DNA of 64,000 bases, taken from contig CBDFKD010000002.1 in assembly GCA_965248695.1 (NCBI GenBank), forward strand, positions 2,528,001-2,592,000. The letters are read 5' to 3'. A program made the translations under genes and the position numbers. The notes under the pieces are model-generated. The model did not search any database. It was given only the letters and a program-made list of their open reading frames with translations, and was not told the DNA's origin. Positions within the stretch are counted from its first letter, which is position 1. Every line of letters begins with the position of its first letter. Of the stretch, positions 1-64,000 are shown piece by piece. The stretch comes from Acidobacteriota bacterium. Its GTDB lineage: Bacteria; Acidobacteriota; UBA890; WLXD01.

Positions 1-657
1 TCCGTCTGCGTCTATGACGGAACCGTCTGGGAACCCCTGGTTCGCGTCGAAACGGACGAACTCACGGATGTTCGCCACGCTGGCTTCGTCGGCGTCGTAA
101 TCACACTGCATGATGCGTCGCTCGCGCGTATCGCAGTAGTACATCGTCGTTCCGTCCGGGCTGAAACAGATGCTGTTGGAGGTAACGACCGCGCCCAGGC
201 CCAGGCGGCGTAGGCCCCGTTGCCAGGAGAACTGATAGAAGGCTCCGAGCGGCGCCTTCTCGCGAACTTCGTTGAGCGTCCCGAAGACGAAGTTGCCGGA
301 GCGGTCAGTGCGACCGTCGTTCACGCGCGTCGAAGGCTGGGAGCCTTCGACGGAAACGAGCGGTGTGATAGCCAGAGTTTCAGCCCCACCCGGTACTTCT
401 GCGTCTCGAGCCGCATCGATATCGGCGAGGCAGAGCTGCTTCGCGAGCCCGAGCAGCAGCTTGCCGGATTCGCACAGGGCGAACGAGCCGAGTCGATCGG
501 GTAGCGACCAGGTGCGTGCGCTATCCGCCCCGTGCGCATGCATCCACAGCTGCGATTCCTGGATATCCGTCCACAGCAACGCGTGCCGGCCCTCGCACCA
601 CGTGATGCCTTCGCCGAGGGTGCATCGCGCGTCCACCCACAGGGTCGCCGTCTTCAA
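1..657 (-). CDS. SMP-30/gluconolactonase/LRE family protein (3' end runs off window)
   Basis: Not in the ORF track. Manual translation from TTG at 657 gives MKTATLWVDARCTLGEGITW..LLWTDI..RVNDGRTDRSGNFVFGT..SNSICFSPDG, the typical SMP-30 motifs. Directly follows the GMC gene. Confidence 0.85.
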   Translation of the reverse strand, partial: MKTATLWVDARCTLGEGITWCEGRHALLWTDIQESQLWMHAHGADSARTWSLPDRLGSFALCESGKLLLGLAKQLCLADIDAARDAEVPGGAETLAITPLVSVEGSQPSTRVNDGRTDRSGNFVFGTLNEVREKAPLGAFYQFSWQRGLRRLGLGAVVTSNSICFSPDGTTMYYCDTRERRIMQCDYDADEASVANIREFVRFDANQGFPDGSVIDADG

Positions 658-664
658 GTCGCGG

Positions 665-2368
665 TCATCCGGCGATCGAGTCCCAGTTCTCCACTAGGTG
701 ATCGGCGGCGCGCCAGGCGAGCGCCTGTACGGTGAGCGTCGGGTTGCGCGCACCACTGGTGCCCATGACGGAGGCTCCGAGCACGCCGAGATTGGGCGCC
801 TCGTGTGAAAAGCCCCAGCGGTCGACGACGTTGGTCGCAGGGTTGTCGCCCATGCGCGTGCCGCCGTAGGCGTGATCCGTCGGCCCCATAGTGCCGAGCG
901 AGCGCCGGGAGACCTCCACCGCGCCCGCCTCCATGTACCACTGCTCCATCTTGTCCAGCAGGAAGCTGTGGAGCTTGTTCTCGTTGTCCTTGAAATCCGC
1001 CGTGATACGACACACCGGATCGCCGAGAGGATCCTTCACGGTGGGATGCAGATCGAGGTAGTTGTCCTCGTACGGCAGCGTCGTCGCCTGGATGAAGGGC
1101 CGGTTGGAGCGGTCGGCGTTCTCGCTGACGAACGACTTCCATGCGGAGCCCCAGCGCGGCGCGCGCCCGAACGTGCTCATGCCGGCAGCGCTGATCGGCT
1201 TGCGCTCGGTGTGTACCCACAGGTTGCCGCCACCAATGAAATCCAGCTCGTCGTGGTCGAAGTTGTCATCGGCCCAGTCGTCGATCGCCACCCCCTGTGC
1301 CGGCAGGCCATACCAGGTGTTGAGATCGCGCGGAAAGAGCGCCTCGACGCCGGAGAACATGGCGTGGCTCATGTAATGCCTGCCGACCTGACCGCCATTG
1401 TTCGACAGACCGTGCGGATACTTGGCCGACTTCGACATCAGCAGAAGCCGTACGTTCTCGTAGGTGAAGCTGGCTACCAGCACCACCGACGCCGGCTGGA
1501 AGTAGGTCTCGCCGTCCTTGAGGTAGTGAACGCCGCGAGCGCGCCCGTCGTCAGATTCGGCGATTCGCAGCACATGAGCCCGCGGCACGACCTGCAGGTT
1601 CCCGGTGTCGATTGCCCTGGGAATGGTCGTTACCGCGGTCGAGTTCTTGGCGCTGACGTGACAACCACCGCGGCTACAGAAACCGTGATAAACGCAGGCC
1701 GACCGGTCCTGGTACGGCTGTGAGTTGATCGCCGCCGGGCCCGGGAAGGGGTGCCAATCGAGCCCTCGCGCCGCACCCGACATGAGCTCGGTGAAGCCCG
1801 TGCCCCGAAGTGGTGGCATCGGAAACTCACGCCGGCGCGGCCCCTCGAAGATGTTGCCGCCCTCGTCCAGCTCGCCGTTGACGTTGCCGGCCTTGCCCGA
1901 GACCCCGATCTCGTACTCGACGCGGTCGTAATAAGGCTCGAGCTCCTCCAGCCCGAACGGCCAGTCCTCCACGGTAGAGCCCGCCGGGATGCGCCCGGCA
2001 CCGTAGCGCCGAGTGGTCTCTCTCACAACCTTGAAGTCCCACGGGTTGAGACGCCAGCTCTGCGCCCAGTAATGAAGCGAAGTGCCGCCGACGGCGTTCA
2101 TCATCGGGTGGACGGAGTACCGCGGCGACTCGGGTGCCGTGGCGCTCGAACGGTGCACCGGAACCTCGCGGTTCGCCTTCTGCACCGCGCGTGGCCAACC
2201 GCGCCGGTGCTGTAGCTCGTCGGGGGCGAAGTCGGACGGACCCATCCAGTCTCCGGCTTCCAGCCCGATGACTTCGAGCCCGGCCTCTGCCAGCGGCAGG
2301 GCGGCCACACCGCCGACGGCGCCGAGGCCGACGATGACCACGTCGGTCTTCTTCAGCTCAACGGCCAC
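665..2368 (-). CDS. GMC-family oxidoreductase (gluconate 2-dehydrogenase flavoprotein subunit-like)
   Basis: Dinucleotide-binding motif DVVIVGLGAVGG, VGGTSLHY, Cys motif CVYHGFCSRGGC, C-terminal HAYGGTRMG..NPTLT. Start trimmed to GTG 2368, which overlaps the upstream stop. Confidence 0.85.
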   Translation of the reverse strand: MAVELKKTDVVIVGLGAVGGVAALPLAEAGLEVIGLEAGDWMGPSDFAPDELQHRRGWPRAVQKANREVPVHRSSATAPESPRYSVHPMMNAVGGTSLHYWAQSWRLNPWDFKVVRETTRRYGAGRIPAGSTVEDWPFGLEELEPYYDRVEYEIGVSGKAGNVNGELDEGGNIFEGPRRREFPMPPLRGTGFTELMSGAARGLDWHPFPGPAAINSQPYQDRSACVYHGFCSRGGCHVSAKNSTAVTTIPRAIDTGNLQVVPRAHVLRIAESDDGRARGVHYLKDGETYFQPASVVLVASFTYENVRLLLMSKSAKYPHGLSNNGGQVGRHYMSHAMFSGVEALFPRDLNTWYGLPAQGVAIDDWADDNFDHDELDFIGGGNLWVHTERKPISAAGMSTFGRAPRWGSAWKSFVSENADRSNRPFIQATTLPYEDNYLDLHPTVKDPLGDPVCRITADFKDNENKLHSFLLDKMEQWYMEAGAVEVSRRSLGTMGPTDHAYGGTRMGDNPATNVVDRWGFSHEAPNLGVLGASVMGTSGARNPTLTVQALAWRAADHLVENWDSIAG

Positions 2369-3035
2369 GGCCACCGCCCGGGGTAGAAAACGCCCGATAG
2401 TCGTATGCTGAACGCCCACTCGACTCCACACCCACGTCCATTTGCTGCTGCGACTCGGTAACCACGACTCGCACACCCGGGTAACCGATCAACTCCCAGC
2501 CGACCAGATCGCGATTGCCGCCATAGTGTGGGTCGCAGAAGGTCCCCTCGATGGTGTGTGACCGGAGCAGCCCGAAGAACTCTCCCGAGCTCGTATCGAA
2601 GCCCGTGGCGTTATCCCCCTCCATGTCACGCAGAACATCGTCCTGATCGTCGGCCGACAGCCGGGCGAAGCGCGCGCCGCGCGTGGCCTCGGCGAACCTG
2701 TCCACCGCTGCCAGACCCGCCGAGTACGCGCCCCGATGCGTCGCCAGGGCGCCGGAGAGGCCGCGGTCGATGTAGCGGGCGGCGCCCGCTTCGGTAGCGC
2801 CGGGGCCGTTTTCGTCAGTGGGTATCAGGCGCGCTACGATCGCCTCGAGTACGTCAGACTCCGCTGCGGTGAGGGTTTCGAAGGCGCCCTGGGTACGCTC
2901 GGAGCTCTCGATCGATGCCAGCGCCGGCACCGGCAACGTCGCCGTCGCCCCGACGATTCCGGCACGCTTCAGCAGCTCGCGTCGCGACACCCCTCGGCCG
3001 GCGGCGAGCGCCCGGATGAACTCCCTGATCCTCAT
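2358..3035 (-). CDS. Gluconate 2-dehydrogenase subunit 3 (gamma) family protein, Tat signal
   Basis: SRRELLK twin-arginine motif; RLIP..GPGA..A..YID; EG.FCDP.YGGN..GW.LIGYPG. Confidence 0.9.
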   Translation of the reverse strand: MRIREFIRALAAGRGVSRRELLKRAGIVGATATLPVPALASIESSERTQGAFETLTAAESDVLEAIVARLIPTDENGPGATEAGAARYIDRGLSGALATHRGAYSAGLAAVDRFAEATRGARFARLSADDQDDVLRDMEGDNATGFDTSSGEFFGLLRSHTIEGTFCDPHYGGNRDLVGWELIGYPGVRVVVTESQQQMDVGVESSGRSAYDYRAFSTPGGGRGR

Positions 3036-3096
3036 CGACGTTTCTCCGGCTCCAGTCCTGCCCTCGCTTCCTTCCCGTCAGTCTCGCGCTCGAGCG

Positions 3097-3792
3097 TCAG
3101 TGGTCCCCGTGCGCCGCTGCGATGCGCTCGAGACGAAGCTGCTCGCCCACCCAAACAGCGGTGACCTCGACCTGCTGGCCGGCGTGCGCCCTGAGCTCCT
3201 CCTCGAAGTCTCCGGCGTTGACGAAACCGATAACCGTCGTGTGATTCCGTAGTTGGACGATCAGCGCGAGGTCCCCGGCAGCCTGCACCCTGCGGAGTAC
3301 CCACGCGGCTGGATCAGGCTCATCCTCGGACGGCGCCAGCTCGACGCGATGCCCGATCAACCCCTGACGTGAGGTACGAAACTCCTCGGGTCGGTTGTAC
3401 ATCAGGGACCCGCCCTGCCTGAAACCGTTCACCTCTTGGGTGCCCAGCGGGCTGACGACGGTTCCGCTCAGCAGATCGCCGTCGAGCTCGAGGTCGTAGT
3501 CGTAGGCGCCGAAGCCGAAGCTGATGTCGGCACCGTCGAGACGCAAACCGTCGACCGGAAGAAAGGTGTCGCGCACGGTGGTGAGCTCTCCATTGAGCGA
3601 CCCGTCGGACTCCTCCAATCGCAGCAGCACGGTGCGAATCCGGCCGGTGGCGCGCTGGCTCTGCTCGCCGAACTTCAGGTTCCAGATCCCGACGGGGTCC
3701 TGCTCGACGACCGGAGCACACCCAACGCCGGTGCCGATAGCGAGCGCGAACCCGATTGCGAGCGCCAGACAGCGAGCGTTGTGATTCATCAT
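3097..3792 (-). CDS. Hypothetical lipoprotein (paralog of 5049-5813)
   Basis: Signal peptide ending GVGC. Collinear with 5049-5813 (DPVG.WNLKFG.QSQ..TGRI; LMYNRPEEFRTSR; DEPDPAAWVL; LRAHAGQ). Confidence 0.75.
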   Translation of the reverse strand: MMNHNARCLALAIGFALAIGTGVGCAPVVEQDPVGIWNLKFGEQSQRATGRIRTVLLRLEESDGSLNGELTTVRDTFLPVDGLRLDGADISFGFGAYDYDLELDGDLLSGTVVSPLGTQEVNGFRQGGSLMYNRPEEFRTSRQGLIGHRVELAPSEDEPDPAAWVLRRVQAAGDLALIVQLRNHTTVIGFVNAGDFEEELRAHAGQQVEVTAVWVGEQLRLERIAAAHGDH

Positions 3793-3804
3793 TCCGGCAC
3801 GAAC

Positions 3805-5049
3805 CTAACTGGCGCCACTGTCGGTAATATCACCCTCGTAGGAGGGAATGACCGGCTCGTCCAGCTTGTATCGATAGTGGATCCACCCCTCCATCATCTC
3901 GTCGCGCGAATCCATACCCCAGATGACCTTCAAGTTGGGGTTCGGATTCCAGGGGTTGTTCTCCGAGTTGTCGAAGTGCGAGGTGACACGAAGCTTCGAG
4001 CCGCTGGACAGCTTCGTCGGATTCGCCAGCACGTAGGCGATCTGCCAGTACATGTTGTATTGCGGCACGAACAACAGGGTTTCCTCGCGCCCATCGGGGT
4101 GGATTGCCTGGAACTTCATGTCCTTGCCGCGATAGTGCATGTGCGGGGTCATGAGCAAGAGCTCGACCTCCTCGTCGAACTCCGTCTCCGCCACGCTCTC
4201 GTAGTTGGGTTCGTGCGGCGGGATCTCGAAGCTCTGGTCGGTGACCAGGCTGCCGCGGATCTCGTACTCGATCGGGTTCCGGGCCAGCCAGACGCCAACC
4301 TTGGTGCGATCGACCTGTTCCTCGCCGTTGGGGTGGTAGTGCATCTCGACACGAAACTCTGATCCGACCGGCAGCCGATGCGCGCTCCCGTCCGGGAACA
4401 GATCCGGCTGTCTGCCCGGCACCGCCAGGGCAAGTCCGTCCCAGGTGCCGTCGGGCCAGTAGGCATCGACGTTGATGTGATGCACCACCCTGGAATTGCC
4501 GCGTGCCTCGATCGCCCGAATCCAGATGTCCTCTGTGTGGGTCGTGGAGGTCATCACGTGGTGGATGATGTCCGGCCCGGACGCCGGCACGACGAAGTCC
4601 TCCTCCAGCTCGAAGATGTAGTCGGGGGGCCCGAGCTCGGAATCGAGCGCCCAGCCAGTCGGGAACGTCGGCGGCGTGAACGTGCCGCTCCCACGGGGTG
4701 TCCCGGCTTCGACCCAATCGACGAGTGTGCCGATCTCGTCGTCTGTGAGCCGCCGCTCGTTGGCGAAGTGGCCGTACTGCGGATCCGCATGCCACGGGGG
4801 CATGATGCGCTCGCGGACCACCATGCGTATCGACCGAGCCCACGGAACGACGTCGTCGTAGGTCAACAGCGACATGGGCGATACCTCGCCCGGCCGGTGG
4901 CAACCCATGCAGTTGACCGCCATCAACGGCGCCACGTCGTCGGTCCAGGTCGGGGTGCGTTCCTGCGGCGGCGCGCCGGCAGCCGGGACCGTGCTCCAGG
5001 CGCCGATCAACACCAGGGACGCCGCGGCGACGATCAGAGCTTTCCTCAT
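3805..5049 (-). CDS. Secreted c-type heme / copper type II (PHM-like) monooxygenase-like protein, copy 2
   Basis: Signal peptide, CMGCH, MPPW, VVHH, MHYH, PHMHYRG, DEMM. ATG 5049 overlaps the upstream TGA. Confidence 0.75.
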   Translation of the reverse strand: MRKALIVAAASLVLIGAWSTVPAAGAPPQERTPTWTDDVAPLMAVNCMGCHRPGEVSPMSLLTYDDVVPWARSIRMVVRERIMPPWHADPQYGHFANERRLTDDEIGTLVDWVEAGTPRGSGTFTPPTFPTGWALDSELGPPDYIFELEEDFVVPASGPDIIHHVMTSTTHTEDIWIRAIEARGNSRVVHHINVDAYWPDGTWDGLALAVPGRQPDLFPDGSAHRLPVGSEFRVEMHYHPNGEEQVDRTKVGVWLARNPIEYEIRGSLVTDQSFEIPPHEPNYESVAETEFDEEVELLLMTPHMHYRGKDMKFQAIHPDGREETLLFVPQYNMYWQIAYVLANPTKLSSGSKLRVTSHFDNSENNPWNPNPNLKVIWGMDSRDEMMEGWIHYRYKLDEPVIPSYEGDITDSGAS

Positions 5050-5813
5050 CAGTTGTCGCTCTCCGGTGCAGCTGGGGCGATTCTCTCCAAACGCAGCTCT
5101 TCCCCCTCCCAGACTGCCGTGATGTCGACCCGCTGCCCGGCGTGGGCTCTGAGCTGTTCTTCGAAATCCGCCGCGTTGACGAAGGGAACAGCGGTCCTGT
5201 AGTTCCTCAGAAAAACGATGAACGCCAGGTCCCGCGGCGACTGGACGCGGCTGAGCACCCATGCCGCCGGATCGGGCTCGTCGTCGGGCGGCGCAAGATC
5301 GACTCGATGGCCGATGACCCCATCCCGCGACGTTCGGAACTCCTCCGGGCGGTTGTACATCAGCGTCTCGACCTGCCGGCGGCCGTTGACCTGCTCGGTG
5401 CCACGCGGGCTGACGACGCTCCCGGCCATGAGATCACCATCGATGACGAGGTCGTATGCGTAGGCGCCGAAGGCGAAGCTGACTGTGTTTCCCTCGACGA
5501 GGAAGTCGTCGACGGGGAGAAACCGGTCGCGGATCGACGTCAGCTCAGCGACGAGCGCTCCGTCGACCTCCTCCACCTTCAGCAGCGAGGTCGGAATCCT
5601 GCCGGTCGAAGCCTGGCTCTGATCGCCGAATTTCAGGTTCCAGACACCGACCGGATCCGGCGCGGCCTCCGTGCTGCAACCGGAGACCGGGATCAGGAAG
5701 CCGAGCGCCAGGAGCACGCCAGAAGCTCCGAGCTTCGGTGAGGCACGCGTCGCCCCGGAGTCCCGACGGCCACGTGGCGACAGCCGGGTTCGGCAACCGC
5801 GGATCCAGGACAC
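5049..5813 (-). CDS. Hypothetical lipoprotein (paralog of 3097-3792)
   Basis: Hydrophobic stretch ending VSGC; collinear with 3097-3792. Start uncertain (GTG 5813 overlaps the upstream TAG). Confidence 0.75.
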   Translation of the reverse strand: MSWIRGCRTRLSPRGRRDSGATRASPKLGASGVLLALGFLIPVSGCSTEAAPDPVGVWNLKFGDQSQASTGRIPTSLLKVEEVDGALVAELTSIRDRFLPVDDFLVEGNTVSFAFGAYAYDLVIDGDLMAGSVVSPRGTEQVNGRRQVETLMYNRPEEFRTSRDGVIGHRVDLAPPDDEPDPAAWVLSRVQSPRDLAFIVFLRNYRTAVPFVNAADFEEQLRAHAGQRVDITAVWEGEELRLERIAPAAPESDN

Positions 5814-7063
5814 TAGCGGGCGCCGCCGTCAGTGGTGAGCTCGTCGTAGGCCGGAATGATCGGATTGGCCAGCTTGCGGCGATAGTGCAGCCACCCCTCG
5901 AACATCTCGTCGCGCGAATCCATGCCGTAGATCACCCGCACGTTGGGGTTCGGGTTCCAGGGGTTGTTCGCTGAGTTGTCGAAGTGCCCGATCGTCCGCA
6001 GCTTGGCCCCCTTGGGCAGGTGAATCGGCTCCGCCAGCTTGTAGACCATCTGCCAGTAGATGTTGTAGTGCGGCACATATAGCAGGGTCTCCTCCCGACC
6101 GTCGGGATGAACCAGCTGGAACATGAAGTCCGTGCCGCGATAGTGCATGTGCGGGTTCAAGACCAGCAGATCGGCCTCCTCCTCCTCGAACACCTTTTCC
6201 GCCCTGTGTTCGTAGTTGGGCTCGTGCGGCGGGATCTCGAAGGTCTGGTCGCTGACCAGGTCGCCGATCACCTGGTACTCGACCCGAGATCGGGCCAGCC
6301 AGACGCCGACGCGGGTGCGATTCGTCTGCGGCTCACCGTTGGGGTGGTAGTGCATCGTCAGCCGCAGCTGTGCTCCGGCCGGAAACAGTATGGCGTTGCC
6401 GTCCGGGAAGAAATCTGGCGGCTTCCCGGGAAGATCGATCCCCAGCAGAGCTCGGCTTTCGTCCGGATGCTCGGCCATGATGTCGATGTGGTGGACGATG
6501 CGCGAATTGCCCCTCGCCTCAAGCCCGCGCAACCAGATGTCCTCGGTGTGGGTGGTGGAGATGTAGACGTGCTGGTAGATGTCCGGGCCGTCGGCCGGCA
6601 TCTGCCACTCCTCGTCCATCTCGAAGACGTAGTCGGGCGGCCCTTCAGAGGCGGCAAGGGACCAGTCCCCGTCCGCATACGTCGGCGTGGTGAACGAGCC
6701 GTCACCCCGCGGAGTCCCGGCCTCGATCCACGCCATCATGGTCCCGATCTCGTCGTCGGTGAGCCGGCGATCGTTGACGAAATGTCCCCACTGCGGATCG
6801 GCGTGCCACGGCGGCATGATGCGCTCGCTCACGACCATCCGGATCGACCGTGCCCAGGGCACCACGTCGTCGTAGGACAGCAACGACATGGGGGCTACCT
6901 GTCCGGGTCGGTGGCAACTCATGCAGTTGGCAGCCATGAGAGGGCCGATGTCGTCGGTCCAGGTAGGCACGCCTTCCTGCGGCATAGAGCCCGAAGCCGG
7001 GAGCGTTGTCCAGCCGCCGATCAGGAGCAGGGAAACGGCGGCGACCAGTAGAGCTTTTCTCAT
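5813..7063 (-). CDS. Secreted c-type heme / copper type II (PHM-like) monooxygenase-like protein, copy 1
   Basis: GGAGG RBS before ATG 7063 (MRKALLV); CMSCH, MPPW, IVHH, MHYH, PHMHYRG, DEMF. Confidence 0.75.
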   Translation of the reverse strand: MRKALLVAAVSLLLIGGWTTLPASGSMPQEGVPTWTDDIGPLMAANCMSCHRPGQVAPMSLLSYDDVVPWARSIRMVVSERIMPPWHADPQWGHFVNDRRLTDDEIGTMMAWIEAGTPRGDGSFTTPTYADGDWSLAASEGPPDYVFEMDEEWQMPADGPDIYQHVYISTTHTEDIWLRGLEARGNSRIVHHIDIMAEHPDESRALLGIDLPGKPPDFFPDGNAILFPAGAQLRLTMHYHPNGEPQTNRTRVGVWLARSRVEYQVIGDLVSDQTFEIPPHEPNYEHRAEKVFEEEEADLLVLNPHMHYRGTDFMFQLVHPDGREETLLYVPHYNIYWQMVYKLAEPIHLPKGAKLRTIGHFDNSANNPWNPNPNVRVIYGMDSRDEMFEGWLHYRRKLANPIIPAYDELTTDGGAR

Positions 7064-7175
7064 CGAGATCCTCCGGCGCGGTGCCCAGTTCGCGAGCCTG
7101 GCTATCGAAACACGGCGTTTCCTCGTAGTCCACAGACAGGTGGAGGAACGAGCGCTACTGTGCTCCAATCTGGCC

Positions 7176-7985
7176 ATGTTCCGCACCCGACACCATCGTC
7201 GCGGATGGGCAGCGCCCGTCGCCGGCATGCTACTCGCCGCCACGGCCACGAACGTCGCGGCCCAGGCCCACAGCAATCCGTTCAACGGCCTGGGTGATGT
7301 TGCCGTCGGCGAAAACCTGTTCCTAGTTCATTGCGGCAGGTGCCACGGCTACGACGCGACGGGCGGTCGGGGGCCCGATCTGACGACCGGCCGGATCCTG
7401 GCGCGCGGCGATGAGGGTCTGTTCCAGGTCGTCGCCGAGGGAATCCCCGGCACCGAGATGCCGCCGATCCATCGCACCGGATCGGACAAGTCGGTCTGGC
7501 AGCTGGTGGCGTACCTGCAAGCGCTGAACCGGGCGCCGGAGGACATCATGCTGCCCGGCGATCCGTCGGCGGGTGAGGCCGTCTATCGCGGCAAGGGTGC
7601 TTGCGAGAGTTGCCACATGGTCGAGGGCGCCGGGGGCCGGCTGGGGCCCGACCTCACCAATGTCGGCGAGCGACGCGCACCGGAAGCCCTGATGGCCGAC
7701 CTGCTGCGGCCACACTCGGAGGTCCAACCGCGCTGGTGGTCGATGCGCGTCACCCACGAGGATGGCACGCAGGTCGAGGGGCTGCGCATGAACGAGGATT
7801 CCTATTCCGTGCGCATCATCGACGGCGACGAGAACCTGTGGTCGTTCGCGAAGCGTGACCTGCGCCAGAGCGAGCGCATCGAGACGTCCACCATGCCGAG
7901 CTACGAAGGGGAGCTCACGCCGGCAGAAGTCGACAATCTCGTGGCCTTCCTGTATTCGCTGCGACGGACGGAGAGACGACCATGA
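7176..7985 (+). CDS. Diheme c-type cytochrome (putative partner of the PQQ dehydrogenase)
   Basis: CGRCH and CESCH, two GPDL motifs, GIPGTEMP and STMPSY. Stop overlaps the next ATG. Start uncertain (7176 or 7227). Confidence 0.8.
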   Translation: MFRTRHHRRGWAAPVAGMLLAATATNVAAQAHSNPFNGLGDVAVGENLFLVHCGRCHGYDATGGRGPDLTTGRILARGDEGLFQVVAEGIPGTEMPPIHRTGSDKSVWQLVAYLQALNRAPEDIMLPGDPSAGEAVYRGKGACESCHMVEGAGGRLGPDLTNVGERRAPEALMADLLRPHSEVQPRWWSMRVTHEDGTQVEGLRMNEDSYSVRIIDGDENLWSFAKRDLRQSERIETSTMPSYEGELTPAEVDNLVAFLYSLRRTERRP

Positions 7986-9682
7986 GACCGCGCGCGCTGG
8001 CCGCCCTGGTCGCCATCACTGTGATCACCGCCCCGGGGATCGCCGTACCGGCGGTCGCCAGCCATGCGCGCCCAAAGGCGCAGGCGGTGGAGCAACAGGC
8101 GGCGGCGGCGGCAGCGGCGACGTCGACGTCGACCCCGGCGTTCTCCCCGGTGAGCTACGACCGATTGGTCAACGCCGCCGAGGAGCCCGGCAACTGGCTC
8201 ATGTACTCGGGGCAGTACAGCAGTCAACGATACAGTCGCCTGGACCAGGTCCGACGGGACAACGCGACTCGGCTGCGACTGAGATGGGTGCACCAGCTGA
8301 GCACCCTCGACCGTGCCGAGACGACGCCGCTCGTCGTCGACGGCGTCATGTACGTGACCGAGTCACCGAGCACCGTGATCGCGCTGGATGCGGCGACCGG
8401 CCGACAGTTCTGGCGCTACGAGCACGACGTTCCCGCCGGTGTCCCCTACTGCTGCGGACGAAACAATCGCGGCGTGGCGATCCTGGGTGATCGGCTGTTC
8501 CTGAGCACGCTCGATGCTCATCTCGTGGCACTCGACGCCAAGACCGGCAACGTGATCTGGAACACCGAGGTAATCGATCAGGCGGCCGGCTACAGCAAGA
8601 CGGCGGCGCCGCTGGTGGTCAAGAACCTCGTGGTGACCGGCATCGCCGGCGGCGACTACGGAATTCGTGGCTTCATCGATGCCTATGACGCAAGTAGCGG
8701 GGAGCGCGTCTGGCGCGTCTACACGATCCCGGCATCCGGCGAGCCCGGCAACAACACCTGGGAGGGTGACTCCTGGAAAACGGGGGGCGCGGCAACGTGG
8801 GTGACGGGCTCCTTCGACCCGGAGCTCAACCTCATCTACTGGGGTACCGGTAACCCCGGCCCGGACTTCAACGGCGAGGAGCGGGAGGGCGACAACCTGT
8901 ACTCGAACTGCGTCCTGGCGCTCGACGCCGACACCGGCGAGATGCGCTGGTACTTCCAGTTCACTCCACATGATGTCTGGGACTGGGACGCGGCCCAGAT
9001 CCCCGTTCTGGTCGACGCCGAATTCGATGGCCGACCGCGCAAGCTGATGCTGTGGGCAAACCGCAACGCGTTCTTCTACGTGCTCGACCGCGAGACCGGC
9101 GAATTCTTGCTCGGACAGCCCTTTGCCAGGCAGACCTGGGCAGAACGCATCGACGACACCGGCCGGCCGATCTTCCGTCCCGGCATCATGCCGAGCGCCG
9201 AAGGCACCGTCGTGTCACCACCGGTCGAGGACGCCGCCAACTGGTGGTCGACAACATACAGCCCCAAGACCGGCCTGCTGTACGTCATGACACACGACGC
9301 CGAGGAGCGCTTCTTCATCCGCGACGACGAGTATGTCCCCGGCGAGCTGTTCGAGGGCGGCAGTTGGGCGCGGACGATGCCGATCGATAGCTACGTTGCT
9401 GCCGTGCGGGCGATCGTCCCGCAGACCGGTGAGCGAAAGTGGGAGCACCGCGTGCAGCCAAGGGGCCGAACCGGATTGCTATCGACCGCGGGCGACCTGG
9501 TGTTCGGCGGCACCATCGACGGGTACATCTTCGCGCTGGACGCGAGCACCGGCGACGATCTATGGCACATGAATGTCGGCGGGAGCGTGTACGCCGCGCC
9601 GATCACCTATCTCGCCGGCGACGACCAGTACGTGACGATCGCAGCCGGCAACGACATCTTCACCTTCGGGCTCGAGCCGTAG
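7982..9682 (+). CDS. PQQ-dependent dehydrogenase, methanol/ethanol family
   Basis: Vicinal CC (YCCGRNNRG), ETTPLVVDGVMY, Trp-docking repeats (ALDAATG..W), YWGTGNPGP, HDVWDWD. Confidence 0.9.
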   Translation: MRPRALAALVAITVITAPGIAVPAVASHARPKAQAVEQQAAAAAAATSTSTPAFSPVSYDRLVNAAEEPGNWLMYSGQYSSQRYSRLDQVRRDNATRLRLRWVHQLSTLDRAETTPLVVDGVMYVTESPSTVIALDAATGRQFWRYEHDVPAGVPYCCGRNNRGVAILGDRLFLSTLDAHLVALDAKTGNVIWNTEVIDQAAGYSKTAAPLVVKNLVVTGIAGGDYGIRGFIDAYDASSGERVWRVYTIPASGEPGNNTWEGDSWKTGGAATWVTGSFDPELNLIYWGTGNPGPDFNGEEREGDNLYSNCVLALDADTGEMRWYFQFTPHDVWDWDAAQIPVLVDAEFDGRPRKLMLWANRNAFFYVLDRETGEFLLGQPFARQTWAERIDDTGRPIFRPGIMPSAEGTVVSPPVEDAANWWSTTYSPKTGLLYVMTHDAEERFFIRDDEYVPGELFEGGSWARTMPIDSYVAAVRAIVPQTGERKWEHRVQPRGRTGLLSTAGDLVFGGTIDGYIFALDASTGDDLWHMNVGGSVYAAPITYLAGDDQYVTIAAGNDIFTFGLEP

Positions 9683-9691
9683 AAGCGCTCA

Positions 9692-10768
9692 TTACATTCC
9701 CCCGTCGAGCACCTCGTACGCGCGCTCGACCTCGGGCAACCGGGCCCCGATCTCCGCGAGCCGGGGGAATACTCCCGCGTGGCCGCGCAGATCCACCCGA
9801 TCGGCGGCTTCCTGCGCGGAAACGCCCTGCTCGTGCAACGCGGCAGTGCTCGTCCAGAAGTCGCGCAGGTATGCCTGCCACTGATCGATCATCTCGAGGT
9901 CGTGGATGGCACGCCCGTGCGCCGGCAGCATGACGTCGAACTCCAGCGCCTTGAACCGCTCCAGGGTGTCGGCCCACTCCCCGGCGTAGGCGTCGCCCAT
10001 CCACGGGAGCCCCTCGGTGAGCAGATCCCCGGTTATCAGAACCCGTTCATCGGGGAGGTAGACCACGATGTCTCCCCCGGTGTGGCCGCGCCCGAGAAAC
10101 TGCAGCTGGATCTCGCGTCCACCGCGGTGCAGCGTCATCCGATCGGTCATCGTCAAGTTCGGCGGAGTCGGGACGACCGAGTCCATCGCCAGCTTCGTGT
10201 TGCGCAGGACTTCGAGCTGGTGACGCGCGTCCCCAGCTCCATCGGCCTCCTCTATGGCAGCCAGCTCGGCTTCGAGCGCCTCGATTCGTCCCGGCATGAA
10301 CCCGGCAAAGTAGTCCAGTGTCCGTCCCCGATTCGAGTCTCCCGCGAGCACCGCCTGACGGGTGAACTCGTGGCCGATGATCTCCACGTCGTCGCCGTAA
10401 ATCTCGTTGCCGTGCAGATGGTCGAAGTGGAAGTGCGTGTTGACGACGTAGCGCACCGGCTTGTCGGTGATCGCCTTCAGCTCGCCCAGCAGGGCCCACG
10501 CTGCGGCCGGAGAAACGTGCGACTCCACCAGCAGCACGTCGCTTTCGTTGACCACGACTACGGCGTTGCACCACGCACCCAGATTCCCCGTTTCGACGGC
10601 CAAGTAGATGTCGTCCGAGATCGGAACGAACTCGAAGGCTGCACCCTCGTAATCGGAGCCGGCGGGTGGCGTTGCGTCTGCGGGTGGAGATTCGGGTACC
10701 GGCGGCGGCGAACAGGCCGCCGGCAGCGCGACGAGGAGGATCGAGAGCAACACCGCGCGTCTGACCAT
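9692..10768 (-). CDS. MBL-fold metallo-hydrolase, lipoprotein
   Basis: NTHFHFDHLHGN, GHTGGD, TGD, PAHG; lipobox-like LPAAC; GGAGG RBS before ATG 10768. Confidence 0.85.
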   Translation of the reverse strand: MVRRAVLLSILLVALPAACSPPPVPESPPADATPPAGSDYEGAAFEFVPISDDIYLAVETGNLGAWCNAVVVVNESDVLLVESHVSPAAAWALLGELKAITDKPVRYVVNTHFHFDHLHGNEIYGDDVEIIGHEFTRQAVLAGDSNRGRTLDYFAGFMPGRIEALEAELAAIEEADGAGDARHQLEVLRNTKLAMDSVVPTPPNLTMTDRMTLHRGGREIQLQFLGRGHTGGDIVVYLPDERVLITGDLLTEGLPWMGDAYAGEWADTLERFKALEFDVMLPAHGRAIHDLEMIDQWQAYLRDFWTSTAALHEQGVSAQEAADRVDLRGHAGVFPRLAEIGARLPEVERAYEVLDGGM

Positions 10769-10933
10769 CTCCACCTCCGTCCCTGAAAGTCTTCCGGACC
10801 GTCTGCCACATCGACACGGACGGGCCACGGTACTGGTCGCAGCGGATCCGGGTCAACGGGCGTCGACCGCACCGGTCCGCCCCCAACATCGGCGGCTTCT
10901 CTCTAGTTGTCCATCGGTACTAGCTGATATGTC

Positions 10934-10950
10934 TGTTATTATTCTATGAA
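10934..10950 (+). promoter_or_regulatory. Possible extended -10 promoter giving a leaderless transcript
   Basis: TG-n-TATTAT at 10934-10942 in a locally AT-rich patch, 8 nt before ATG 10951, with no Shine-Dalgarno sequence. Confidence 0.35.
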
Positions 10951-11457
10951 ATGAGTGTTTTTGACCTCCAAGAGTCACTGAAACGGGCCGAACGGCGGCT
11001 GGGAAGCGCTCCGACCTCCCGCAAGCCAAGGCGAGATCGGGGTAGATCGCGGCTCGCCCCGGCGGTGCTCGCCAAGCTGGAGGAGTTGCTGGCGGGGCAA
11101 GAACGCCCGGCGGTGCGGACGATCATGCGGGCTCTGGGCGACCATTGCCAGGCCCTGGGCCTGCGCCCGCCAGCCCGGGCGACGATCTACCAGTCGATGG
11201 CGCGCATCCCGGCGCGTAGCTACGCAATCGACGATCTGCCAGCGGCAGCCCGGGAGACGCTCTACAACCTGCCCGGCGCCGGACACGTGCCGGGGCACCA
11301 GCTCGTCTTCTACTGCCTCAACTACGGCGGACTCAAGGCGGTGAGCTTCGCCGCCGGTATGCCCTGGCTGGCGCTCTACCAGGCCGCGCGGCTGCCGGGA
11401 TGGCGGTCACGGAGCCAGGGACTTCTCGCGGCGATCCGCCGCGTCCGCGGCATCTAG
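10951..11457 (+). CDS. Hypothetical DNA-binding protein, putative antitoxin (TniA/Mu-like HTH N-terminus)
   Basis: RRDRGRSRL...C..LGLRPPARATIY resembles a TniA/TnsB DNA-binding HTH. No DDE domain. Upstream of the nucleotidyltransferase gene. Confidence 0.6.
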   Translation: MSVFDLQESLKRAERRLGSAPTSRKPRRDRGRSRLAPAVLAKLEELLAGQERPAVRTIMRALGDHCQALGLRPPARATIYQSMARIPARSYAIDDLPAAARETLYNLPGAGHVPGHQLVFYCLNYGGLKAVSFAAGMPWLALYQAARLPGWRSRSQGLLAAIRRVRGI

Positions 11458-11729
11458 CAGGCCGTGGTGGAAGTGTGGCGGGCCTGGCGACAGGGCCTTG
11501 CGAGGTGGAGGCAAGGAGAGAGGAGGAGGCGATGGTTACCCCATCGTTGACGACGAACGACACAGCATTACGCGCGCAACCCCCTGTCGCCCAAAGGGTT
11601 GCGGCGATTTGGGGCCATCTGCGGCGTTGGCCCTCCTCGACGATGGCTAGGGCATCGGCTGCGTCAGGCCGCCTCACATCTGGCCCCAACTCGTCGCAAC
11701 CAGACCCGCCACACTTCCACCACGGCCTG
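11458..11729. mobile_element. MITE-like element, 272 bp, 25-bp perfect terminal inverted repeat, CTAG duplication
   Basis: CAGGCCGTGGTGGAAGTGTGGCGGG at 11458-11482 and its exact reverse complement at 11705-11729; CTAG at 11454-11457 and 11730-11733; no coding capacity. Confidence 0.85.
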
Positions 11730-11737
11730 CTAGCCCG

Positions 11738-12418
11738 ATGAGCCCCTATCGACCTGAGCAGGTCATTCCGCAGCAACTCCGCAAGATCGTCGAGCCGATC
11801 CCGTACTGGTTCGTGATCGGCGGCCATGCCGTTCGTTGCCTGTGTCCGTACCGACCTACGCGTGACGTCGACTTCGGAGTCCGGGAGGCCAGCTCGATCG
11901 ATGCGCTTGTCGAGGAGCTGCAGCGGAGCGGCGACACCGAGATTCTCGAACGCGGCGACGACACGGTCCACTTGCGATGGGACGGCATCGACGTGTCGAT
12001 CTTCTTGCTCGAGGGGATCGCCAGCTTTACCGAAGAGCGCCGTCTGAGCGTCGAGGGCATCCTGGCTACGAAGCTCCATGCCATCATCGATCGCGGCACG
12101 CGGAGGGATTTCTTCGATCTCTACGTCACCTTGCAGGACCAGCAGCTCGGGATCGCCGAGTGCCTCCGTGCGCTCCGCACCGTCTACCAGCAGGACATCA
12201 ACGACTCCCTGGTGCTGCGGGCGCTGACATATTTCCACGACGCCGATCGGGAAGCTCCGATCCCCGGCGAAGGCGAACGCGACTGGGAGCAGGTGCAGGA
12301 CTTCTTCCTGTCGCGCGTCGGTCAGCTCCTGGTGCCACCCGCAGTCCTGCTGGAGATCCAGCGGCTGCGGATCGATGTCAGCGAGGGCGAAGAGCCGACG
12401 ATCAGATCGTCCGGTTGA
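11738..12418 (+). CDS. AbiEii/AbiGii-family nucleotidyltransferase (putative toxin)
   Basis: FVIGGHAV, R.TRDVDF, ATKLHAIIDRGTRRDFFDLY, ALTYF.DA, WEQV..FF. Confidence 0.85.
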   Translation: MSPYRPEQVIPQQLRKIVEPIPYWFVIGGHAVRCLCPYRPTRDVDFGVREASSIDALVEELQRSGDTEILERGDDTVHLRWDGIDVSIFLLEGIASFTEERRLSVEGILATKLHAIIDRGTRRDFFDLYVTLQDQQLGIAECLRALRTVYQQDINDSLVLRALTYFHDADREAPIPGEGERDWEQVQDFFLSRVGQLLVPPAVLLEIQRLRIDVSEGEEPTIRSSG

Positions 12419-12443
12419 GGCGCGTCCAGCAGAGGCTCGGAAG

Positions 12444-13967
12444 TCAGGCGGTGCCCACGAGCTCTTTCATGTACCACTCGACGAAGCTCGACGGGCCACC
12501 TTCGGCGCGCGTATACACGCCGGCGCCATAGCCGCCGGAACGGACGCCGGCGTGATTGTTTTCCACTACCCAGATGTCTTCCTGGATGGTGACGTGCCAC
12601 AGCGCCTTCACCGCCTCCGTGTCGTAGTCGCGACCCTCTACGGCGTCGGGATGCACTAGCCACATGAGCTCACAGTCGGTGAACTCGGCGTCCCGCGGCG
12701 TGAACCGAGCGATACCGATGTGGTCGTCGTAGCACTGGGCGTAGAAGGAGTAGAAGCGCGTGCCGGAGATGCGCGTGCCGTAGGTCCACTCCTTGATGTT
12801 GGGTAGCAACGGCGCCACGGGCTTGCCGTCGAGCGAGCCGGTCTTGAAGCCCGGGTTGAGGTTGCCGCCCATGCTCGACTCGTACTCCGACGCGCCGCCC
12901 ATACCGGCCTCGTCGGAGATCACGCGCTTGCCCTCCGGGGTCACCCAAGCGGCCACCTGAGTGTTGCGTTCGGCGCGCTGCTCCGACGTCATCTCGGCGT
13001 CCCAGTTGTGCGTCGTGACCAGCGATTTGTGCGACGGACCGCAGTGGTAGCACTCCTGGAAGTTCTCCAGCGCCAGCTTCCAGTTCGCATGGATGGCGTA
13101 GGTGTCGCGCACCGCTACCTTGAGATCGGCGGTGCCGTAGTACTGCAACACCGGACGGATGTCGTTGCCGACCTGCTCCTCGAAGTCCGGTGGCTCGTCG
13201 GCAGACAGGTGCACGAAGATGTTGCCCTCGGCAATCTTCAGGTGGCAGGGGACAAGCCCGTTGGCGGCCGGATCGAAGTCGTCCTGCATGCCGTAGGCGT
13301 AGATCAGCGCGCCATCCGTGTCGTACGTCCAGGCGTGGTACGGGCAACGGAACACCGGGCTGCTGCCGCTCTCGCCCAGTTGCTTCACCGACAGCCGTGG
13401 GTCACTCGGGACGGTGTCGGCGTCGTGGCGGCACAACCTAGAGCCACGGTGCCGACAGACGTTATGGAAAGCGTTGATGTCACCGGCCTGGTTGCGCACC
13501 ACGATGACGCTCTCGTTGCGCCCGAACTGATAGACGAAGTAGTCGCCGGCGTTCGGAATGCGGCTGACGTGATCGGCGAACATCCACTGGTTTTCTTTGA
13601 GGAACGCCTCGTCGCGCTCGTAGTTCTCCTGACCGACGTAGTACTCGGCCGGAATCGTCGTGCCGGGCTGCCAGCCGCTGGCGTACCGCTTGGCCGTCGC
13701 GGGCGTGGGCGCAACGATCGATTCCGCTCCGCTGCCGCCATAGCCCACGGCCTTCGGCGGCGGTGCGATCCGATGGGCGACCGGCTTCTTCGTAGCAGTG
13801 GCCGCGTTGGTCGCGGCACGAGGCTTCGTCAACGCCTCGGCGCGGACGGCGCCAGGAAGCGCGACCGCTGCGGCGCCGGCGGCGACAGACGACTTCGCGA
13901 AGTCGCGACGACTGACCTTGTTTGCCTCTGCCTCGTTGCTGCCGTTCTTGTGCCCGCCGTCGCTCAT
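12444..13967 (-). CDS. Rieske non-heme iron oxygenase alpha subunit (GbcA/Stc2-like) with Tat signal
   Basis: CRHRG...CPYHAWTY Rieske site; NWKL..ENFQECYHC..SH and QED iron site; SRRDFAK followed by an Ala-rich h-region; AGGAG RBS before ATG 13967. Confidence 0.85.
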   Translation of the reverse strand: MSDGGHKNGSNEAEANKVSRRDFAKSSVAAGAAAVALPGAVRAEALTKPRAATNAATATKKPVAHRIAPPPKAVGYGGSGAESIVAPTPATAKRYASGWQPGTTIPAEYYVGQENYERDEAFLKENQWMFADHVSRIPNAGDYFVYQFGRNESVIVVRNQAGDINAFHNVCRHRGSRLCRHDADTVPSDPRLSVKQLGESGSSPVFRCPYHAWTYDTDGALIYAYGMQDDFDPAANGLVPCHLKIAEGNIFVHLSADEPPDFEEQVGNDIRPVLQYYGTADLKVAVRDTYAIHANWKLALENFQECYHCGPSHKSLVTTHNWDAEMTSEQRAERNTQVAAWVTPEGKRVISDEAGMGGASEYESSMGGNLNPGFKTGSLDGKPVAPLLPNIKEWTYGTRISGTRFYSFYAQCYDDHIGIARFTPRDAEFTDCELMWLVHPDAVEGRDYDTEAVKALWHVTIQEDIWVVENNHAGVRSGGYGAGVYTRAEGGPSSFVEWYMKELVGTA

Positions 13968-14052
13968 CTCGTCTCCTGCCTGTCTACTGTGCACGTTGCC
14001 GATGGACCGAATACTAGTATGCGGGTACCGCTTCCGGGCCTGGACCTCGAGA

Positions 14053-14940
14053 TCATCTGCCATCGTGCCGTCGATGGCTCATGGTCTCCCGCTGCAGGAT
14101 GTACAGCCCGCTACCCACGATAACGACCGAGCCGGTAACCACGGCGGCGTCGGGCAGGTCGCCCCAGATGGCGAACCCGAACAGGATGCCCCAGAACAGG
14201 CCGGTGTAGTCGAACGGCGCCAGCACCGCGGCGGGCGCCAGCCGATATGCCTGGGCCAGCGTCATCAGAACTCCGACGGTGAGCAGCCCCAGCGCCATCA
14301 GCAACGCCAGATCGGTCGCCGTCGGCGTGATCCATTGCGCTGGCATGAAGAACGCCGTGACCGCCGCCGCACCGAGTATGTCGAACATTACGATCGCCAG
14401 GTTGCTCTCGGTCCGGCTGAGCGCGCGCTGGCTCAGCATCAGCAGCGAATGAAAGACCGCCGCGCCCAGGGCGAACCCGGCGCCGGAGCTGAGAACGCCG
14501 CTGCCCGGGCGCACGATCAGCAGCACCCCGACAAAGCCGACGAGCACGGCTCCCCAGCGGTGAACGCCGACACGCTCGCCGAGCAACGGACCCGACAGGG
14601 CGGCGACGAAAAGCGGCCCCGCAAAGGTGACCGCGATGGCATCGGCGAGCTCCATCTGCGCCACCGCCAGCATGAAGCACACCATGCTCCCGATACTCAA
14701 CAGCGACCGGCCGAGCCGCAGCGGCAGACGACGCGTTCGCAGGCTAGCCCAGCCGGTCGTGTAGCGGGAGAAAACCGCCAGGAGCAACGCCGCGAGCACG
14801 AACCGTATGAACGCGATCTGCAGGAGCGGATAGTTCGGAACCAGCCACTTCAGCAGCGCATCGGTCAGGGTGAGCTGCAGCATGCCGAACGCCACCCAGT
14901 CGATTCCGACGCGGGTTTGCCATTGCTCGGCGGTGGTCAT
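14053..14940 (-). CDS. DMT/EamA family transporter
   Basis: About 10 hydrophobic segments; LLGERVG..RW.AV..GF.G.L.I.RPG; APFDYT. Confidence 0.9.
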   Translation of the reverse strand: MTTAEQWQTRVGIDWVAFGMLQLTLTDALLKWLVPNYPLLQIAFIRFVLAALLLAVFSRYTTGWASLRTRRLPLRLGRSLLSIGSMVCFMLAVAQMELADAIAVTFAGPLFVAALSGPLLGERVGVHRWGAVLVGFVGVLLIVRPGSGVLSSGAGFALGAAVFHSLLMLSQRALSRTESNLAIVMFDILGAAAVTAFFMPAQWITPTATDLALLMALGLLTVGVLMTLAQAYRLAPAAVLAPFDYTGLFWGILFGFAIWGDLPDAAVVTGSVVIVGSGLYILQRETMSHRRHDGR

Positions 14941-15014
14941 GGGCGACGATGGTAGCGCTCAGTCCGCTGCTCCACGGCTGCTCGGCGTGAGGCCCGTCCA
15001 AGAAGAGCGAACAC

Positions 15015-16043
15015 TCAGGGCCATCGCAGATCCACCACCACACCACCGTGATCGCTGGGGAAGACGCGGTCCGCCTGGGGAATAGACGCGTTCTCGAGCA
15101 CCAGCGGGATGACCGTTGCAGCTACCGGCTGCAGTCGCGCCGCGCCCGCCGTCTGAAGAACATAGAGCCGATCGATGCGATCGGCGGTCTCGGGTTGCTC
15201 GGCGGTGCCACGCAGGAGCGGTGACCAGGTGATGCCGGGAGACTGAACCGGGTCCGGATACAGCTGGCGAAAGGCGTCGGCGAACCCAGCGTCCGACATG
15301 GCTCGACTGACGGGAAGATCGAGCGGCCGGCGAAAACGAAAGACCTTGGCCGCGTCGGCGGTCCAGTCCAGGTGCGAGGGCGAGTTCCAATCGCCACCGA
15401 CAAGCAGCGGGACGTCCCCGTTGGTGTGCCCCATCCGGTTCAGGTGCTCGATCAGCGCCGTCGCCTGTCGAAACCGGCCGGAGCGCTCCGTCTCGTCCAG
15501 CAGCAGCGACTCGTCGGATACAGCCGGCTCGTCACGCAGGTGATACGGGGCGTACGCCGCCGAGTCGATCCAGATCGAGTAGGCGACGAACGCGCGACCC
15601 AGATCATCCACCACCCGCGCACCGACGCCATGCCAGTCTTCGTGGAAGAAGGTCTGATCGATCTCCAGCCGAGTCAGCACGCACAGGTGCCGGCTGTCGC
15701 CTTGCCAAGCGTTCCACCCCAGCTCTGCAGCCAGCCAGCGACCGAGCGTCGCTCGATCGCCATCGATTTCGTAGCTCTCCTGGAGCAGCACGATATCGGG
15801 TCGCACGGCGCGAATCACAGCGAGCGTTTTCTCCGGACCATCGGTGAAGTTGGTGGCGCCGTACTGGACGTTCCACACCAGCACTCGAAGATCGCCACGG
15901 CGAGGGACCTCTACGAGCTCCCTTACTGCGGCATCTGACTGAATGATGGGCTCACCGAACAGAGCCGCCGTACCCGCCGTCAGAGCGAGCATGCCCGCGA
16001 GCAGGATCTTCGTTCGGTTGGTCGTCGTCGCAGTTGCTCTCAT
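15015..16043 (-). CDS. Secreted endonuclease/exonuclease/phosphatase family protein
   Basis: VWNV, PDIVLLQE, GGDWNSPSH, RIDRLY, PSDH; N-terminal signal peptide. Confidence 0.85.
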   Translation of the reverse strand: MRATATTTNRTKILLAGMLALTAGTAALFGEPIIQSDAAVRELVEVPRRGDLRVLVWNVQYGATNFTDGPEKTLAVIRAVRPDIVLLQESYEIDGDRATLGRWLAAELGWNAWQGDSRHLCVLTRLEIDQTFFHEDWHGVGARVVDDLGRAFVAYSIWIDSAAYAPYHLRDEPAVSDESLLLDETERSGRFRQATALIEHLNRMGHTNGDVPLLVGGDWNSPSHLDWTADAAKVFRFRRPLDLPVSRAMSDAGFADAFRQLYPDPVQSPGITWSPLLRGTAEQPETADRIDRLYVLQTAGAARLQPVAATVIPLVLENASIPQADRVFPSDHGGVVVDLRWP

Positions 16044-16130
16044 CGAAAACCCTCGGCTCCGCCGCCCGTCACCCTGGAAGGTCCAGAGCGTCGGCGTCTC
16101 CGGCACCTCGCGTATCTGTCAGCCGGATGT

Positions 16131-16247
16131 TCATTGGTCGAGCTCGATGCAGAGGGAGGCGTCGAGGGACGTCTGGCTCGTGGTCAGCGGCCCCGGCGTG
16201 AAGAGCGCCTTGTCCTTCCAACCGGGAAGCCGATGTCGCTCGGTCAT
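16131..16247 (-). pseudogene. phnW: 5' remnant of 2-aminoethylphosphonate:pyruvate transaminase
   Basis: ATGA overlap with the MFS stop. The 38-aa ORF MTERHRLPGWKDKALFTPGPLTTSQT|SLDASLCIELDQ* carries the PhnW N-terminal signature LFTPGPLTTS and lies in the phnX operon. Confidence 0.7.
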
Positions 16248-17581
16248 GGACGCTCACTCTGCAACGCGTCGGGGTGGCCTGGCGGCAAGTAATTCCAGCG
16301 CGCGGTGAGGAGGGCGGCACCGATCCACGCGAGGATCACGAACAGGTAGAAAAGTTGGTCCCAGCCGTATGCTTCGGTGACGTAGGCGACGAGGAACGGA
16401 GAGCATAGCTGGCCAAATGAGCCGACGCCGTTGATCACGCCGGCGGCCTTGCCGGCATGTGCGGCGCTGCCGACATCCTGAGCCGCGGCCCCCGACATCA
16501 GCGTGTCGGGGCCATAGGTGAGAACGCCGATGGCGGCAATCCACAGGGCTACGGACAGACGGCCACCGCTCGCTGCCAGCGGCTGTAGCAGACAGACGAA
16601 ACCAAGGCCCCAAAGCATGACCGCGCCCACCGGGAATCGTCGGGAGCCCAGGAGGCGATCGGATACATAGCCGGCAATGACGGCGCCGGCAAACCCAGCC
16701 AGCTGGTAGAGCGCCGAAGTGTAGCCCGCTTCGCCAGCCTCGTAGCCGATGCGCTCGGTCATGTAGAGAGGGAGCCAGAAGAGAAACGAGTAGCGCGTCA
16801 TCTTCAGGAAGAAGTACATCGCGGCAATGGGCCAGATACCGGGATCCGAGAGCATTGCGGCGAGCGCCTGGAGTGTCCCTGCTTTCGCCGGGCGATTGTC
16901 GGTCCGTGGCGGCGCGCTCGGGATCGGCGCGCCAGCAGCCACCACCGCGCTCACCACGAGGTCCGGCACACCGGCATCGGATGGGGTGTTGCGGCTGCCG
17001 AGCATGTAGATGAACGCGATCAACAACAGCAGTAGCGCCGGGACCCAGAAGGCGCGTCGCCATTGCCACTGCTGCAGAACACTGGCGTTGACCGCCCAGA
17101 AGGTTGCGAATACGGTCGCGAACGCGGCACCGAGCACGTAGCTCGTTCCCCACCAGGCCATCACCACCCCGCGCTCACGCCGTCGAAACCAGGGCGTCAT
17201 GTTCTTGATCAGTCCCGGCCACCCGGTGGATTGGCCGACGCCGTTGAGACCTCCGAGAACGGCGAACGCCAGCAACGACGCCGAGAAGCCCATGAGCAGA
17301 TTGCTCAGCACCGACACGCAAAGCCCGAGGCTGACGACCAATCGCGGGCCGTAGCGATCCACCCAGGCACCGCTGGCGAACTGGCCCAGCGCATACAGCA
17401 GGCTATAGAGCGTGATGACCGTGGCGAAGTCGAACTTGGTGTAGCCCAGGTCCGCGGCCATCAGCGGCATCGCGACGCTGAAGTTCAGCCGGCAGAAGTA
17501 GAAGCCGGCGTATGCCAGCCATGTGGCGGCGAAGACCCGCCTGCGCCAGGTCTTCTGTTCGCGGGTGAGAGCGGAGGTCAG
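16244..17581 (-). CDS. MFS transporter, organophosphate:Pi antiporter (GlpT/UhpC)-like
   Basis: The frame extends upstream of the ORF-track start as TSALTREQKTWRRRVFAATWLAYAGFYFCRLNFSVAM; also GQSTGWP, RERG..M.WW, K.TRYSFLFWLP.Y. Probable CTG start at 17581. Confidence 0.85.
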   Translation of the reverse strand: MTSALTREQKTWRRRVFAATWLAYAGFYFCRLNFSVAMPLMAADLGYTKFDFATVITLYSLLYALGQFASGAWVDRYGPRLVVSLGLCVSVLSNLLMGFSASLLAFAVLGGLNGVGQSTGWPGLIKNMTPWFRRRERGVVMAWWGTSYVLGAAFATVFATFWAVNASVLQQWQWRRAFWVPALLLLLIAFIYMLGSRNTPSDAGVPDLVVSAVVAAGAPIPSAPPRTDNRPAKAGTLQALAAMLSDPGIWPIAAMYFFLKMTRYSFLFWLPLYMTERIGYEAGEAGYTSALYQLAGFAGAVIAGYVSDRLLGSRRFPVGAVMLWGLGFVCLLQPLAASGGRLSVALWIAAIGVLTYGPDTLMSGAAAQDVGSAAHAGKAAGVINGVGSFGQLCSPFLVAYVTEAYGWDQLFYLFVILAWIGAALLTARWNYLPPGHPDALQSERP

Positions 17582-18408
17582 GGCTTTTCACCGCGCGTCA
17601 GTCGCGCCTCGATCTCGTCCAGGATCGGTGCGACGTCGGCGATTCCGTCCACCACATAGTGCGCCCCCGCCTGCGCCATGCGGTGATACGCATCGGCAAG
17701 GCGCTGGTCGCGAACGCCAGGCTCCAGTGAGTCGACCTCTGCCTCGGTCAGGCCGATCTCATTGCCGGTCTTGGCCAGGCCAATGGTCCACATCCCGGCG
17801 TTGAGACCCTCGAATATGTCTGGCAGCGTGTCGCCGATCTTGACGATCGCCTCCATCGGATAGACCTGCAGATCGAGAGCGTTCTTCAGGCACATCCAGG
17901 GATGGGGGCGTGCGGCCGGCACATCGGTTGCACAGACCGTGACGTCCGGCTCGTAGCCGCGTTTCTTGGCCTCAGACAGGAGCAGATCCATCATCTCGCC
18001 CGTATACCCGGTCGTTGATCCGATCTTCAGGCCACGCTCCCGGAAAGACGTAACGGCATCGACGGTACCGGGAATCAGATCCGCATAGTCGGCCAGACAG
18101 TCCATCTGCAGCGGGATGAACTGCTGAAACATGGCCTCGACGTCATCATCGGTCGGGGCGCGCCCGTGGACCTGCTCCCACACGGCGCGCACGTCGTCCA
18201 TTCGCGAGATCGCCTCTATGTGGACCTTCTTGTGGGCGCCCATCGGAATCCGCGCTTGCCCGATCGTGATCGGCACCTGCTGGCGCTTGAAGACCTCCAC
18301 GAACACCACCGCAGGGGCATAGCAGCCGTAGTCCAAGGTGGTGCCGGCCCAATCGAGGATGACGGCTTTCAAGCTGCCTCGGTAGGATCGTTGGAAGTAG
18401 AAATCCAC
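17578..18408 (-). CDS. phnX: Phosphonoacetaldehyde hydrolase
   Basis: AVILDWAGTT.DYG..AP, ARIPMGAHKK.HI (Schiff-base Lys), KIGSTTGY, KIGDT..DI.EG.NAGMW. Confidence 0.93.
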   Translation of the reverse strand: MDFYFQRSYRGSLKAVILDWAGTTLDYGCYAPAVVFVEVFKRQQVPITIGQARIPMGAHKKVHIEAISRMDDVRAVWEQVHGRAPTDDDVEAMFQQFIPLQMDCLADYADLIPGTVDAVTSFRERGLKIGSTTGYTGEMMDLLLSEAKKRGYEPDVTVCATDVPAARPHPWMCLKNALDLQVYPMEAIVKIGDTLPDIFEGLNAGMWTIGLAKTGNEIGLTEAEVDSLEPGVRDQRLADAYHRMAQAGAHYVVDGIADVAPILDEIEARLTRGEKP

Positions 18409-18528
18409 CAGTGTCCGTCCTGACTCCGTTCCGATACGTGTGTGGAGCAGCCAGAGTACCGGAGACGGCGAGGGCGGACCACGAGACCGCGTCCGCTCGG
18501 GCGCTGGCTTCAACCAGACCGGCGCGCC

Positions 18529-19185
18529 CTACCCGAAATCTACCGCAGCGCGTGCCCGCAGAGCCCTGATCAGGGCCGCCCGGGAACCGGCATCAATTCG
18601 GAGCTCGCGGGCCTGCAAGAACGGGCGGCTCAGCGTTCCGCGCATGACGCCCTCCTCGGCGTGCGGCTGCTCGGGGGCTATCGCGTGTCCGAGCTCGTGC
18701 ACCACCACGCGTGCGAGGGCGCGGGCCGTGGCGCGATTGTAGCGCACGGCGCGTGGCGCGCCGAGATTCCGATAGGCGTCGATTACGCGAAAGATCCTGC
18801 CGGGAAACACGATGACGCGCGGAGGACGAGACCCGGGGACCACCCTGCCCATCCCTCGACGCTTCACGCCCCAGTCGGTCGGCGGCCTGCCCGAGAACAC
18901 CACGAGAAACCCGTCAGCGACGATTGCCTGCCAGGCGTAGCGGCCACTATCAAAGCCCAGCCGCCGCTCGCGATGCCAGGTAGCGCGGATATCGGCGGCG
19001 GCGAAAGTAGAGACCACCTCCTCGCCGATCGCCCGCAGGAAATCGTCGCCGAAGCCGAAGCGGTCGGACACGACGAGGCGGATAGACTCGTTCCGAACTT
19101 CCGCTGGCACCTGTGCTGTTCCGCCAGCCTGCCCGGCACCGGCAATTTGCAGCGCCGCCATCATCATCGCAGCCTTCGAGGGCAT
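18529..19185 (-). CDS. Hypothetical secreted protein with zincin HExxH motif
   Basis: LARVVVHELGHAI....HAEEGVM; possible signal peptide. Confidence 0.6.
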   Translation of the reverse strand: MPSKAAMMMAALQIAGAGQAGGTAQVPAEVRNESIRLVVSDRFGFGDDFLRAIGEEVVSTFAAADIRATWHRERRLGFDSGRYAWQAIVADGFLVVFSGRPPTDWGVKRRGMGRVVPGSRPPRVIVFPGRIFRVIDAYRNLGAPRAVRYNRATARALARVVVHELGHAIAPEQPHAEEGVMRGTLSRPFLQARELRIDAGSRAALIRALRARAAVDFG

Positions 19186-19440
19186 ACGGGGCCTCTCACT
19201 TGGGGAGATCAGGGCGGAGAGAGACCCGGCGACTTCGTCGCGCCGCGACGATCACGCGATGACAGGCGGCGTCGCGGCGGAACGATTATGCCGCGAGAGG
19301 CAGCACAGCTCACCCTCTCCAGGCCGACCCCCCGCAGAAATCATGATGCTTGACAGAGGCTGCGCCGCCCCGAACCATGGCGCCCTTCAGAAGCGACGAC
19401 AACGGCGTCAGAAGTCCCATGTGCCCCGCGGGCGCGCCGG

Positions 19441-20827
19441 TCACTGCAGCAGCTTCTGCATCTCGTCGTCGTAGCCGGTCATCTCCCAGCGGATCAGCGA
19501 TACCGGGATGACACCGGCGGCGTAGAAATCGTCCATGAAGTCACTGAGGACGAAGTCGTCGCCCAGCTGCTGGGCGCGATCTGGCCTGCTGCGGGCGCTC
19601 GTCGAGGTAGCCGGCGTGCATGAGCAGCTCCTCGAGGGCGAAGGCCAGCCCCTCCAGGCGGGCAACGGCCATGTCGTACGGACCTTCATGCTCGCGCGCG
19701 CCACGGATCGGCCGGTCGTCGTTCCAGGCGCGCAACAAATCGAAGTGGTGGCCCACCATCTCGTGAGTCTCCTCCATGAGGGACTCGCGGTGGGAGAAGT
19801 TGAAGAAGTAGTCGTGATGATCGGGCCACGGTCGCCCGGTCGCTCGCAGGCGACCCTGCCGGTACTCGTCGACGACAATGTGATCCTGGACGGTGAAGAT
19901 CTCCTTGTCGGCTATGAAGCTCATGACGCGCTCGATCGAATCGAGCACGCTGCGCCGGTACTCCTGCGCCGAGCCCACCGGCGTTAGCGGAGGATCCAGG
20001 CGGTTGCGATTCTCCTCGAGCTTCTGGAAGGTAATGACGCGGTTGTCCTCGAGATGGACCAAGGTGCGCACCTCTTCCCAGGTGTACGGAAAGAGGTATA
20101 CGTTCTTCATCAGCCAGTCGTAGTTGGCAACTCCGACACTCGCCGGTGCGGTCATCGCGCCCAGGTTCTGCTCCAGCCAGCGCAGATAGTCGGAGCCTGC
20201 GTCCCGCGCCGCTCGGGCGTCCGACACCAGCTCCGAGTGATGGTCCGCCAGCCGGGCCGCGAGTCCATCGAACGTATCGCCGTTCTCTCGCAGCTGATGG
20301 ATGGCCAGGATCGCCAGGTCGCCGGGGATCGCTGATAGGCGGCCGCCCCCCAGGTTCTTCCTGGCCTGCTCGTGACGCTCAGGGATCGCCCGCAACTCGG
20401 CTTGCAGCTGGCGCCGACGATCCTCCGAAAGCGGCATCTCCGGCACCCGCCTCTCCGAGAACCTGCCGGATCTGGCGATGTAGAACGCCGGATCGCGAAA
20501 CCACGGGCGCAGAACCCGAAGCTGAAACTCGAGCCCGTTCATCTCGGCGCGCACCAGGTGGTAGTCGACTTGATCGGACACCGGCCACTCGCCGACGTCG
20601 ATCGCCGCCAGGCGACGCTGGTACTCGCGCAGCTCGCCGAGCTTGTCTTGCATCGCCTCTGGGTAGCTTGCCGGGTCGCCGCCGTATTCCTGCTCCGAGA
20701 ACTCGCGGAACTCCTCGAAGAGGCTCAGGAGCTCATCGGTGCGGGTGCCTGACTGGGCCACCGCTACTTGCCCGGCCCAGGCCAGGAGACACACGGCCAA
20801 CGCGAGCTTCCCCTTGCCCCTGCTCAT
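19441..20827 (-). pseudogene. DUF885-like secreted protein, frameshifted by an apparent internal deletion
   Basis: The main frame reads to EGLAFALEELLMHAGYLDERP and then degenerates. The family-like C-terminus DRAQQLGDDFVLSDFMDDFYAAGVIPVSLIRWEMTG is in another frame from about 19580. Confidence 0.7.
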
Positions 20828-20909
20828 TCGGGCACCGGCAACATGAGCCTCGCGTGAATCGGGCTCATTCGCCCGCGGCCATGATCGCTCTCCGCCTGCA
20901 GAACCGCGA

Positions 20910-22775
20910 TCACTCGATCACCGGCAACACCACATGCGACGGGTACTGCGCCGAGTGGTGCAGCGTCTGCTGCGCCACCACCCACTCGGTCTCGTCGTAG
21001 TTGTTGCCACCGGTGTTCAGGTTGCGATCGAAGCGCGGGAAGCTGGAGCTGGAGACCTCCAGGCGCACTCGATGCCCAGGCCCGAAGTAGTTGCCCGTTG
21101 CGTGTAGGTCGAGGCGGATCTCATACACCTCGTCGTCCTGCATCCAGACATTGCGGTCGAACCCCTCGCGGTAGCGCATGCGCTGGGCGCCCTCCTGCAC
21201 GTTGTACGCCGTGCCGTCCGGATACACGTCCACCAGCTTTGCCATGAAGTCGGTGTCCTTGGCCGACGAAGCGACATAGAGCACAACTTCGAGCCGCCCG
21301 GTGACCTCGATACCCTCCTCCAGTGGAGCTGAGGTGTAGACCAGCACGTCGTTGCGCATCTCGGTCTCGGACTGATCGTAGGCTCCCGCACCGGTGTCCA
21401 TCCCGGTGCAACAGGCCTGACCGCCTATCGAGGGCACCGGGGTGCCGGGATCGTAGACGTAGCGATCGGGCGGCTGCTCGCCGGGCGCCGACCACGACAG
21501 GGCGCCGTCACCGTAGCGGCTGTTGGCCCGCCCGTCGCTATGCAAGTACAGGCTTCGCGCCGTCATGTTCGGCAGCGGCCACTCATCGGCGCTGCGCCAC
21601 TCATTCTTGCCCATCAGGTAATACTGCACCTTGGGCATATCGGTGATGCCGTTGTCGTCGTCCTTGAGCCAGCGCGCGTACCAGCGCAGGTAAATGTCCA
21701 TGAAGTCGCGCCGCGCATCGCCGAGGTCGCGCTCACCGACGATCGTGTTCTCGGTCGCCCGGGCCCAGCCGCAATGTGTTGTCGGGCCGATGATCACGAA
21801 CTGATTGTCGCGCGCTCGCTCGCTGACGGCGTTGTCCTGAAACAGGTTGAAGAGCTCGAACGTCTCGGCGACGCCGTAGTCGTACCAGGAGTCGAAGAAG
21901 ATGGCGGGAACATCGAAGCGGTCGCTCTCGTCGACCCAATCGAGCTCGTGGAAGTACTCCGCCTCGGGGTTGTTGGAGACGAAGTCCACGTAGTCGGTCG
22001 GCGGCGCCCCGGACTTCTTCAGGATATCGACGATCGGCAAAGTGCCGAGCAACGAATGGTGGTCGCTCTGGCGACGCTCCGGCGTCGAACGGAACAGCTG
22101 TGCGGCATCGGAGTTGAACCACTCCTGTCGATCCACCCCCTCGGGCGGCCCGTAGTAGATCTTGGTGCCGCTACCGGAAAACCAACCGGCCGTCTGGGCC
22201 AGCTCGAACACGCCACCGTCATACGACACCCATGGACGACCGTGCGCGTAGTAGCCAGTGGTCGAGGCCATCGGCATGGCCGCGACGTGGTTCGGATGCC
22301 GGGTCGCTGCCAGCACAACCTGCACGTCGCCGAGATAGGAACAGCCGTAGGTCGCGACTCTCTGATTCGACCACGGCTGTTCCGATAACCAGGTCACTGT
22401 GTCGTGCGCGTCGGTGCGGTCACCGGTCGATGGCTTGTAGCGACCCTCCGACTCGAAACGGCCGCGCATGTCCTGAATGGCTACCGCGTATCCCTCTTTC
22501 ACGAACGCCGACACCATCCCGCTGCCGCCGTTCTTGCCATAAGGCGTGCGAATCAGGATCGTGGGGAGATCTTCCCTGGGACCCTCCGGGAAGTACACGT
22601 CGGTCGACAGCCCGGCACCGTCTCGCATCAGCACCATGTTGCTGCGTTCTTTCTCGATTGGAACGTCTGAGTCCTGTCGACGGCCCTGGCCCTGGCCAAC
22701 CGCGCCGCCTGGAGCCGAGAGGCAAAGAATCAGAATCGCGCTAGATAGAACGAACAACCGGCGGCCGAGGCCCAT
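20910..22775 (-). CDS. CocE/NonD family serine hydrolase
   Basis: RTPYGK, QDMRGRFESEG, GCSYLG nucleophile motif, WYD, GPTTH, SSFPRFDRNLNTG. Confidence 0.92.
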   Translation of the reverse strand: MGLGRRLFVLSSAILILCLSAPGGAVGQGQGRRQDSDVPIEKERSNMVLMRDGAGLSTDVYFPEGPREDLPTILIRTPYGKNGGSGMVSAFVKEGYAVAIQDMRGRFESEGRYKPSTGDRTDAHDTVTWLSEQPWSNQRVATYGCSYLGDVQVVLAATRHPNHVAAMPMASTTGYYAHGRPWVSYDGGVFELAQTAGWFSGSGTKIYYGPPEGVDRQEWFNSDAAQLFRSTPERRQSDHHSLLGTLPIVDILKKSGAPPTDYVDFVSNNPEAEYFHELDWVDESDRFDVPAIFFDSWYDYGVAETFELFNLFQDNAVSERARDNQFVIIGPTTHCGWARATENTIVGERDLGDARRDFMDIYLRWYARWLKDDDNGITDMPKVQYYLMGKNEWRSADEWPLPNMTARSLYLHSDGRANSRYGDGALSWSAPGEQPPDRYVYDPGTPVPSIGGQACCTGMDTGAGAYDQSETEMRNDVLVYTSAPLEEGIEVTGRLEVVLYVASSAKDTDFMAKLVDVYPDGTAYNVQEGAQRMRYREGFDRNVWMQDDEVYEIRLDLHATGNYFGPGHRVRLEVSSSSFPRFDRNLNTGGNNYDETEWVVAQQTLHHSAQYPSHVVLPVIE

Positions 22776-22854
22776 ACAACACGCTCCCTGTCTCGATCGT
22801 GATTTCGTCTGCGGAAGATCGTGGGGACTATAACCACAAGCGGACGCAACGACG

Positions 22855-25800
22855 CTACTGTGCCCAGGCTTCGTTCCAGTCGATCCCGTTGTAGTCATCA
22901 AGCTCCCAGTAGAACCTCGTCCGGGGCCGGTCGTAGTTGCCGATCTCGTTCATGCTCAGCGAGTCGTACAGGCGACCGTTGACCATCGAGTAGCGCACCG
23001 TATTGGTGTTCTCGATGTCCTCCAGCGGGTTGGCGTCCAGCACGATCAGGTCGGCCAGCTTGCCTTCTTCGAGGCTACCGATTTGGGCGTCGAGGCCGAG
23101 CGTCTTGGCCCCGTTGAGCGTTGCGGTGCGCAGCACCCGGTGATTCGACATTCCGCCTTGCGCCAGCAGCCACATTTCCCAGTGCAGCGCCAGGCCGGCA
23201 ACCTCGCCGTGTGATCCCGCGTTGATCAACACGCCGGCGTCGTCGAGCTTCTTCATCGAGCGAGACACAGCGCGGAATCCGATGTCCCAGAGCTCGTCGG
23301 CAACGTGTACGGTCGTCATTCCCCGCACATGCGGCGGCGCCGCCCCGGGGGTCTCGAGGGGGCTGTAGCCCGAGGTCACCGTTTGAACGTAGGTCCTTAC
23401 CTTCGGGTCGTCCCAGGCGCGGCGGGTCTGATAGATGAAGTTCTCGCCAAACAGCTCGCCGAAGCCGACCACGAGGGTCGGCGTGTGAGCCACCTGGCTG
23501 TGGGCGAACAGCTGCACCAGGTCGTCGTAGTAGTTGGCGATCGGAAAGTTGTGCTCCACGGCAACGTGACCATCGAGCACCATGGACACGTTGTTGTAGA
23601 AGTGACTCTCGCCCTCGATGTCGACCGTGATCCCGGCTTCGCGACCCGCTCTGACGAGCTGCTGACGCTGGCTGCGCATGGGCTGCTTATAGCTCTTGAC
23701 GATCGTGCCGCCGAGGGCGGTCTTGCGCGCCATGACAACCTGAGCGTCCGCGAAGCTGCTGATGGGCTCGAAGACAAAGTCGCGCTTCTGTGAGCGGCCG
23801 TAGACGACGCTTCCCACGTTGATCGCGCGCGGGCCGACGGTGATGCCGGCCAGATTCATCTCGTTGATCGCGTACGCCGGCAGATCCGTCGAGTATGGAT
23901 CGAAGTTGGTGGTCACCCCGAAGGCGAGTGCCGCGTACCGCTCGGGTTGTTTCTGCGGCATGCTGTCGGCCGGCGGATAGCAGCAATCGATGTGGCCGTG
24001 CATGTCGATCAGACCGGGCATGATGGTCTTGCCGCTGACGTCGATGAGCGTCGCGCCATCAGGGATCGCGATCTCGTTGCGGTCGCCAACCGCCGCGATT
24101 CGGTTCCCCTCGACGACGACAACGCCGTTCTCGATGACCTCCTCACCACGCATGGTGATAACGCGGGCGTTGATCAGGGCCACCGTGCCTTCGGGGGCAT
24201 CGGCAGGTACGACCAGGCCGATCGATGCAATCGCCTCGGTCGGCTCCGCGTCGCCGCCGAACACCTCGGCGACCGTGGCGCGGTACAGAGCAGATCCCAG
24301 TGTCCAGTGCACGGATTCCGAGTCGGCGCTCCAGGCGAGGTTGTAGCCGCCGTAGTCCGTCAATGCGGCGACGGGAACGGCGTCGCCGTCGGGGCTGACC
24401 TGCAGCGGAGCTCCCGCTTCCCGATATGGCATGACGTAGTACTGCTTGTGGTAGCTGAACCCCAACCAGCGGTGATCGGGGCTCAGCGTCATCTCGAGCA
24501 CATCGGTTCCGGAGGCGTGCGCGCGGATGTCGAACCCGTCCAAATTGCTGCTCTCGAGTCGGCCGACACGCGTCGCGGTGGAGTAGAAGCCGCCGCCGCC
24601 GCCTTCGGAGCTGATATAGGAGTAGAAGACGCGCTCGCCATCGGGTGAGAACTTGGGAGCGAGACCGCGCTCGACGACGAAGTGGGTGTCGCGCTCAGCG
24701 ATCGAGACCCAGTGGATCCCCGGCTTGGCGCGATAGCCCCCCATGTGCTTGCTGGGTGCCTCGATTCGATACACGAGGCGCTGCCCATCCGCCGAGAACG
24801 CCGGTTGTCGAATCACGCCACTGCTGTTGGCGATAGGGGCGGCGGCGCCGCCGCTGGTAGAGATCACCTTCAGCCTGCTGCCGCGCTCGTCGTCCCACTC
24901 CACGAAGGCAATCGAGCTGCCATCCGGCGAATACACCGGCTCCGCCTCGAATACCGAAGAGTCCGTGAGGCGCTCCGGCGCCCCTCCGGGCAGCCTCTTC
25001 CGCCACAGTCGTCCCAAGGCGTTGAAAACGACGGTGTTCCCGTCCGGCGACGGCGCCAGGTGACGAATCGCCCGCACCGTGACCTTCTCCGGTGCCAGGT
25101 CGGTGGCGAAGCGCGCCGTCTGGGTAATGCGGTGATGGGCAGTGACTCGGAAGGGGATCTCCGCGCTCGTCGCGTTATCCATGTCGATCTTCAGCAGCTT
25201 GCCCTTGCCCCAGATCGCCACGTGACGGTTGTCGGGAAACCAGTCGAACCCCGGGTAGTAGGCACTCTGCTGCATGAAATCCGCCCGCGCGTCCCGGTCG
25301 AGATCGTCATAGACAGGTCGCTGCCGACCGCTTTCGGTGTTGAGCTCGAAAAGCACGGTCTTCGCCTTGACTCGGCGGATAAAGGCCACTCGCTTGCCAT
25401 CCGGCGACACCTGCGGAGTCGTCGCGCCACCGAGACCACGCAGCACCTCTTCCGTGGCACCGCTACTCAGGTTCCTGCGCTTTACGGCGAAGCCGGCGTG
25501 ATTGGCATCCACAAAAATGCTCGGGCTGTCGACGCGTTCCGTGTAGTAGAGGAACTTCCCATCGTCCGAGAGCTCCGCCTCGTGGACGTCTCTCTGATTT
25601 GCCGGAGTCTCGACCAGGATGCGACCACTGCCGCCGCCGAGGTGAAAGAGCCGTATCTCCGAGGCTCGCACCTTCGGGAACGTCCCGTACCGCTTGGCGG
25701 CGGCGACATATTGGCCGCCGGGATCCCAGGCAGGACCCGTGAGCACGTCCGTGGTCTCGTTCGTTATCTGTTGTGCGGCGGAACCGTCCGCTTCAGAGAC

Positions 25801-26160
25801 CCAGATGTTGTCGCTGCCGTTTGCATCACTGAGGTAGAGGATCTTGCTTCCGTCCGGGCCGTAGCTCGGCATGATCTGCATCGCCGGTCCGCCATGCACC
25901 AGCGTCGCGTCGCCGCCAGCGGCAGGAATGCTGTAGATATCGCCCAACAGGTCAAAGAGAATCGCTCCGCCGCCGGGATGAACGTCGACGCTCATCCACG
26001 TACCCTCCGTGAGGGTGAACTCCGCGTCGATGTACGGCTGACCGGTATCCGTCACGTCCCAATCCCCGTCGTCGACGAGGGACATCGACGTGAAGAGGAT
26101 CAGAGCTGATCCGACAAAGCTCCGAACCACGGTTCTGTTGAGGGCGATCGGGCGGCGCAT
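22855..26160 (-). CDS. PD40/TolB-repeat + amidohydrolase protein
   Basis: EGTWMSVDV, multiple SPDG repeats, PGLIDMHGH, GSHG, GKLADL. Confidence 0.9.
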   Translation of the reverse strand: MRRPIALNRTVVRSFVGSALILFTSMSLVDDGDWDVTDTGQPYIDAEFTLTEGTWMSVDVHPGGGAILFDLLGDIYSIPAAGGDATLVHGGPAMQIMPSYGPDGSKILYLSDANGSDNIWVSEADGSAAQQITNETTDVLTGPAWDPGGQYVAAAKRYGTFPKVRASEIRLFHLGGGSGRILVETPANQRDVHEAELSDDGKFLYYTERVDSPSIFVDANHAGFAVKRRNLSSGATEEVLRGLGGATTPQVSPDGKRVAFIRRVKAKTVLFELNTESGRQRPVYDDLDRDARADFMQQSAYYPGFDWFPDNRHVAIWGKGKLLKIDMDNATSAEIPFRVTAHHRITQTARFATDLAPEKVTVRAIRHLAPSPDGNTVVFNALGRLWRKRLPGGAPERLTDSSVFEAEPVYSPDGSSIAFVEWDDERGSRLKVISTSGGAAAPIANSSGVIRQPAFSADGQRLVYRIEAPSKHMGGYRAKPGIHWVSIAERDTHFVVERGLAPKFSPDGERVFYSYISSEGGGGGFYSTATRVGRLESSNLDGFDIRAHASGTDVLEMTLSPDHRWLGFSYHKQYYVMPYREAGAPLQVSPDGDAVPVAALTDYGGYNLAWSADSESVHWTLGSALYRATVAEVFGGDAEPTEAIASIGLVVPADAPEGTVALINARVITMRGEEVIENGVVVVEGNRIAAVGDRNEIAIPDGATLIDVSGKTIMPGLIDMHGHIDCCYPPADSMPQKQPERYAALAFGVTTNFDPYSTDLPAYAINEMNLAGITVGPRAINVGSVVYGRSQKRDFVFEPISSFADAQVVMARKTALGGTIVKSYKQPMRSQRQQLVRAGREAGITVDIEGESHFYNNVSMVLDGHVAVEHNFPIANYYDDLVQLFAHSQVAHTPTLVVGFGELFGENFIYQTRRAWDDPKVRTYVQTVTSGYSPLETPGAAPPHVRGMTTVHVADELWDIGFRAVSRSMKKLDDAGVLINAGSHGEVAGLALHWEMWLLAQGGMSNHRVLRTATLNGAKTLGLDAQIGSLEEGKLADLIVLDANPLEDIENTNTVRYSMVNGRLYDSLSMNEIGNYDRPRTRFYWELDDYNGIDWNEAWAQ

Positions 26161-26207
26161 GGCTTCTCCCTGGCTAGGCGGGCAGATAGTCCGAACAGCT
26201 TAGCTGT

Positions 26208-28610
26208 CTACCCGTCGCGCAGGGCCGCTACCGGATCGATCTGAGTAGCCCGTCGGGCCGGCAGCCACGCCGCCAGCGCGCCAACCAGTACGGCAGCTGC
26301 GACAACCACGCCATAGGTGAACGGGTCAGTCGGCTGCACGTCGAACAGCAACTGCCCCAGGAGTCTCGTCGCGCCCAACGCCCCCAGAACACCGATGGCC
26401 GCGCCGACCAGCACCACGACCAGCGCCTGACGGACGATCATCGTAACCGTCGCTACCGAGTCAGCTCCCAGGGCCATGCGCACACCGATCTCGGTGGTGC
26501 GCTGCGACACCGAGTAGGCAACGATCCCGTAGGTACCGATCACGGCGAGAATTGCGGCACACAGCGCGAGGCCGGTAAGCAGGGCGGTATTGAACCGTGG
26601 CTGGGCCACCGACTCCCATAGCAGGTCGGAAAGCGCCGCTACCCTGGACGGCGCCAGCTGGGGATCCACGTCGGCGATCACATCGCCGACGGCCGACGAG
26701 ATGGCGTCCGTAGTGAGATCGGACCGCACGACAAGATGCATCTCGTAGGTCGCAATCCGGCCGTATGGAAGAAACACCTCCGACTCGTACTTGGATTGCA
26801 GTCCGCTGTGGTGGACATCGGCGACCACGCCGATGACCTCGATCTCTCCCAGCGAAGCCACGCGCAACGATTTGCCGACTGGATCGGCGTCGCCGAAGAA
26901 TCGATCGACGGTGGTCTCATTGACGATCGCCACGGGTCGATCGCTGGTGGGATCGAGCCGGTCGAAGCCGCGCCCGCGGACAATCTCCATCCCCATGGCA
27001 CTGAAGTAGCCGGGTACGACAAGGCGGAAGTCTGCGTTGGGCCGTGCCGTGGGCGACAGCGTGTCCAGGTCCACGACGGTGAACTCCATCTCGAATCCCA
27101 GGCCCACGTCGCTCATTGGTAGATCTGAGGCTGCGCCAGCCACGTCGACTCCCGGCAGCTCACTCAGGCGGTCGACGAGTCGCTGGTAGAACGGGAGCCA
27201 TTCGGCGCGCCCGTAGCGCTGGGTTGGCACCTTGACGGCCACCGAGACCACGCCATCGGTCTGGAAACCGGGATCGACATCGCTTAGTCGCGCGAAGCTG
27301 CGAATCATCAGCCCGGCACCGACCAGCAGCACGATCGCCAAGGCAACCTCTACAACAACCATCAGCTCCCGCAGCCGGCGCCCAGCGACTGTCCCACCGC
27401 CGGAAGCCCCGGTCGGCTTGAGCAGTTCATTCAAGTCGGGTGACATACTCCGCCGCGCCGGCAGCAGGCCGAACAAGATGGTGGCGGCGATCGAAAGGCC
27501 CGTCGCGAACATGAGCACCCCGCCATCCAGACCGATCGCCTCCCCGCGCGGAACGCCGCCGGGCATCACGGCACGGAGCAGCGACATACCCCAGAAGGCC
27601 AGCAGTACGCCCGATGCGCCGCCGACCAGCCCGAGGACCAGGGTCTCGGCCAGCGACCGCTTGCAGAGATCGCTTGTTCTGGCACCGAGAGCGGCGCGCA
27701 CGGCAAACTCCCTACCAGCCGCCACCGATCGCGCCACCAGGACATTGGCAATGTTGGCGCAGGCGATGAGCAACACCAGAAAGACGGCGCCAAGCAGCAC
27801 CCACAGAGTGGTGGCCAGATCGCCGAGCAGCTCCTCACGTAGCGGGCGGGCCGTTATCCCCCAACCGTCGTTGGTGTCGGGGAACTCCAGCGCCAGCTGA
27901 TCGGCGATCGCGGTGATCTCGGCCCGTGCCGCATCGATCGTCGTGCCGTCGTCGAGCCGGGCAATCGAGTCGAACATCCGATGGTCGCGGTCGAGCAACA
28001 CAGCGTTGCTGATTGCCATCGGGAAGTACATCTCGACCTCGGCATCGCCGGGCGGAAACTGGAATCCCGGCTCCGTAATCCCGACGACCGTACGCGGTTG
28101 ATCGTCGACCTCGATCGTGGTGCCCACGAGCGACGGGTCGGCGCCGAAGCGCCGTGTCCAGGAGGCGTGCGTCAGCACCACCTTCTTGTCGCCTCCGGGC
28201 TGCTCGTCCTCGTCGGTGAACAGCTGCCCAACGGCAGGCCGCGTCCGCAGCACACTGAAGAGTCGGGGCGTGACGGTATAGCTGCCGACGCGGACGGGGC
28301 GCTCCAGGTCGGTCAGCGTCGACCCGATGGACCGGTAGAGGGCAATCTGCCCATCGAAGCCCTCGGCTCCGTCGCGCAAGTACCGGTAGTCCGCCGGCGA
28401 CAAGCGGAAGATGTCACCCTCGGCTCCGCTGGTAGTCCAGAGCACCACGACGCGATCGTCGTCGGGATACAGCGGACGCAGCAACACGCTGTTGACGACG
28501 CTGAAGATCGCGGTGTTGGCGCCGATCGCGATCGCTAAGGTCACGAGTACCACCACCGTCGGACCCGGCGTGCTCAGAAGCGAGCGTAAGGCCGCCCTAA
28601 GGTTGTCCAT
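26208..28610 (-). CDS. ADOP-family duplicated ABC permease
   Basis: LAIAIGANTAIFSVV, LLIACANIANVL, RTTEIGVRMALGA, PARRA..IDP..ALR. Confidence 0.9.
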   Translation of the reverse strand: MDNLRAALRSLLSTPGPTVVVLVTLAIAIGANTAIFSVVNSVLLRPLYPDDDRVVVLWTTSGAEGDIFRLSPADYRYLRDGAEGFDGQIALYRSIGSTLTDLERPVRVGSYTVTPRLFSVLRTRPAVGQLFTDEDEQPGGDKKVVLTHASWTRRFGADPSLVGTTIEVDDQPRTVVGITEPGFQFPPGDAEVEMYFPMAISNAVLLDRDHRMFDSIARLDDGTTIDAARAEITAIADQLALEFPDTNDGWGITARPLREELLGDLATTLWVLLGAVFLVLLIACANIANVLVARSVAAGREFAVRAALGARTSDLCKRSLAETLVLGLVGGASGVLLAFWGMSLLRAVMPGGVPRGEAIGLDGGVLMFATGLSIAATILFGLLPARRSMSPDLNELLKPTGASGGGTVAGRRLRELMVVVEVALAIVLLVGAGLMIRSFARLSDVDPGFQTDGVVSVAVKVPTQRYGRAEWLPFYQRLVDRLSELPGVDVAGAASDLPMSDVGLGFEMEFTVVDLDTLSPTARPNADFRLVVPGYFSAMGMEIVRGRGFDRLDPTSDRPVAIVNETTVDRFFGDADPVGKSLRVASLGEIEVIGVVADVHHSGLQSKYESEVFLPYGRIATYEMHLVVRSDLTTDAISSAVGDVIADVDPQLAPSRVAALSDLLWESVAQPRFNTALLTGLALCAAILAVIGTYGIVAYSVSQRTTEIGVRMALGADSVATVTMIVRQALVVVLVGAAIGVLGALGATRLLGQLLFDVQPTDPFTYGVVVAAAVLVGALAAWLPARRATQIDPVAALRDG

Positions 28611-28637
28611 GAAGATTTGTCCTCGGCGGGGAGCTAG

Positions 28638-28812
28638 TGGCCTGTATCAGGGGAATCGATAGCGCCGCAGATGGGATTTGCGGGCGAGATCAAGGCGCGG
28701 CGAGGATGGCGATGCCGCGGCGCATCGTCGACGAGTCGCAACGCGGAGATCGCCCGCAACTGCCCGTCTGTCCGCAGGATGGCGGCGAAATCGATTCCCC
28801 TGTTACAGGCCA
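28638..28812. mobile_element. MITE-like element, 175 bp, 22/23-bp terminal inverted repeat, CTAG duplication
   Basis: TGGCCTGTATCAGGGGAATCGAT ... ATCGATTCCCCTGTTACAGGCCA; CTAG at 28634-28637 and 28813-28816; homologous to 46625-46805 in the opposite orientation. Confidence 0.88.
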
Positions 28813-29187
28813 CTAGTGTGGCAAGCTCTGGTCGCGGCGCTCCAGAATCCAGTCGTGGAATCGAGCCTGCTGATCTGGCCGCAACAGCGCCGCGATCTCC
28901 GTATGCACGTCGCGCATTGCACTCTGAACCTCGGGACGAAGCTGCTCCCACATGCTCTGCACGATCTGCTGGCGCTCGGCCATGATGGCGTGAATCTGCT
29001 CCGTCTGCCGCTCGTCCAGATCGAGGGCCTGGCGCAGGTCGGTCAGGGCAGCCTCGTGCTCATCAGCCGCCGACAACGCGCCGTGCAGCTGGATCGAATG
29101 ATGACGCTCGACGGCCATTCCGGCGACACCACCGGCAGTGAATACGAACAGCAAAACGAGCCCGGCACGAACCCGCGGCGCGATCAC
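28813..29187 (-). CDS. Membrane-anchored periplasmic helical protein (Spy/CpxP/CnrX-like)
   Basis: TM segment LVLLFVFTAGGVAG, then L.L...Q..QI..I and I.ALL.PDQQ.RF; fourth gene of the ECF operon. Confidence 0.6.
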   Translation of the reverse strand: MIAPRVRAGLVLLFVFTAGGVAGMAVERHHSIQLHGALSAADEHEAALTDLRQALDLDERQTEQIHAIMAERQQIVQSMWEQLRPEVQSAMRDVHTEIAALLRPDQQARFHDWILERRDQSLPH

Positions 29188-29573
29188 TGCCGCACCGCGC
29201 GATCGGGCAACGGTTCATCGAGCACCGCGTCATCAGCCGCCGGCGGAAACTGCACCAGCAATGCGTCGACGGTGGGCGGCTGCGGACCGCCGATGAACGT
29301 CCCGGGGACCTCGCTCGGGTCGAGCGCGCGCTCGATGTGGACGAGGGCAAACGAGGGTTCCGGCACCGGCAGCGCCAGCCACAGAACCAACGTGGCGGCC
29401 GCCGACGCAGCGACTAGCCACGGTGCGCCCTGGGCGAGCACGCCGTACCAGACGTCTTGCGCCGAGACGTACCCGGCAAGCGGGCCGGCCGCATCCTGGC
29501 GTGCCTTGGCCGCCAGTGTGTCCCAGTATTCGGGGTCCTGGGGCAGCTCTGATTTCGGCAGCTCAGCCATCAC
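29184..29573 (-). CDS. Putative anti-sigma factor (single TM)
   Basis: Overlaps the sigma stop; short cytoplasmic PEYW..L..K segment followed by TM WLVAASAAATLVLWL. Confidence 0.6.
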   Translation of the reverse strand: MMAELPKSELPQDPEYWDTLAAKARQDAAGPLAGYVSAQDVWYGVLAQGAPWLVAASAAATLVLWLALPVPEPSFALVHIERALDPSEVPGTFIGGPQPPTVDALLVQFPPAADDAVLDEPLPDRAVRQ

Positions 29574-30124
29574 CGGAGCATACCTCGCTGCGGGTCCATG
29601 ACGACCTGCAGCTGCTTGCGGGCGCGGTGCAGATGAGTCCGGACCGTTCCCTCGGCGATGCCGAGCATGCGCGCAGCTTCCACGCTCGTGAAGCCCTCGA
29701 TCTCGCACAAACGGACACACGCCTGCTGCATCGGGGCAAGCGCCTCGATGGCGCGCCCGGCATCACCGGTGGCGACGGGATCCACCTCGATACGCGCTGG
29801 CGGCTCGGTTTCCAGAAGCGTGAGTGGCGCCAGGGCAGCGCGTCGACCGTCCTTGCTGATCGCGGTGCGCGCCACGTTACGGACGATGGCGTAGAACCAG
29901 GCGCTGAACGGGCGGCGGTCGTCGTAATCGGCCAGGGAGCGTACGGCGCGGTGGAACGCGTCCTGCACGACGTCCTCGGCATCCTCGACGCATCGCGCGT
30001 ACTGCCAGGCGAGCACCATGGCGGGGCGCAGATAGCGCCGGGCGAGGGCGTCATAGGCGACGGCATCGCCGCACTTGGCCGCCCGCGCCAGGTCCTCACC
30101 GGTACGCTCGCCTGCATCGCTCAT
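29570..30124 (-). CDS. ECF RNA polymerase sigma factor
   Basis: DAEDVVQDAF, FSAWFYAIVRN, EG....EAA.MLGI.EGTVRTHLHRAR. Confidence 0.93.
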   Translation of the reverse strand: MSDAGERTGEDLARAAKCGDAVAYDALARRYLRPAMVLAWQYARCVEDAEDVVQDAFHRAVRSLADYDDRRPFSAWFYAIVRNVARTAISKDGRRAALAPLTLLETEPPARIEVDPVATGDAGRAIEALAPMQQACVRLCEIEGFTSVEAARMLGIAEGTVRTHLHRARKQLQVVMDPQRGMLR

Positions 30125-30176
30125 GGCTCCGTCCCGGGAGCATACGTCAGCGGCTCCCAGGACCCGGCCAAATCCG

Positions 30177-30548
30177 TCAGTGTTGCTCGGCGCCGTGATG
30201 CGGCTCTGCCGACATGGAACTGCCCATCGCCTCGTGGATCATCTTGCCGAGCTTTTGCTGCTGCTCGGGCGTCAACTCGGCAGCGATGACCCCGTGGAGT
30301 CGATGCAGCTCCTGCATGGCTGCAAACGCCTGCGTGAACGGAGCGGTAATCGCCTCCCGCTGGTCGGCGGTGAGCTCGAGGTGCTTGGCGATCTCGTCGA
30401 AATGGGCTTGCGGGTCGTCGGCCGTACCGTGCTGTCCATGACCATGTTGGGCCTCGGCCACCAGACCGCCCGGATGCATGGCTCCGACTGCCAGTGCCAG
30501 TACGGCGATCAGCATCCCGGTCATCAACGCGCGGTGCAGTGTCCTCAT
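30177..30548 (-). CDS. His/Met-rich secreted helical protein (Spy/CpxP-like)
   Basis: Signal peptide ending AEA; QHGHGQHG; LELTADQ and LTPEQQ repeats; His-rich tail; GGAG RBS before ATG 30548. Confidence 0.65.
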   Translation of the reverse strand: MRTLHRALMTGMLIAVLALAVGAMHPGGLVAEAQHGHGQHGTADDPQAHFDEIAKHLELTADQREAITAPFTQAFAAMQELHRLHGVIAAELTPEQQQKLGKMIHEAMGSSMSAEPHHGAEQH

Positions 30549-30722
30549 CGGTGTCTCTCCCGTTGCCTGCGTGTAGGTGCCGGTCCCGTCAGATCGGGAC
30601 ACGCTTCACCAACCTGTACTCGCCAAACCGGCGAACCGTTGACACGCGCGTCGCGCCGGCGTCGAAACTGAGATCCTGAGGCCCCTCCGCTGCGGCGGAG
30701 CCGGCCCACGTCGCGCGGCTGA

Positions 30723-31037
30723 CTAGGCCGTGGCTGCGCCGGCGTGGAACCGTGTCGGGGTGGCGATCACGATCTGGTACTCGGCGTAGTAGCGGTCCTT
30801 GCCGCGTTGCTGCGCGGCCACGTGCTCAGGATGCGTCCGCCAGGCGGTCTGGGATTCCTCGGAGTCGAAGATCACGATGCTGAGGCGCTCACCATCCGCA
30901 CCGCTATAGGGCGCAATCGAGACAAACCCCGGCATATCGCGGGCCAGACCGTAAATATGCGCCAGATCATCCTCGTACTCCGCCAGGCCGGCGGCACCGA
31001 GATCGTCACGCAGACGGCTCCAGAACAACGTGACCAC
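30723..31037 (-). CDS. Antibiotic biosynthesis monooxygenase (ABM) family protein
   Basis: MPGFVS, W..HPEH..AQ..G...YY..Y; AAGGA RBS before GTG 31037. Confidence 0.85.
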   Translation of the reverse strand: MVTLFWSRLRDDLGAAGLAEYEDDLAHIYGLARDMPGFVSIAPYSGADGERLSIVIFDSEESQTAWRTHPEHVAAQQRGKDRYYAEYQIVIATPTRFHAGAATA

Positions 31038-31267
31038 ATGTTCCTTGCTAATCACGGGCGGTCCAACCAAGGGCGGCTCCTCCGGGTGGGGCGCAGCGGC
31101 GCCGTTCGGCAAGAGTCTAGATGACCACCGCGCTATCGCGTGCGCCGCAGCGGCACAGTGGATCTCGGCTCCCACGTTGAAAGCTGCCCAAGCAAACCAG
31201 AACGCCGTGGATGCTAGGTTACGGGGTCGAGTCACTTGCGCGACAGCTGTCGCGGAACCGAGGTCGC

Positions 31268-32125
31268 ATGCACCTATCTCGATGTCGCCGGCTCCTGGTA
31301 CCGGCCACGAGCCTGTTGATGCTGCTGGTGCCAGGTCTACAGGACGAGGCGCGGGCCGGTGGGTGGACGCTGTCGCGCGGCACCACCTGGCTGCGAACCG
31401 GATTCATGGTGCAGATCACCGACGAGCGCTACTTCATCGACGGCAGCCGGATTCCGTACTTCTTCGAGGGCCACAATCAGACGCTGGCCGCCTTTGTCGA
31501 TCTCCGCCACGGCATCACGGATCGCCTCGAGGCCGCCGTCCAGCTGCCGTTCTTCGGCATCTCGTTCGACGATCTCGCCGCCGAGCGCAACACCACTGGC
31601 ATTGGCGATCTACGTCTGGGGCTGCGCTACAACCTGTTGCCGGGGCCCGTGGTGGCTACCGTCGGGGCAACGGTCAAGTTCCCCACCGGCGAGTTCGTCA
31701 ACGACGCCGAGATCGTGCCCGTAGGCGAGGGCCAGTACGACTTCGAGGTGACCGCCGAGGTGGCCCGCTCGCTGTGGCCGCGTCCGGGCTACGTCACCGC
31801 TCTGATCGGCTACCGGTGGCGCACGCCGAACGCCGAAACCGGCATCCATCACGGCGACGAGGTGCTCTGGAGCTTCGAGGCGGGCTACGGAGTGCTCCCG
31901 GGAGTCATGCTCAAGGCTCTGATTCGAGGCCTGCACGGTCTCGAGACCACTAGCTTCGGGCTAGCGTTGCCCTCGCTCGAGCGTCGCGTGGTCTACCTCG
32001 AGCCCGGCGTGCTGCTGGAACTGTCGCCGCGCCGGACGTTGGAGGTGTCGGTGCCGATGAGCCTGAGCGGGCAGAACTGGCCCGCCGGGCCGGTCTTCAA
32101 CGTCGGGGTCTTCCAGACTTTCTAG
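31268..32125 (+). CDS. Putative outer-membrane beta-barrel protein
   Basis: Signal peptide, alternating beta-strand pattern, GIGDLRLG.RY, VKFPTG, C-terminal Phe. Confidence 0.7.
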   Translation: MHLSRCRRLLVPATSLLMLLVPGLQDEARAGGWTLSRGTTWLRTGFMVQITDERYFIDGSRIPYFFEGHNQTLAAFVDLRHGITDRLEAAVQLPFFGISFDDLAAERNTTGIGDLRLGLRYNLLPGPVVATVGATVKFPTGEFVNDAEIVPVGEGQYDFEVTAEVARSLWPRPGYVTALIGYRWRTPNAETGIHHGDEVLWSFEAGYGVLPGVMLKALIRGLHGLETTSFGLALPSLERRVVYLEPGVLLELSPRRTLEVSVPMSLSGQNWPAGPVFNVGVFQTF

Positions 32126-32213
32126 CAGGCTCGAATCAGGCTGAGTCGACGTGCCAGGCCCACCGGAGGCGTCGAACATCGCTAGGGAGCGCGGGCGATC
32201 TCTCGCGCGCTGC

Positions 32214-33227
32214 CTACATCCAGTCGGGCACCGGCAGATTGTTGTCGCGCAGGAACGCCGGGTTGAAGAGCTTGCTCTGATACCGCTGGCCACCGTCGCC
32301 GAGGATCGTCACGATCGTGTGACCGGGTCCAAGCTTCTCGGCCAGGCGCATCGCGCCGGTGACGTTGATCGCGCTCGACCCTCCCAAACACAGGCCGTCG
32401 TTCTTCAGCAGCTCGAAGAGCACCGGCAGCGCTTCAGCATCGGAGACGCGGAGGGGCACGTCGATGCGCGCCTCGGCGACGTTACCCGTGATCCGACTTT
32501 GCCCGATGCCCTCGGCGATCGAGCTGCCCTCGCTCTCGAGCTGTCCATCGGTGAAGTACCGGTACATCGCGGCACCCATCGGATCGGCAAGCCCGATGGT
32601 CAGGTCCGGGCTCACCTCCTTCAGATACTTGCTGATTCCCCCCATCGTGCCGCCGGTGCCAATGGCGCAGATGAAAGCGTCGAGCTTGCCGTCAGTCTGA
32701 CACCAGATCTCCGGCCCCGTGGTGCGGTAGTGCGCGCCCCAGTTGGCGGGGTTGTCCCACTGGTTCGCCCACAGCACTCCGCTCGACTCGGTCTCGGCCT
32801 TCTCGGCCGCAACCCGCTCCGACACGCGCACGTAGTTGCCCGGCTCCTTGTAGGGCGCCGCCGGCACCTCCATGACCTCTGCACCGCACAACCGGAGCAT
32901 GTCCTTCTTCTCCTGACTCTGGTTGTCGGGCATGACGATGAGGGTTCGATAGCCTCGGGCATTGGCCACCAGCGCCAGGCCGATGCCGGTGTTCCCGGCA
33001 GTGCCTTCGACGATCAATCCGCCAGGGCGCAGCGTTCCGTCGATCTCGGCCTGCTGGATCATCGAGAGCCCGGCGCGATCCTTGACCGAGCCTCCCGGGT
33101 TCAGGAATTCGGCCTTGCCGAGGATCTCGCAGCCGGTGGCCTCGGAAGGGCCCGGCAGGCGGATCAGCGGCGTGTTGCCGACCGTGCCGACGAAACCGTC
33201 TCGCATCTGGACATCGCTCGCGCTCAT
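32214..33227 (-). CDS. cysK: Cysteine synthase A-type PLP enzyme
   Basis: GNTPLIRL, KAEFLNPGGSVKDR, EGTAGNTGIG, GTGGT; adjacent to cysE. Confidence 0.9.
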   Translation of the reverse strand: MSASDVQMRDGFVGTVGNTPLIRLPGPSEATGCEILGKAEFLNPGGSVKDRAGLSMIQQAEIDGTLRPGGLIVEGTAGNTGIGLALVANARGYRTLIVMPDNQSQEKKDMLRLCGAEVMEVPAAPYKEPGNYVRVSERVAAEKAETESSGVLWANQWDNPANWGAHYRTTGPEIWCQTDGKLDAFICAIGTGGTMGGISKYLKEVSPDLTIGLADPMGAAMYRYFTDGQLESEGSSIAEGIGQSRITGNVAEARIDVPLRVSDAEALPVLFELLKNDGLCLGGSSAINVTGAMRLAEKLGPGHTIVTILGDGGQRYQSKLFNPAFLRDNNLPVPDWM

Positions 33228-33877
33228 TCGTGCTCCAGTTCATCCAGCCGCTTGCGCAGCGTGCTCAGCTCATCGGTGAGGGTGTCGAGTGCCCGGGCAA
33301 CAGGATCCGGAACGTCGGCGCCCGGGGTCCCATAGGCGCGAAAACCCGGCCCCGAGGATCGACCTTGCATCGGGCGAGCGGGCACACCGGCCACGGTCAC
33401 ACCCGACGGGACCTCTTTCAAGACTACGGCGTTGGCGGCTATGCGCGCTCCCGCGCCCACGGTGAACGGGCCCAGCACCTTGGCACCGGCACCGACGATC
33501 ACGCCGTCTTCCAGCGTCGGATGTCGTTTACCGACATCCAGGGTTACGCCTCCGAGCGTCACACCCTGGTACAGGGTGACGTCGTCGCCGATGACGGTGG
33601 TCTCGCCGATCACGCACCCCACTCCATGATCGATGAACAGCCGGCGACCGAGCTCGGCTCCAGGATGGATCTCGATGCTGGTGAGAAAGCGGCCGACATG
33701 CGAGACCATCCGCGCCAGGAAACAGAGGCCGGTACGATGGAGGCGGTTGGCGAGACGATGGATCAAGACAGCGTGGACGCCCGGGTAGGCGAACAGCACG
33801 GTCAGCCGCGAGCAGGCGGCCGGGTCGTGCGCCATGATGGCGTCGACATCTTCTCGGACAGCGCGCCAGAGCTTCAT
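33224..33877 (-). CDS. cysE: Serine O-acetyltransferase
   Basis: DPAA....YPG.HA, IEIHPGA..G..LFIDHG, QGVTLGG, KRHPT. Confidence 0.93.
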   Translation of the reverse strand: MKLWRAVREDVDAIMAHDPAACSRLTVLFAYPGVHAVLIHRLANRLHRTGLCFLARMVSHVGRFLTSIEIHPGAELGRRLFIDHGVGCVIGETTVIGDDVTLYQGVTLGGVTLDVGKRHPTLEDGVIVGAGAKVLGPFTVGAGARIAANAVVLKEVPSGVTVAGVPARPMQGRSSGPGFRAYGTPGADVPDPVARALDTLTDELSTLRKRLDELEHE

Positions 33878-33932
33878 CTCAGATCTCCAAAGCGGTCGCT
33901 GATGATGGTATCCACCGGCAACGGTTCGGGGA

Positions 33933-36002
33933 TCAGTCGCAGGCGCTGCAGTTGTCGTTGTTGACGCCGCCGAGGCTCTCCAGTAGGCCGACCGTCTCGG
34001 GGTAGGGCTGCACGCGCTGGTGCGGGCTGTTGGCCATATCGACCGTCGTCTGCCCTTTGCGGCTGACGACCATAATATCGGCGCCCTGAGCGACGAGATA
34101 CTCGACGAGCGTGTTGTCGCCGCGTGCCGCCGCGTTGTGCAGGGCCGAGTAGCCGGCGTGATCACGGACGTCGACGTCGACGCCGAGCTCCTCGATCAGA
34201 TACCTCGCCGCCGGAATCCAGCCGTCGGGCACGTAACGATGCTGCTGGCCGACGCGCGACGTTCCGTAGCCCACGCCGGTTGCGGCGTGCAGCGCATGCA
34301 CCGCCGGACCGCCGACGGGAATCGGTGGCAACCCGGACTTGTCCTTGTCTTCCTCTTTTTCTTCCGCCGTTTGCTGCGCACCACGTGGTCCGGCGCCATC
34401 GAAGCGGCGACGACGCTCGGCCGGCTTCTTCGTGCGAATGTCCGGGTCCGCTCCGGCAGCCATCAGCCGGCGCATCGCGGTGACGTCCAGCGAGTACGCG
34501 GCGCGCCAGAAGGGCGTCGCCCCGGCGAAGTCGACGCCCATGCGGCCGGCGTTGTAGGCGGCGTACCAGACATGCGTGTTGACCCGCGCATCGGGGTCGG
34601 CGCCGGCGTCCAGCAGGGTGTCCATGAGCTCGAGATAGGAGATCTGCTGCTGCTTCGACGCCGTCGGCTGCGGGTACCAGGTGCGCAGCGCCCATTCGTT
34701 GTTGATCGTTGCGAAGAGCGGCCCGACGCCGTCCTCGCTGACCAGGTTGGGATCGGCTCCGACCCCCAGCATCATCATAGCCAGATCGAAGTTGCCGTTG
34801 ATGATAGCCACCAGCAGCGGCGTCGAGCCGTCGCCGGCGGTCGTCTGGTTGACGTCGGCACCGGCCTCGAGCAGTAGCGCGGCCACATCGGTGCGGCCGT
34901 CACGCGCCGCGTAGTGCAACGCTGTCATGCCGCCCTGGGCGCCTACGAGATCGTTGTACGAGGGCGGTTCCGGCTCCTCCGGCTTGTCGGGATCTTCAGG
35001 CTCCTCGGCGCCCGGTTGCGGCTCGGCATCCGGTACGGTGGTCGGAGCGTCGGGGTCCTGGTTGGCCGGGTCTGCGCTGTCCGGGTCTGCGCTGTCTGTG
35101 TCTGCGCTGTCCGACTCTGGGCTGTCCAGGTCCGGTCCATCCGGCACTGTCGTTGGCTGGTCGGGCTCCTCCGGGAGCTCGCTCTCGCCGGTCTCGGGAC
35201 CACGAGTCTCCGTGTCAGGATCCTCAGCGTCGGGAGTCTCGGCCGCGGGGACCTCGGTCGGCTTGTCCGGCTCGTCGGGGACCGCGTCCGCTTCCTCGAC
35301 CTCCTCCTCCTCTTCGGGCTCCTTGGCGGCGTCAATGATGCGCTGCCGACGACGTCGCTCCACCGCGTCGGCCTCGGCGCGGGCGCGGTAGTCGATCACC
35401 CGGGTGGCAAGTCCGACGTCAGCGCCGGCGGTAAGCAGCGTTTCGACCGCTGCCGTTCGGCCTTTGGCGGTGGCAAAGATAAGCGGCGTACGTTCAGCTC
35501 GAGCGTCCTGCCCGTCGACGTCGGCTCCGCGTTCCAGCAACGCTCGGAGGGCGTCAGTGCTACCCGACTGCGCCGCCAGGTGGATGGCGCTCACTCCGGT
35601 CGCCGTGAGGGTCTCGGGCCGGCTTCCGGCCGCGAGCAACGCCGCCACCGCTTCAGCGCGGCCGTCGCGGCTGGCCAAGTGAAGCGGCGTGTAGCCGCCC
35701 AGCCGGGTCGTCGGTTCCACCACCGCGCCGGCGTACATCAGCACGCTGATCAGCTCGGCATCGTCGTTCATCGCAGCCCAGTGCAGCGCCGTCATGCCGT
35801 CACCGCGCGGCGCGTTGACGTCGGCACCGTCGCGCAACAGCGACCGCACGGTATCGCCGTCGCCGCGCATGGCCGCGTCGGCGACCGGCGCCTCGACTGC
35901 CGATGCCGACGGCATGGCGGCTGTCACCGGTAACGTGGCTGCTGCGGGCAAGGCCGCCAGAGCGAGAGCAGCGACGAACATAATGAGCCTGCGGTTACGC
36001 AT
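33933..36002 (-). CDS. Secreted ankyrin-repeat protein with acidic low-complexity insert
   Basis: Multiple G.TALH.AA / GADVN repeats; GATPFWRAA; C-terminal CSAC. Confidence 0.88.
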   Translation of the reverse strand: MRNRRLIMFVAALALAALPAAATLPVTAAMPSASAVEAPVADAAMRGDGDTVRSLLRDGADVNAPRGDGMTALHWAAMNDDAELISVLMYAGAVVEPTTRLGGYTPLHLASRDGRAEAVAALLAAGSRPETLTATGVSAIHLAAQSGSTDALRALLERGADVDGQDARAERTPLIFATAKGRTAAVETLLTAGADVGLATRVIDYRARAEADAVERRRRQRIIDAAKEPEEEEEVEEADAVPDEPDKPTEVPAAETPDAEDPDTETRGPETGESELPEEPDQPTTVPDGPDLDSPESDSADTDSADPDSADPANQDPDAPTTVPDAEPQPGAEEPEDPDKPEEPEPPSYNDLVGAQGGMTALHYAARDGRTDVAALLLEAGADVNQTTAGDGSTPLLVAIINGNFDLAMMMLGVGADPNLVSEDGVGPLFATINNEWALRTWYPQPTASKQQQISYLELMDTLLDAGADPDARVNTHVWYAAYNAGRMGVDFAGATPFWRAAYSLDVTAMRRLMAAGADPDIRTKKPAERRRRFDGAGPRGAQQTAEEKEEDKDKSGLPPIPVGGPAVHALHAATGVGYGTSRVGQQHRYVPDGWIPAARYLIEELGVDVDVRDHAGYSALHNAAARGDNTLVEYLVAQGADIMVVSRKGQTTVDMANSPHQRVQPYPETVGLLESLGGVNNDNCSACD
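35066..35125. repeat. 15-bp coding tandem repeat, 4 units (DSADP-like)
   Basis: ccgggtctgcgctgt x2, ctgtgtctgcgctgt, ccgactctgggctgt. Confidence 0.8.
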
Positions 36003-36025
36003 TCGTCACCTCGCGAACATGCCCC

Positions 36026-37441
36026 TCAGGGGCGTCCTGCATCCGGGTCGGAAACGGCGAAGGAGAACTCCCCGGTACTGTCACCAAAGCTATCGAGGTC
36101 GGAGACGCCGAGCTTGTTCAACAGCGTCAGCATCACGTTGGCCATCGGCGTGCCTTCCTCGGCGGCGACGTGTACCCCACCCTCCAGCTGGCCGTTGGCA
36201 CCGCCGAGGAGAATCAGCGGGCAGCGTCGGTGATTGTGCAGATTGCTGTCGGCCATCGGCGACCCATACATGATCAGCGTCTTGTCGAGCAGGTTGCTGT
36301 CGCCGTCGGTTGTCTCCTGCAGCTTTTGCAGGAAGTACGGGAGCATGCCGACGTGGTACTCGTTGATCTTGGCGTAGTTCATGATCTTGTCCTCGCGCCC
36401 ACCGTGGTGCGAGGCCACGTGGAACCCCTGATCAACGCCACTACCCGGATAGACGCGGCCGGATCCATCGCGCCCGAGCTTGAGCGAGAACACCCGCGTG
36501 ATGTCCGATGAAAAGGCCAACACCTGGAGGTCGAACATCAGCTTGACGTGCTCCTCGAACGAATCGGGCACTCCGGCGGGCGCCTCCGGCAGCTCACGCG
36601 GCCGACCGCTGGTGTTGCGCGCCTCGATGCGCTGGATGCGCTGCTCGATCTCGCGGATGCTGTCGACATAGCGGTCGAGCCGGAGCCGGTCGTCCGGACC
36701 GATCTCGCGTCGCAGCCCGGCCATCTCCTCCATCACCCAGTCGAGGATGCTGCGGTCTGCCCGACGGCGAGCAGCACGCTGCTCCGGCGTGCCGCCGGCG
36801 CCGAACATCTGCTCGAATGCGGCGCGCGGATCGCGCACCATCGGCAGCGGTTCCGACGGTGACGCCCACGAGATGGTATCGGTGTACACGCAGGCATAGC
36901 CGTAGGCGCAGCCGCCCGCCTGATCAACGTTCTCGATGCTCAGCTGCATGGACGGGATCGGCGTATCCCGACCGAATCGCTGTACGTACAGCTGATCCAT
37001 CGAGGTGCCGATGTAGACATCCGACCCTTCGGTGAGCTTCGGGTGGGCCTGGGTCAGGAAAACGGCGCTCGAGCGGAAGTGATCGCCTCCGATCTCGTCG
37101 GGATTCAGCGCGTCGGCCATCCTGGCGTCGGTGTTGCTGACGATGGTCAGGTAATCCTGGAACGGAGTGAGCGATTTCAGGCTGCCAGCGCTGAGGTCGA
37201 AGCCACGACCCACTTTCTCGGGCGCCCACAGGTTGAGCGATTCGCCCAGCTCGTTGCAGCCCGCCGCACCGTGCACCTGTTCGATACACACCATCCTGGT
37301 GTGCCCGGAGGCCTTGCCAGCGGCGGTCTCGGCCAGCAACGAGCGCGCCGGGATCATGGCGTCAAGCAACGGCACGCTGATTCCGGCGCCAAGCCCGCGA
37401 AGAACCGTGCGTCGGGAAAGGTGCTTCTTGGTGATGTACAT
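36026..37441 (-). CDS. DUF1552 family protein (Tat signal)
   Basis: LSRRTVLRG.G....P.LDAM, Y.CVY..TISW, LMFDLQVLAF..DITRV, H..SHH. Confidence 0.88.
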   Translation of the reverse strand: MYITKKHLSRRTVLRGLGAGISVPLLDAMIPARSLLAETAAGKASGHTRMVCIEQVHGAAGCNELGESLNLWAPEKVGRGFDLSAGSLKSLTPFQDYLTIVSNTDARMADALNPDEIGGDHFRSSAVFLTQAHPKLTEGSDVYIGTSMDQLYVQRFGRDTPIPSMQLSIENVDQAGGCAYGYACVYTDTISWASPSEPLPMVRDPRAAFEQMFGAGGTPEQRAARRRADRSILDWVMEEMAGLRREIGPDDRLRLDRYVDSIREIEQRIQRIEARNTSGRPRELPEAPAGVPDSFEEHVKLMFDLQVLAFSSDITRVFSLKLGRDGSGRVYPGSGVDQGFHVASHHGGREDKIMNYAKINEYHVGMLPYFLQKLQETTDGDSNLLDKTLIMYGSPMADSNLHNHRRCPLILLGGANGQLEGGVHVAAEEGTPMANVMLTLLNKLGVSDLDSFGDSTGEFSFAVSDPDAGRP

Positions 37442-37449
37442 CGTTGCCT

Positions 37450-39900
37450 CTAGTCGATATCGGCGGCTATCGCGGCCTGGGCTCTGCTCATCCGGAAAGC
37501 ACCACTCTTGGCCACGCCAAGGAGAAACGACGACATCGCGTAGCCGTTCTCTTCTGCGTCTCGCACGATCGCACGGATCGCCGGCATATCGTAATACTCC
37601 ACGCGCCGTCCAAGCGCGTAGGCCATGAGGCTTTCAGTGAAAAAACTCGCGAACACGTCGGAGCGACTCAAGAGCGCTGCTCGCAAATCTCCGGGGCCGT
37701 TGATTGGCGTGCCGTCGTAGAGCTCGCCGGACGCGTCGACGGGTACACCGCGGTCGCGAATCCGCCAGGCGCCGGTAACGTCGAAGTTGTCGAGCGCCAG
37801 CCCGATCGGATCGATGACGTTGTGACACGAGCTGCAGGCAGGGTTGGCGCGATGCTCGGCAAGCTGCTCGCGCACCGACAGGAAGCGATCCCCCTTTACG
37901 CTGGCGGTTTCCTCTAGATCCGGAATGTCCGGTGGTGGCGGCGGCGGCGGACTGCCGAGCAACACCTCCATGATCCATTTGCCGCGCAGCACCGGCGAAG
38001 TGCGGTTGGCGTGCGAGGTGAGCGTGAGAATGCTGCCGTGTCCCAGTAGGCCACGTCGCTGGTCGTTCGAGTACGACACGCGGCGGAACTCGGTGCCGTT
38101 GACCCCAGGTATTCCGTAGTGACGTGCCAGGCGCTCGTTAACGAACGTGTAATCGGCGCTCAACAGCTCCAACGCGCTGCGATCCTCGCGCACGAGGAAC
38201 GAGAACAGCATCTCGGTTTCGCGCTGCATGGCCTCGGCGAGCGTGTGGTCGAAGTACGGGTAGGTCAGCGCGTCGGGGTCGACCTTGCTGAGGTCCTGCA
38301 GGCGGAGCCACTGGGCCGCGAAGCGGGTGGCGAGCGCCTCGGACCGCGGGTCCGACAGCATCCGGCGCACCTGGCGCTCGATCGTTTCCGCGGTTGAAAG
38401 GTCGCCGTGCTTGCTGGCCTCTACGAGCTCCCGATCGGGAGGTGCGCCCCAGAGGAAGAACGAGAGGCGCGAGGCCAGGTCAACATCGCTGATGCGGTAC
38501 ACCTCGCCGGGCTGCAGGGTGGTGGGGGCCGATTCCATCCGAAATACGAAGTGCGGGCTCGCCAGCAGCGCTTGCAACGCCATGCGGACGCCGCCCTCGA
38601 AGCCACCATCCGCCGCGCCCTGCTGGTAGAACCGCATCAGGCCAGCCAGGTCGCCGTCGCGCAACGGCCGTCGGTACGCCTGCGTGGCCAGGCGTGCAAG
38701 GATGCGCTCGGCGCACGGACCAGCCTCGTCGGGAGCGGTCGGACGGCAAACGAAGACGCGCCGCCGGGTGGGGTTGTCGGAGACACCGGTAACCTCGAAG
38801 GGCCCGACGATGGAGAAGTTGCTCAGATGGGGCAGCGTCGTCACCCCGTAGCCGAGCCCGATCTGCTGGTCGGCAAGCGTGTGATCGATCGGCGTTACCA
38901 GGTCGTCTTCCGGCCCGTCGTCGCGACGGATGAACGCCACCGCCACCATCCGCGGCCCGGCCCGCACATCGATCTGGTTGGTGACGATCGTGGCGCCACC
39001 GGCATCCGACTCCGACATCCAGCGGTCGAGCTCGAGCACCGCCGCTCGCTCCCCGTCAATCGAGATATCGATCGTCTCGCCGAGCGAAGTTCGGCCGAAC
39101 AACTCGCCTTCCGCTGCCACATGCGGCATGACGCGGAACTCGTACTTGCCGTCGGCGGGGAAATTGTGCACCACGGCGATGCCGCCGCGCGTCCCGAACG
39201 GCGCCCCGTCGACGCGCTCCTTCTGCGACGCCGTGCGCGGCACCGTGTACATGGAGGAGGCGGAATCAGTGTCAGGATCGCCCAGCGCTGCGCGGCTGAT
39301 GTGGCCGGCGGCGCGGAGGTAGCCCTCCATCAAGGTCGCCGAGGGCATCTGAACGTCGGCGATGTTGTCGAAGCTGGCGCTCTTCGTATCCAAGGGAAGG
39401 AAGAGGCTGACGTCGATGTCGAGCCCCAGCAAATCACGAACCGAGGCGGCGTACTCGGCACGGTTGAGGCGCTGGAACGTGCGGCGGCCGGGTTGCGGAT
39501 CGGCGGCAGCGGCATCGTCGATGCTCGCCTCGAGCGCCACCACCAGCGCCTCCACGACCTCCCGGTCCGGCTGGCGCGCCGTCGGCGGCGGCATCATGCC
39601 GGCGCGCAGCTTGCGGATCATCTTCTCGGCGATCTCGGCGTGCTCGGGGGCGCGTGCGGCGTCGAACGTCTCCAGCGTCAGCCCGCCGGTGCGTGATCCG
39701 TCGTTGTGACAGCGAAGGCAAAACCGTCCGATGGTCTGGTTCTGGTCTTCATACGACATGCGCTCTTCGACCGTCGGCGATGTCACCGCGTTCGGGGACT
39801 CCGCGGACCCTGGCTCCAGGCGGCGGGCAAGGCCGACGTCGACCGTGAGACCAAGCAACAGCAGCGCGCAGATCGGGACTGCGATGACCAGCTTTCTCAT
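37450..39900 (-). CDS. DUF1592/DUF1588/DUF1587-domain cytochrome c-like protein
   Basis: CLRCH, GMMPP, RLNRAEY, LASRLSFFLW, RTSPVLRGKW, CSSCH..IDPIG. Confidence 0.88.
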   Translation of the reverse strand: MRKLVIAVPICALLLLGLTVDVGLARRLEPGSAESPNAVTSPTVEERMSYEDQNQTIGRFCLRCHNDGSRTGGLTLETFDAARAPEHAEIAEKMIRKLRAGMMPPPTARQPDREVVEALVVALEASIDDAAAADPQPGRRTFQRLNRAEYAASVRDLLGLDIDVSLFLPLDTKSASFDNIADVQMPSATLMEGYLRAAGHISRAALGDPDTDSASSMYTVPRTASQKERVDGAPFGTRGGIAVVHNFPADGKYEFRVMPHVAAEGELFGRTSLGETIDISIDGERAAVLELDRWMSESDAGGATIVTNQIDVRAGPRMVAVAFIRRDDGPEDDLVTPIDHTLADQQIGLGYGVTTLPHLSNFSIVGPFEVTGVSDNPTRRRVFVCRPTAPDEAGPCAERILARLATQAYRRPLRDGDLAGLMRFYQQGAADGGFEGGVRMALQALLASPHFVFRMESAPTTLQPGEVYRISDVDLASRLSFFLWGAPPDRELVEASKHGDLSTAETIERQVRRMLSDPRSEALATRFAAQWLRLQDLSKVDPDALTYPYFDHTLAEAMQRETEMLFSFLVREDRSALELLSADYTFVNERLARHYGIPGVNGTEFRRVSYSNDQRRGLLGHGSILTLTSHANRTSPVLRGKWIMEVLLGSPPPPPPPDIPDLEETASVKGDRFLSVREQLAEHRANPACSSCHNVIDPIGLALDNFDVTGAWRIRDRGVPVDASGELYDGTPINGPGDLRAALLSRSDVFASFFTESLMAYALGRRVEYYDMPAIRAIVRDAEENGYAMSSFLLGVAKSGAFRMSRAQAAIAADID

Positions 39901-40231
39901 GCCACCTTCATATCTAGGCAGGAGCGTCACCCAGAGGCGGGAGCGGAACATCGGAGCAGCAAAGCGTCCGGCACTCCGGAGGCTCGCTGCCGACCTCGAA
40001 ACATAACACCAGAACCGAATTCTACCGGGTATGTGGCCAATCTCCAGGAGATCGAGCTCAACTCTGGAATTCAGCTTCGCTGGTCTCACCGCCGCCGAAA
40101 CTGCCGAGGCACTGGGCGTGTCACTGAGCACGGTCGAGAGAAGCTGGCGTGCCGTGCGCACATACCTTGGTCGGGAGCTGGCGGGGGCTCCCTGATCTCA
40201 TGTTTCCTCGGCCCTGAGCGCGCAAGCGGAT

Positions 40232-40257
40232 GAAACCGTTTCGCGCCCGTGGCCGTC
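40232..40257 (+). promoter_or_regulatory. Possible ECF-type promoter
   Basis: GAAAC-N17-CGTC about 50 nt upstream of ATG 40308. Confidence 0.35.
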
Positions 40258-40307
40258 CTGCATAGCAGGACTGCACGCGTTCGCTACGGCCAAACTCGGG
40301 AACGACT

Positions 40308-42863
40308 ATGGACAGCCTCTGGCAGGACTTTCGCTACGCGGTACGCGTGCTGGGCAAGAACCCCGGCTTCACCGTCGTGGCGGTGCTGGTGCTGGCGCTC
40401 GGCATCGGCGCCAACACGTCGATGTTCACGCTCACCAACGCTCTCCTGCTGCGACCGATCGAGGCCGAGGCTCCGCACGAGCTGGTGGCGCTCTACGGCA
40501 AGAACGTCGCACGCCCGGACTCGTATCGTGCGTTCTCCTACCCGAACTTCGAGGACGTGCGGGAGCTGAGCAACACCTTCACCAGCCTGATGGCGCACGA
40601 CATCACAGCGGTGGGGCTGACCGAGGGCGACGTGACGCGGCGCATCTTCGCCGAGTTCGCCTCGCACGACTATCTGGACACCTTCGGTGTGGTGCCGTTC
40701 CGCGGCCGCTTCTTCACGGCTGCGGAGGAAGCGCCGGAGTCGGGAGTTCCTGTCGCCGTCGTGAGCTACGAATACTGGAGAAGGACGGGGCGCGATCCCG
40801 AGCTCGTTGGCAACGCGGTGGAAGTCAACGGTCAAACGTTGACCATCGTCGGCATCGCACCGCGCAATTTCACCGGCCGTACCGCGCTCCTGTCGCCTAG
40901 CCTGTACATCCCACTGGGGATGTACCACCTGCTGGTGAACGAGACGTTCGGCGGCGACAGCGGTCAGTCGCTGTCGGATCGTGACAATCACGACCTTTTC
41001 CTCGTCGGACGCCTGCGCTCCGGACTGACCATCGACGAGGCGAATGTCGAGCTGGAGGTGCTAGCGGCGCAGCTTGAGGACGCGCACGCGGCGATCAACC
41101 AGGATCAGACGATCATCGTCGACGCGCTGTCGCGCCTCGGCGTGAGCACGAGCCCCAACAGCGACGACGGCATCGGGCTGGTGGTGGCGCTGCTGATGGG
41201 GATGACGAGCATCGTCCTGCTGATCGCCTGCATCAACCTCGCCAACATGATGCTGGCCCGCGGCGCTGTTCGCCGTAAGGAGTTTGCCATCCGCGCCGCG
41301 ATCGGCGGCGGGCGAGTGCGCATCGTGCGACAGCTGCTTACCGAGGGGCTGCTGCTGTCGGTTCTGGGTGGACTCGCGGGGCTGGCAATCTCCTATTGGG
41401 TGAACACGCTGATGGCGGCCTCGATGAACCAACTGCTGGCAATGAACAGCCTGGCCATGGACATCGTCCTGCACGCTGCCCCCGACACTCGCGTGCTACT
41501 CGCGACCGCCGCGTTCTGTCTGATCGGCACGCTGTTGTTCGGCTTCGGACCCGCGTGGCGGCAGTCGCGCCCCGACGTCATGCAGGATCTAAAGGACCAG
41601 ATCGGAAACGCCACCGGTGGACGCCACGGTCGCCGCCCAGGGCGGCGCAACCTGCTCGTGGTTAGCCAGATCGCGCTGTCGCTGGTACTGCTGACGTCGG
41701 CGGGGCTGTTCATCCGCGGCGCCTTGAAGGCGGCGAACGTCGATCCCGGGTTCGACATCGACAACGGCTTGCTAGTAGAGATCGATCCGAGCCTCGCCGG
41801 CTACGACGATCTGCAGAGCAAGGATCTCTATCGCCGGCTCATCGATCGGCTCCGTAGCATTCCCGAGATCGAGGCGGCGAGCGTAGCCGCCACGGTAGCG
41901 TTCGGAACCGTCTCGAACGGAAGTAGCGTGCGCCGCGCCGAGGACCTACCAGTGGCGTCCGGGGACGGCACCGAGGAGATCGAGACCGTCTCGGCAACCT
42001 CCAACGTTGTCGGCGACGACTACTTCGAGGCCCTCGGAACGGGTGTGGCTCGAGGCCGCGGCTTCACCCTCGCCGAGTCTGAAACCGACAGCGGGCCTCG
42101 CGTCGCCATCATCGATGAGCTGTTGGCGGCCGAGCTGTGGCCGGGGCCGGATCCGCTCGGACGCTCCATCGGATTCGGACGCGATCCGAGCACTCGAGGT
42201 AGCAACGACAGGGAGGTTGTCGGCGTCGTCAAGACGGTCCGCGACGACTTGTTTCCGGCCGAGCCCCGCCCGCATGTGTACATGCCGTTCGGCCAGAGCT
42301 TCCAGGCGGGGATGAACATTCACCTGCGCGCCGCGCCGATGGGTGACGACGCCCGCGCTGCGTTGCTGCGAACCGTGCGACGTGAAATGCGGGCGGTCGA
42401 CGATCGGCTGCCGATACTGAGCCTCAAGACGCTACAGGGTCATATCAGCGAGAGCGCCAGCCTGTGGGTGGTCGGCCTCGGTGCCACCATCTTCACCGCC
42501 TTCGGGGCGCTGGCGCTATTCCTGGCGGTGGTCGGTGTTTACGGGGTCAAGGCGTACACCGTTGCCCAGCGCACGCGCGAGATCGGCATTCGCAAGTCGC
42601 TGGGCGCTTCCGCCAGCGACACGCTATGGCTGATCCTCCGAGAAGGCCTGATGCTGACGCTCGCCGGCCTGGGGATCGGCCTCGTGCTGTCGGCTAGTGT
42701 GGCGCGACTGCTATCCAGCCTGCTCTACGAGGTCAGCGCCCTCGATCCGCTCGCCTTCATCGCCGCACCGTTGATCTTGGCCGCCGCGTCGCTGCTTGCT
42801 ACCTACCTGCCGGCACGGCGGGCAGCGAACATCGCCCCGATCACTGCCTTGCGCCATCAGTAG
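40308..42863 (+). CDS. ADOP-family duplicated ABC permease
   Basis: QDFRYAVR.L.KNPGFT, LALGIGAN, LLIAC.NLAN, RTREIGIR, PARRAA. Confidence 0.92.
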   Translation: MDSLWQDFRYAVRVLGKNPGFTVVAVLVLALGIGANTSMFTLTNALLLRPIEAEAPHELVALYGKNVARPDSYRAFSYPNFEDVRELSNTFTSLMAHDITAVGLTEGDVTRRIFAEFASHDYLDTFGVVPFRGRFFTAAEEAPESGVPVAVVSYEYWRRTGRDPELVGNAVEVNGQTLTIVGIAPRNFTGRTALLSPSLYIPLGMYHLLVNETFGGDSGQSLSDRDNHDLFLVGRLRSGLTIDEANVELEVLAAQLEDAHAAINQDQTIIVDALSRLGVSTSPNSDDGIGLVVALLMGMTSIVLLIACINLANMMLARGAVRRKEFAIRAAIGGGRVRIVRQLLTEGLLLSVLGGLAGLAISYWVNTLMAASMNQLLAMNSLAMDIVLHAAPDTRVLLATAAFCLIGTLLFGFGPAWRQSRPDVMQDLKDQIGNATGGRHGRRPGRRNLLVVSQIALSLVLLTSAGLFIRGALKAANVDPGFDIDNGLLVEIDPSLAGYDDLQSKDLYRRLIDRLRSIPEIEAASVAATVAFGTVSNGSSVRRAEDLPVASGDGTEEIETVSATSNVVGDDYFEALGTGVARGRGFTLAESETDSGPRVAIIDELLAAELWPGPDPLGRSIGFGRDPSTRGSNDREVVGVVKTVRDDLFPAEPRPHVYMPFGQSFQAGMNIHLRAAPMGDDARAALLRTVRREMRAVDDRLPILSLKTLQGHISESASLWVVGLGATIFTAFGALALFLAVVGVYGVKAYTVAQRTREIGIRKSLGASASDTLWLILREGLMLTLAGLGIGLVLSASVARLLSSLLYEVSALDPLAFIAAPLILAAASLLATYLPARRAANIAPITALRHQ

Positions 42864-44460
42864 TCGGAAACACCGCCTCCGGCGGCTGTTCGGGAAGCGG
42901 CTCGACGAATCGGTACTCGCCGTCGAACACGCTGCGGTTGCCGTCGGGTGCCCACCGACCCCAGATCGCCTGCACCATGTCGTCGGTCAGGTTCACCATG
43001 CGATGCATGGTATTCGGCGCGATGTACACGATCTCGCCGCGCTCGGCGATAAACGTATCGTCGCCAAGCGTCCACTCGGTCTGCCCGCTCAGAACGACGT
43101 AGAACTCCGGTACCGGATGCACGTGACCAGCGTAGATCGCCCGCGGCGCGAGCTCCCACAACCCGACCTGCAGGTCGTCGTCCGGGATCGAGTCGCCACC
43201 GATGACGGTGTTCCAGCGCTGAATACCGAAGGTGGTCTCCCATCCGAGCGCCGCGGCGTTGACATGTGCCGGCACCGGAGGCTCCGGGTCGGAGACGCGT
43301 ATCACGGCCGACAGCGACATCTGGTCCGCCAGGTAGAGGTCGGCTACTTCCAGACCAAGGTTCTCGGGAACGATGTCGTTCATGTTGCACATCACGAAGG
43401 TGGAGAACTGCTGATCTGGAAAGCGCACGTAGTACGCCTTGAAGCCCATGAACGAGCCGGTGTGCCCGAGCGTTCGCAGGCCGCGATGCTCCCCCTCGCG
43501 GATCGCGAACGCGTAGTCCAGCACCTCGCCACTGTTGAGCACGCCCTTGGTATGCATCACGTCCATGAAGTCGGGCCCACCGAGCCGGTTGTCGAGGAAG
43601 TTGCGGTCCCAACGGATGAAGTCCTCGACTGTGGTGTAGAGCCCGCCGGCGCCGGGCAGGGCGAAGTTTCCCTGATAGCTCTGGATGTAGCGGTCGGAGC
43701 CCTTCCCGCCGGTGGCCGGCGACGGCATGTAGCTCATGGCGCGGCGGGCGACAATGTGCACCGGGTCGTCGTGGAAGTGCGTGTTGCTCATGCCGAGAGG
43801 CTCGAAGATCCGCTCGGTGGTGTATTCACGAAGGCTCATGCCGCTGGCCCGCTGCACCACCATCGACAGCAGCAGATAGCCGCCGTTGGAGTACTGGTAC
43901 TTGTCCCCCGGCGGGAAATCGAGCTCCTGGCGCGCTAGCAACGCCAGGGCCTCATCGCGACTGAACTGGTTCCACGTGGTGAGCCCGTTCTCGCGCATCA
44001 CCCGGTACATGTCGGGCACACCACTGGTGTGGTGTACCAGGTGCCGAACCGTGACCGGCGGGTCGCGGTCGGGCATCTCCGGCAGGTACTCGCGGACGTC
44101 GTCATCGAGAGCAAGCTTGCCGTCGTGCGCCAGGAAGGCAATGGCGGCGGCGGTGAACTGCTTGGAGACGGAGCCGACGTAGATGACGGTCGTCGGGCTC
44201 ATCGGGATGTCCCAGTCGAGGTTGGCGTGCCCGTATCCGTTCTTGTAGATCAGCTTTCCTTGGTCAGCCACGCCCAGGGAGCATCCGACGGATCCCGGCT
44301 CATCAAACTGCGCGAACACTGCGTCTATTTCGCCCGGGTCCGGGATCTGCAACGCGACCGGCCCGGCCTCCTGCGCTTCTCCGACGCCAGGAACCCCCGA
44401 CAGCAAAGCCGCCAAAGCGACGGTCACCGACACAAAGGGAACGCGCAGCAGCCTCATCAT
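42841..44460 (-). CDS. Serine hydrolase (class C beta-lactamase-like) with C-terminal cupin domain
   Basis: SVSK, LVHHTSG, YSN, GHTG; C-terminal GHVHPVPEFYVVLSG...PNTMH. Confidence 0.85.
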   Translation of the reverse strand: MMRLLRVPFVSVTVALAALLSGVPGVGEAQEAGPVALQIPDPGEIDAVFAQFDEPGSVGCSLGVADQGKLIYKNGYGHANLDWDIPMSPTTVIYVGSVSKQFTAAAIAFLAHDGKLALDDDVREYLPEMPDRDPPVTVRHLVHHTSGVPDMYRVMRENGLTTWNQFSRDEALALLARQELDFPPGDKYQYSNGGYLLLSMVVQRASGMSLREYTTERIFEPLGMSNTHFHDDPVHIVARRAMSYMPSPATGGKGSDRYIQSYQGNFALPGAGGLYTTVEDFIRWDRNFLDNRLGGPDFMDVMHTKGVLNSGEVLDYAFAIREGEHRGLRTLGHTGSFMGFKAYYVRFPDQQFSTFVMCNMNDIVPENLGLEVADLYLADQMSLSAVIRVSDPEPPVPAHVNAAALGWETTFGIQRWNTVIGGDSIPDDDLQVGLWELAPRAIYAGHVHPVPEFYVVLSGQTEWTLGDDTFIAERGEIVYIAPNTMHRMVNLTDDMVQAIWGRWAPDGNRSVFDGEYRFVEPLPEQPPEAVFPTTDGARQ

Positions 44461-44477
44461 GCCCTCCTTGGGTTGCG

Positions 44478-46550
44478 TCAACCGCCGTAGCGCTCGAACC
44501 ACTCGATCATACGGCGCAGCCGCTCGACCAGATTCACCGGGGTGCCGTTGCGCGACAGGCCGTGGTTCTCGCCACGGAACACCAGCAACTCGGTGTCGAC
44601 AGCGTTGTTCTTCAGCGCGTAGAACCACTCCTCAGCTTGACCAAGGGGGCAGATCATATCCTGATCGCTGTGGATGATCAGGGTCGGCGTGGTTACGTTG
44701 TCGGCGTGCTTCAGGGGCGAGCGATCCCAGTACAGATCCCAGTTGTCCCAAAGGTTGCCGCCAAACTCGTCGCGCATGGCGCGCGGGGTGTACTGCTGGG
44801 TACCGGCCTCCGAGACCCAGCTGGACACGCTGCGCTGGGTGACGGCGGCTCGGAACCTGCCGGTCTGGGTGGTGATCCAGTTGGTGAGGAAGCCGCCGTG
44901 GCTGCCGCCAGTGACAAACAGTCGTTCCGGGTCGATCCAGTCGTAACGCGCCAGCAGCTCGTCGACCAGCTGCATGTTGTCGCGATAGTCGACGCCGCCG
45001 TAGTCGAGGCGCACGGCGCTCTGATGCGCGTCGCCGTAGCCTGTAGAACCACGATAGTTCACGAAGGTCACGGCCCAGCCCCTACCGGCGAGCATCTGGT
45101 TCTCGTGGAACCACTGATAGCCCCACATGCCACCGGGACCGCCCTTGATGTTCAGCACCAGTGGGATCTTGCCCTCGGTCGGAACAACCGGACGCAGCAG
45201 AAACGCCTGCACCTCGGTGCCGTCATCGTTGGTAAACCGAATCTCCTCGAGCTCGCCACGCGCCAGCGGCGCTAGCAAATCCTCGTTGAGCCGGGTGAGC
45301 TGACGCATCGAGCCGCCGTCGGCGCTGGCGACGAACACCTCGGGCAACGATTGCTCGTCGTCGAGGGTGAAGGCGATTCGGTCCGCACCCGTGGCGACGG
45401 ACAGGTTTCGCACCGACCAGTCGGGCTCCAGTAAACGCGTCGCCGCGGCGGTCGTGACATCGAGGCGGAACAGCCCGCGGCTGCCCTGATCGTCGGCAAC
45501 GAGAAAGATCGCCGAGCTGTCGCGCGACCAACTCAACGAGCCCGGATTGCGATCGAGGCTCGAGGTGACGTTGCGCGGCGGATCCGATCCGTCGAGCGCT
45601 CGCACGAAGACGTCGGGCTGGTCGTACGGAGCGTCGGTGCGGACGTAGGCGACCCTCGTCCCGTCGGGAGAGATCCGCGCGCCGGAGTCCCGGTGTGCTT
45701 GCGTGGTGAGCTGCACCGGTACGATCGACTCGGGGCTCGACAGGTCGCCGGCAAGATCGATGCGCCAGATATCGGAGTTGGAGCCGCCGTCGTACTCGAG
45801 CCCGGTGCGGTCCGACGAGAAGACCAGGGTGGCGCTGTCGTTCGATAGGTGCGGAGAGCTGTCGTTCCAGGCAGTGCCGTGGGTCAGCTGCACGCTCGTG
45901 CCGGTCTCGATGTCGAACAGAAAGAGATGCCGACGACGCTGGTCGAGGTAGCCGCGACCGTTGGCCTTGTACAGCGCGTCCTTGACGACGTCGAGGTCCG
46001 GCCTGGGCTCCGTGGCCGAGGCATCCTCATCTGACGTTTTGGGCCCTTCCAGCGTCAGCAACAGCCGGTCGCCGCTGGGCAGCCACTGCAACTCGCCAAC
46101 GCCGCCCTCGATTCTGCTCCGCTGTCGCGCCTCACCGCCGTCGCGAGGCATGAGGAAGACTTGCGACGACTCCGGGATCGCGGCGCTAGTCGAATCTGTC
46201 CCCGTGGTCTCGGCACCGGTTCGCAGGAAGGCGATCGCCGTGCCATCGGGCGACCATCGAGGAGAACCATCGGTCGTGCCGGCGGTGAGCGGTCGCGGAC
46301 GGGCGGAGCCGTCCGCTGCGACCATCCAGATGGTGCGATCACGGCCGCGACGATCGTCGCTAACGTCAGCGACGACGAACAGCACCTCCTCGCCGTTTGG
46401 CGATATCTGCACGTCGCTGATCTGTCGGAACGCGTAGTAGTCCTCCGGAACCATGGGCCGCGCGGCCAGGCCGGTGGCTTCCTGAGCCGACCAGGCGGGA
46501 ACGGCGAGACACAACCCGAGTATGCTGCCGGCGGCGTAGAGCGTTCGCAT
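44478..46550 (-). CDS. S9 family peptidase
   Basis: Beta-propeller SPDG repeats, GGP, NYRGSTGYG, GGSHGG nucleophile motif, catalytic D and H (ENHG); AAGGA RBS before ATG 46550. Confidence 0.9.
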   Translation of the reverse strand: MRTLYAAGSILGLCLAVPAWSAQEATGLAARPMVPEDYYAFRQISDVQISPNGEEVLFVVADVSDDRRGRDRTIWMVAADGSARPRPLTAGTTDGSPRWSPDGTAIAFLRTGAETTGTDSTSAAIPESSQVFLMPRDGGEARQRSRIEGGVGELQWLPSGDRLLLTLEGPKTSDEDASATEPRPDLDVVKDALYKANGRGYLDQRRRHLFLFDIETGTSVQLTHGTAWNDSSPHLSNDSATLVFSSDRTGLEYDGGSNSDIWRIDLAGDLSSPESIVPVQLTTQAHRDSGARISPDGTRVAYVRTDAPYDQPDVFVRALDGSDPPRNVTSSLDRNPGSLSWSRDSSAIFLVADDQGSRGLFRLDVTTAAATRLLEPDWSVRNLSVATGADRIAFTLDDEQSLPEVFVASADGGSMRQLTRLNEDLLAPLARGELEEIRFTNDDGTEVQAFLLRPVVPTEGKIPLVLNIKGGPGGMWGYQWFHENQMLAGRGWAVTFVNYRGSTGYGDAHQSAVRLDYGGVDYRDNMQLVDELLARYDWIDPERLFVTGGSHGGFLTNWITTQTGRFRAAVTQRSVSSWVSEAGTQQYTPRAMRDEFGGNLWDNWDLYWDRSPLKHADNVTTPTLIIHSDQDMICPLGQAEEWFYALKNNAVDTELLVFRGENHGLSRNGTPVNLVERLRRMIEWFERYGG

Positions 46551-46624
46551 TTGGCTTCCTTTCGGCTGATTCGCCGACCGTGGGAAATGCTCACGATTTC
46601 CCCGGGTACGGCAAACTCTGCTAG

Positions 46625-46805
46625 TGGCTTGTAACAGATGATCGTCGCCACTGTTCTCTTGATGGGCCTGCGGACAGATGGGCAGTTGCGGGCGATCTCG
46701 GCGTTGCGGCTCCTGGACGATGTCCAAGCATCGACTTCGTCGCCGCGCCTTGATCTCACCCGCAAATCCCATCTGCGATAGGCAACGTTCATCTGTTACA
46801 GGCCA
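46625..46805. mobile_element. MITE-like element, 181 bp, 22/25-bp terminal inverted repeat, CTAG duplication
   Basis: TGGCTTGTAACAGATGATCGTCGCC ... GGCAACGTTCATCTGTTACAGGCCA; CTAG at 46621-46624 and 46806-46809; interior homologous to 28638-28812. Confidence 0.88.
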
Positions 46806-47912
46806 CTAGTCGAGCTCGCTGATGTGACGATCGGCTGAGGCGAGCCAATCGGGGTTCACTTCGACACCCCATCCTGCGCCCTCGGGAATTTGCACCTTTC
46901 CGTCGATCGCTTCCAGGGCCGGCGTGTAGAGCCCCTCCTGCCAGGGGTAGTAGTCGGTCGGCTCGATGGAGAACTCGACGTACGGGCCGGCGTTGTCGAT
47001 GGCGCCCATCATGTGCAGGGTGAAGACGGTCACCATCGACAGGTTGGCGGAGTGCGGCACACACGGCAGCCCGATCTCCGCGGCCATCGCAGCGACCCGG
47101 AGCGCGCGGCTCAGACCGCCGATGTAGCACACGTCGGGCTGCACGATGTCGAAGGCGCGCGCCTGCAGCATGCGGCGCCAGTGCGTCACGGAACAGTCCT
47201 GCTCCCCGCCAGCGACCGGCACCTCGGAGGCGCGCGTCACCTCCGCGGTCGATTCAAACTCCCAGTACGGGCACGGCTCCTCGTAGTGGCACACGCCGTG
47301 GTCGGCGAGCATGCGACCGACCTCGATCGCCTTCGCCGGGGTGTACGCACAGTTGGCATCGACCAGCAGCGCGACATCGTCGCCGAGGGCGCGTCGCACC
47401 TGCGAGACCACTGCCTCGGTTCGACCCGGCCATTGGTCGTCGTCGTGGCCGCATTCCTTGCCGATGCGGATCTTGAACGCCTCGAAGCCGTGCGCGTCGC
47501 GCAGACGGACGAGACGATCGGCCTCGTCCTCGGGGGTTATATCGCGCCGCATGCTGGCGCCGTACACCGGAAGCGGTCGCGGCGTTCCGCCGAGCAGCTC
47601 GCAAACGCTCTTGCCCGCGCGCTTGCCGCGCAGGTCCCACAGCGCGGTATCAAGACCGGTCAGCGCCCGGCGCACGTATGAGCCCGGGAACTTGAACTCG
47701 ATCTCGAGGATGCGATCGAGCAACGAATCGATGACGGTTGCGTCCTCGCCGAGGGCGTACGGAGCAACCTGACGGTGCATCACGCGGGCGGCGATGTCTG
47801 CGTGGTAAGGCGACAATTGGCCCCAACCCTCGGCGCCGTCGTCGGTACGCAGTCGCACCATGCTGACGAACTCGTTGCTGAAGGTCTCGATGCTCTGGAT
47901 ACGGGCGGTCAA
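46806..47912 (-). CDS. Mandelate racemase/muconate lactonizing enzyme family protein
   Basis: [29 protein letters not shown]. Confidence 0.9.
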
Positions 47913-47914
47913 CG

Positions 47915-48994
47915 TCAGAACACGATGACGTTGCGCAGCGCATCACCCCGATTCACCGCGGCGATCGCCTCGTTGATCTCGTCGAGCGGGTACCGGGAGG
48001 TGACCAGCTCGTCGAGCTTGAGCGCGCCCCGCTCATAGAGGCGCACCAGCTTCGGTATGTCGACGCGAATCTGCACCGACCCCATCTTGCTGCCGACGAT
48101 GGTCTGGCCGGCATCGGCCACGTTACCGAGCTCGATGTCGGTGAACTCTCCGGTGGCAGGCATGCCGACAATCACCAGTGTGCCGCCCCGTCGCAGCAGA
48201 CCGAGCCCCTGCTCGAACGCCGGCGCGCTACCCACGGTGACGAAGACGTAGTCGGCTCCCCGCCCATCGGTCAGGGAGCGGATGACCGCCGCCGGGTCGT
48301 CCTCACGTGCATTGACGCGATGGGTAGCGCCAAATGACAGCGCCGCATCCAGCTTCGTATCCACCAGATCGATCGCGATGATCGGGTCCGCATCGGCCAG
48401 CCTGGCGCCTTGAACGCTGTTGAGTCCGACGCCACCAGCGCCGATCACCACCACGCTGCTACCCGCAGGGACCTTTGCCGTATTCACCACCGCTCCCAGA
48501 CCCGTGATGACTCCACAGGCGAGTAGCGATGCGCTGGCGGATGACATGTCATCCGGGACCGCGACCAGCTGGGGCTGGTCCACGACCACCTGCTCGGCAA
48601 ACGCAGCGGTACGGAAACCCTGGAAAAGCGAGACCCCATCCGCTTGGGTGAGGGGGCTGTTCTCGTGCAGCGGAAAGGTCGTCTCGCACTGGGCAGGCAG
48701 GCCCTGCGAGCAGAAGAAACAGTGGCCACAGGAGCGCAGCAGGGTCACCACCACATGTTGGCCAACCTCGACCAGGGTCACGCCGGGACCCACTTCCTCC
48801 ACTACACCGGCGGCCTCATGCCCATAGACAACCGGCAGCGGCCCGCCCCAGGCTCCCTCGATGGCGTGGATGTCGCTGCGACAGATGGCACAAGCAGCGA
48901 GCTTGACCTTGACCTCTCCGGCCTGCGGGGCAGCGAGGTCGATCTCCTCGACGACCAGCGGCTCACCGAACTCGCGACAGACAGCAGCTCTCAT
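47915..48994 (-). CDS. Zn-dependent alcohol dehydrogenase
   Basis: ICRSD, GHEAAG, CGHCFFC..C, GAGGVG. Confidence 0.9.
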
Positions 48995-49005
48995 GCAGCT
49001 GCATT

Positions 49006-51510
49006 TTACTCGTAGCGAAGCGCCCTCATCGGATCGATGCGCGACGCCCGCAACGCCGGGACGTAGCCGGCCACCAGCGCCACCAGTCCGAGCAGGATGA
49101 TCGACGTCACGACCACCAACGGGTCGTTGCCCTGAAGCTCGAACAGCAACGATTCGGCGGCACGACCGAGCGCCAGCGCCACCGCCAGGCCGACGCCGCA
49201 CCCGATGAGCGCCATGCGGCCGAGTTGGCGGAGAACCATGGAACGGACGCGACCACCATCGGCACCCAGCGCCATGCGGATGCCGAACTCCCGCGTGCGC
49301 TGCGCGACGGTGTAGGCAAGCACGCCATACAGGCCGACCGACGCCAGCAGCGTGGCCAGCAGCGCAAAGGCGCTCGACAGCGTGCCCAGGAAGCGGTCCA
49401 GGAAGACACTGTCGGCGGCCTGCTGCTCGAGCGTGATCATGTGCTCGACCGGCAGGTTGGGGTCGAGCCGCTCGACAACGGCGGGGATGGCCCGCAGCGT
49501 CTGCTCCGGGGAGCCCGAGGACCGAACGTAGAACGTCAGCTCGCCGATGCTCTCGTCCTGTCGATACGGGGTGAAGAACAACGGTGGCACAACCTGCTTC
49601 ACCTCGGAGTACTTGGCGTTCTGGACAACTCCGACGATCTCTAGGTCGAGCTCGGTGTCCGGGCCGCTACCTACCGCCATGCGCTTGCCGACAGCGCGCG
49701 CCCCTTCGAGTCCGAATTTCTCTACGAAGGCCTCGTTCACCAGCGCCACGCCTGGCGCTTCCAGCGCGTCATCAGCGGTGAACTCTCGACCGGCCATCAA
49801 CGGGATGCCGAGCGTGCTGAAGTAAGCGGGGCCAATGCGATTCATACGCGCGTTGTTGTCGACGTCGGGACCCCACTCGAATCCCTCGACGGATACGTCG
49901 TTGCCCCAGTTGTTGCCGCTGAGGATGGCCCCCATGGCGCCCGTCACACCGGTCACGCCCGGCATTGCCGCCAGTTCCTGTTCGACGCGCTGGAACAGGG
50001 CCTTCGACTCCTCGGGCTCGTAGCCGTTGAGCTCCGGAGAGATCCCGAAGGCGACAATGTTGTCCGCCCGTAACCCCAGGTCGACCTGGCTGACATTGAG
50101 CAAGCTCTTGATGAACAGCCCGGCAACCATGAGGAGCGCTGTGGAAAGGGCGAGTTGTGCAATGACCAGCGAGCTTCGGAAGCGCGACGCGTCGCCCGCT
50201 CCGGCGGGCTGCCCGGCATTGGATCGCAGCACCGTCGCCAGATCGGTCCGGGTGCTGTGCAACGCCGGGTACAGACCGAAGATGAGGCCAGTGCCCAGCG
50301 CCAGCACGGCGGTAAAGGCCAGCATCGCCGGGCGTAGCGTCAGCGTCAGGCTGTCGAGCCCCCCGTCGGGCACGACAGCGCCGATCGCCGCCAAGGTCCA
50401 CTGCGCTACGAGGAGGCTGGCCACGCCACCGAGCGCCGCTAGCAGGGACGACTCCAGTAGCAGCTGGCGCAGGAGCTGCCAGCGACTGGCGCCGATGGAG
50501 CCGCGGATGGCGATCTCCTGGTCGCGCTTGGCTCCTCGCGCCAGCAGCAGGTTGGCGATGTTGGCGCAGGCGATCAGCAGCACCGTTCCGGTGATGCCGA
50601 GAAGCAACATCAAGGGTGTCTGCGCCTCGTCGTGGAAGTTGCTCTGCCCTCGGTAGCCGGGCTCGAATACCAGCTCCTTGGCACGGAACTGCTCCATGGT
50701 CGCGTCGCTCATGCCTTGCTGTACATCGGCTTCCACGTCGTTGACGATGGCCGAGTAGACATTGTTGATCTCCGCCGAGGCACGCTCGATCGAGACGCCG
50801 GGCTCCAGTCGGCCGAACAGGTAAGCCCAGTAGCCTCGACGCTCTTCGAAGCCCCACCAGGTAGGGAACATCGCGTCGCGCATCGTCAACGGCAGGAACA
50901 CATCGGGCTGAGCGCCGAACGTGGTGCCGCGGAAGCCCTCCGCCGCGACGCCGACGATTGTCATCGACTTGCCGTTGACAATGATCGTCCCGTTGAGCAC
51001 GCCCGGGTCGCTTCCGAGCCGGTTGCGCCAGTAGTCGTGGCTCAGGACTGCGACGAAATGCTCGCCGATGTTCTGATCGTCGGCGGTCGTAAGGAGGCGG
51101 CCGAGCGCCGGGCGCACACCGAGCACGCCGAAGTAGGAGCCCGACACGAGCATGCCGGCTCCATGCACCGTCTCACCGTCTTGCGCCAGGTTGGCTCCGA
51201 AAGCCACGTGTGCCGCGATGCCCGAGAAGCCGCTTTCGGCCGCTTCCAGATCCTTGAACATCGGGTAGCTGAACACCTCATCACAACCACCGGCGCCGCC
51301 GCACGACTGGGATCCGGGCTTCGGACCGGGGTTGAGGAAGTTCACCAGGCCACCGGGATCCCGCACTGGCAAGGACTGCATCAGCAGCTGGTCGAAAAGC
51401 GAGAAGATCGCCGCGTTGGCGCCGATGCCGAGTGCCAGGGAGAGGATCGCCACCGCAGTGACAAACGGCGTCTTGGTTAGCGTTCGGAGGGCGACTTTAA
51501 GTGCAGTCAT
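49006..51510 (-). CDS. ADOP-family duplicated ABC permease
   Basis: LALGIGANAAIFSL, LLIACANIANLLLAR, RTREFGIRMALGA, IDPMRALRYE. Confidence 0.92.
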   Translation of the reverse strand: MTALKVALRTLTKTPFVTAVAILSLALGIGANAAIFSLFDQLLMQSLPVRDPGGLVNFLNPGPKPGSQSCGGAGGCDEVFSYPMFKDLEAAESGFSGIAAHVAFGANLAQDGETVHGAGMLVSGSYFGVLGVRPALGRLLTTADDQNIGEHFVAVLSHDYWRNRLGSDPGVLNGTIIVNGKSMTIVGVAAEGFRGTTFGAQPDVFLPLTMRDAMFPTWWGFEERRGYWAYLFGRLEPGVSIERASAEINNVYSAIVNDVEADVQQGMSDATMEQFRAKELVFEPGYRGQSNFHDEAQTPLMLLLGITGTVLLIACANIANLLLARGAKRDQEIAIRGSIGASRWQLLRQLLLESSLLAALGGVASLLVAQWTLAAIGAVVPDGGLDSLTLTLRPAMLAFTAVLALGTGLIFGLYPALHSTRTDLATVLRSNAGQPAGAGDASRFRSSLVIAQLALSTALLMVAGLFIKSLLNVSQVDLGLRADNIVAFGISPELNGYEPEESKALFQRVEQELAAMPGVTGVTGAMGAILSGNNWGNDVSVEGFEWGPDVDNNARMNRIGPAYFSTLGIPLMAGREFTADDALEAPGVALVNEAFVEKFGLEGARAVGKRMAVGSGPDTELDLEIVGVVQNAKYSEVKQVVPPLFFTPYRQDESIGELTFYVRSSGSPEQTLRAIPAVVERLDPNLPVEHMITLEQQAADSVFLDRFLGTLSSAFALLATLLASVGLYGVLAYTVAQRTREFGIRMALGADGGRVRSMVLRQLGRMALIGCGVGLAVALALGRAAESLLFELQGNDPLVVVTSIILLGLVALVAGYVPALRASRIDPMRALRYE

Positions 51511-51648
51511 CGAGAGGCTCCCAAGAGGCCGCAACCGGGTTCAGTCGGCACGGGATTCGCAACCGGGCAGGCTGCGAGCATGCAGGGCAGTTCAGGACAG
51601 TCGGTCTTTAGACGTTCTGAAGCCGGGGAGCGTTTGCATCAGCCTACC

Positions 51649-54600
51649 TCACTGCAACTCCGTGATCCCGGCGTCCTGTGGCTCGGCGTCCCACCACCAG
51701 AAAGGCGGCAGCTCCTTTTCTACCGGCCACACCTGGTTCATCGTGTCACCGTCGTACAGCTCGCCGTTCTTCATCACCCAGCGCACGGTGTTGGTGTTGT
51801 GGATGTCCGCGAGCGGGTCGGCGTCGAGCACCACCAGGTCGGCCAGCTTGCCGGCCTCGAGGCTGCCGAGATCCTGCTCCACGCCGATGATGCGGGCACC
51901 GTCGATGGTTGCCGCCTGCAGCACCTCGCGCGGCGTCATGCCGCCCATGCCCAGCGCCCACATCTCCCAGTGGTATCCGAGCCCCTGCAGCTGACCGTGG
52001 CCACCGACACCGACCAGGCCACCTGCACGCTGAATCTTGGCGGCGTCGGCGGCCGCCTCATCGAAGCTGAACTCGTCGTCGCGAATCCACCGGCCGCGAC
52101 GACGCGACATCTCGTCGAGACGGTTGTGCGGGTAGAAGCGGTTGAGCTTGGCATCGTCGTGCACCTCGGTGCGGGAGTAGAAGTACTCCTCGGCGATCGT
52201 CCCGCCGTACTGCACCAGAAGCGTCGGCGTATACGCGGTCTGCGTGCGTGCAAAGAGCTCGACGACATCCTTGAACAACGGGGTTACCGGCAGCGTGTGC
52301 TCGTTGCCGTGCATGCCGTCGATGGCGTGGGTCATGTCGAGCGCCAGATCGCGGCCACCCTCGGTGGTGGGAATAAGCCCGAGCTCCTTGGACGCCTTCA
52401 CCACCCACTGGCGCTGCTGCCGGTTGCCCACTATGTAGGACTTGATGTTGCGTGTTCGGTAGTGGCGTGCGTAGCGTCGTAAGAAGTCGAGCGTCGCCTC
52501 GTAGCTCTGGAAATCATTGGTGGAGAACACGCCGGGTCCGGTCATCAAGGCGCGCTGGCCGATGGACTGGCCGGTCTCGACGAGATCCTGGTAGGCCAGG
52601 TAGTCGTTGGTCGTCGTTTGTACGTCCAGCCCGGTGGTCACGCCGTAGGCGAGGTTGGCGATCAGGCTCCAGTTCTGCGGCTCGAGCACGTCGTGAGTGC
52701 GGAACTCCCAGTGGGCGTGCGTGTCGATCATGCCAGGGATCACGTAGCTGCCCGCGATGTCGATCTGGCGCGCGCCGTCGGGAAGCTCGACCTGGCCGCG
52801 CGGCCCCAACGCTACGATGCGATTGTCCGTCACCACGATGTCGGCGGCCTCGATGACCGAGTCGCCCTGCATGGTGATCGCGGTACCACCACGCAAGACG
52901 ATGGTGCCCCTCGGCACGGCACGCGGGAACTCCAGAACGATCTCGATCGATTCGACCTCGTCGGCGTCGTCGCGCGGACTGTGGGGCGCATCCTCACCAT
53001 CGTCGTCCTGCGCGGCGTCGGCGCTCGCATCGTCGGAGTCGCCGACGGCGTCGGCGGACTCATCAGCGGCTTCTGCGCTGCCGGCGGCACCGTCCGCGCT
53101 CGTCTCCGAGCCCTCATCCGCGGCGTCGTCATTCGCCGTCGGTGTCCAGTCAATCGTGTCGAGCGACCGCCGATAGAACGTCGAACCGATCGCCCACGTG
53201 ATCGTGTTGCCACTGTCGGCCCAGGCGAAATAGTCCGCACCGATATCGGTGATCTGCCGGACCGGCACGGTGGCGTCGCGAATCGACACCGTCGGCTCAC
53301 CGGCAATCCGAGGCACCGCGACGACCCAGAGCTGGTTGTTGACCGCCGCCAGTGCCCAGTCGCCATCGGGATGCAGCAAGACGCGGCTCGCCGGTCCGGG
53401 GCGCGGGCCACGTCCTGGACCTGTCACCTTCAAGTGCACCCGGCGATCGGTGCCGTCGTGGCGCAACGATATGAGCCCATCGGGCGAATAGACGAAGATG
53501 CGCTCCGGATCGCTGGCGAAGTGCGGGGCGCCCAGTCCTCGCGCTGGCACGATCAGCTCAACGTCACCGCCGGCGGCCGGAAGCGAAATCAGATCCAGCG
53601 GTATCCGCAGGCCGCCGAACTCGCTGAACGTCTGATGACGCGTGTATTCGTTGCCGCGCAGTCCGACAATCCGCGTACCGTCGGGTGAGTAGGCGATATC
53701 GGTGTAGAACGCCGGGTGCTCGCTGAGCTGCTCGGGCGAACCGCTGCTATCGGCGCGCATGCGCCAGATCTGCCCGCCGTCACTCATCGACCACGTCACG
53801 TAGGCGATCCACTCGCCGTCAGGCGACCAGGCGGGCTTGAATTCCCAGGCATCCCCGGTCGTCAGGCGTCGCGGCGAGCCATCGGCCGAATCCAGCACGT
53901 AGATCTTGGTGAGCACCGACATCGCGACGCGTTCCCCGTCGGGCGACTGCTGCGGGTCTTGGATGAGTCGAGCGCGCACCGGCCCCTGGTCGATCCGGTA
54001 GGGAAACTCCAGCTCCGGACCGATATCCAGCCCGACGTCAGCGGTGAACGGAATGGGAGACGGAGATCCGTCAGCGACAGCGACGCGCCACAGCTTTCCG
54101 CCGGCGGTCACGACGACCGACTCGCCGTCAGGTGTAAAGGCGTAGGTCGGGAACGTGTCACGACTCGGAGCGCCGCCGCTCTCGATCTCGTCGCGCTGCA
54201 CGGGCCAGACAAGCCATCGGTCGGCACCCGACTCGAGGTCTCGAATTCGCAGTCCGGTGCGGGTCTCGTGGCGCGTGGCGTAGACGAGCAGCTTTCCGTC
54301 TGGCGACAGCGCCGGCCGCACAGCACCGTACTCCGCTTGGGTCAACATATCGACGTCGCCGCTTCGCATGTCCATGCGTCCGATCTGCCATCCCGGGAAG
54401 TTCGCCGCGTTGCGGTTGCCGGACTGCGAGAAGTACAGGTGGCGCCCGTCCGGTGACATCACCGCGCCCAGCCGCGTCGGACCCGAAGGTCCGCCACCGG
54501 GCCCCGGCGGACCGTCGCCGCGCGCCGGCGACGGTGCCGGACCAACGGTCAACCCCGAGCCACCCCTGATGTGGTGCAGACGCAGCTCTGACCGCGCATC

Positions 54601-55092
54601 GCGGCGAGTCACCATCACGTACTGGCCGTCCGGCGTCCACGCCGGCGAGATCATCGCCGCGCGGCGCTCCGAGGAGAGCTTGCGAGGCTCGGTGCCGTCG
54701 GCGCGCGCGATCCACAAATTGTTGCTGCCGCTGCGATCGCTGATGAACGCGATCCACTCCCCGTCCGGCGACACACGCGGCTGAGCATCGAAGCCCATGC
54801 CCTCTGTAATCCGCGTCGCCGTGCCGCCGCCGATCGGCAACGTATAGAGGTCGCCGACCAGATCGAACACCAGCCGCTCGCCGTCGGGAAACACGTCGAC
54901 CGATAACCAGGTTCCCTCGTCGGTGGTGAACTCGAGCTTGCCGGCGGGCTCCAGCGGCAATCCATCGTCGCCGGCCCCGGCGCCTCGCTGCGCGCTGGCC
55001 ATCGATGCGGCGGCGAGCGTTGCAACCAGCGTCGCGACGACGGTACGAAAGCGGCGGTCAGCAGAGCGTGACGGCACACAGCGCAGCGTCAT
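51649..55092 (-). CDS. PD40/TolB-repeat + amidohydrolase protein
   Basis: EGTWLSVDV, SPDG repeats, PGMIDTHAH, GGHGQLQG, GKLADL; paralog of 22855-26160. Confidence 0.9.
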   Translation of the reverse strand: MTLRCVPSRSADRRFRTVVATLVATLAAASMASAQRGAGAGDDGLPLEPAGKLEFTTDEGTWLSVDVFPDGERLVFDLVGDLYTLPIGGGTATRITEGMGFDAQPRVSPDGEWIAFISDRSGSNNLWIARADGTEPRKLSSERRAAMISPAWTPDGQYVMVTRRDARSELRLHHIRGGSGLTVGPAPSPARGDGPPGPGGGPSGPTRLGAVMSPDGRHLYFSQSGNRNAANFPGWQIGRMDMRSGDVDMLTQAEYGAVRPALSPDGKLLVYATRHETRTGLRIRDLESGADRWLVWPVQRDEIESGGAPSRDTFPTYAFTPDGESVVVTAGGKLWRVAVADGSPSPIPFTADVGLDIGPELEFPYRIDQGPVRARLIQDPQQSPDGERVAMSVLTKIYVLDSADGSPRRLTTGDAWEFKPAWSPDGEWIAYVTWSMSDGGQIWRMRADSSGSPEQLSEHPAFYTDIAYSPDGTRIVGLRGNEYTRHQTFSEFGGLRIPLDLISLPAAGGDVELIVPARGLGAPHFASDPERIFVYSPDGLISLRHDGTDRRVHLKVTGPGRGPRPGPASRVLLHPDGDWALAAVNNQLWVVAVPRIAGEPTVSIRDATVPVRQITDIGADYFAWADSGNTITWAIGSTFYRRSLDTIDWTPTANDDAADEGSETSADGAAGSAEAADESADAVGDSDDASADAAQDDDGEDAPHSPRDDADEVESIEIVLEFPRAVPRGTIVLRGGTAITMQGDSVIEAADIVVTDNRIVALGPRGQVELPDGARQIDIAGSYVIPGMIDTHAHWEFRTHDVLEPQNWSLIANLAYGVTTGLDVQTTTNDYLAYQDLVETGQSIGQRALMTGPGVFSTNDFQSYEATLDFLRRYARHYRTRNIKSYIVGNRQQRQWVVKASKELGLIPTTEGGRDLALDMTHAIDGMHGNEHTLPVTPLFKDVVELFARTQTAYTPTLLVQYGGTIAEEYFYSRTEVHDDAKLNRFYPHNRLDEMSRRRGRWIRDDEFSFDEAAADAAKIQRAGGLVGVGGHGQLQGLGYHWEMWALGMGGMTPREVLQAATIDGARIIGVEQDLGSLEAGKLADLVVLDADPLADIHNTNTVRWVMKNGELYDGDTMNQVWPVEKELPPFWWWDAEPQDAGITELQ

Positions 55093-55133
55093 GAGAGGCC
55101 TCGGGTGTGTACGGAGGAAAGGAGGATGCGCAC

Positions 55134-57056
55134 CTACGACTTGCTTCGCGGCTGAGCCTCAGCTGGCGGGTACCCGATCCGTCCGAGGTCGGCAGCGATC
55201 TCATCCAGGATCTCCGGCTCGTCGATCGTCGCCGGCATCTTGAACTCTTCCCCGGCTGCGATCTTGCGCATCGTTCCGCGCAGGATCTTCCCGGAGCGTG
55301 TCTTGGGTAGACGGCGGACGATTGCGGCGACCTTGAACGAGGCTACCGGCCCGATCCGCGACCGGATCATTTGCACCGCCTCAGCGACGATCTCGTCTTC
55401 AGTGCGCTCGACGTTGGCTTTGAGCACGATCAGCCCCAACGGGATCTCGCCCTTGAGCGCGTCGGGCACTCCGAACACGGCGCACTCGGCGACGTCCTCG
55501 TGCGAGGACAGCACCTCCTCCATACCACCGGTCGATAGCCGATGGCCGGCCACGTTGATGATGTCGTCGGTGCGGCTCATGATCCACAGGTAGCCGTCGT
55601 CGTCCTTGAAGCCGGCGTCGGCGGTCGTGTAGTAGCCCGGAAACGCACGCAGGTAGGTGTCGACGAAGCCGTCGTCGTTGTTCCACAGCGTCGGCAGGCA
55701 ACCGGGCGGCATTGGCAACTTGATGGCAATCGTGCCCGTATCGCCGGCGGCCACCTCGATGGCGGAGTCATCGAGCACCCGTACGTCGAAACCCGGCACC
55801 GCGAGACCACAGGAGCCGGGCTTGACCGGCAGATCACCGAGGCCGGCGCAGTTGGCCCCGATCGCCCAGCTCGTCTCAGTCTGCCACCAGTGATCGACAA
55901 CCGGCACGCGGAGCTCCTGCTGGGCCCACGCGAGGGTGTCCGGATCGCAGCGTTCGCCGGCTAGAAACAGTGCCCGGAAGCTGCTGAGGTCGTAGCGCCG
56001 CATGAAATCGCCGGCGGGATCCTCGCGCTTTATGGCGCGAAACGCGGTCGGCGCCGTGAACAGGACGTTCACCTTGTGGTCAGCGATGACGCGCCAGAAT
56101 GCACCCGGGTCCGGCGTGCCGACCGGCTTACCTTCGTACAGCACCGTGGTGCATCCGTGAAACAGCGGCGCATAGACGATGTAAGAGTGGCCAACGATCC
56201 AGCCGACGTCGGAAGCGGCCCAGTACACGTCGCCCGGCTCGACGTCATAGACGTGCTTCATTGTCCATTTCAGGGCAACGAGGTGACCGCCATGATCGCG
56301 CACCACGCCCTTCGGTATGCCTGTGGTACCGGATGTGTAGAGAATGTAGAGGGGGTCGGTCGCCGCCACCGGCAGACAGCCAACCGGCGCCGCGGCATCG
56401 ATCTCGGTCACCCAGTCCACATCTCGACCGTCCACCATCGTCGCCTCCGCCTGCGGACGCTGGAGGACGACACAGGTCTGGGGCTTGAACGACGCCATCT
56501 CGATCGCCTGATCGAGCAACGGCTTGTACACGATCACCCGTTCGCCCTCGATGCCGCACGAGGCCGACACGATCACCTTGGGCTTGGCATCGTCGATACG
56601 GGTGGCAAGCTCATTGGACGCGAAGCCGCCGAACACCACCGAGTGGATCGCCCCGATTCGCGCGCAGGCGAGCATGGTGATCACCGCTTCCGGGACGGCC
56701 GGCATGTAGATGATCACCCGATCGCCCTTCTCGACCCCGCGGGCCGCCAGCACGCCGGCGAAGCGGGATACCTGGTCCTGAAGCTCGGCGTACGTCAGGC
56801 GTGTGACCGTGCCAGTGACCGGGCTATCGTGCACCAGCGCCAGCTGCTCGGCGCGGCCCGATTCCACGTGCCGATCGACGGCGTTGTAGCAGGTGTTGAC
56901 GACGCCGCCGGCGAACCACCGATAGAAAGGTGGATTCGAATCGTCGAGCACCCGATCCCACCGCCGGTACCAGTGGATGTCCTCGGCAGCGGCGGCCCAG
57001 AAGCTGTTTGGGTCATCCAGAGACTGCCTGTGAAGATCCGCCTGGTGACTCGTCAC
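55134..57056 (-). CDS. prpE: Propionyl-CoA synthetase
   Basis: YILYTSGTTGIPKG, FLAGERCDP, DHWWQTET, LPKTRSGKILR. Confidence 0.85.
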   Translation of the reverse strand: MTSHQADLHRQSLDDPNSFWAAAAEDIHWYRRWDRVLDDSNPPFYRWFAGGVVNTCYNAVDRHVESGRAEQLALVHDSPVTGTVTRLTYAELQDQVSRFAGVLAARGVEKGDRVIIYMPAVPEAVITMLACARIGAIHSVVFGGFASNELATRIDDAKPKVIVSASCGIEGERVIVYKPLLDQAIEMASFKPQTCVVLQRPQAEATMVDGRDVDWVTEIDAAAPVGCLPVAATDPLYILYTSGTTGIPKGVVRDHGGHLVALKWTMKHVYDVEPGDVYWAASDVGWIVGHSYIVYAPLFHGCTTVLYEGKPVGTPDPGAFWRVIADHKVNVLFTAPTAFRAIKREDPAGDFMRRYDLSSFRALFLAGERCDPDTLAWAQQELRVPVVDHWWQTETSWAIGANCAGLGDLPVKPGSCGLAVPGFDVRVLDDSAIEVAAGDTGTIAIKLPMPPGCLPTLWNNDDGFVDTYLRAFPGYYTTADAGFKDDDGYLWIMSRTDDIINVAGHRLSTGGMEEVLSSHEDVAECAVFGVPDALKGEIPLGLIVLKANVERTEDEIVAEAVQMIRSRIGPVASFKVAAIVRRLPKTRSGKILRGTMRKIAAGEEFKMPATIDEPEILDEIAADLGRIGYPPAEAQPRSKS

Positions 57057-57062
57057 TGAGTC

Positions 57063-59030
57063 CTACTCGACGTGGAAGACGGTGCGGGTTTCGCGATCAA
57101 ACTGACTGCCGGAATCCGGCCAGAAGACGAAGAACTCAAGCGAGTACCGACCCCTCTCGGCCGCGGAGAAAGTGTAGCTGCCGCTGAAAGTGCTGTCGGA
57201 ACCGAGGTCGTCGCGGATCTCGATGTCGTCGGCCTTTCGTAGCAACGCCGGACCCTCGGCCCGCGCCGCAAGCCTGTCGGTACCGGCAGGATCGTGCTTG
57301 CGCAAGCGTATGAGCATCCGATTGAAGTCGCTGCGATCCGTGGCGATCACTCGTCCAGAGAAGTTGATCGCCTTGCCGGCTTTGATCTTGGTCGGGACCC
57401 TGGCGGCGAACTCGACCGCGCGCCAGTCATCGCGCTGGTAGTCCGGATACGCGACCTTGAGCCTTCCCTTGGCTTTCGGGCCTCCCTTCGGGTCGACCAC
57501 ATTGACGAGCTTGATCTTCCGCTCCGATGTCTGGAACAGCGAACCGAAGCCGCGGAAGGTCATCGTACCGTTGTCCTTCTTGGCATAGGTATGGCGCTGC
57601 GCCACCCAGGTCCAGTAATCGAACTCCGCCTGGCTCATGACCTCCTCGCGCGACACGACTACCACGGCGCGCTTGAGCTTCTTGGGCGCCTTGGGGCCGG
57701 TGCGCTCGCCGAGCGCCTCGGTGATGTCGTCGATGCTGACCTGCACGGTGCCACCTTCTACCGCGGTGCTGACATCGGGAGAGGTCGCTGAGTCAGGATC
57801 GAACTGACCCTGTTCCTTGAAGACCGTGAGCGTCGGGACCTTCGACCGGGATAGTAATCCCATGGAGTACTTCACCCACGGGTGATACACGAACGGCGGT
57901 TCGGTGAATCCGATCGTGAAGGCGCGAGCCGACCTCGGGAGGCGGGCAGTACCCGTAACTTCGCGGTCGGCTTGCAGCACGGAGCCGATCAGGGTGTCGC
58001 CGCCGGTGGCGAGCGGCAGATGGGCGCTAGGCTGGTGGCCGGCGCGGTCGATGCCAGCGATCGCGTCCCAGTCGAAGTGGTGCCCCCACTGGTGCGTGAG
58101 CTCGTGAATCCATGTCGAAGCCCTTCCGAACCGCACGCCACGGAAGAACTCGACACCGAGCAGCGTCTTCGGGTTGCCGTACTCGTCGTTTCGGTCTCTG
58201 ATCGTCGTTCCTATGCCGGTGATCGTCTGCTTCGTTCGTCGATGGAAGGCGCTGAACTCCGACGACAGGTTCGTCCATCGCGGGATCATCGCGATGACGT
58301 GGGCGGTGTCCTTGAAGCTGTCGTAGAACGCCTGCGCCAGCTCGCGGTCCTGGATCGAAAAGCCGTCCTGCGCTCGATCGTTTCCGAATCCGGGCAGAAC
58401 GATGTTGATCACATCGCTGCTGTAGGAAACCTGTGAGTCGAGCCGCTTGACGCTGACCTTCTTCATGCTCGTCGGCGCAACGCGGAGATTGATGTTGAAC
58501 CGTGTCACCACGGAGCCCGATCGCCCTCGTAGATCGGGCTCGAGCGCTCCGATGAACAGGTCGGGTTGGTCGAACCCGGTACGCTTGCCGGCGAAGAAGA
58601 GATCGATCTCCTCGGCCGCGAACGTCCGTGCGAAGAGGCTGACCTTGACGCCGTCGAGCGTATCGGTGCCGGTGCGAATCCAGGTCTCGTCGGGATGGCT
58701 CTGGTTCGCGTCGGAGATCGACGGATCGAAGTTGATCTTCGACACGTTCCCCACGACCGTCACGTCCCGGAGGGTCACCTCGCCCCGATAATCGTAGTTG
58801 ATGACCGGCGGGTCCTGGAAGAAGAAGAGCGGTGTTCCGTCGGCTTCATCGCGCAGCGAGTCGCCTTCGCGTAGCTCGTCGAGGCCGGTGCCACACAGCA
58901 GGCGCTCGTCGTCTGCGAGCTCGAGCCTCAGCTCCCGTTCCAGGCGGCCAACGTCAATCGACTGAGAAGCGGCGGTGGCCGCCAGCGATAGCGTGCCGAG
59001 CACGACGGCCGAAACCAGTGCGCGGGTCAT
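57063..59030 (-). CDS. Large secreted hypothetical protein with HExxH motif
   Basis: Signal peptide MTRALV..AAS; TWIHELTHQWGH; beta-rich N- and C-terminal regions. Confidence 0.65.
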   Translation of the reverse strand: MTRALVSAVVLGTLSLAATAASQSIDVGRLERELRLELADDERLLCGTGLDELREGDSLRDEADGTPLFFFQDPPVINYDYRGEVTLRDVTVVGNVSKINFDPSISDANQSHPDETWIRTGTDTLDGVKVSLFARTFAAEEIDLFFAGKRTGFDQPDLFIGALEPDLRGRSGSVVTRFNINLRVAPTSMKKVSVKRLDSQVSYSSDVINIVLPGFGNDRAQDGFSIQDRELAQAFYDSFKDTAHVIAMIPRWTNLSSEFSAFHRRTKQTITGIGTTIRDRNDEYGNPKTLLGVEFFRGVRFGRASTWIHELTHQWGHHFDWDAIAGIDRAGHQPSAHLPLATGGDTLIGSVLQADREVTGTARLPRSARAFTIGFTEPPFVYHPWVKYSMGLLSRSKVPTLTVFKEQGQFDPDSATSPDVSTAVEGGTVQVSIDDITEALGERTGPKAPKKLKRAVVVVSREEVMSQAEFDYWTWVAQRHTYAKKDNGTMTFRGFGSLFQTSERKIKLVNVVDPKGGPKAKGRLKVAYPDYQRDDWRAVEFAARVPTKIKAGKAINFSGRVIATDRSDFNRMLIRLRKHDPAGTDRLAARAEGPALLRKADDIEIRDDLGSDSTFSGSYTFSAAERGRYSLEFFVFWPDSGSQFDRETRTVFHVE

Positions 59031-59159
59031 CAAAGTCCTCGGTGCACCAAGGGTACTCTGAGCAATCTGTCGGAAAGCTGCGAGAGCATAGCATCGCATC
59101 AGGGGCCCGATCAGAGACCTGGCCAAGAACGTCGCCGGCTAGTGGCAACCGGCGTTGGC

Positions 59160-60242
59160 CTAGCTTCCGGGGCGTTCTCCGATCTCGAAGGGCAGCGTCA
59201 CGGGCTGCATCTCCGGGACACCGATTCGATCGGCATCCAGAGGCTCATCGAATAGTCGTGACAGGCTGTTGCCGGCCAGATCTTCGAGCGACGGCGCCAC
59301 GCGAACGACATAGCCGCCGGGCGGCCACGGAGTGGCGGGCGCGAAGCTCCAGCGTCGATCGCCGTCGAAAACCAGGGAGCTGCCCTCGATCCGCTCGCCA
59401 TCGGATGACTCGACGGTGATCAGCCGCTCCAGCAGCGCGTGATCGAGCGGCTCCTCGAGTCGGAGATCCACCGGCGCATCTGGGGTCACTGGGGCAGTCA
59501 GGAGCCACCCCTCGGGATTCGGGCGGGCGCGATCGGCTGGCCCCACACGCCAGGTCTTGTCGAGGCGCGCGGCAAGCGGCGCCCCCTCACCGTCGGGCCA
59601 TTCGGCTGATACTCGCAAGGTGATCGTCTGACCGGCGCGCAACGGTGAACCCAGCTCGAGATTGGGGCCGACATCTTGCTTGAGGCGACCGGGGTCGAAG
59701 AACACGGTCAGGCGATCGGAGGCTGGACTCCAAAGCTCATGCTCCGGAACGACGAACGCGCCGCTGATGGGGTTGCCAGCGTCGTCAACCAATTCGAGGA
59801 ACTCGCGCGCACGCCCGCGACTCATCGGCGCCGAGAACTGCACGTAGAGTCGGAGCAAATTCTCGGGTACGACCTCGGTGACCGGATACACCGCGGACAC
59901 CACGGTGGTCGCCGCCAGATCTTTCGCTGGCGTAGTGAACGCCCGTACGACCTGGTCGCCATCGGCGGGTGACCACACGGCGGTGTACGTCTGACCGTGG
60001 CCGAGCTGATAACGGGGCTGCCAGCGAACCAGCCCAGCCTCCAGTGTGAGCTGGCCGAGCACCGGAGATCGATCGGTGTCCAGCTGATCCGCGGCTCCGG
60101 TATAGACCACCAGATCGACCGCGTTACCGGAAACTCCGGTCAGTTCGACTTGCCAGCCGTCTGTCGCGCTGCCGACGAAGCGCAGCTCGGGCTCACCCTC
60201 GCTATCGGCGCCGCAGCCGGCGAGGGCCGCGGCCGCGATCAA
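59160..60242 (-). CDS. Hypothetical lipoprotein with Ig-like repeats
   Basis: LAGC lipobox; PENLLRLY.QFSAPM, LT.FFDPGR.K, LEDLAGN. Start may lie slightly upstream. Confidence 0.75.
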   Translation of the reverse strand: MIAAAALAGCGADSEGEPELRFVGSATDGWQVELTGVSGNAVDLVVYTGAADQLDTDRSPVLGQLTLEAGLVRWQPRYQLGHGQTYTAVWSPADGDQVVRAFTTPAKDLAATTVVSAVYPVTEVVPENLLRLYVQFSAPMSRGRAREFLELVDDAGNPISGAFVVPEHELWSPASDRLTVFFDPGRLKQDVGPNLELGSPLRAGQTITLRVSAEWPDGEGAPLAARLDKTWRVGPADRARPNPEGWLLTAPVTPDAPVDLRLEEPLDHALLERLITVESSDGERIEGSSLVFDGDRRWSFAPATPWPPGGYVVRVAPSLEDLAGNSLSRLFDEPLDADRIGVPEMQPVTLPFEIGERPGS

Positions 60243-60279
60243 GCTCGCGGCCGCAGCCAGCCGAATTGTGTTCAGCGCC

Positions 60280-61383
60280 TCAGATCCACTGCGCCGGACG
60301 CAGCGACAGCCTCAGGGCGCCGTTCTCGGGCAACCGCTCGAGAATCAGCAACGCATCGTTGCGCAGCTTGTCGACCTGCACCACCAAACCCAGCGGCGCG
60401 CCCTCGTAGTCGACGCCAGTGCGCGGACCGACCTCTTCCTCGATGCTAGGCATCTGCTGCGCCGCGAGGATGTCGGCCATCGGGATCTTCATCGTGCCGC
60501 GGCGTGAGTTCGTCAACAGGACGTACTCCTCGCCATCCTGCTCGAACGACACCATGTCGATCGGCACGTTGCCGAAGCCGAGCTCAGCGATGGTCTTGCC
60601 GCGCATGCGATCGGCGTCGCGCATCTCGTCGAGGGCAAAGGTCACCAGCGGCGTGCAGAGATAGCCGGCCAGAACGTGCTTCTTGCCCTGGAGCTCGACC
60701 GGCAGGAAGGTGTAGATCGGCGCGTGCGTCTCGTACTGTCCGTGCGCACCGTGGTAGATCTCGAGCCCGGTCGCATCGTCGGCCGACGCGAAGGGGAACG
60801 GAACGCGACGCATGACCGAGGCGAACTCCTCGTTCGAGAGGCCGGCTACGAAGAGCTCGTCACCCATCAGCTCGATATCGGTAATCGTCATCGAGCGCGG
60901 GTTCCGGCGCGCGCCGGGATCGTCGTCGGGAGCGTTGGTGAAGTCGTGCCGCGTGTAGGCCACCTCCGCCAGATCCACGTGATGCAGCTGCCCGTCGGGT
61001 GTGACCTTCATCACCACGGGCTCCGCGTGACTTCCGCTTCCGCGCATGATCGACAGGTAGGCGGCCCCGGAGTTGCTGTCGACCGCCATGTCCTTGACGA
61101 AGACGTCCGACGACGTCGTGCCCAGCATCTCGGCGATCTTGGAATCGAGATCGCTGACCGCCTCGAACTCCTCCGGCGCCGCGGCGCCACTGCCGACCTC
61201 GAGCGCATAGAGCGAGCCGCCAACCGAGTCGCCGGCGAAGAGCACCCCGTCGGAGAACTCGAGGGCACCGATCGATCGCATGGGTGGATCGACGAGCGTC
61301 GCCTCGCCGTCGGTGTAGATCCAGCCAACCGATGCGGCGATCGCAACGGCCGCGCAGAAGATAAGAGCGCGCTTGTTCATCAC
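60280..61383 (-). CDS. Hypothetical secreted protein (beta-propeller-like)
   Basis: Signal peptide; LF.GDS, GLSNEEFAS, EIYHGAHG..ETHAP, Y.CTPLV, TIAELG.GN.P.DM. Confidence 0.75.
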   Translation of the reverse strand: MMNKRALIFCAAVAIAASVGWIYTDGEATLVDPPMRSIGALEFSDGVLFAGDSVGGSLYALEVGSGAAAPEEFEAVSDLDSKIAEMLGTTSSDVFVKDMAVDSNSGAAYLSIMRGSGSHAEPVVMKVTPDGQLHHVDLAEVAYTRHDFTNAPDDDPGARRNPRSMTITDIELMGDELFVAGLSNEEFASVMRRVPFPFASADDATGLEIYHGAHGQYETHAPIYTFLPVELQGKKHVLAGYLCTPLVTFALDEMRDADRMRGKTIAELGFGNVPIDMVSFEQDGEEYVLLTNSRRGTMKIPMADILAAQQMPSIEEEVGPRTGVDYEGAPLGLVVQVDKLRNDALLILERLPENGALRLSLRPAQWI

Positions 61384-61583
61384 GGTACTCCTTGGGGAGC
61401 TGAAGAACGACGTCGACGACGCGCTCTTCCCGAGGCGATGGCGCGATCGTCACGCGAGGAGTCTCGCCCCCCGCAGTCTCGCGAGCATTCTATCGGCAGG
61501 CGCCACGTCGACGCCACGACGGCAGGTCAGCGACGCCCAACCTCTCCGGAGGCGCAGCCCACCAGCGGCGCCCAGCAAGCCGG

Positions 61584-62405
61584 CTAGCGCGGAAACAGCA
61601 CCGGGAACAACGGGTGCTCCAGGGGGCTGCCGGCAGGCAACTCGCCGCTGAGCCCGGGAAAGGGCGGCGATGTCTTCCATCGGCGCGGCGCGTGCACAAC
61701 GTCATCGCCGAGCACGCGCACCGAGAATACCCGCCGGCGCTGGGTTCCCTGTACGCCGGCCGCACCGTGCAGCGTCAGCATGTGGAAAGCGACCGCATCG
61801 CCGGGCTCGACCGCCCAGCTGAGGATCCGATGGGCATCGCGATCCGCCTCGATGTCCGGAACCTCCTGCAGCGTGCCGTCGGGGAACCACCGCGCCTCCG
61901 CAGTCAGGAACGTCCGCGGCATGAGCCACGGACCCAGGTGGGAGCCGGCCACGAACTCCAGCGTCCACTCTTTCGGCACCGGGTCGACCGGAATCCAGAA
62001 GCTGACGTTCTGGCGCCCGTCGATGTTGTAGAACGGCTGATCCTGGTGCCATGCAGTGCGTTGCGCCGTGCCGGGTTCCTTCACCAGCATATGGTCGTGG
62101 AACAGTCGCACCCGCCGCGATTGCATCAGTCGCGCAGCAGCGGCGCCCAGCTCCGTCTCCTGGATGAAGCGCCGGTACGCGGTGTTCTCCTGCCAGTTAC
62201 AGAAGTCCTCCATGAACCACCCCGGATCGTCCGGCTGGCTCGCGACGATCGAGCGCGGGCTCGGCGAAGCGATATTGGCGTCGATGCCTTCGCGCAGCAG
62301 GTCGATCTCGTCGTCGGTAAACAACCCGCGCACGACCACCGCGCCATCGCGCGCGTAGTCGTCCACTAGCGAAGCGAGTACTCGTCGCTGGGCTCTATCG
62401 TTCAT
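61584..62405 (-). CDS. Phytanoyl-CoA dioxygenase (Fe/2OG) family protein
   Basis: Y..DG..V.RG, KEPG...T.WHQD, GSH, PGDAV.FH..TLH, RR.FS.R. Confidence 0.9.
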   Translation of the reverse strand: MNDRAQRRVLASLVDDYARDGAVVVRGLFTDDEIDLLREGIDANIASPSPRSIVASQPDDPGWFMEDFCNWQENTAYRRFIQETELGAAAARLMQSRRVRLFHDHMLVKEPGTAQRTAWHQDQPFYNIDGRQNVSFWIPVDPVPKEWTLEFVAGSHLGPWLMPRTFLTAEARWFPDGTLQEVPDIEADRDAHRILSWAVEPGDAVAFHMLTLHGAAGVQGTQRRRVFSVRVLGDDVVHAPRRWKTSPPFPGLSGELPAGSPLEHPLFPVLFPR

Positions 62406-62450
62406 GGCGCTGACACTACCGCGGATGACCCAGAAGGTAGGCCGAACGTA

Positions 62451-63603
62451 TCAACGCCGACTGAAGAAGACCTCGAGGAGCTCCTGCTCGAAGGTCTTGC
62501 TGCGATCGAGCGCGGCGCGGAACTGATCGCGACCGAGATGGAGCACCTCCGTATGTCGCGAAGCGGTGACGGTGGCGTTGCGCGGCTCGCCGGTTATCAG
62601 CGCGGCCTCGCCGAAGAAGTCGCCGGCGCCGAGCTCGGCGACCGGCTCCTCGCCGTCGTCAACCGTGATTGACACGACACCCTCGCGAATCAAGTAGAAC
62701 TTGTCGCCGGCCTCGCCTTGGCGAACGATCGCCTCGACAGGCTCGAACCACGCCGGCTGCATGTATTGCGCCACCTCGGCAAGCTCTCCCGGCGTCTGAT
62801 CTTTGAAGACCGGACAGCGTTTGAGGAAATCGCAAATCTGCACCGACCCGGCCACGTGCACGGTTGATGATGCGATCGGCGATATCGAGGATACGGTCGT
62901 CGTGGGTGACCAGTAGCACGCAGGCGCCGTCCTCGTCCGCGCGACGTCGCAACAGGTCAACAACGGTGCGACTGGTCCCGGCATCGAGCGCCGCAGTCGG
63001 CTCGTCGGCAAGAATCAACCGCGGCGAGTTGGCCAGAGCGCGGGCTATCGCGACCCGTTGGCGCTGACCTCCCGAGAGCTTCTCGGGCTTGTAGTCGATC
63101 CGGTCGGCAAGCCCGAGCTCGCCTAGCAGGTCGATGGCAACCTTGGCCCGCTCTTCCCGGCTCGCGTCGCCGAGCTCGAGTGCCATGCCGACGTTCTGCT
63201 GCGCCGTAAGCGACTCGAACAGGTTGTGCGCCTGGAAGATGAAGCCAATCTGGCGACGCACCGCGACCAGCTCGTCCGCTGTCAACGTTGCGAGCTCCTG
63301 TCCGAGGACCCTCACCGATCCCTCCTGCACCGAGCGCAGGCCGCCGACGAGGGTGAGCAGCGTGGTCTTGCCGGAGCCAGAAGGCCCGGTAAGAATCGCT
63401 ACCTCACCGGGCTTGACGCCGAGCATGCAATCGTCGAGGGCGCGCTTGCTTGCCTCGCCATCGCCGAAGTGGTGCGTAACCGCCTGGACATCGACCGCCG
63501 GGACCACAGTGTCGCGTGGCTGGGCTGACGGCTCGGGCGAGCTCGTCGAGCCAGCATCGCCTGCGGCGGTAGGCGCCGCGGCTGCGTCGTCGATTATCGT
63601 CAA
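62451..63603 (-). pseudogene. DevA-like ABC ATP-binding protein with C-terminal cNMP-binding domain, frameshifted
   Basis: GPSGSGKT, LSGGQ, LADEPT, VTHD..DIADRIIN in one frame; VHVAGSVQICDFL...GDFFGE.ALI..EPRNATV continues in another frame from about 62861. Confidence 0.75.
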
Positions 63604-64000
63604 AACAGCTCGGCGGGGTCGGCGGCCATCGCCCGTCGCGCCGCCAGCGTGCCGGCGCCCAGGCACATGGTTACCGTCATCGCCAGCACGAGACCACCCC
63701 GGAACAACGTCAGGCGCATGAGGATGCCGGTCTGCGCTTGGAGGAAACTGTAGACACCGAGGGCACCGATGGTGCCGGCGATGAATCCTGCCAGCGATAG
63801 ATATAGAGCCTGGGCGACCACCACCTGGAGCAGAAAACGATCTCGGTAGCCCACCGCTTTCAGCGTCGCGAACTGCGGCAGCAGGTCGCTCACGTCGGTG
63901 AACAGGATCTGATAGCAGATCACCACGCCGATGATGAAACCAACGGCCATGCCGATACCGAACACCGAGCCGATCGGTTGCTCGCGCTGCCAGTACTGCT
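63600..64000 (-). CDS. DevC-like ABC transporter permease (5' end off window)
   Basis: PIG.VFG.G..VGF.IG.VICYQIL.TDV..L..FATLKA.GY, ADPAELF. Confidence 0.88.
   Translation of the reverse strand, partial: QYWQREQPIGSVFGIGMAVGFIIGVVICYQILFTDVSDLLPQFATLKAVGYRDRFLLQVVVAQALYLSLAGFIAGTIGALGVYSFLQAQTGILMRLTLFRGGLVLAMTVTMCLGAGTLAARRAMAADPAELF

Follow-up and report, generated by a model that had tools for sequence, protein, structure and literature searches.

A hairpin core with a conserved, covarying fold between the exchanged ends of small CTAG-inserting transposons in Acidobacteriota

Three elements (E1, E2, and E3) in the 64,000-nucleotide stretch of DNA analyzed here (the window) are small non-autonomous transposons inserting into CTAG sites, and the hairpin core that they carry keeps its fold throughout the phylum Acidobacteriota while the ends surrounding it are swapped. 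We lean toward the reading that they are IS630-type MITEs with a passenger hairpin that selection on the lineage maintains and that likely has a cis-acting role.

All three elements have CTAG on both sides and TIRs at their ends, in arms of 34 to 39 nt that are 82 to 97% complementary, and they follow a single plan in which one or two hairpin modules of ~110 nt lie between the TIRs. E1 (11458..11729) is a type-A MITE of 272 bp, of which the genome holds 24 near-full copies, with the order TIR, alpha module, beta module, TIR. Its left CTAG (11454..11457) supplies in its TAG part the stop codon of an ORF at 10951..11457(+), and is followed by the left TIR (11458..11487, plus strand, beginning CAGGCCGTGGTGGAAG), an alpha-type hairpin module of subfamily M5 (11483..11593, plus strand, 80.6 bits against our covariance model, of which it is a seed), a beta-type hairpin module of subfamily M2 (11595..11704, minus strand, 98.7 bits in the sense orientation versus 21.6 in antisense) whose loop holds a CTAG, the right TIR (11700..11729, minus strand), and the right CTAG (11730..11733), with an AbiEii-like gene beginning at 11738. 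The inverted-repeat arms of E1, at 11454-11487 and 11700-11733, are 34 nt long and 97% complementary.

The other two elements are type-B MITEs with one module each. E2 (28638..28812, 175 bp) lies between CTAGs at 28634..28637 and 28813..28816, the CTA of the latter being the TAG stop of an ORF at 28813..29187(-), and carries a hairpin module of subfamily M1 at 28663..28773 (plus strand, 99.8 bits). E3 (46625..46805, 181 bp) lies between CTAGs at 46621..46624 and 46806..46809, where CTA is again a TAG stop, that of a mandelate-racemase-family gene at 46806..47912(-); its module is a GACG/AGGAG variant of M1 at 46672..46780 (minus strand, 104 bits), and the E2 and E3 cores are ~91% alike in opposite orientations. 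The three CTAG-flanked elements, each at a TAG stop, and their core sequences had been described correctly in an earlier note on this DNA. An IUPAC pattern of the core matched three times in the window versus 0.00 expected from 100 shuffles, and the covariance model returned exactly four modules, which confirms their count only, since all four are among its own seeds. What had been taken for a degenerate fourth copy at about 11511-11566 does exist, as a separate and conserved alpha-type sister module that all type-A copies contain and that other genomes have too.

Elements of this kind are numerous in the 5.9-Mb host genome (G000; assembly 96% complete, in 2 contigs), where we counted ~125 type-A ends (98 of them CTAG-flanked), ~135 type-B ends (100 CTAG-flanked), 137 matches to the core module, and 65 complete CTAG...CTAG inverted-repeat pairs. 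Sixty-one of these pairs are elements of 75 to 558 bp, and with their TIRs, duplicated CTAG, many copies, evidence of insertion, and lack of a transposase ORF they have the properties of MITEs. Long pairs (L001-L004, 1255 to 2359 bp) were considered as autonomous partners and rejected by their content: one encloses a secreted protein with a B-like end on either side, another is an IS3-like inverted duplicate, and a third is a beta-propeller gene. Type-A and type-B ends, previously regarded as two unrelated types, share CTAG + N1-2 + GGCC(G/T)GT and are part of a spread of related ends.

Insertion can be followed both between genomes and within one element. E2 is present at the orthologous site in genome G003 and absent in G004, as well as in G002, judged there by the spacing of flank matches, and at the E3 site G003 has just 14 nt of TIR between two CTAGs. 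A search of close relatives for a clean empty CTAG site recovered none; for E1 none was found because its flanks are without counterpart in the same-genus genomes. In one nested case, an A-like element lies in the loop CTAG of a B-type module, with junctions that now read TTAG and CTGG. In our reading, insertion takes place at the TA of 5'-CTAG-3', in the manner of IS630/Tc1-mariner-type transposases; the TA within CTAG is named as the IS630 target in the title of Tenzen and Ohtsubo (1991), cited in PMC2170065.

The core of these elements is a conserved, covarying hairpin, as the earlier note had proposed, and RNAalifold agrees on this with comparisons against shuffled and slid alignments. With 25 modules of this genome, RNAalifold returned 23 pairs with compensatory changes in 14, and a de novo alignment and fold (MAFFT and RNAalifold) of 41 non-seed sequences from the phylum gave the same hairpin, with 21 pairs of which 19 had compensatory changes. 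Among 148 distinct rows, 93.8% of cells were paired versus 69.9% in shuffles, the covariation score was 0.481 versus 0.129 in shuffles and no more than 0.10 when partners were slid, and 651 cells were changed on both sides versus 194 in shuffles, cell counts that overstate the number of independent events because the sequences are related. Alignment A3 was fitted to the covariance model, and its loci were picked by a pattern that fixes several columns. The module keeps four purine-rich motifs (AAGGCG, GA-S-G, A-S-GA, and CAACGC), and the G.A and A.G mismatches between the covarying stems are kept in all subfamilies and across phyla, with S:S pair counts in the 148 rows of 99 CG, 47 GC, and 1 other. 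In these GA motifs, tandem G.A / A.G mismatches flank a single Watson-Crick pair symmetrically, with no bulge. A K-turn is defined by a bulge of 3 nt and, after it, tandem G.A / A.G pairs; here the bulge is missing and the internal loops are symmetric and next to helices, so that the label "kink-turn-like" given to them earlier is not supported. Much of the covariation sets a few subfamilies apart.

The fold has the signature of one strand. G:U outnumbers A:C by ~4:1 (105 versus 24, and 46 versus 11 in a second alignment), which indicates that one strand folds, and purine-purine mismatches (158) exceed pyrimidine-pyrimidine mismatches (15). Under RNA energy parameters the sense strand folds more stably in 99/121 and 30/43 modules, and under DNA energy parameters both strands fold equally well. 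The idea that the core acts as a single-stranded structure thus gains a strand-specific signature of the kind that a single-stranded fold predicts. Where two modules are present they stand head to head, so that the sense strand of each runs inward from the end closer to it.

These features also bear on whether the hairpin needs a function at all. Palindrome and covariation could arise from DNA-level processes such as arm copying during repair or replication, with the motifs inherited from a recent ancestor whose copies spread between genomes by transfer. MITEs start out as palindromes, CTAG-flanked remnants of 17 nt show that slippage across the palindrome occurs, and the separation of a few subfamilies that accounts for much of the covariation would fit as well. 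Simple arm-to-arm copying, however, would erase G.A / A.G mismatches, and their retention beside covarying stems in all subfamilies and phyla argues against it; many stem positions show four to six pair types, the G:U excess over A:C is without a symmetric DNA-level cause, and the core remains alignable where the TIRs have split into about ten types. We therefore give little credence to a functionless hairpin.

The diversity of ends is far greater than the window suggests. We detected the module in 39 of 151 sampled genomes of Acidobacteriota and also in MAGs titled Gemmatimonadota, Planctomycetota, and Myxococcota, and by eye about ten TIR types surround it in 55 two-module loci, so that the notion of one core between different transposon ends, first put forward for two types, holds far beyond them. 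Some of the TIR types from other taxa (GGGCCTGTCA.AAATAA) are flanked by TAA or TTA. Among IMG/VR viral contigs there were 0 matches to the core pattern, and among PLSDB plasmids none to E1.

No transposase lies in the window, as noted earlier, and a search of the whole genome for DDE_3 (PF13358), DDE_Tnp_1 (PF01609), DDE_Tnp_4 (PF13359), and Y1_Tnp (PF01797) gave no match. Of 30 DDE_3 loci examined from the order to which the window belongs, the ~19 with ends defined by script or copy alignment are all flanked by C-TA-G; a second run over 27 DDE_3 loci from the wider phylum and 10 of those order loci found CTAG on both sides in 6 of 12 loci with defined ends. For type B, the link is a 1109-bp IS at locus L254 (genome G136) that starts CTAG-TGGCCTGTAACA, to whose end the first 12 nt of the type-B TIR are identical and in register and whose ORF has DDE_3 and HTH domains of the IS630 family. 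Such a transposase-bearing IS has no room for the module, which would therefore not derive from it, and G136 itself has no module match. Another IS, in G007, ends in TCTCCTGTA(A/T)CAG, and among the 57 DDE_3 loci examined no autonomous partner of type A was found. By a hand tally that assumes the same 151 genomes, DDE_3 is mildly enriched with the module (18/39 versus 30/112), and it is absent from 6 of 15 genomes with many module matches. The abundant IS630-family IS of G039 was set aside as a partner, its ends being unlike the surroundings of the one module locus read there.

One of the module-rich, DDE_3-free genomes (G011) holds a 0.82-kb IS5-like IS (PF01609) that is CTAG-flanked, with ends GGCCTGTTAACAC that resemble the type-B tip with a one-base shift, so that some TIR types may belong to another IS family. 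It is conceivable that some or all of the elements are moved by IS5-family or PIF/Harbinger-like (DDE_Tnp_1) enzymes instead of IS630-family ones, and the TAA or TTA flanks of the other-taxa TIRs point the same way. Counted from CTAG, however, the IS5-like end agrees with the type-B TIR at 7/13 positions, versus 12/12 for the IS630-family end of L254; the MITEs examined in G011 (L075) have A-like ends, unlike those of its IS5-like IS; and PF01609 and PF13359 are absent from G000 too. Of the earlier suggestion of IS5 or IS1182, then, the similar-ended IS of G011 speaks in favor while the type-B end matches an IS630-family IS instead, and we regard the IS5-type alternative as unlikely. For IS630-type enzymes, mobilization of all TIR types would be an extrapolation from the type-B match, and any part played by the hairpin is likewise inferred. 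We know of no single-stranded step in Tc1/IS630-type cut-and-paste transposition, and a role of the hairpin there thus lacks precedent.

The position of the elements next to stop codons raises the alternative of a service to the host, in which the core would act within mRNAs as a 3'-end stabilizer, processing site, or protein-binding site and be conserved for the benefit of the host. E1, E2, and E3 adjoin the stops of three ORFs that all pass an open-frame plus GC3 test, and a Pfam search matched the one beside E3 to the mandelate racemase family and gave no match for the ORFs at 10951..11457(+) and 28813..29187(-). In the whole genome a TAG stop adjoins 29 of the 61 complete elements versus 583 of 4333 other CTAG sites. 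In the window, each of the three copies separates a stop codon from the following gene of the same strand and is for this reason probably transcribed, and the greater stability of the sense strand with RNA parameters only, together with the excess of G:U over A:C, would suit an RNA. Against this, orientation shows no bias, the better module being in sense to the incoming gene 11 times and in antisense 17 times among 28 cases, and scans of E1 and E2 for an intrinsic terminator or a sigma-70-like promoter found neither. Insertion rebuilds CTAG on both sides, so that a gene with C + TAG as its stop stays intact, and purifying selection against insertions within genes would by itself bring about such an enrichment at stop codons.

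Changes private to single copies point in the same direction. They number 77 in 296 paired columns and 26 in 130 unpaired columns, paired positions thus changing as fast as unpaired ones, with 47 of the 77 disrupting a pair; whole elements show the same pattern as modules. Resident copies are thus shown to decay in a neutral-looking way, and because they do, it is apparently the propagating lineage, and not each resident copy, that selection acts on. One contrary sign is that in subfamily M1 there are only 2 private changes in 31 unpaired columns versus 19 in 78 paired ones. Another comes from E2, which differs between G000 and G003 at 7 of 175 nt (96% identical) within a 775-nt match that is 84% identical overall; being better conserved than its flanks, this ortholog would fit selection in place and hence a host RNA, for the one copy examined. 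On balance we consider an RNA serving the host to be quite unlikely.

In the reading of an IS630-type MITE with a passenger hairpin, the module would keep its fold and purine-rich motifs phylum-wide as the TIRs change, and since selection seems to work at the level of the propagating lineage a cis-acting role is the most likely one, in which a single-stranded hairpin would aid mobilization or establishment of the element. Such a hairpin could form in RNA from transcription entering via the flank, or alternatively in a DNA strand with its 5' end at the element terminus. A bolder and more tentative possibility is that the evolving unit is the hairpin pair and not the transposon ends: a selfish structured module (RNA or ssDNA) whose purine-rich internal loops would bind a conserved mobilization factor, and which would take on new TIRs time and again to exploit any TA/CTAG-targeting transposase at hand, of IS630 type and perhaps IS5 type, and in this way have lasted throughout Acidobacteriota and spread to other phyla. 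If so, DNA transposons would have a cis-acting element of a new class, and if the hairpin is needed for mobilization, IS630-type transposition would depend on a host factor or on a step, single-stranded or RNA-dependent, that has gone unrecognized. Its small size makes the system amenable to direct testing. The covariance model is also of practical use: it flags repeats, in the hundreds, at which Acidobacteriota assemblies break, explains many CTAG/TAG-stop junctions, and provides presence/absence markers of insertion between close genomes.

It is usually the ends that define a MITE family, and the interior drifts. Like other MITEs of the IS630/Tc1-mariner group, of which RUP of pneumococcus is one, the elements described here are short, lack an ORF, have TIRs and many copies, and insert at TA (here within CTAG), with type-B ends that match an IS630-family IS; unlike in those, the pattern is inverted, with a conserved core of covarying fold and variable TIRs, and the host genome is without a cognate transposase. 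A conserved interior with fixed G.A motifs and covarying stems between about ten types of ends thus occurs in a major soil phylum and apparently beyond. A further example of a bacterial MITE derived from IS630 is MITEEc1_IS630 (PMC11602168).

Correia or NEMIS elements of Neisseria are TA-flanked TIR elements present in hundreds of copies in a host without a known transposase, and their RNA folds into hairpins inside mRNAs. Our elements share with them, by description and not by sequence, the TA-flanked TIRs, the lack of a known host transposase, and the hairpins; to our knowledge no covarying core common to different ends and phyla exists among Correia elements. REPINs and BIMEs likewise consist of two inverted hairpin-forming units dispersed in intergenic DNA, and the elements could be palindrome pairs of this kind, mobilized as single-stranded hairpins by a RAYT-type (Y1/HUH) transposase: two inverted hairpins recall the REP doublet, and a strand-specific fold would be a fitting substrate for an enzyme of single-stranded DNA. 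REPINs, however, lack the long TIRs and duplicated target site (here CTAG) of our elements, a REP is only about one third as long as the ~110-nt modules, and Y1_Tnp is absent from the genome, which together make this origin extremely improbable.

ERIC repeats are intergenic imperfect palindromes of similar size, and a likeness to them had been suggested; E2 gave no blastn match at E <= 0.01 in 5,426 complete E. coli genomes, and the ERIC comparison thus finds no support, like the kink-turn and the unrelated TIRs, leaving the fold, the exchanged ends, and the missing transposase as the lasting parts of the first interpretation. We found no description of the elements in the open-access literature, and the MITE catalogues of PMC11602168 may already list them. 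An SRP-RNA-like origin of the module was also considered and dropped, no SRP family appearing at E <= 10 in the Rfam search. Rfam gave no match to the window at gathering scores and only chance-level matches to E1 and E2 at E <= 10; the only weak ones, to the plant MITE-derived hairpin precursors MIR1437 (35.8 bits, gathering score 168) and MIR1858 (22.3 bits, gathering score 137), reflect the generic likeness of long fold-backs and not membership.

The three CTAG-flanked elements of the window, E1 (11458-11729, 272 bp), E2 (28638-28812, 175 bp) and E3 (46625-46805, 181 bp), are MITEs, real and of an ordinary kind. What sets them apart is a deeply conserved, covarying and strand-specific hairpin core, a module of ~110 nt, that is carried between changing ends, and we infer that this core has a function. 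E1 has 34-nt terminal arms with 97% complementarity (end type A), while E2 and E3 share another end type (type B) and have interiors that are ~91% alike, in opposite orientation. An IUPAC pattern of the core matched 3 times in the window versus 0.00 expected from 100 shuffles. Our analysis confirmed the positions that the earlier note gave for these elements, the CTAG immediately adjoining each of them at both ends, and their contact with the TAG stops of neighboring genes. The stop codons supplied by the E1, E2 and E3 CTAG sites belong to ORFs at 10951..11457 (+, 168 aa), 28813..29187 (−) and 46806..47912 (−), respectively. All three ORFs passed the open-frame and GC3 test; the first two have no Pfam match, and only the third has one, to the mandelate racemase family. 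On its other side, E1 is neighbored by an AbiEii-like toxin gene (PF08843, 5.9e-12; window 10951-12418 for the whole arrangement) and, lying between this gene and the 168-aa ORF, may be situated within a type IV toxin-antitoxin pair. No counterpart of either E1 flank was found in four genomes of the same genus.

The genome containing the window (5.89 Mb, 65% G+C, 2 contigs) holds 125 occurrences of the type-A tip (25 nt, ≤4 mismatches), 98 of them preceded by CTAG, and 135 of the type-B tip (13 nt, ≤1 mismatch), of which 100 are preceded by CTAG. When paired, these ends form A>A< in 30 cases, B>B< in 33 and a nested B>A>A<B< in 4, and ~100 further ends are solitary. Type-A elements are most often 271 bp long, and type-B elements 270 or 283 bp. 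In one nested insertion, an A-like element sits within a CTAG of a B-type module loop, where its junctions have become TTAG and CTGG. CTAG is ~four-fold rarer in this genome than base composition predicts (4485 observed versus 18,976 expected), and ~200 of the sites adjoin these MITEs. A TAG stop adjoins 29/61 complete elements versus 583/4333 other CTAG sites, an excess that is expected because insertion into C+TAG restores the stop and insertions within genes are lost.

A profile of the core gave 137 matches in the genome, of which 106 are near-full modules of ~110 nt that fall into five subfamilies. The typical 270-bp element consists of a terminal inverted repeat (TIR), a plus-strand module, a minus-strand module and a second TIR, so that the sense strand of each module runs inward from the closer end; E2 and E3 are short forms with a single module. 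The E1 module at 11483-11593, originally described as a degenerate fourth copy, is in fact a second type of module that every type-A element carries and that recurs in other genomes; it is a paralogue and not a decayed copy. In the consensus fold of the whole element, the TIRs pair with each other and two hairpin arms remain.

For 25 modules from this genome, RNAalifold predicted a rod-like hairpin with 23 pairs, of which 14 show compensatory changes. The covariance model derived from these 25 modules detected the module in 39/151 sampled genomes of the phylum, spread over many families (the unpublished genome G071 is counted in this tally and nowhere else). De novo folding of 41 non-seed sequences of the phylum sample, in a plain MAFFT alignment, returned the same architecture (21 pairs, 19 compensatory), and this recurrence of one hairpin in both sets bears out the proposal of a conserved, covarying core. 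In an alignment of 148 distinct rows from other public genomes, which was fitted to the model, whose loci were picked by a pattern fixing the tip helix and GA motifs, and whose cell counts are inflated by kinship among the sequences, paired cells reached 93.8% versus 69.9% when shuffled, cells changed on both sides numbered 651 versus 194, and the covariation score was 0.481 versus 0.129 (≤0.10 with slid partners). The S:S position within the "GA loop" is C:G in 99 cases, G:C in 47 and other in 1, though the pattern left this position free. The letters conserved at unpaired positions are arranged symmetrically, as tandem 5'-GA/5'-GA mismatches and as A.G / S:S / G.A, and since the 3-nt bulge is absent, they are not the kink-turn-like loops that had been suggested.

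Paired columns contain G:U far more often than A:C (105 versus 24, and 46 versus 11 in a second alignment), and mismatches between two purines (158) far exceed those between two pyrimidines (15). Under RNA parameters, folding favors the sense strand over its complement in 99/121 and 30/43 modules; under DNA parameters the two strands fold equally well. That one arm was instead copied from the other is less likely, because fixed mismatches adjoin the covarying stems. The asymmetries agree with a single-stranded fold and fit RNA somewhat better than DNA, a choice they do not settle.

The ends behave differently. In a set of 55 loci with two modules each, drawn from many taxa, the modules can be aligned throughout, whereas the TIRs, mostly preceded by (C/T)TA(G/A), form ~ten sequence types as judged by eye, in keeping with the interchangeable ends first noticed in the window. 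Among the at least 117 loci listed from a pattern scan, at least ~100 come from Acidobacteriota according to record titles, and at least 13 come from MAGs with other titles, which can be wrong (among the matches listed, Gemmatimonadota/Gemmatimonadales 5, Planctomycetota/Planctomycetia 4, Myxococcota 2, Bradymonadales 1 and proteobacterium 1). Some of the latter lie on contigs of 0.9-1.9 Mb. No Rfam family matches the elements, and a suspected relation to ERIC repeats was dismissed when blastn of E2 against E. coli genomes gave no match. The elements were not found in PLSDB plasmids or IMG/VR viral contigs, and the open-access article texts searched held no earlier description of them.

A six-frame search of the genome containing the window found no DDE_Tnp_1, DDE_Tnp_4, DDE_3 or Y1 transposases, and longer CTAG-bounded inverted-repeat pairs considered as autonomous partners were rejected on reading them. 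Relatives of this genome do carry IS630-family ISs with DDE_3 and HTH domains, and IS630 reportedly prefers a CTAG target (Tenzen & Ohtsubo 1991, cited in PMC2170065). Ends were definable in ~19 of the 30 DDE_3 loci from the window's order, all with C-TA-G flanks; a second run over 27 wider-phylum loci and 10 of the order's DDE_3 loci defined ends at 12, with CTAG on both sides in 6. One IS630-family IS of 1109 bp (locus L254, genome G136) starts CTAG-TGGCCTGTAACA, with 12 nt that match the B-type end exactly and without a shift in register, and an IS end in genome G007 reads TCTCCTGTA(A/T)CAG. The transposase gene fills these ISs, which have no module inside, and the module is therefore a passenger and not an IS remnant. 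The IS630 link is weakened by three observations: no type-A partner IS was identified among the DDE_3 loci examined, DDE_3 is only mildly enriched with the module (18/39 module-bearing genomes versus 30/112, by hand tally), and genome G011 contains a CTAG-flanked IS5-like IS with ends similar to those of the MITEs. This last IS lends some substance to the IS5/IS1182 origin raised in the earlier note, against which stands the lack of DDE_Tnp_1 (PF01609) and DDE_Tnp_4 in the genome containing the window.

G007 is very heavily loaded with ISs: its 5.1 Mb contain 43 matches to DDE_3 and at least 80 to DDE_Tnp_1. One of its IS630-family ISs, 1.2 kb in length, adjoins an A-like MITE with one CTAG in common (L049 900-2378), and in three other copies of this IS (L052, L042 and L059) the match likewise runs into an A-like MITE. 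In the same-genus genome G002, which has six genes for DDE_3 transposases, no IS end that was read matches the B type. A CTAG-bounded segment of the genome containing the window (L002, G000:C2:2300478-2302211) is an inverted duplicate of an apparent IS3-family (integrase-core) transposase gene, in which a 342-aa ORF opposes a second, 207-aa version of its N-terminal portion.

Private changes in the copies resident in this genome are equally frequent in paired (77 in 296) and unpaired (26 in 130) columns, with 47 of the 77 breaking the pair; whole elements follow the same pattern. Relative to the incoming gene, the better module lies in sense orientation in 11/28 cases. Given these private changes and the absence of a sense-orientation excess, the copies look like decaying relics, and the fold seems to be maintained in the still-propagating lineage. 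Two observations point against the relic reading: E2 and its orthologue in genome G003, the sole orthologous pair found, differ at 7/175 nt within a 775-nt match that is 84% identical overall, and in M1, one of the five subfamilies, private changes are few in unpaired columns. At the G003 site orthologous to E3 (L225 1487-1520), what remains is a CTAG on each side of 14 nt from the B-type end, a remnant of a deletion and not a cleanly empty site. In G002, 270-bp B-type copies from separate sites (L286-L295) are 97-99% identical, suggesting that B-type elements were active there fairly recently, with two locus pairs that have common flanks possibly being assembly duplicates.

The genome containing the window also holds several 17-nt mini-palindromes made of two B-type TIR tips alone (TGGCCTGT-N-ACAGGCCA), most of them CTAG-flanked (for example, G000:C2 351923-351939, 694588-694604, 3854956-3854972 and 3899764-3899780), as well as 31-nt and 49-nt forms shortened by deletion. 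The mini-palindromes are consistent with slippage between CTGT direct repeats at the base of a long hairpin, a hint that, in the cell, the palindrome forms a fold of single-stranded DNA. Elsewhere in the window, adjacent ~1.9-kb stretches at 3119-4964 and 5077-6978 (72-79% identity) look like tandem paralogous genes, and distant repeats of 71-73% identity (40369-40452 with 51378-51461, and 22963-23184 with 51751-51972) are probably paralogous coding sequence.
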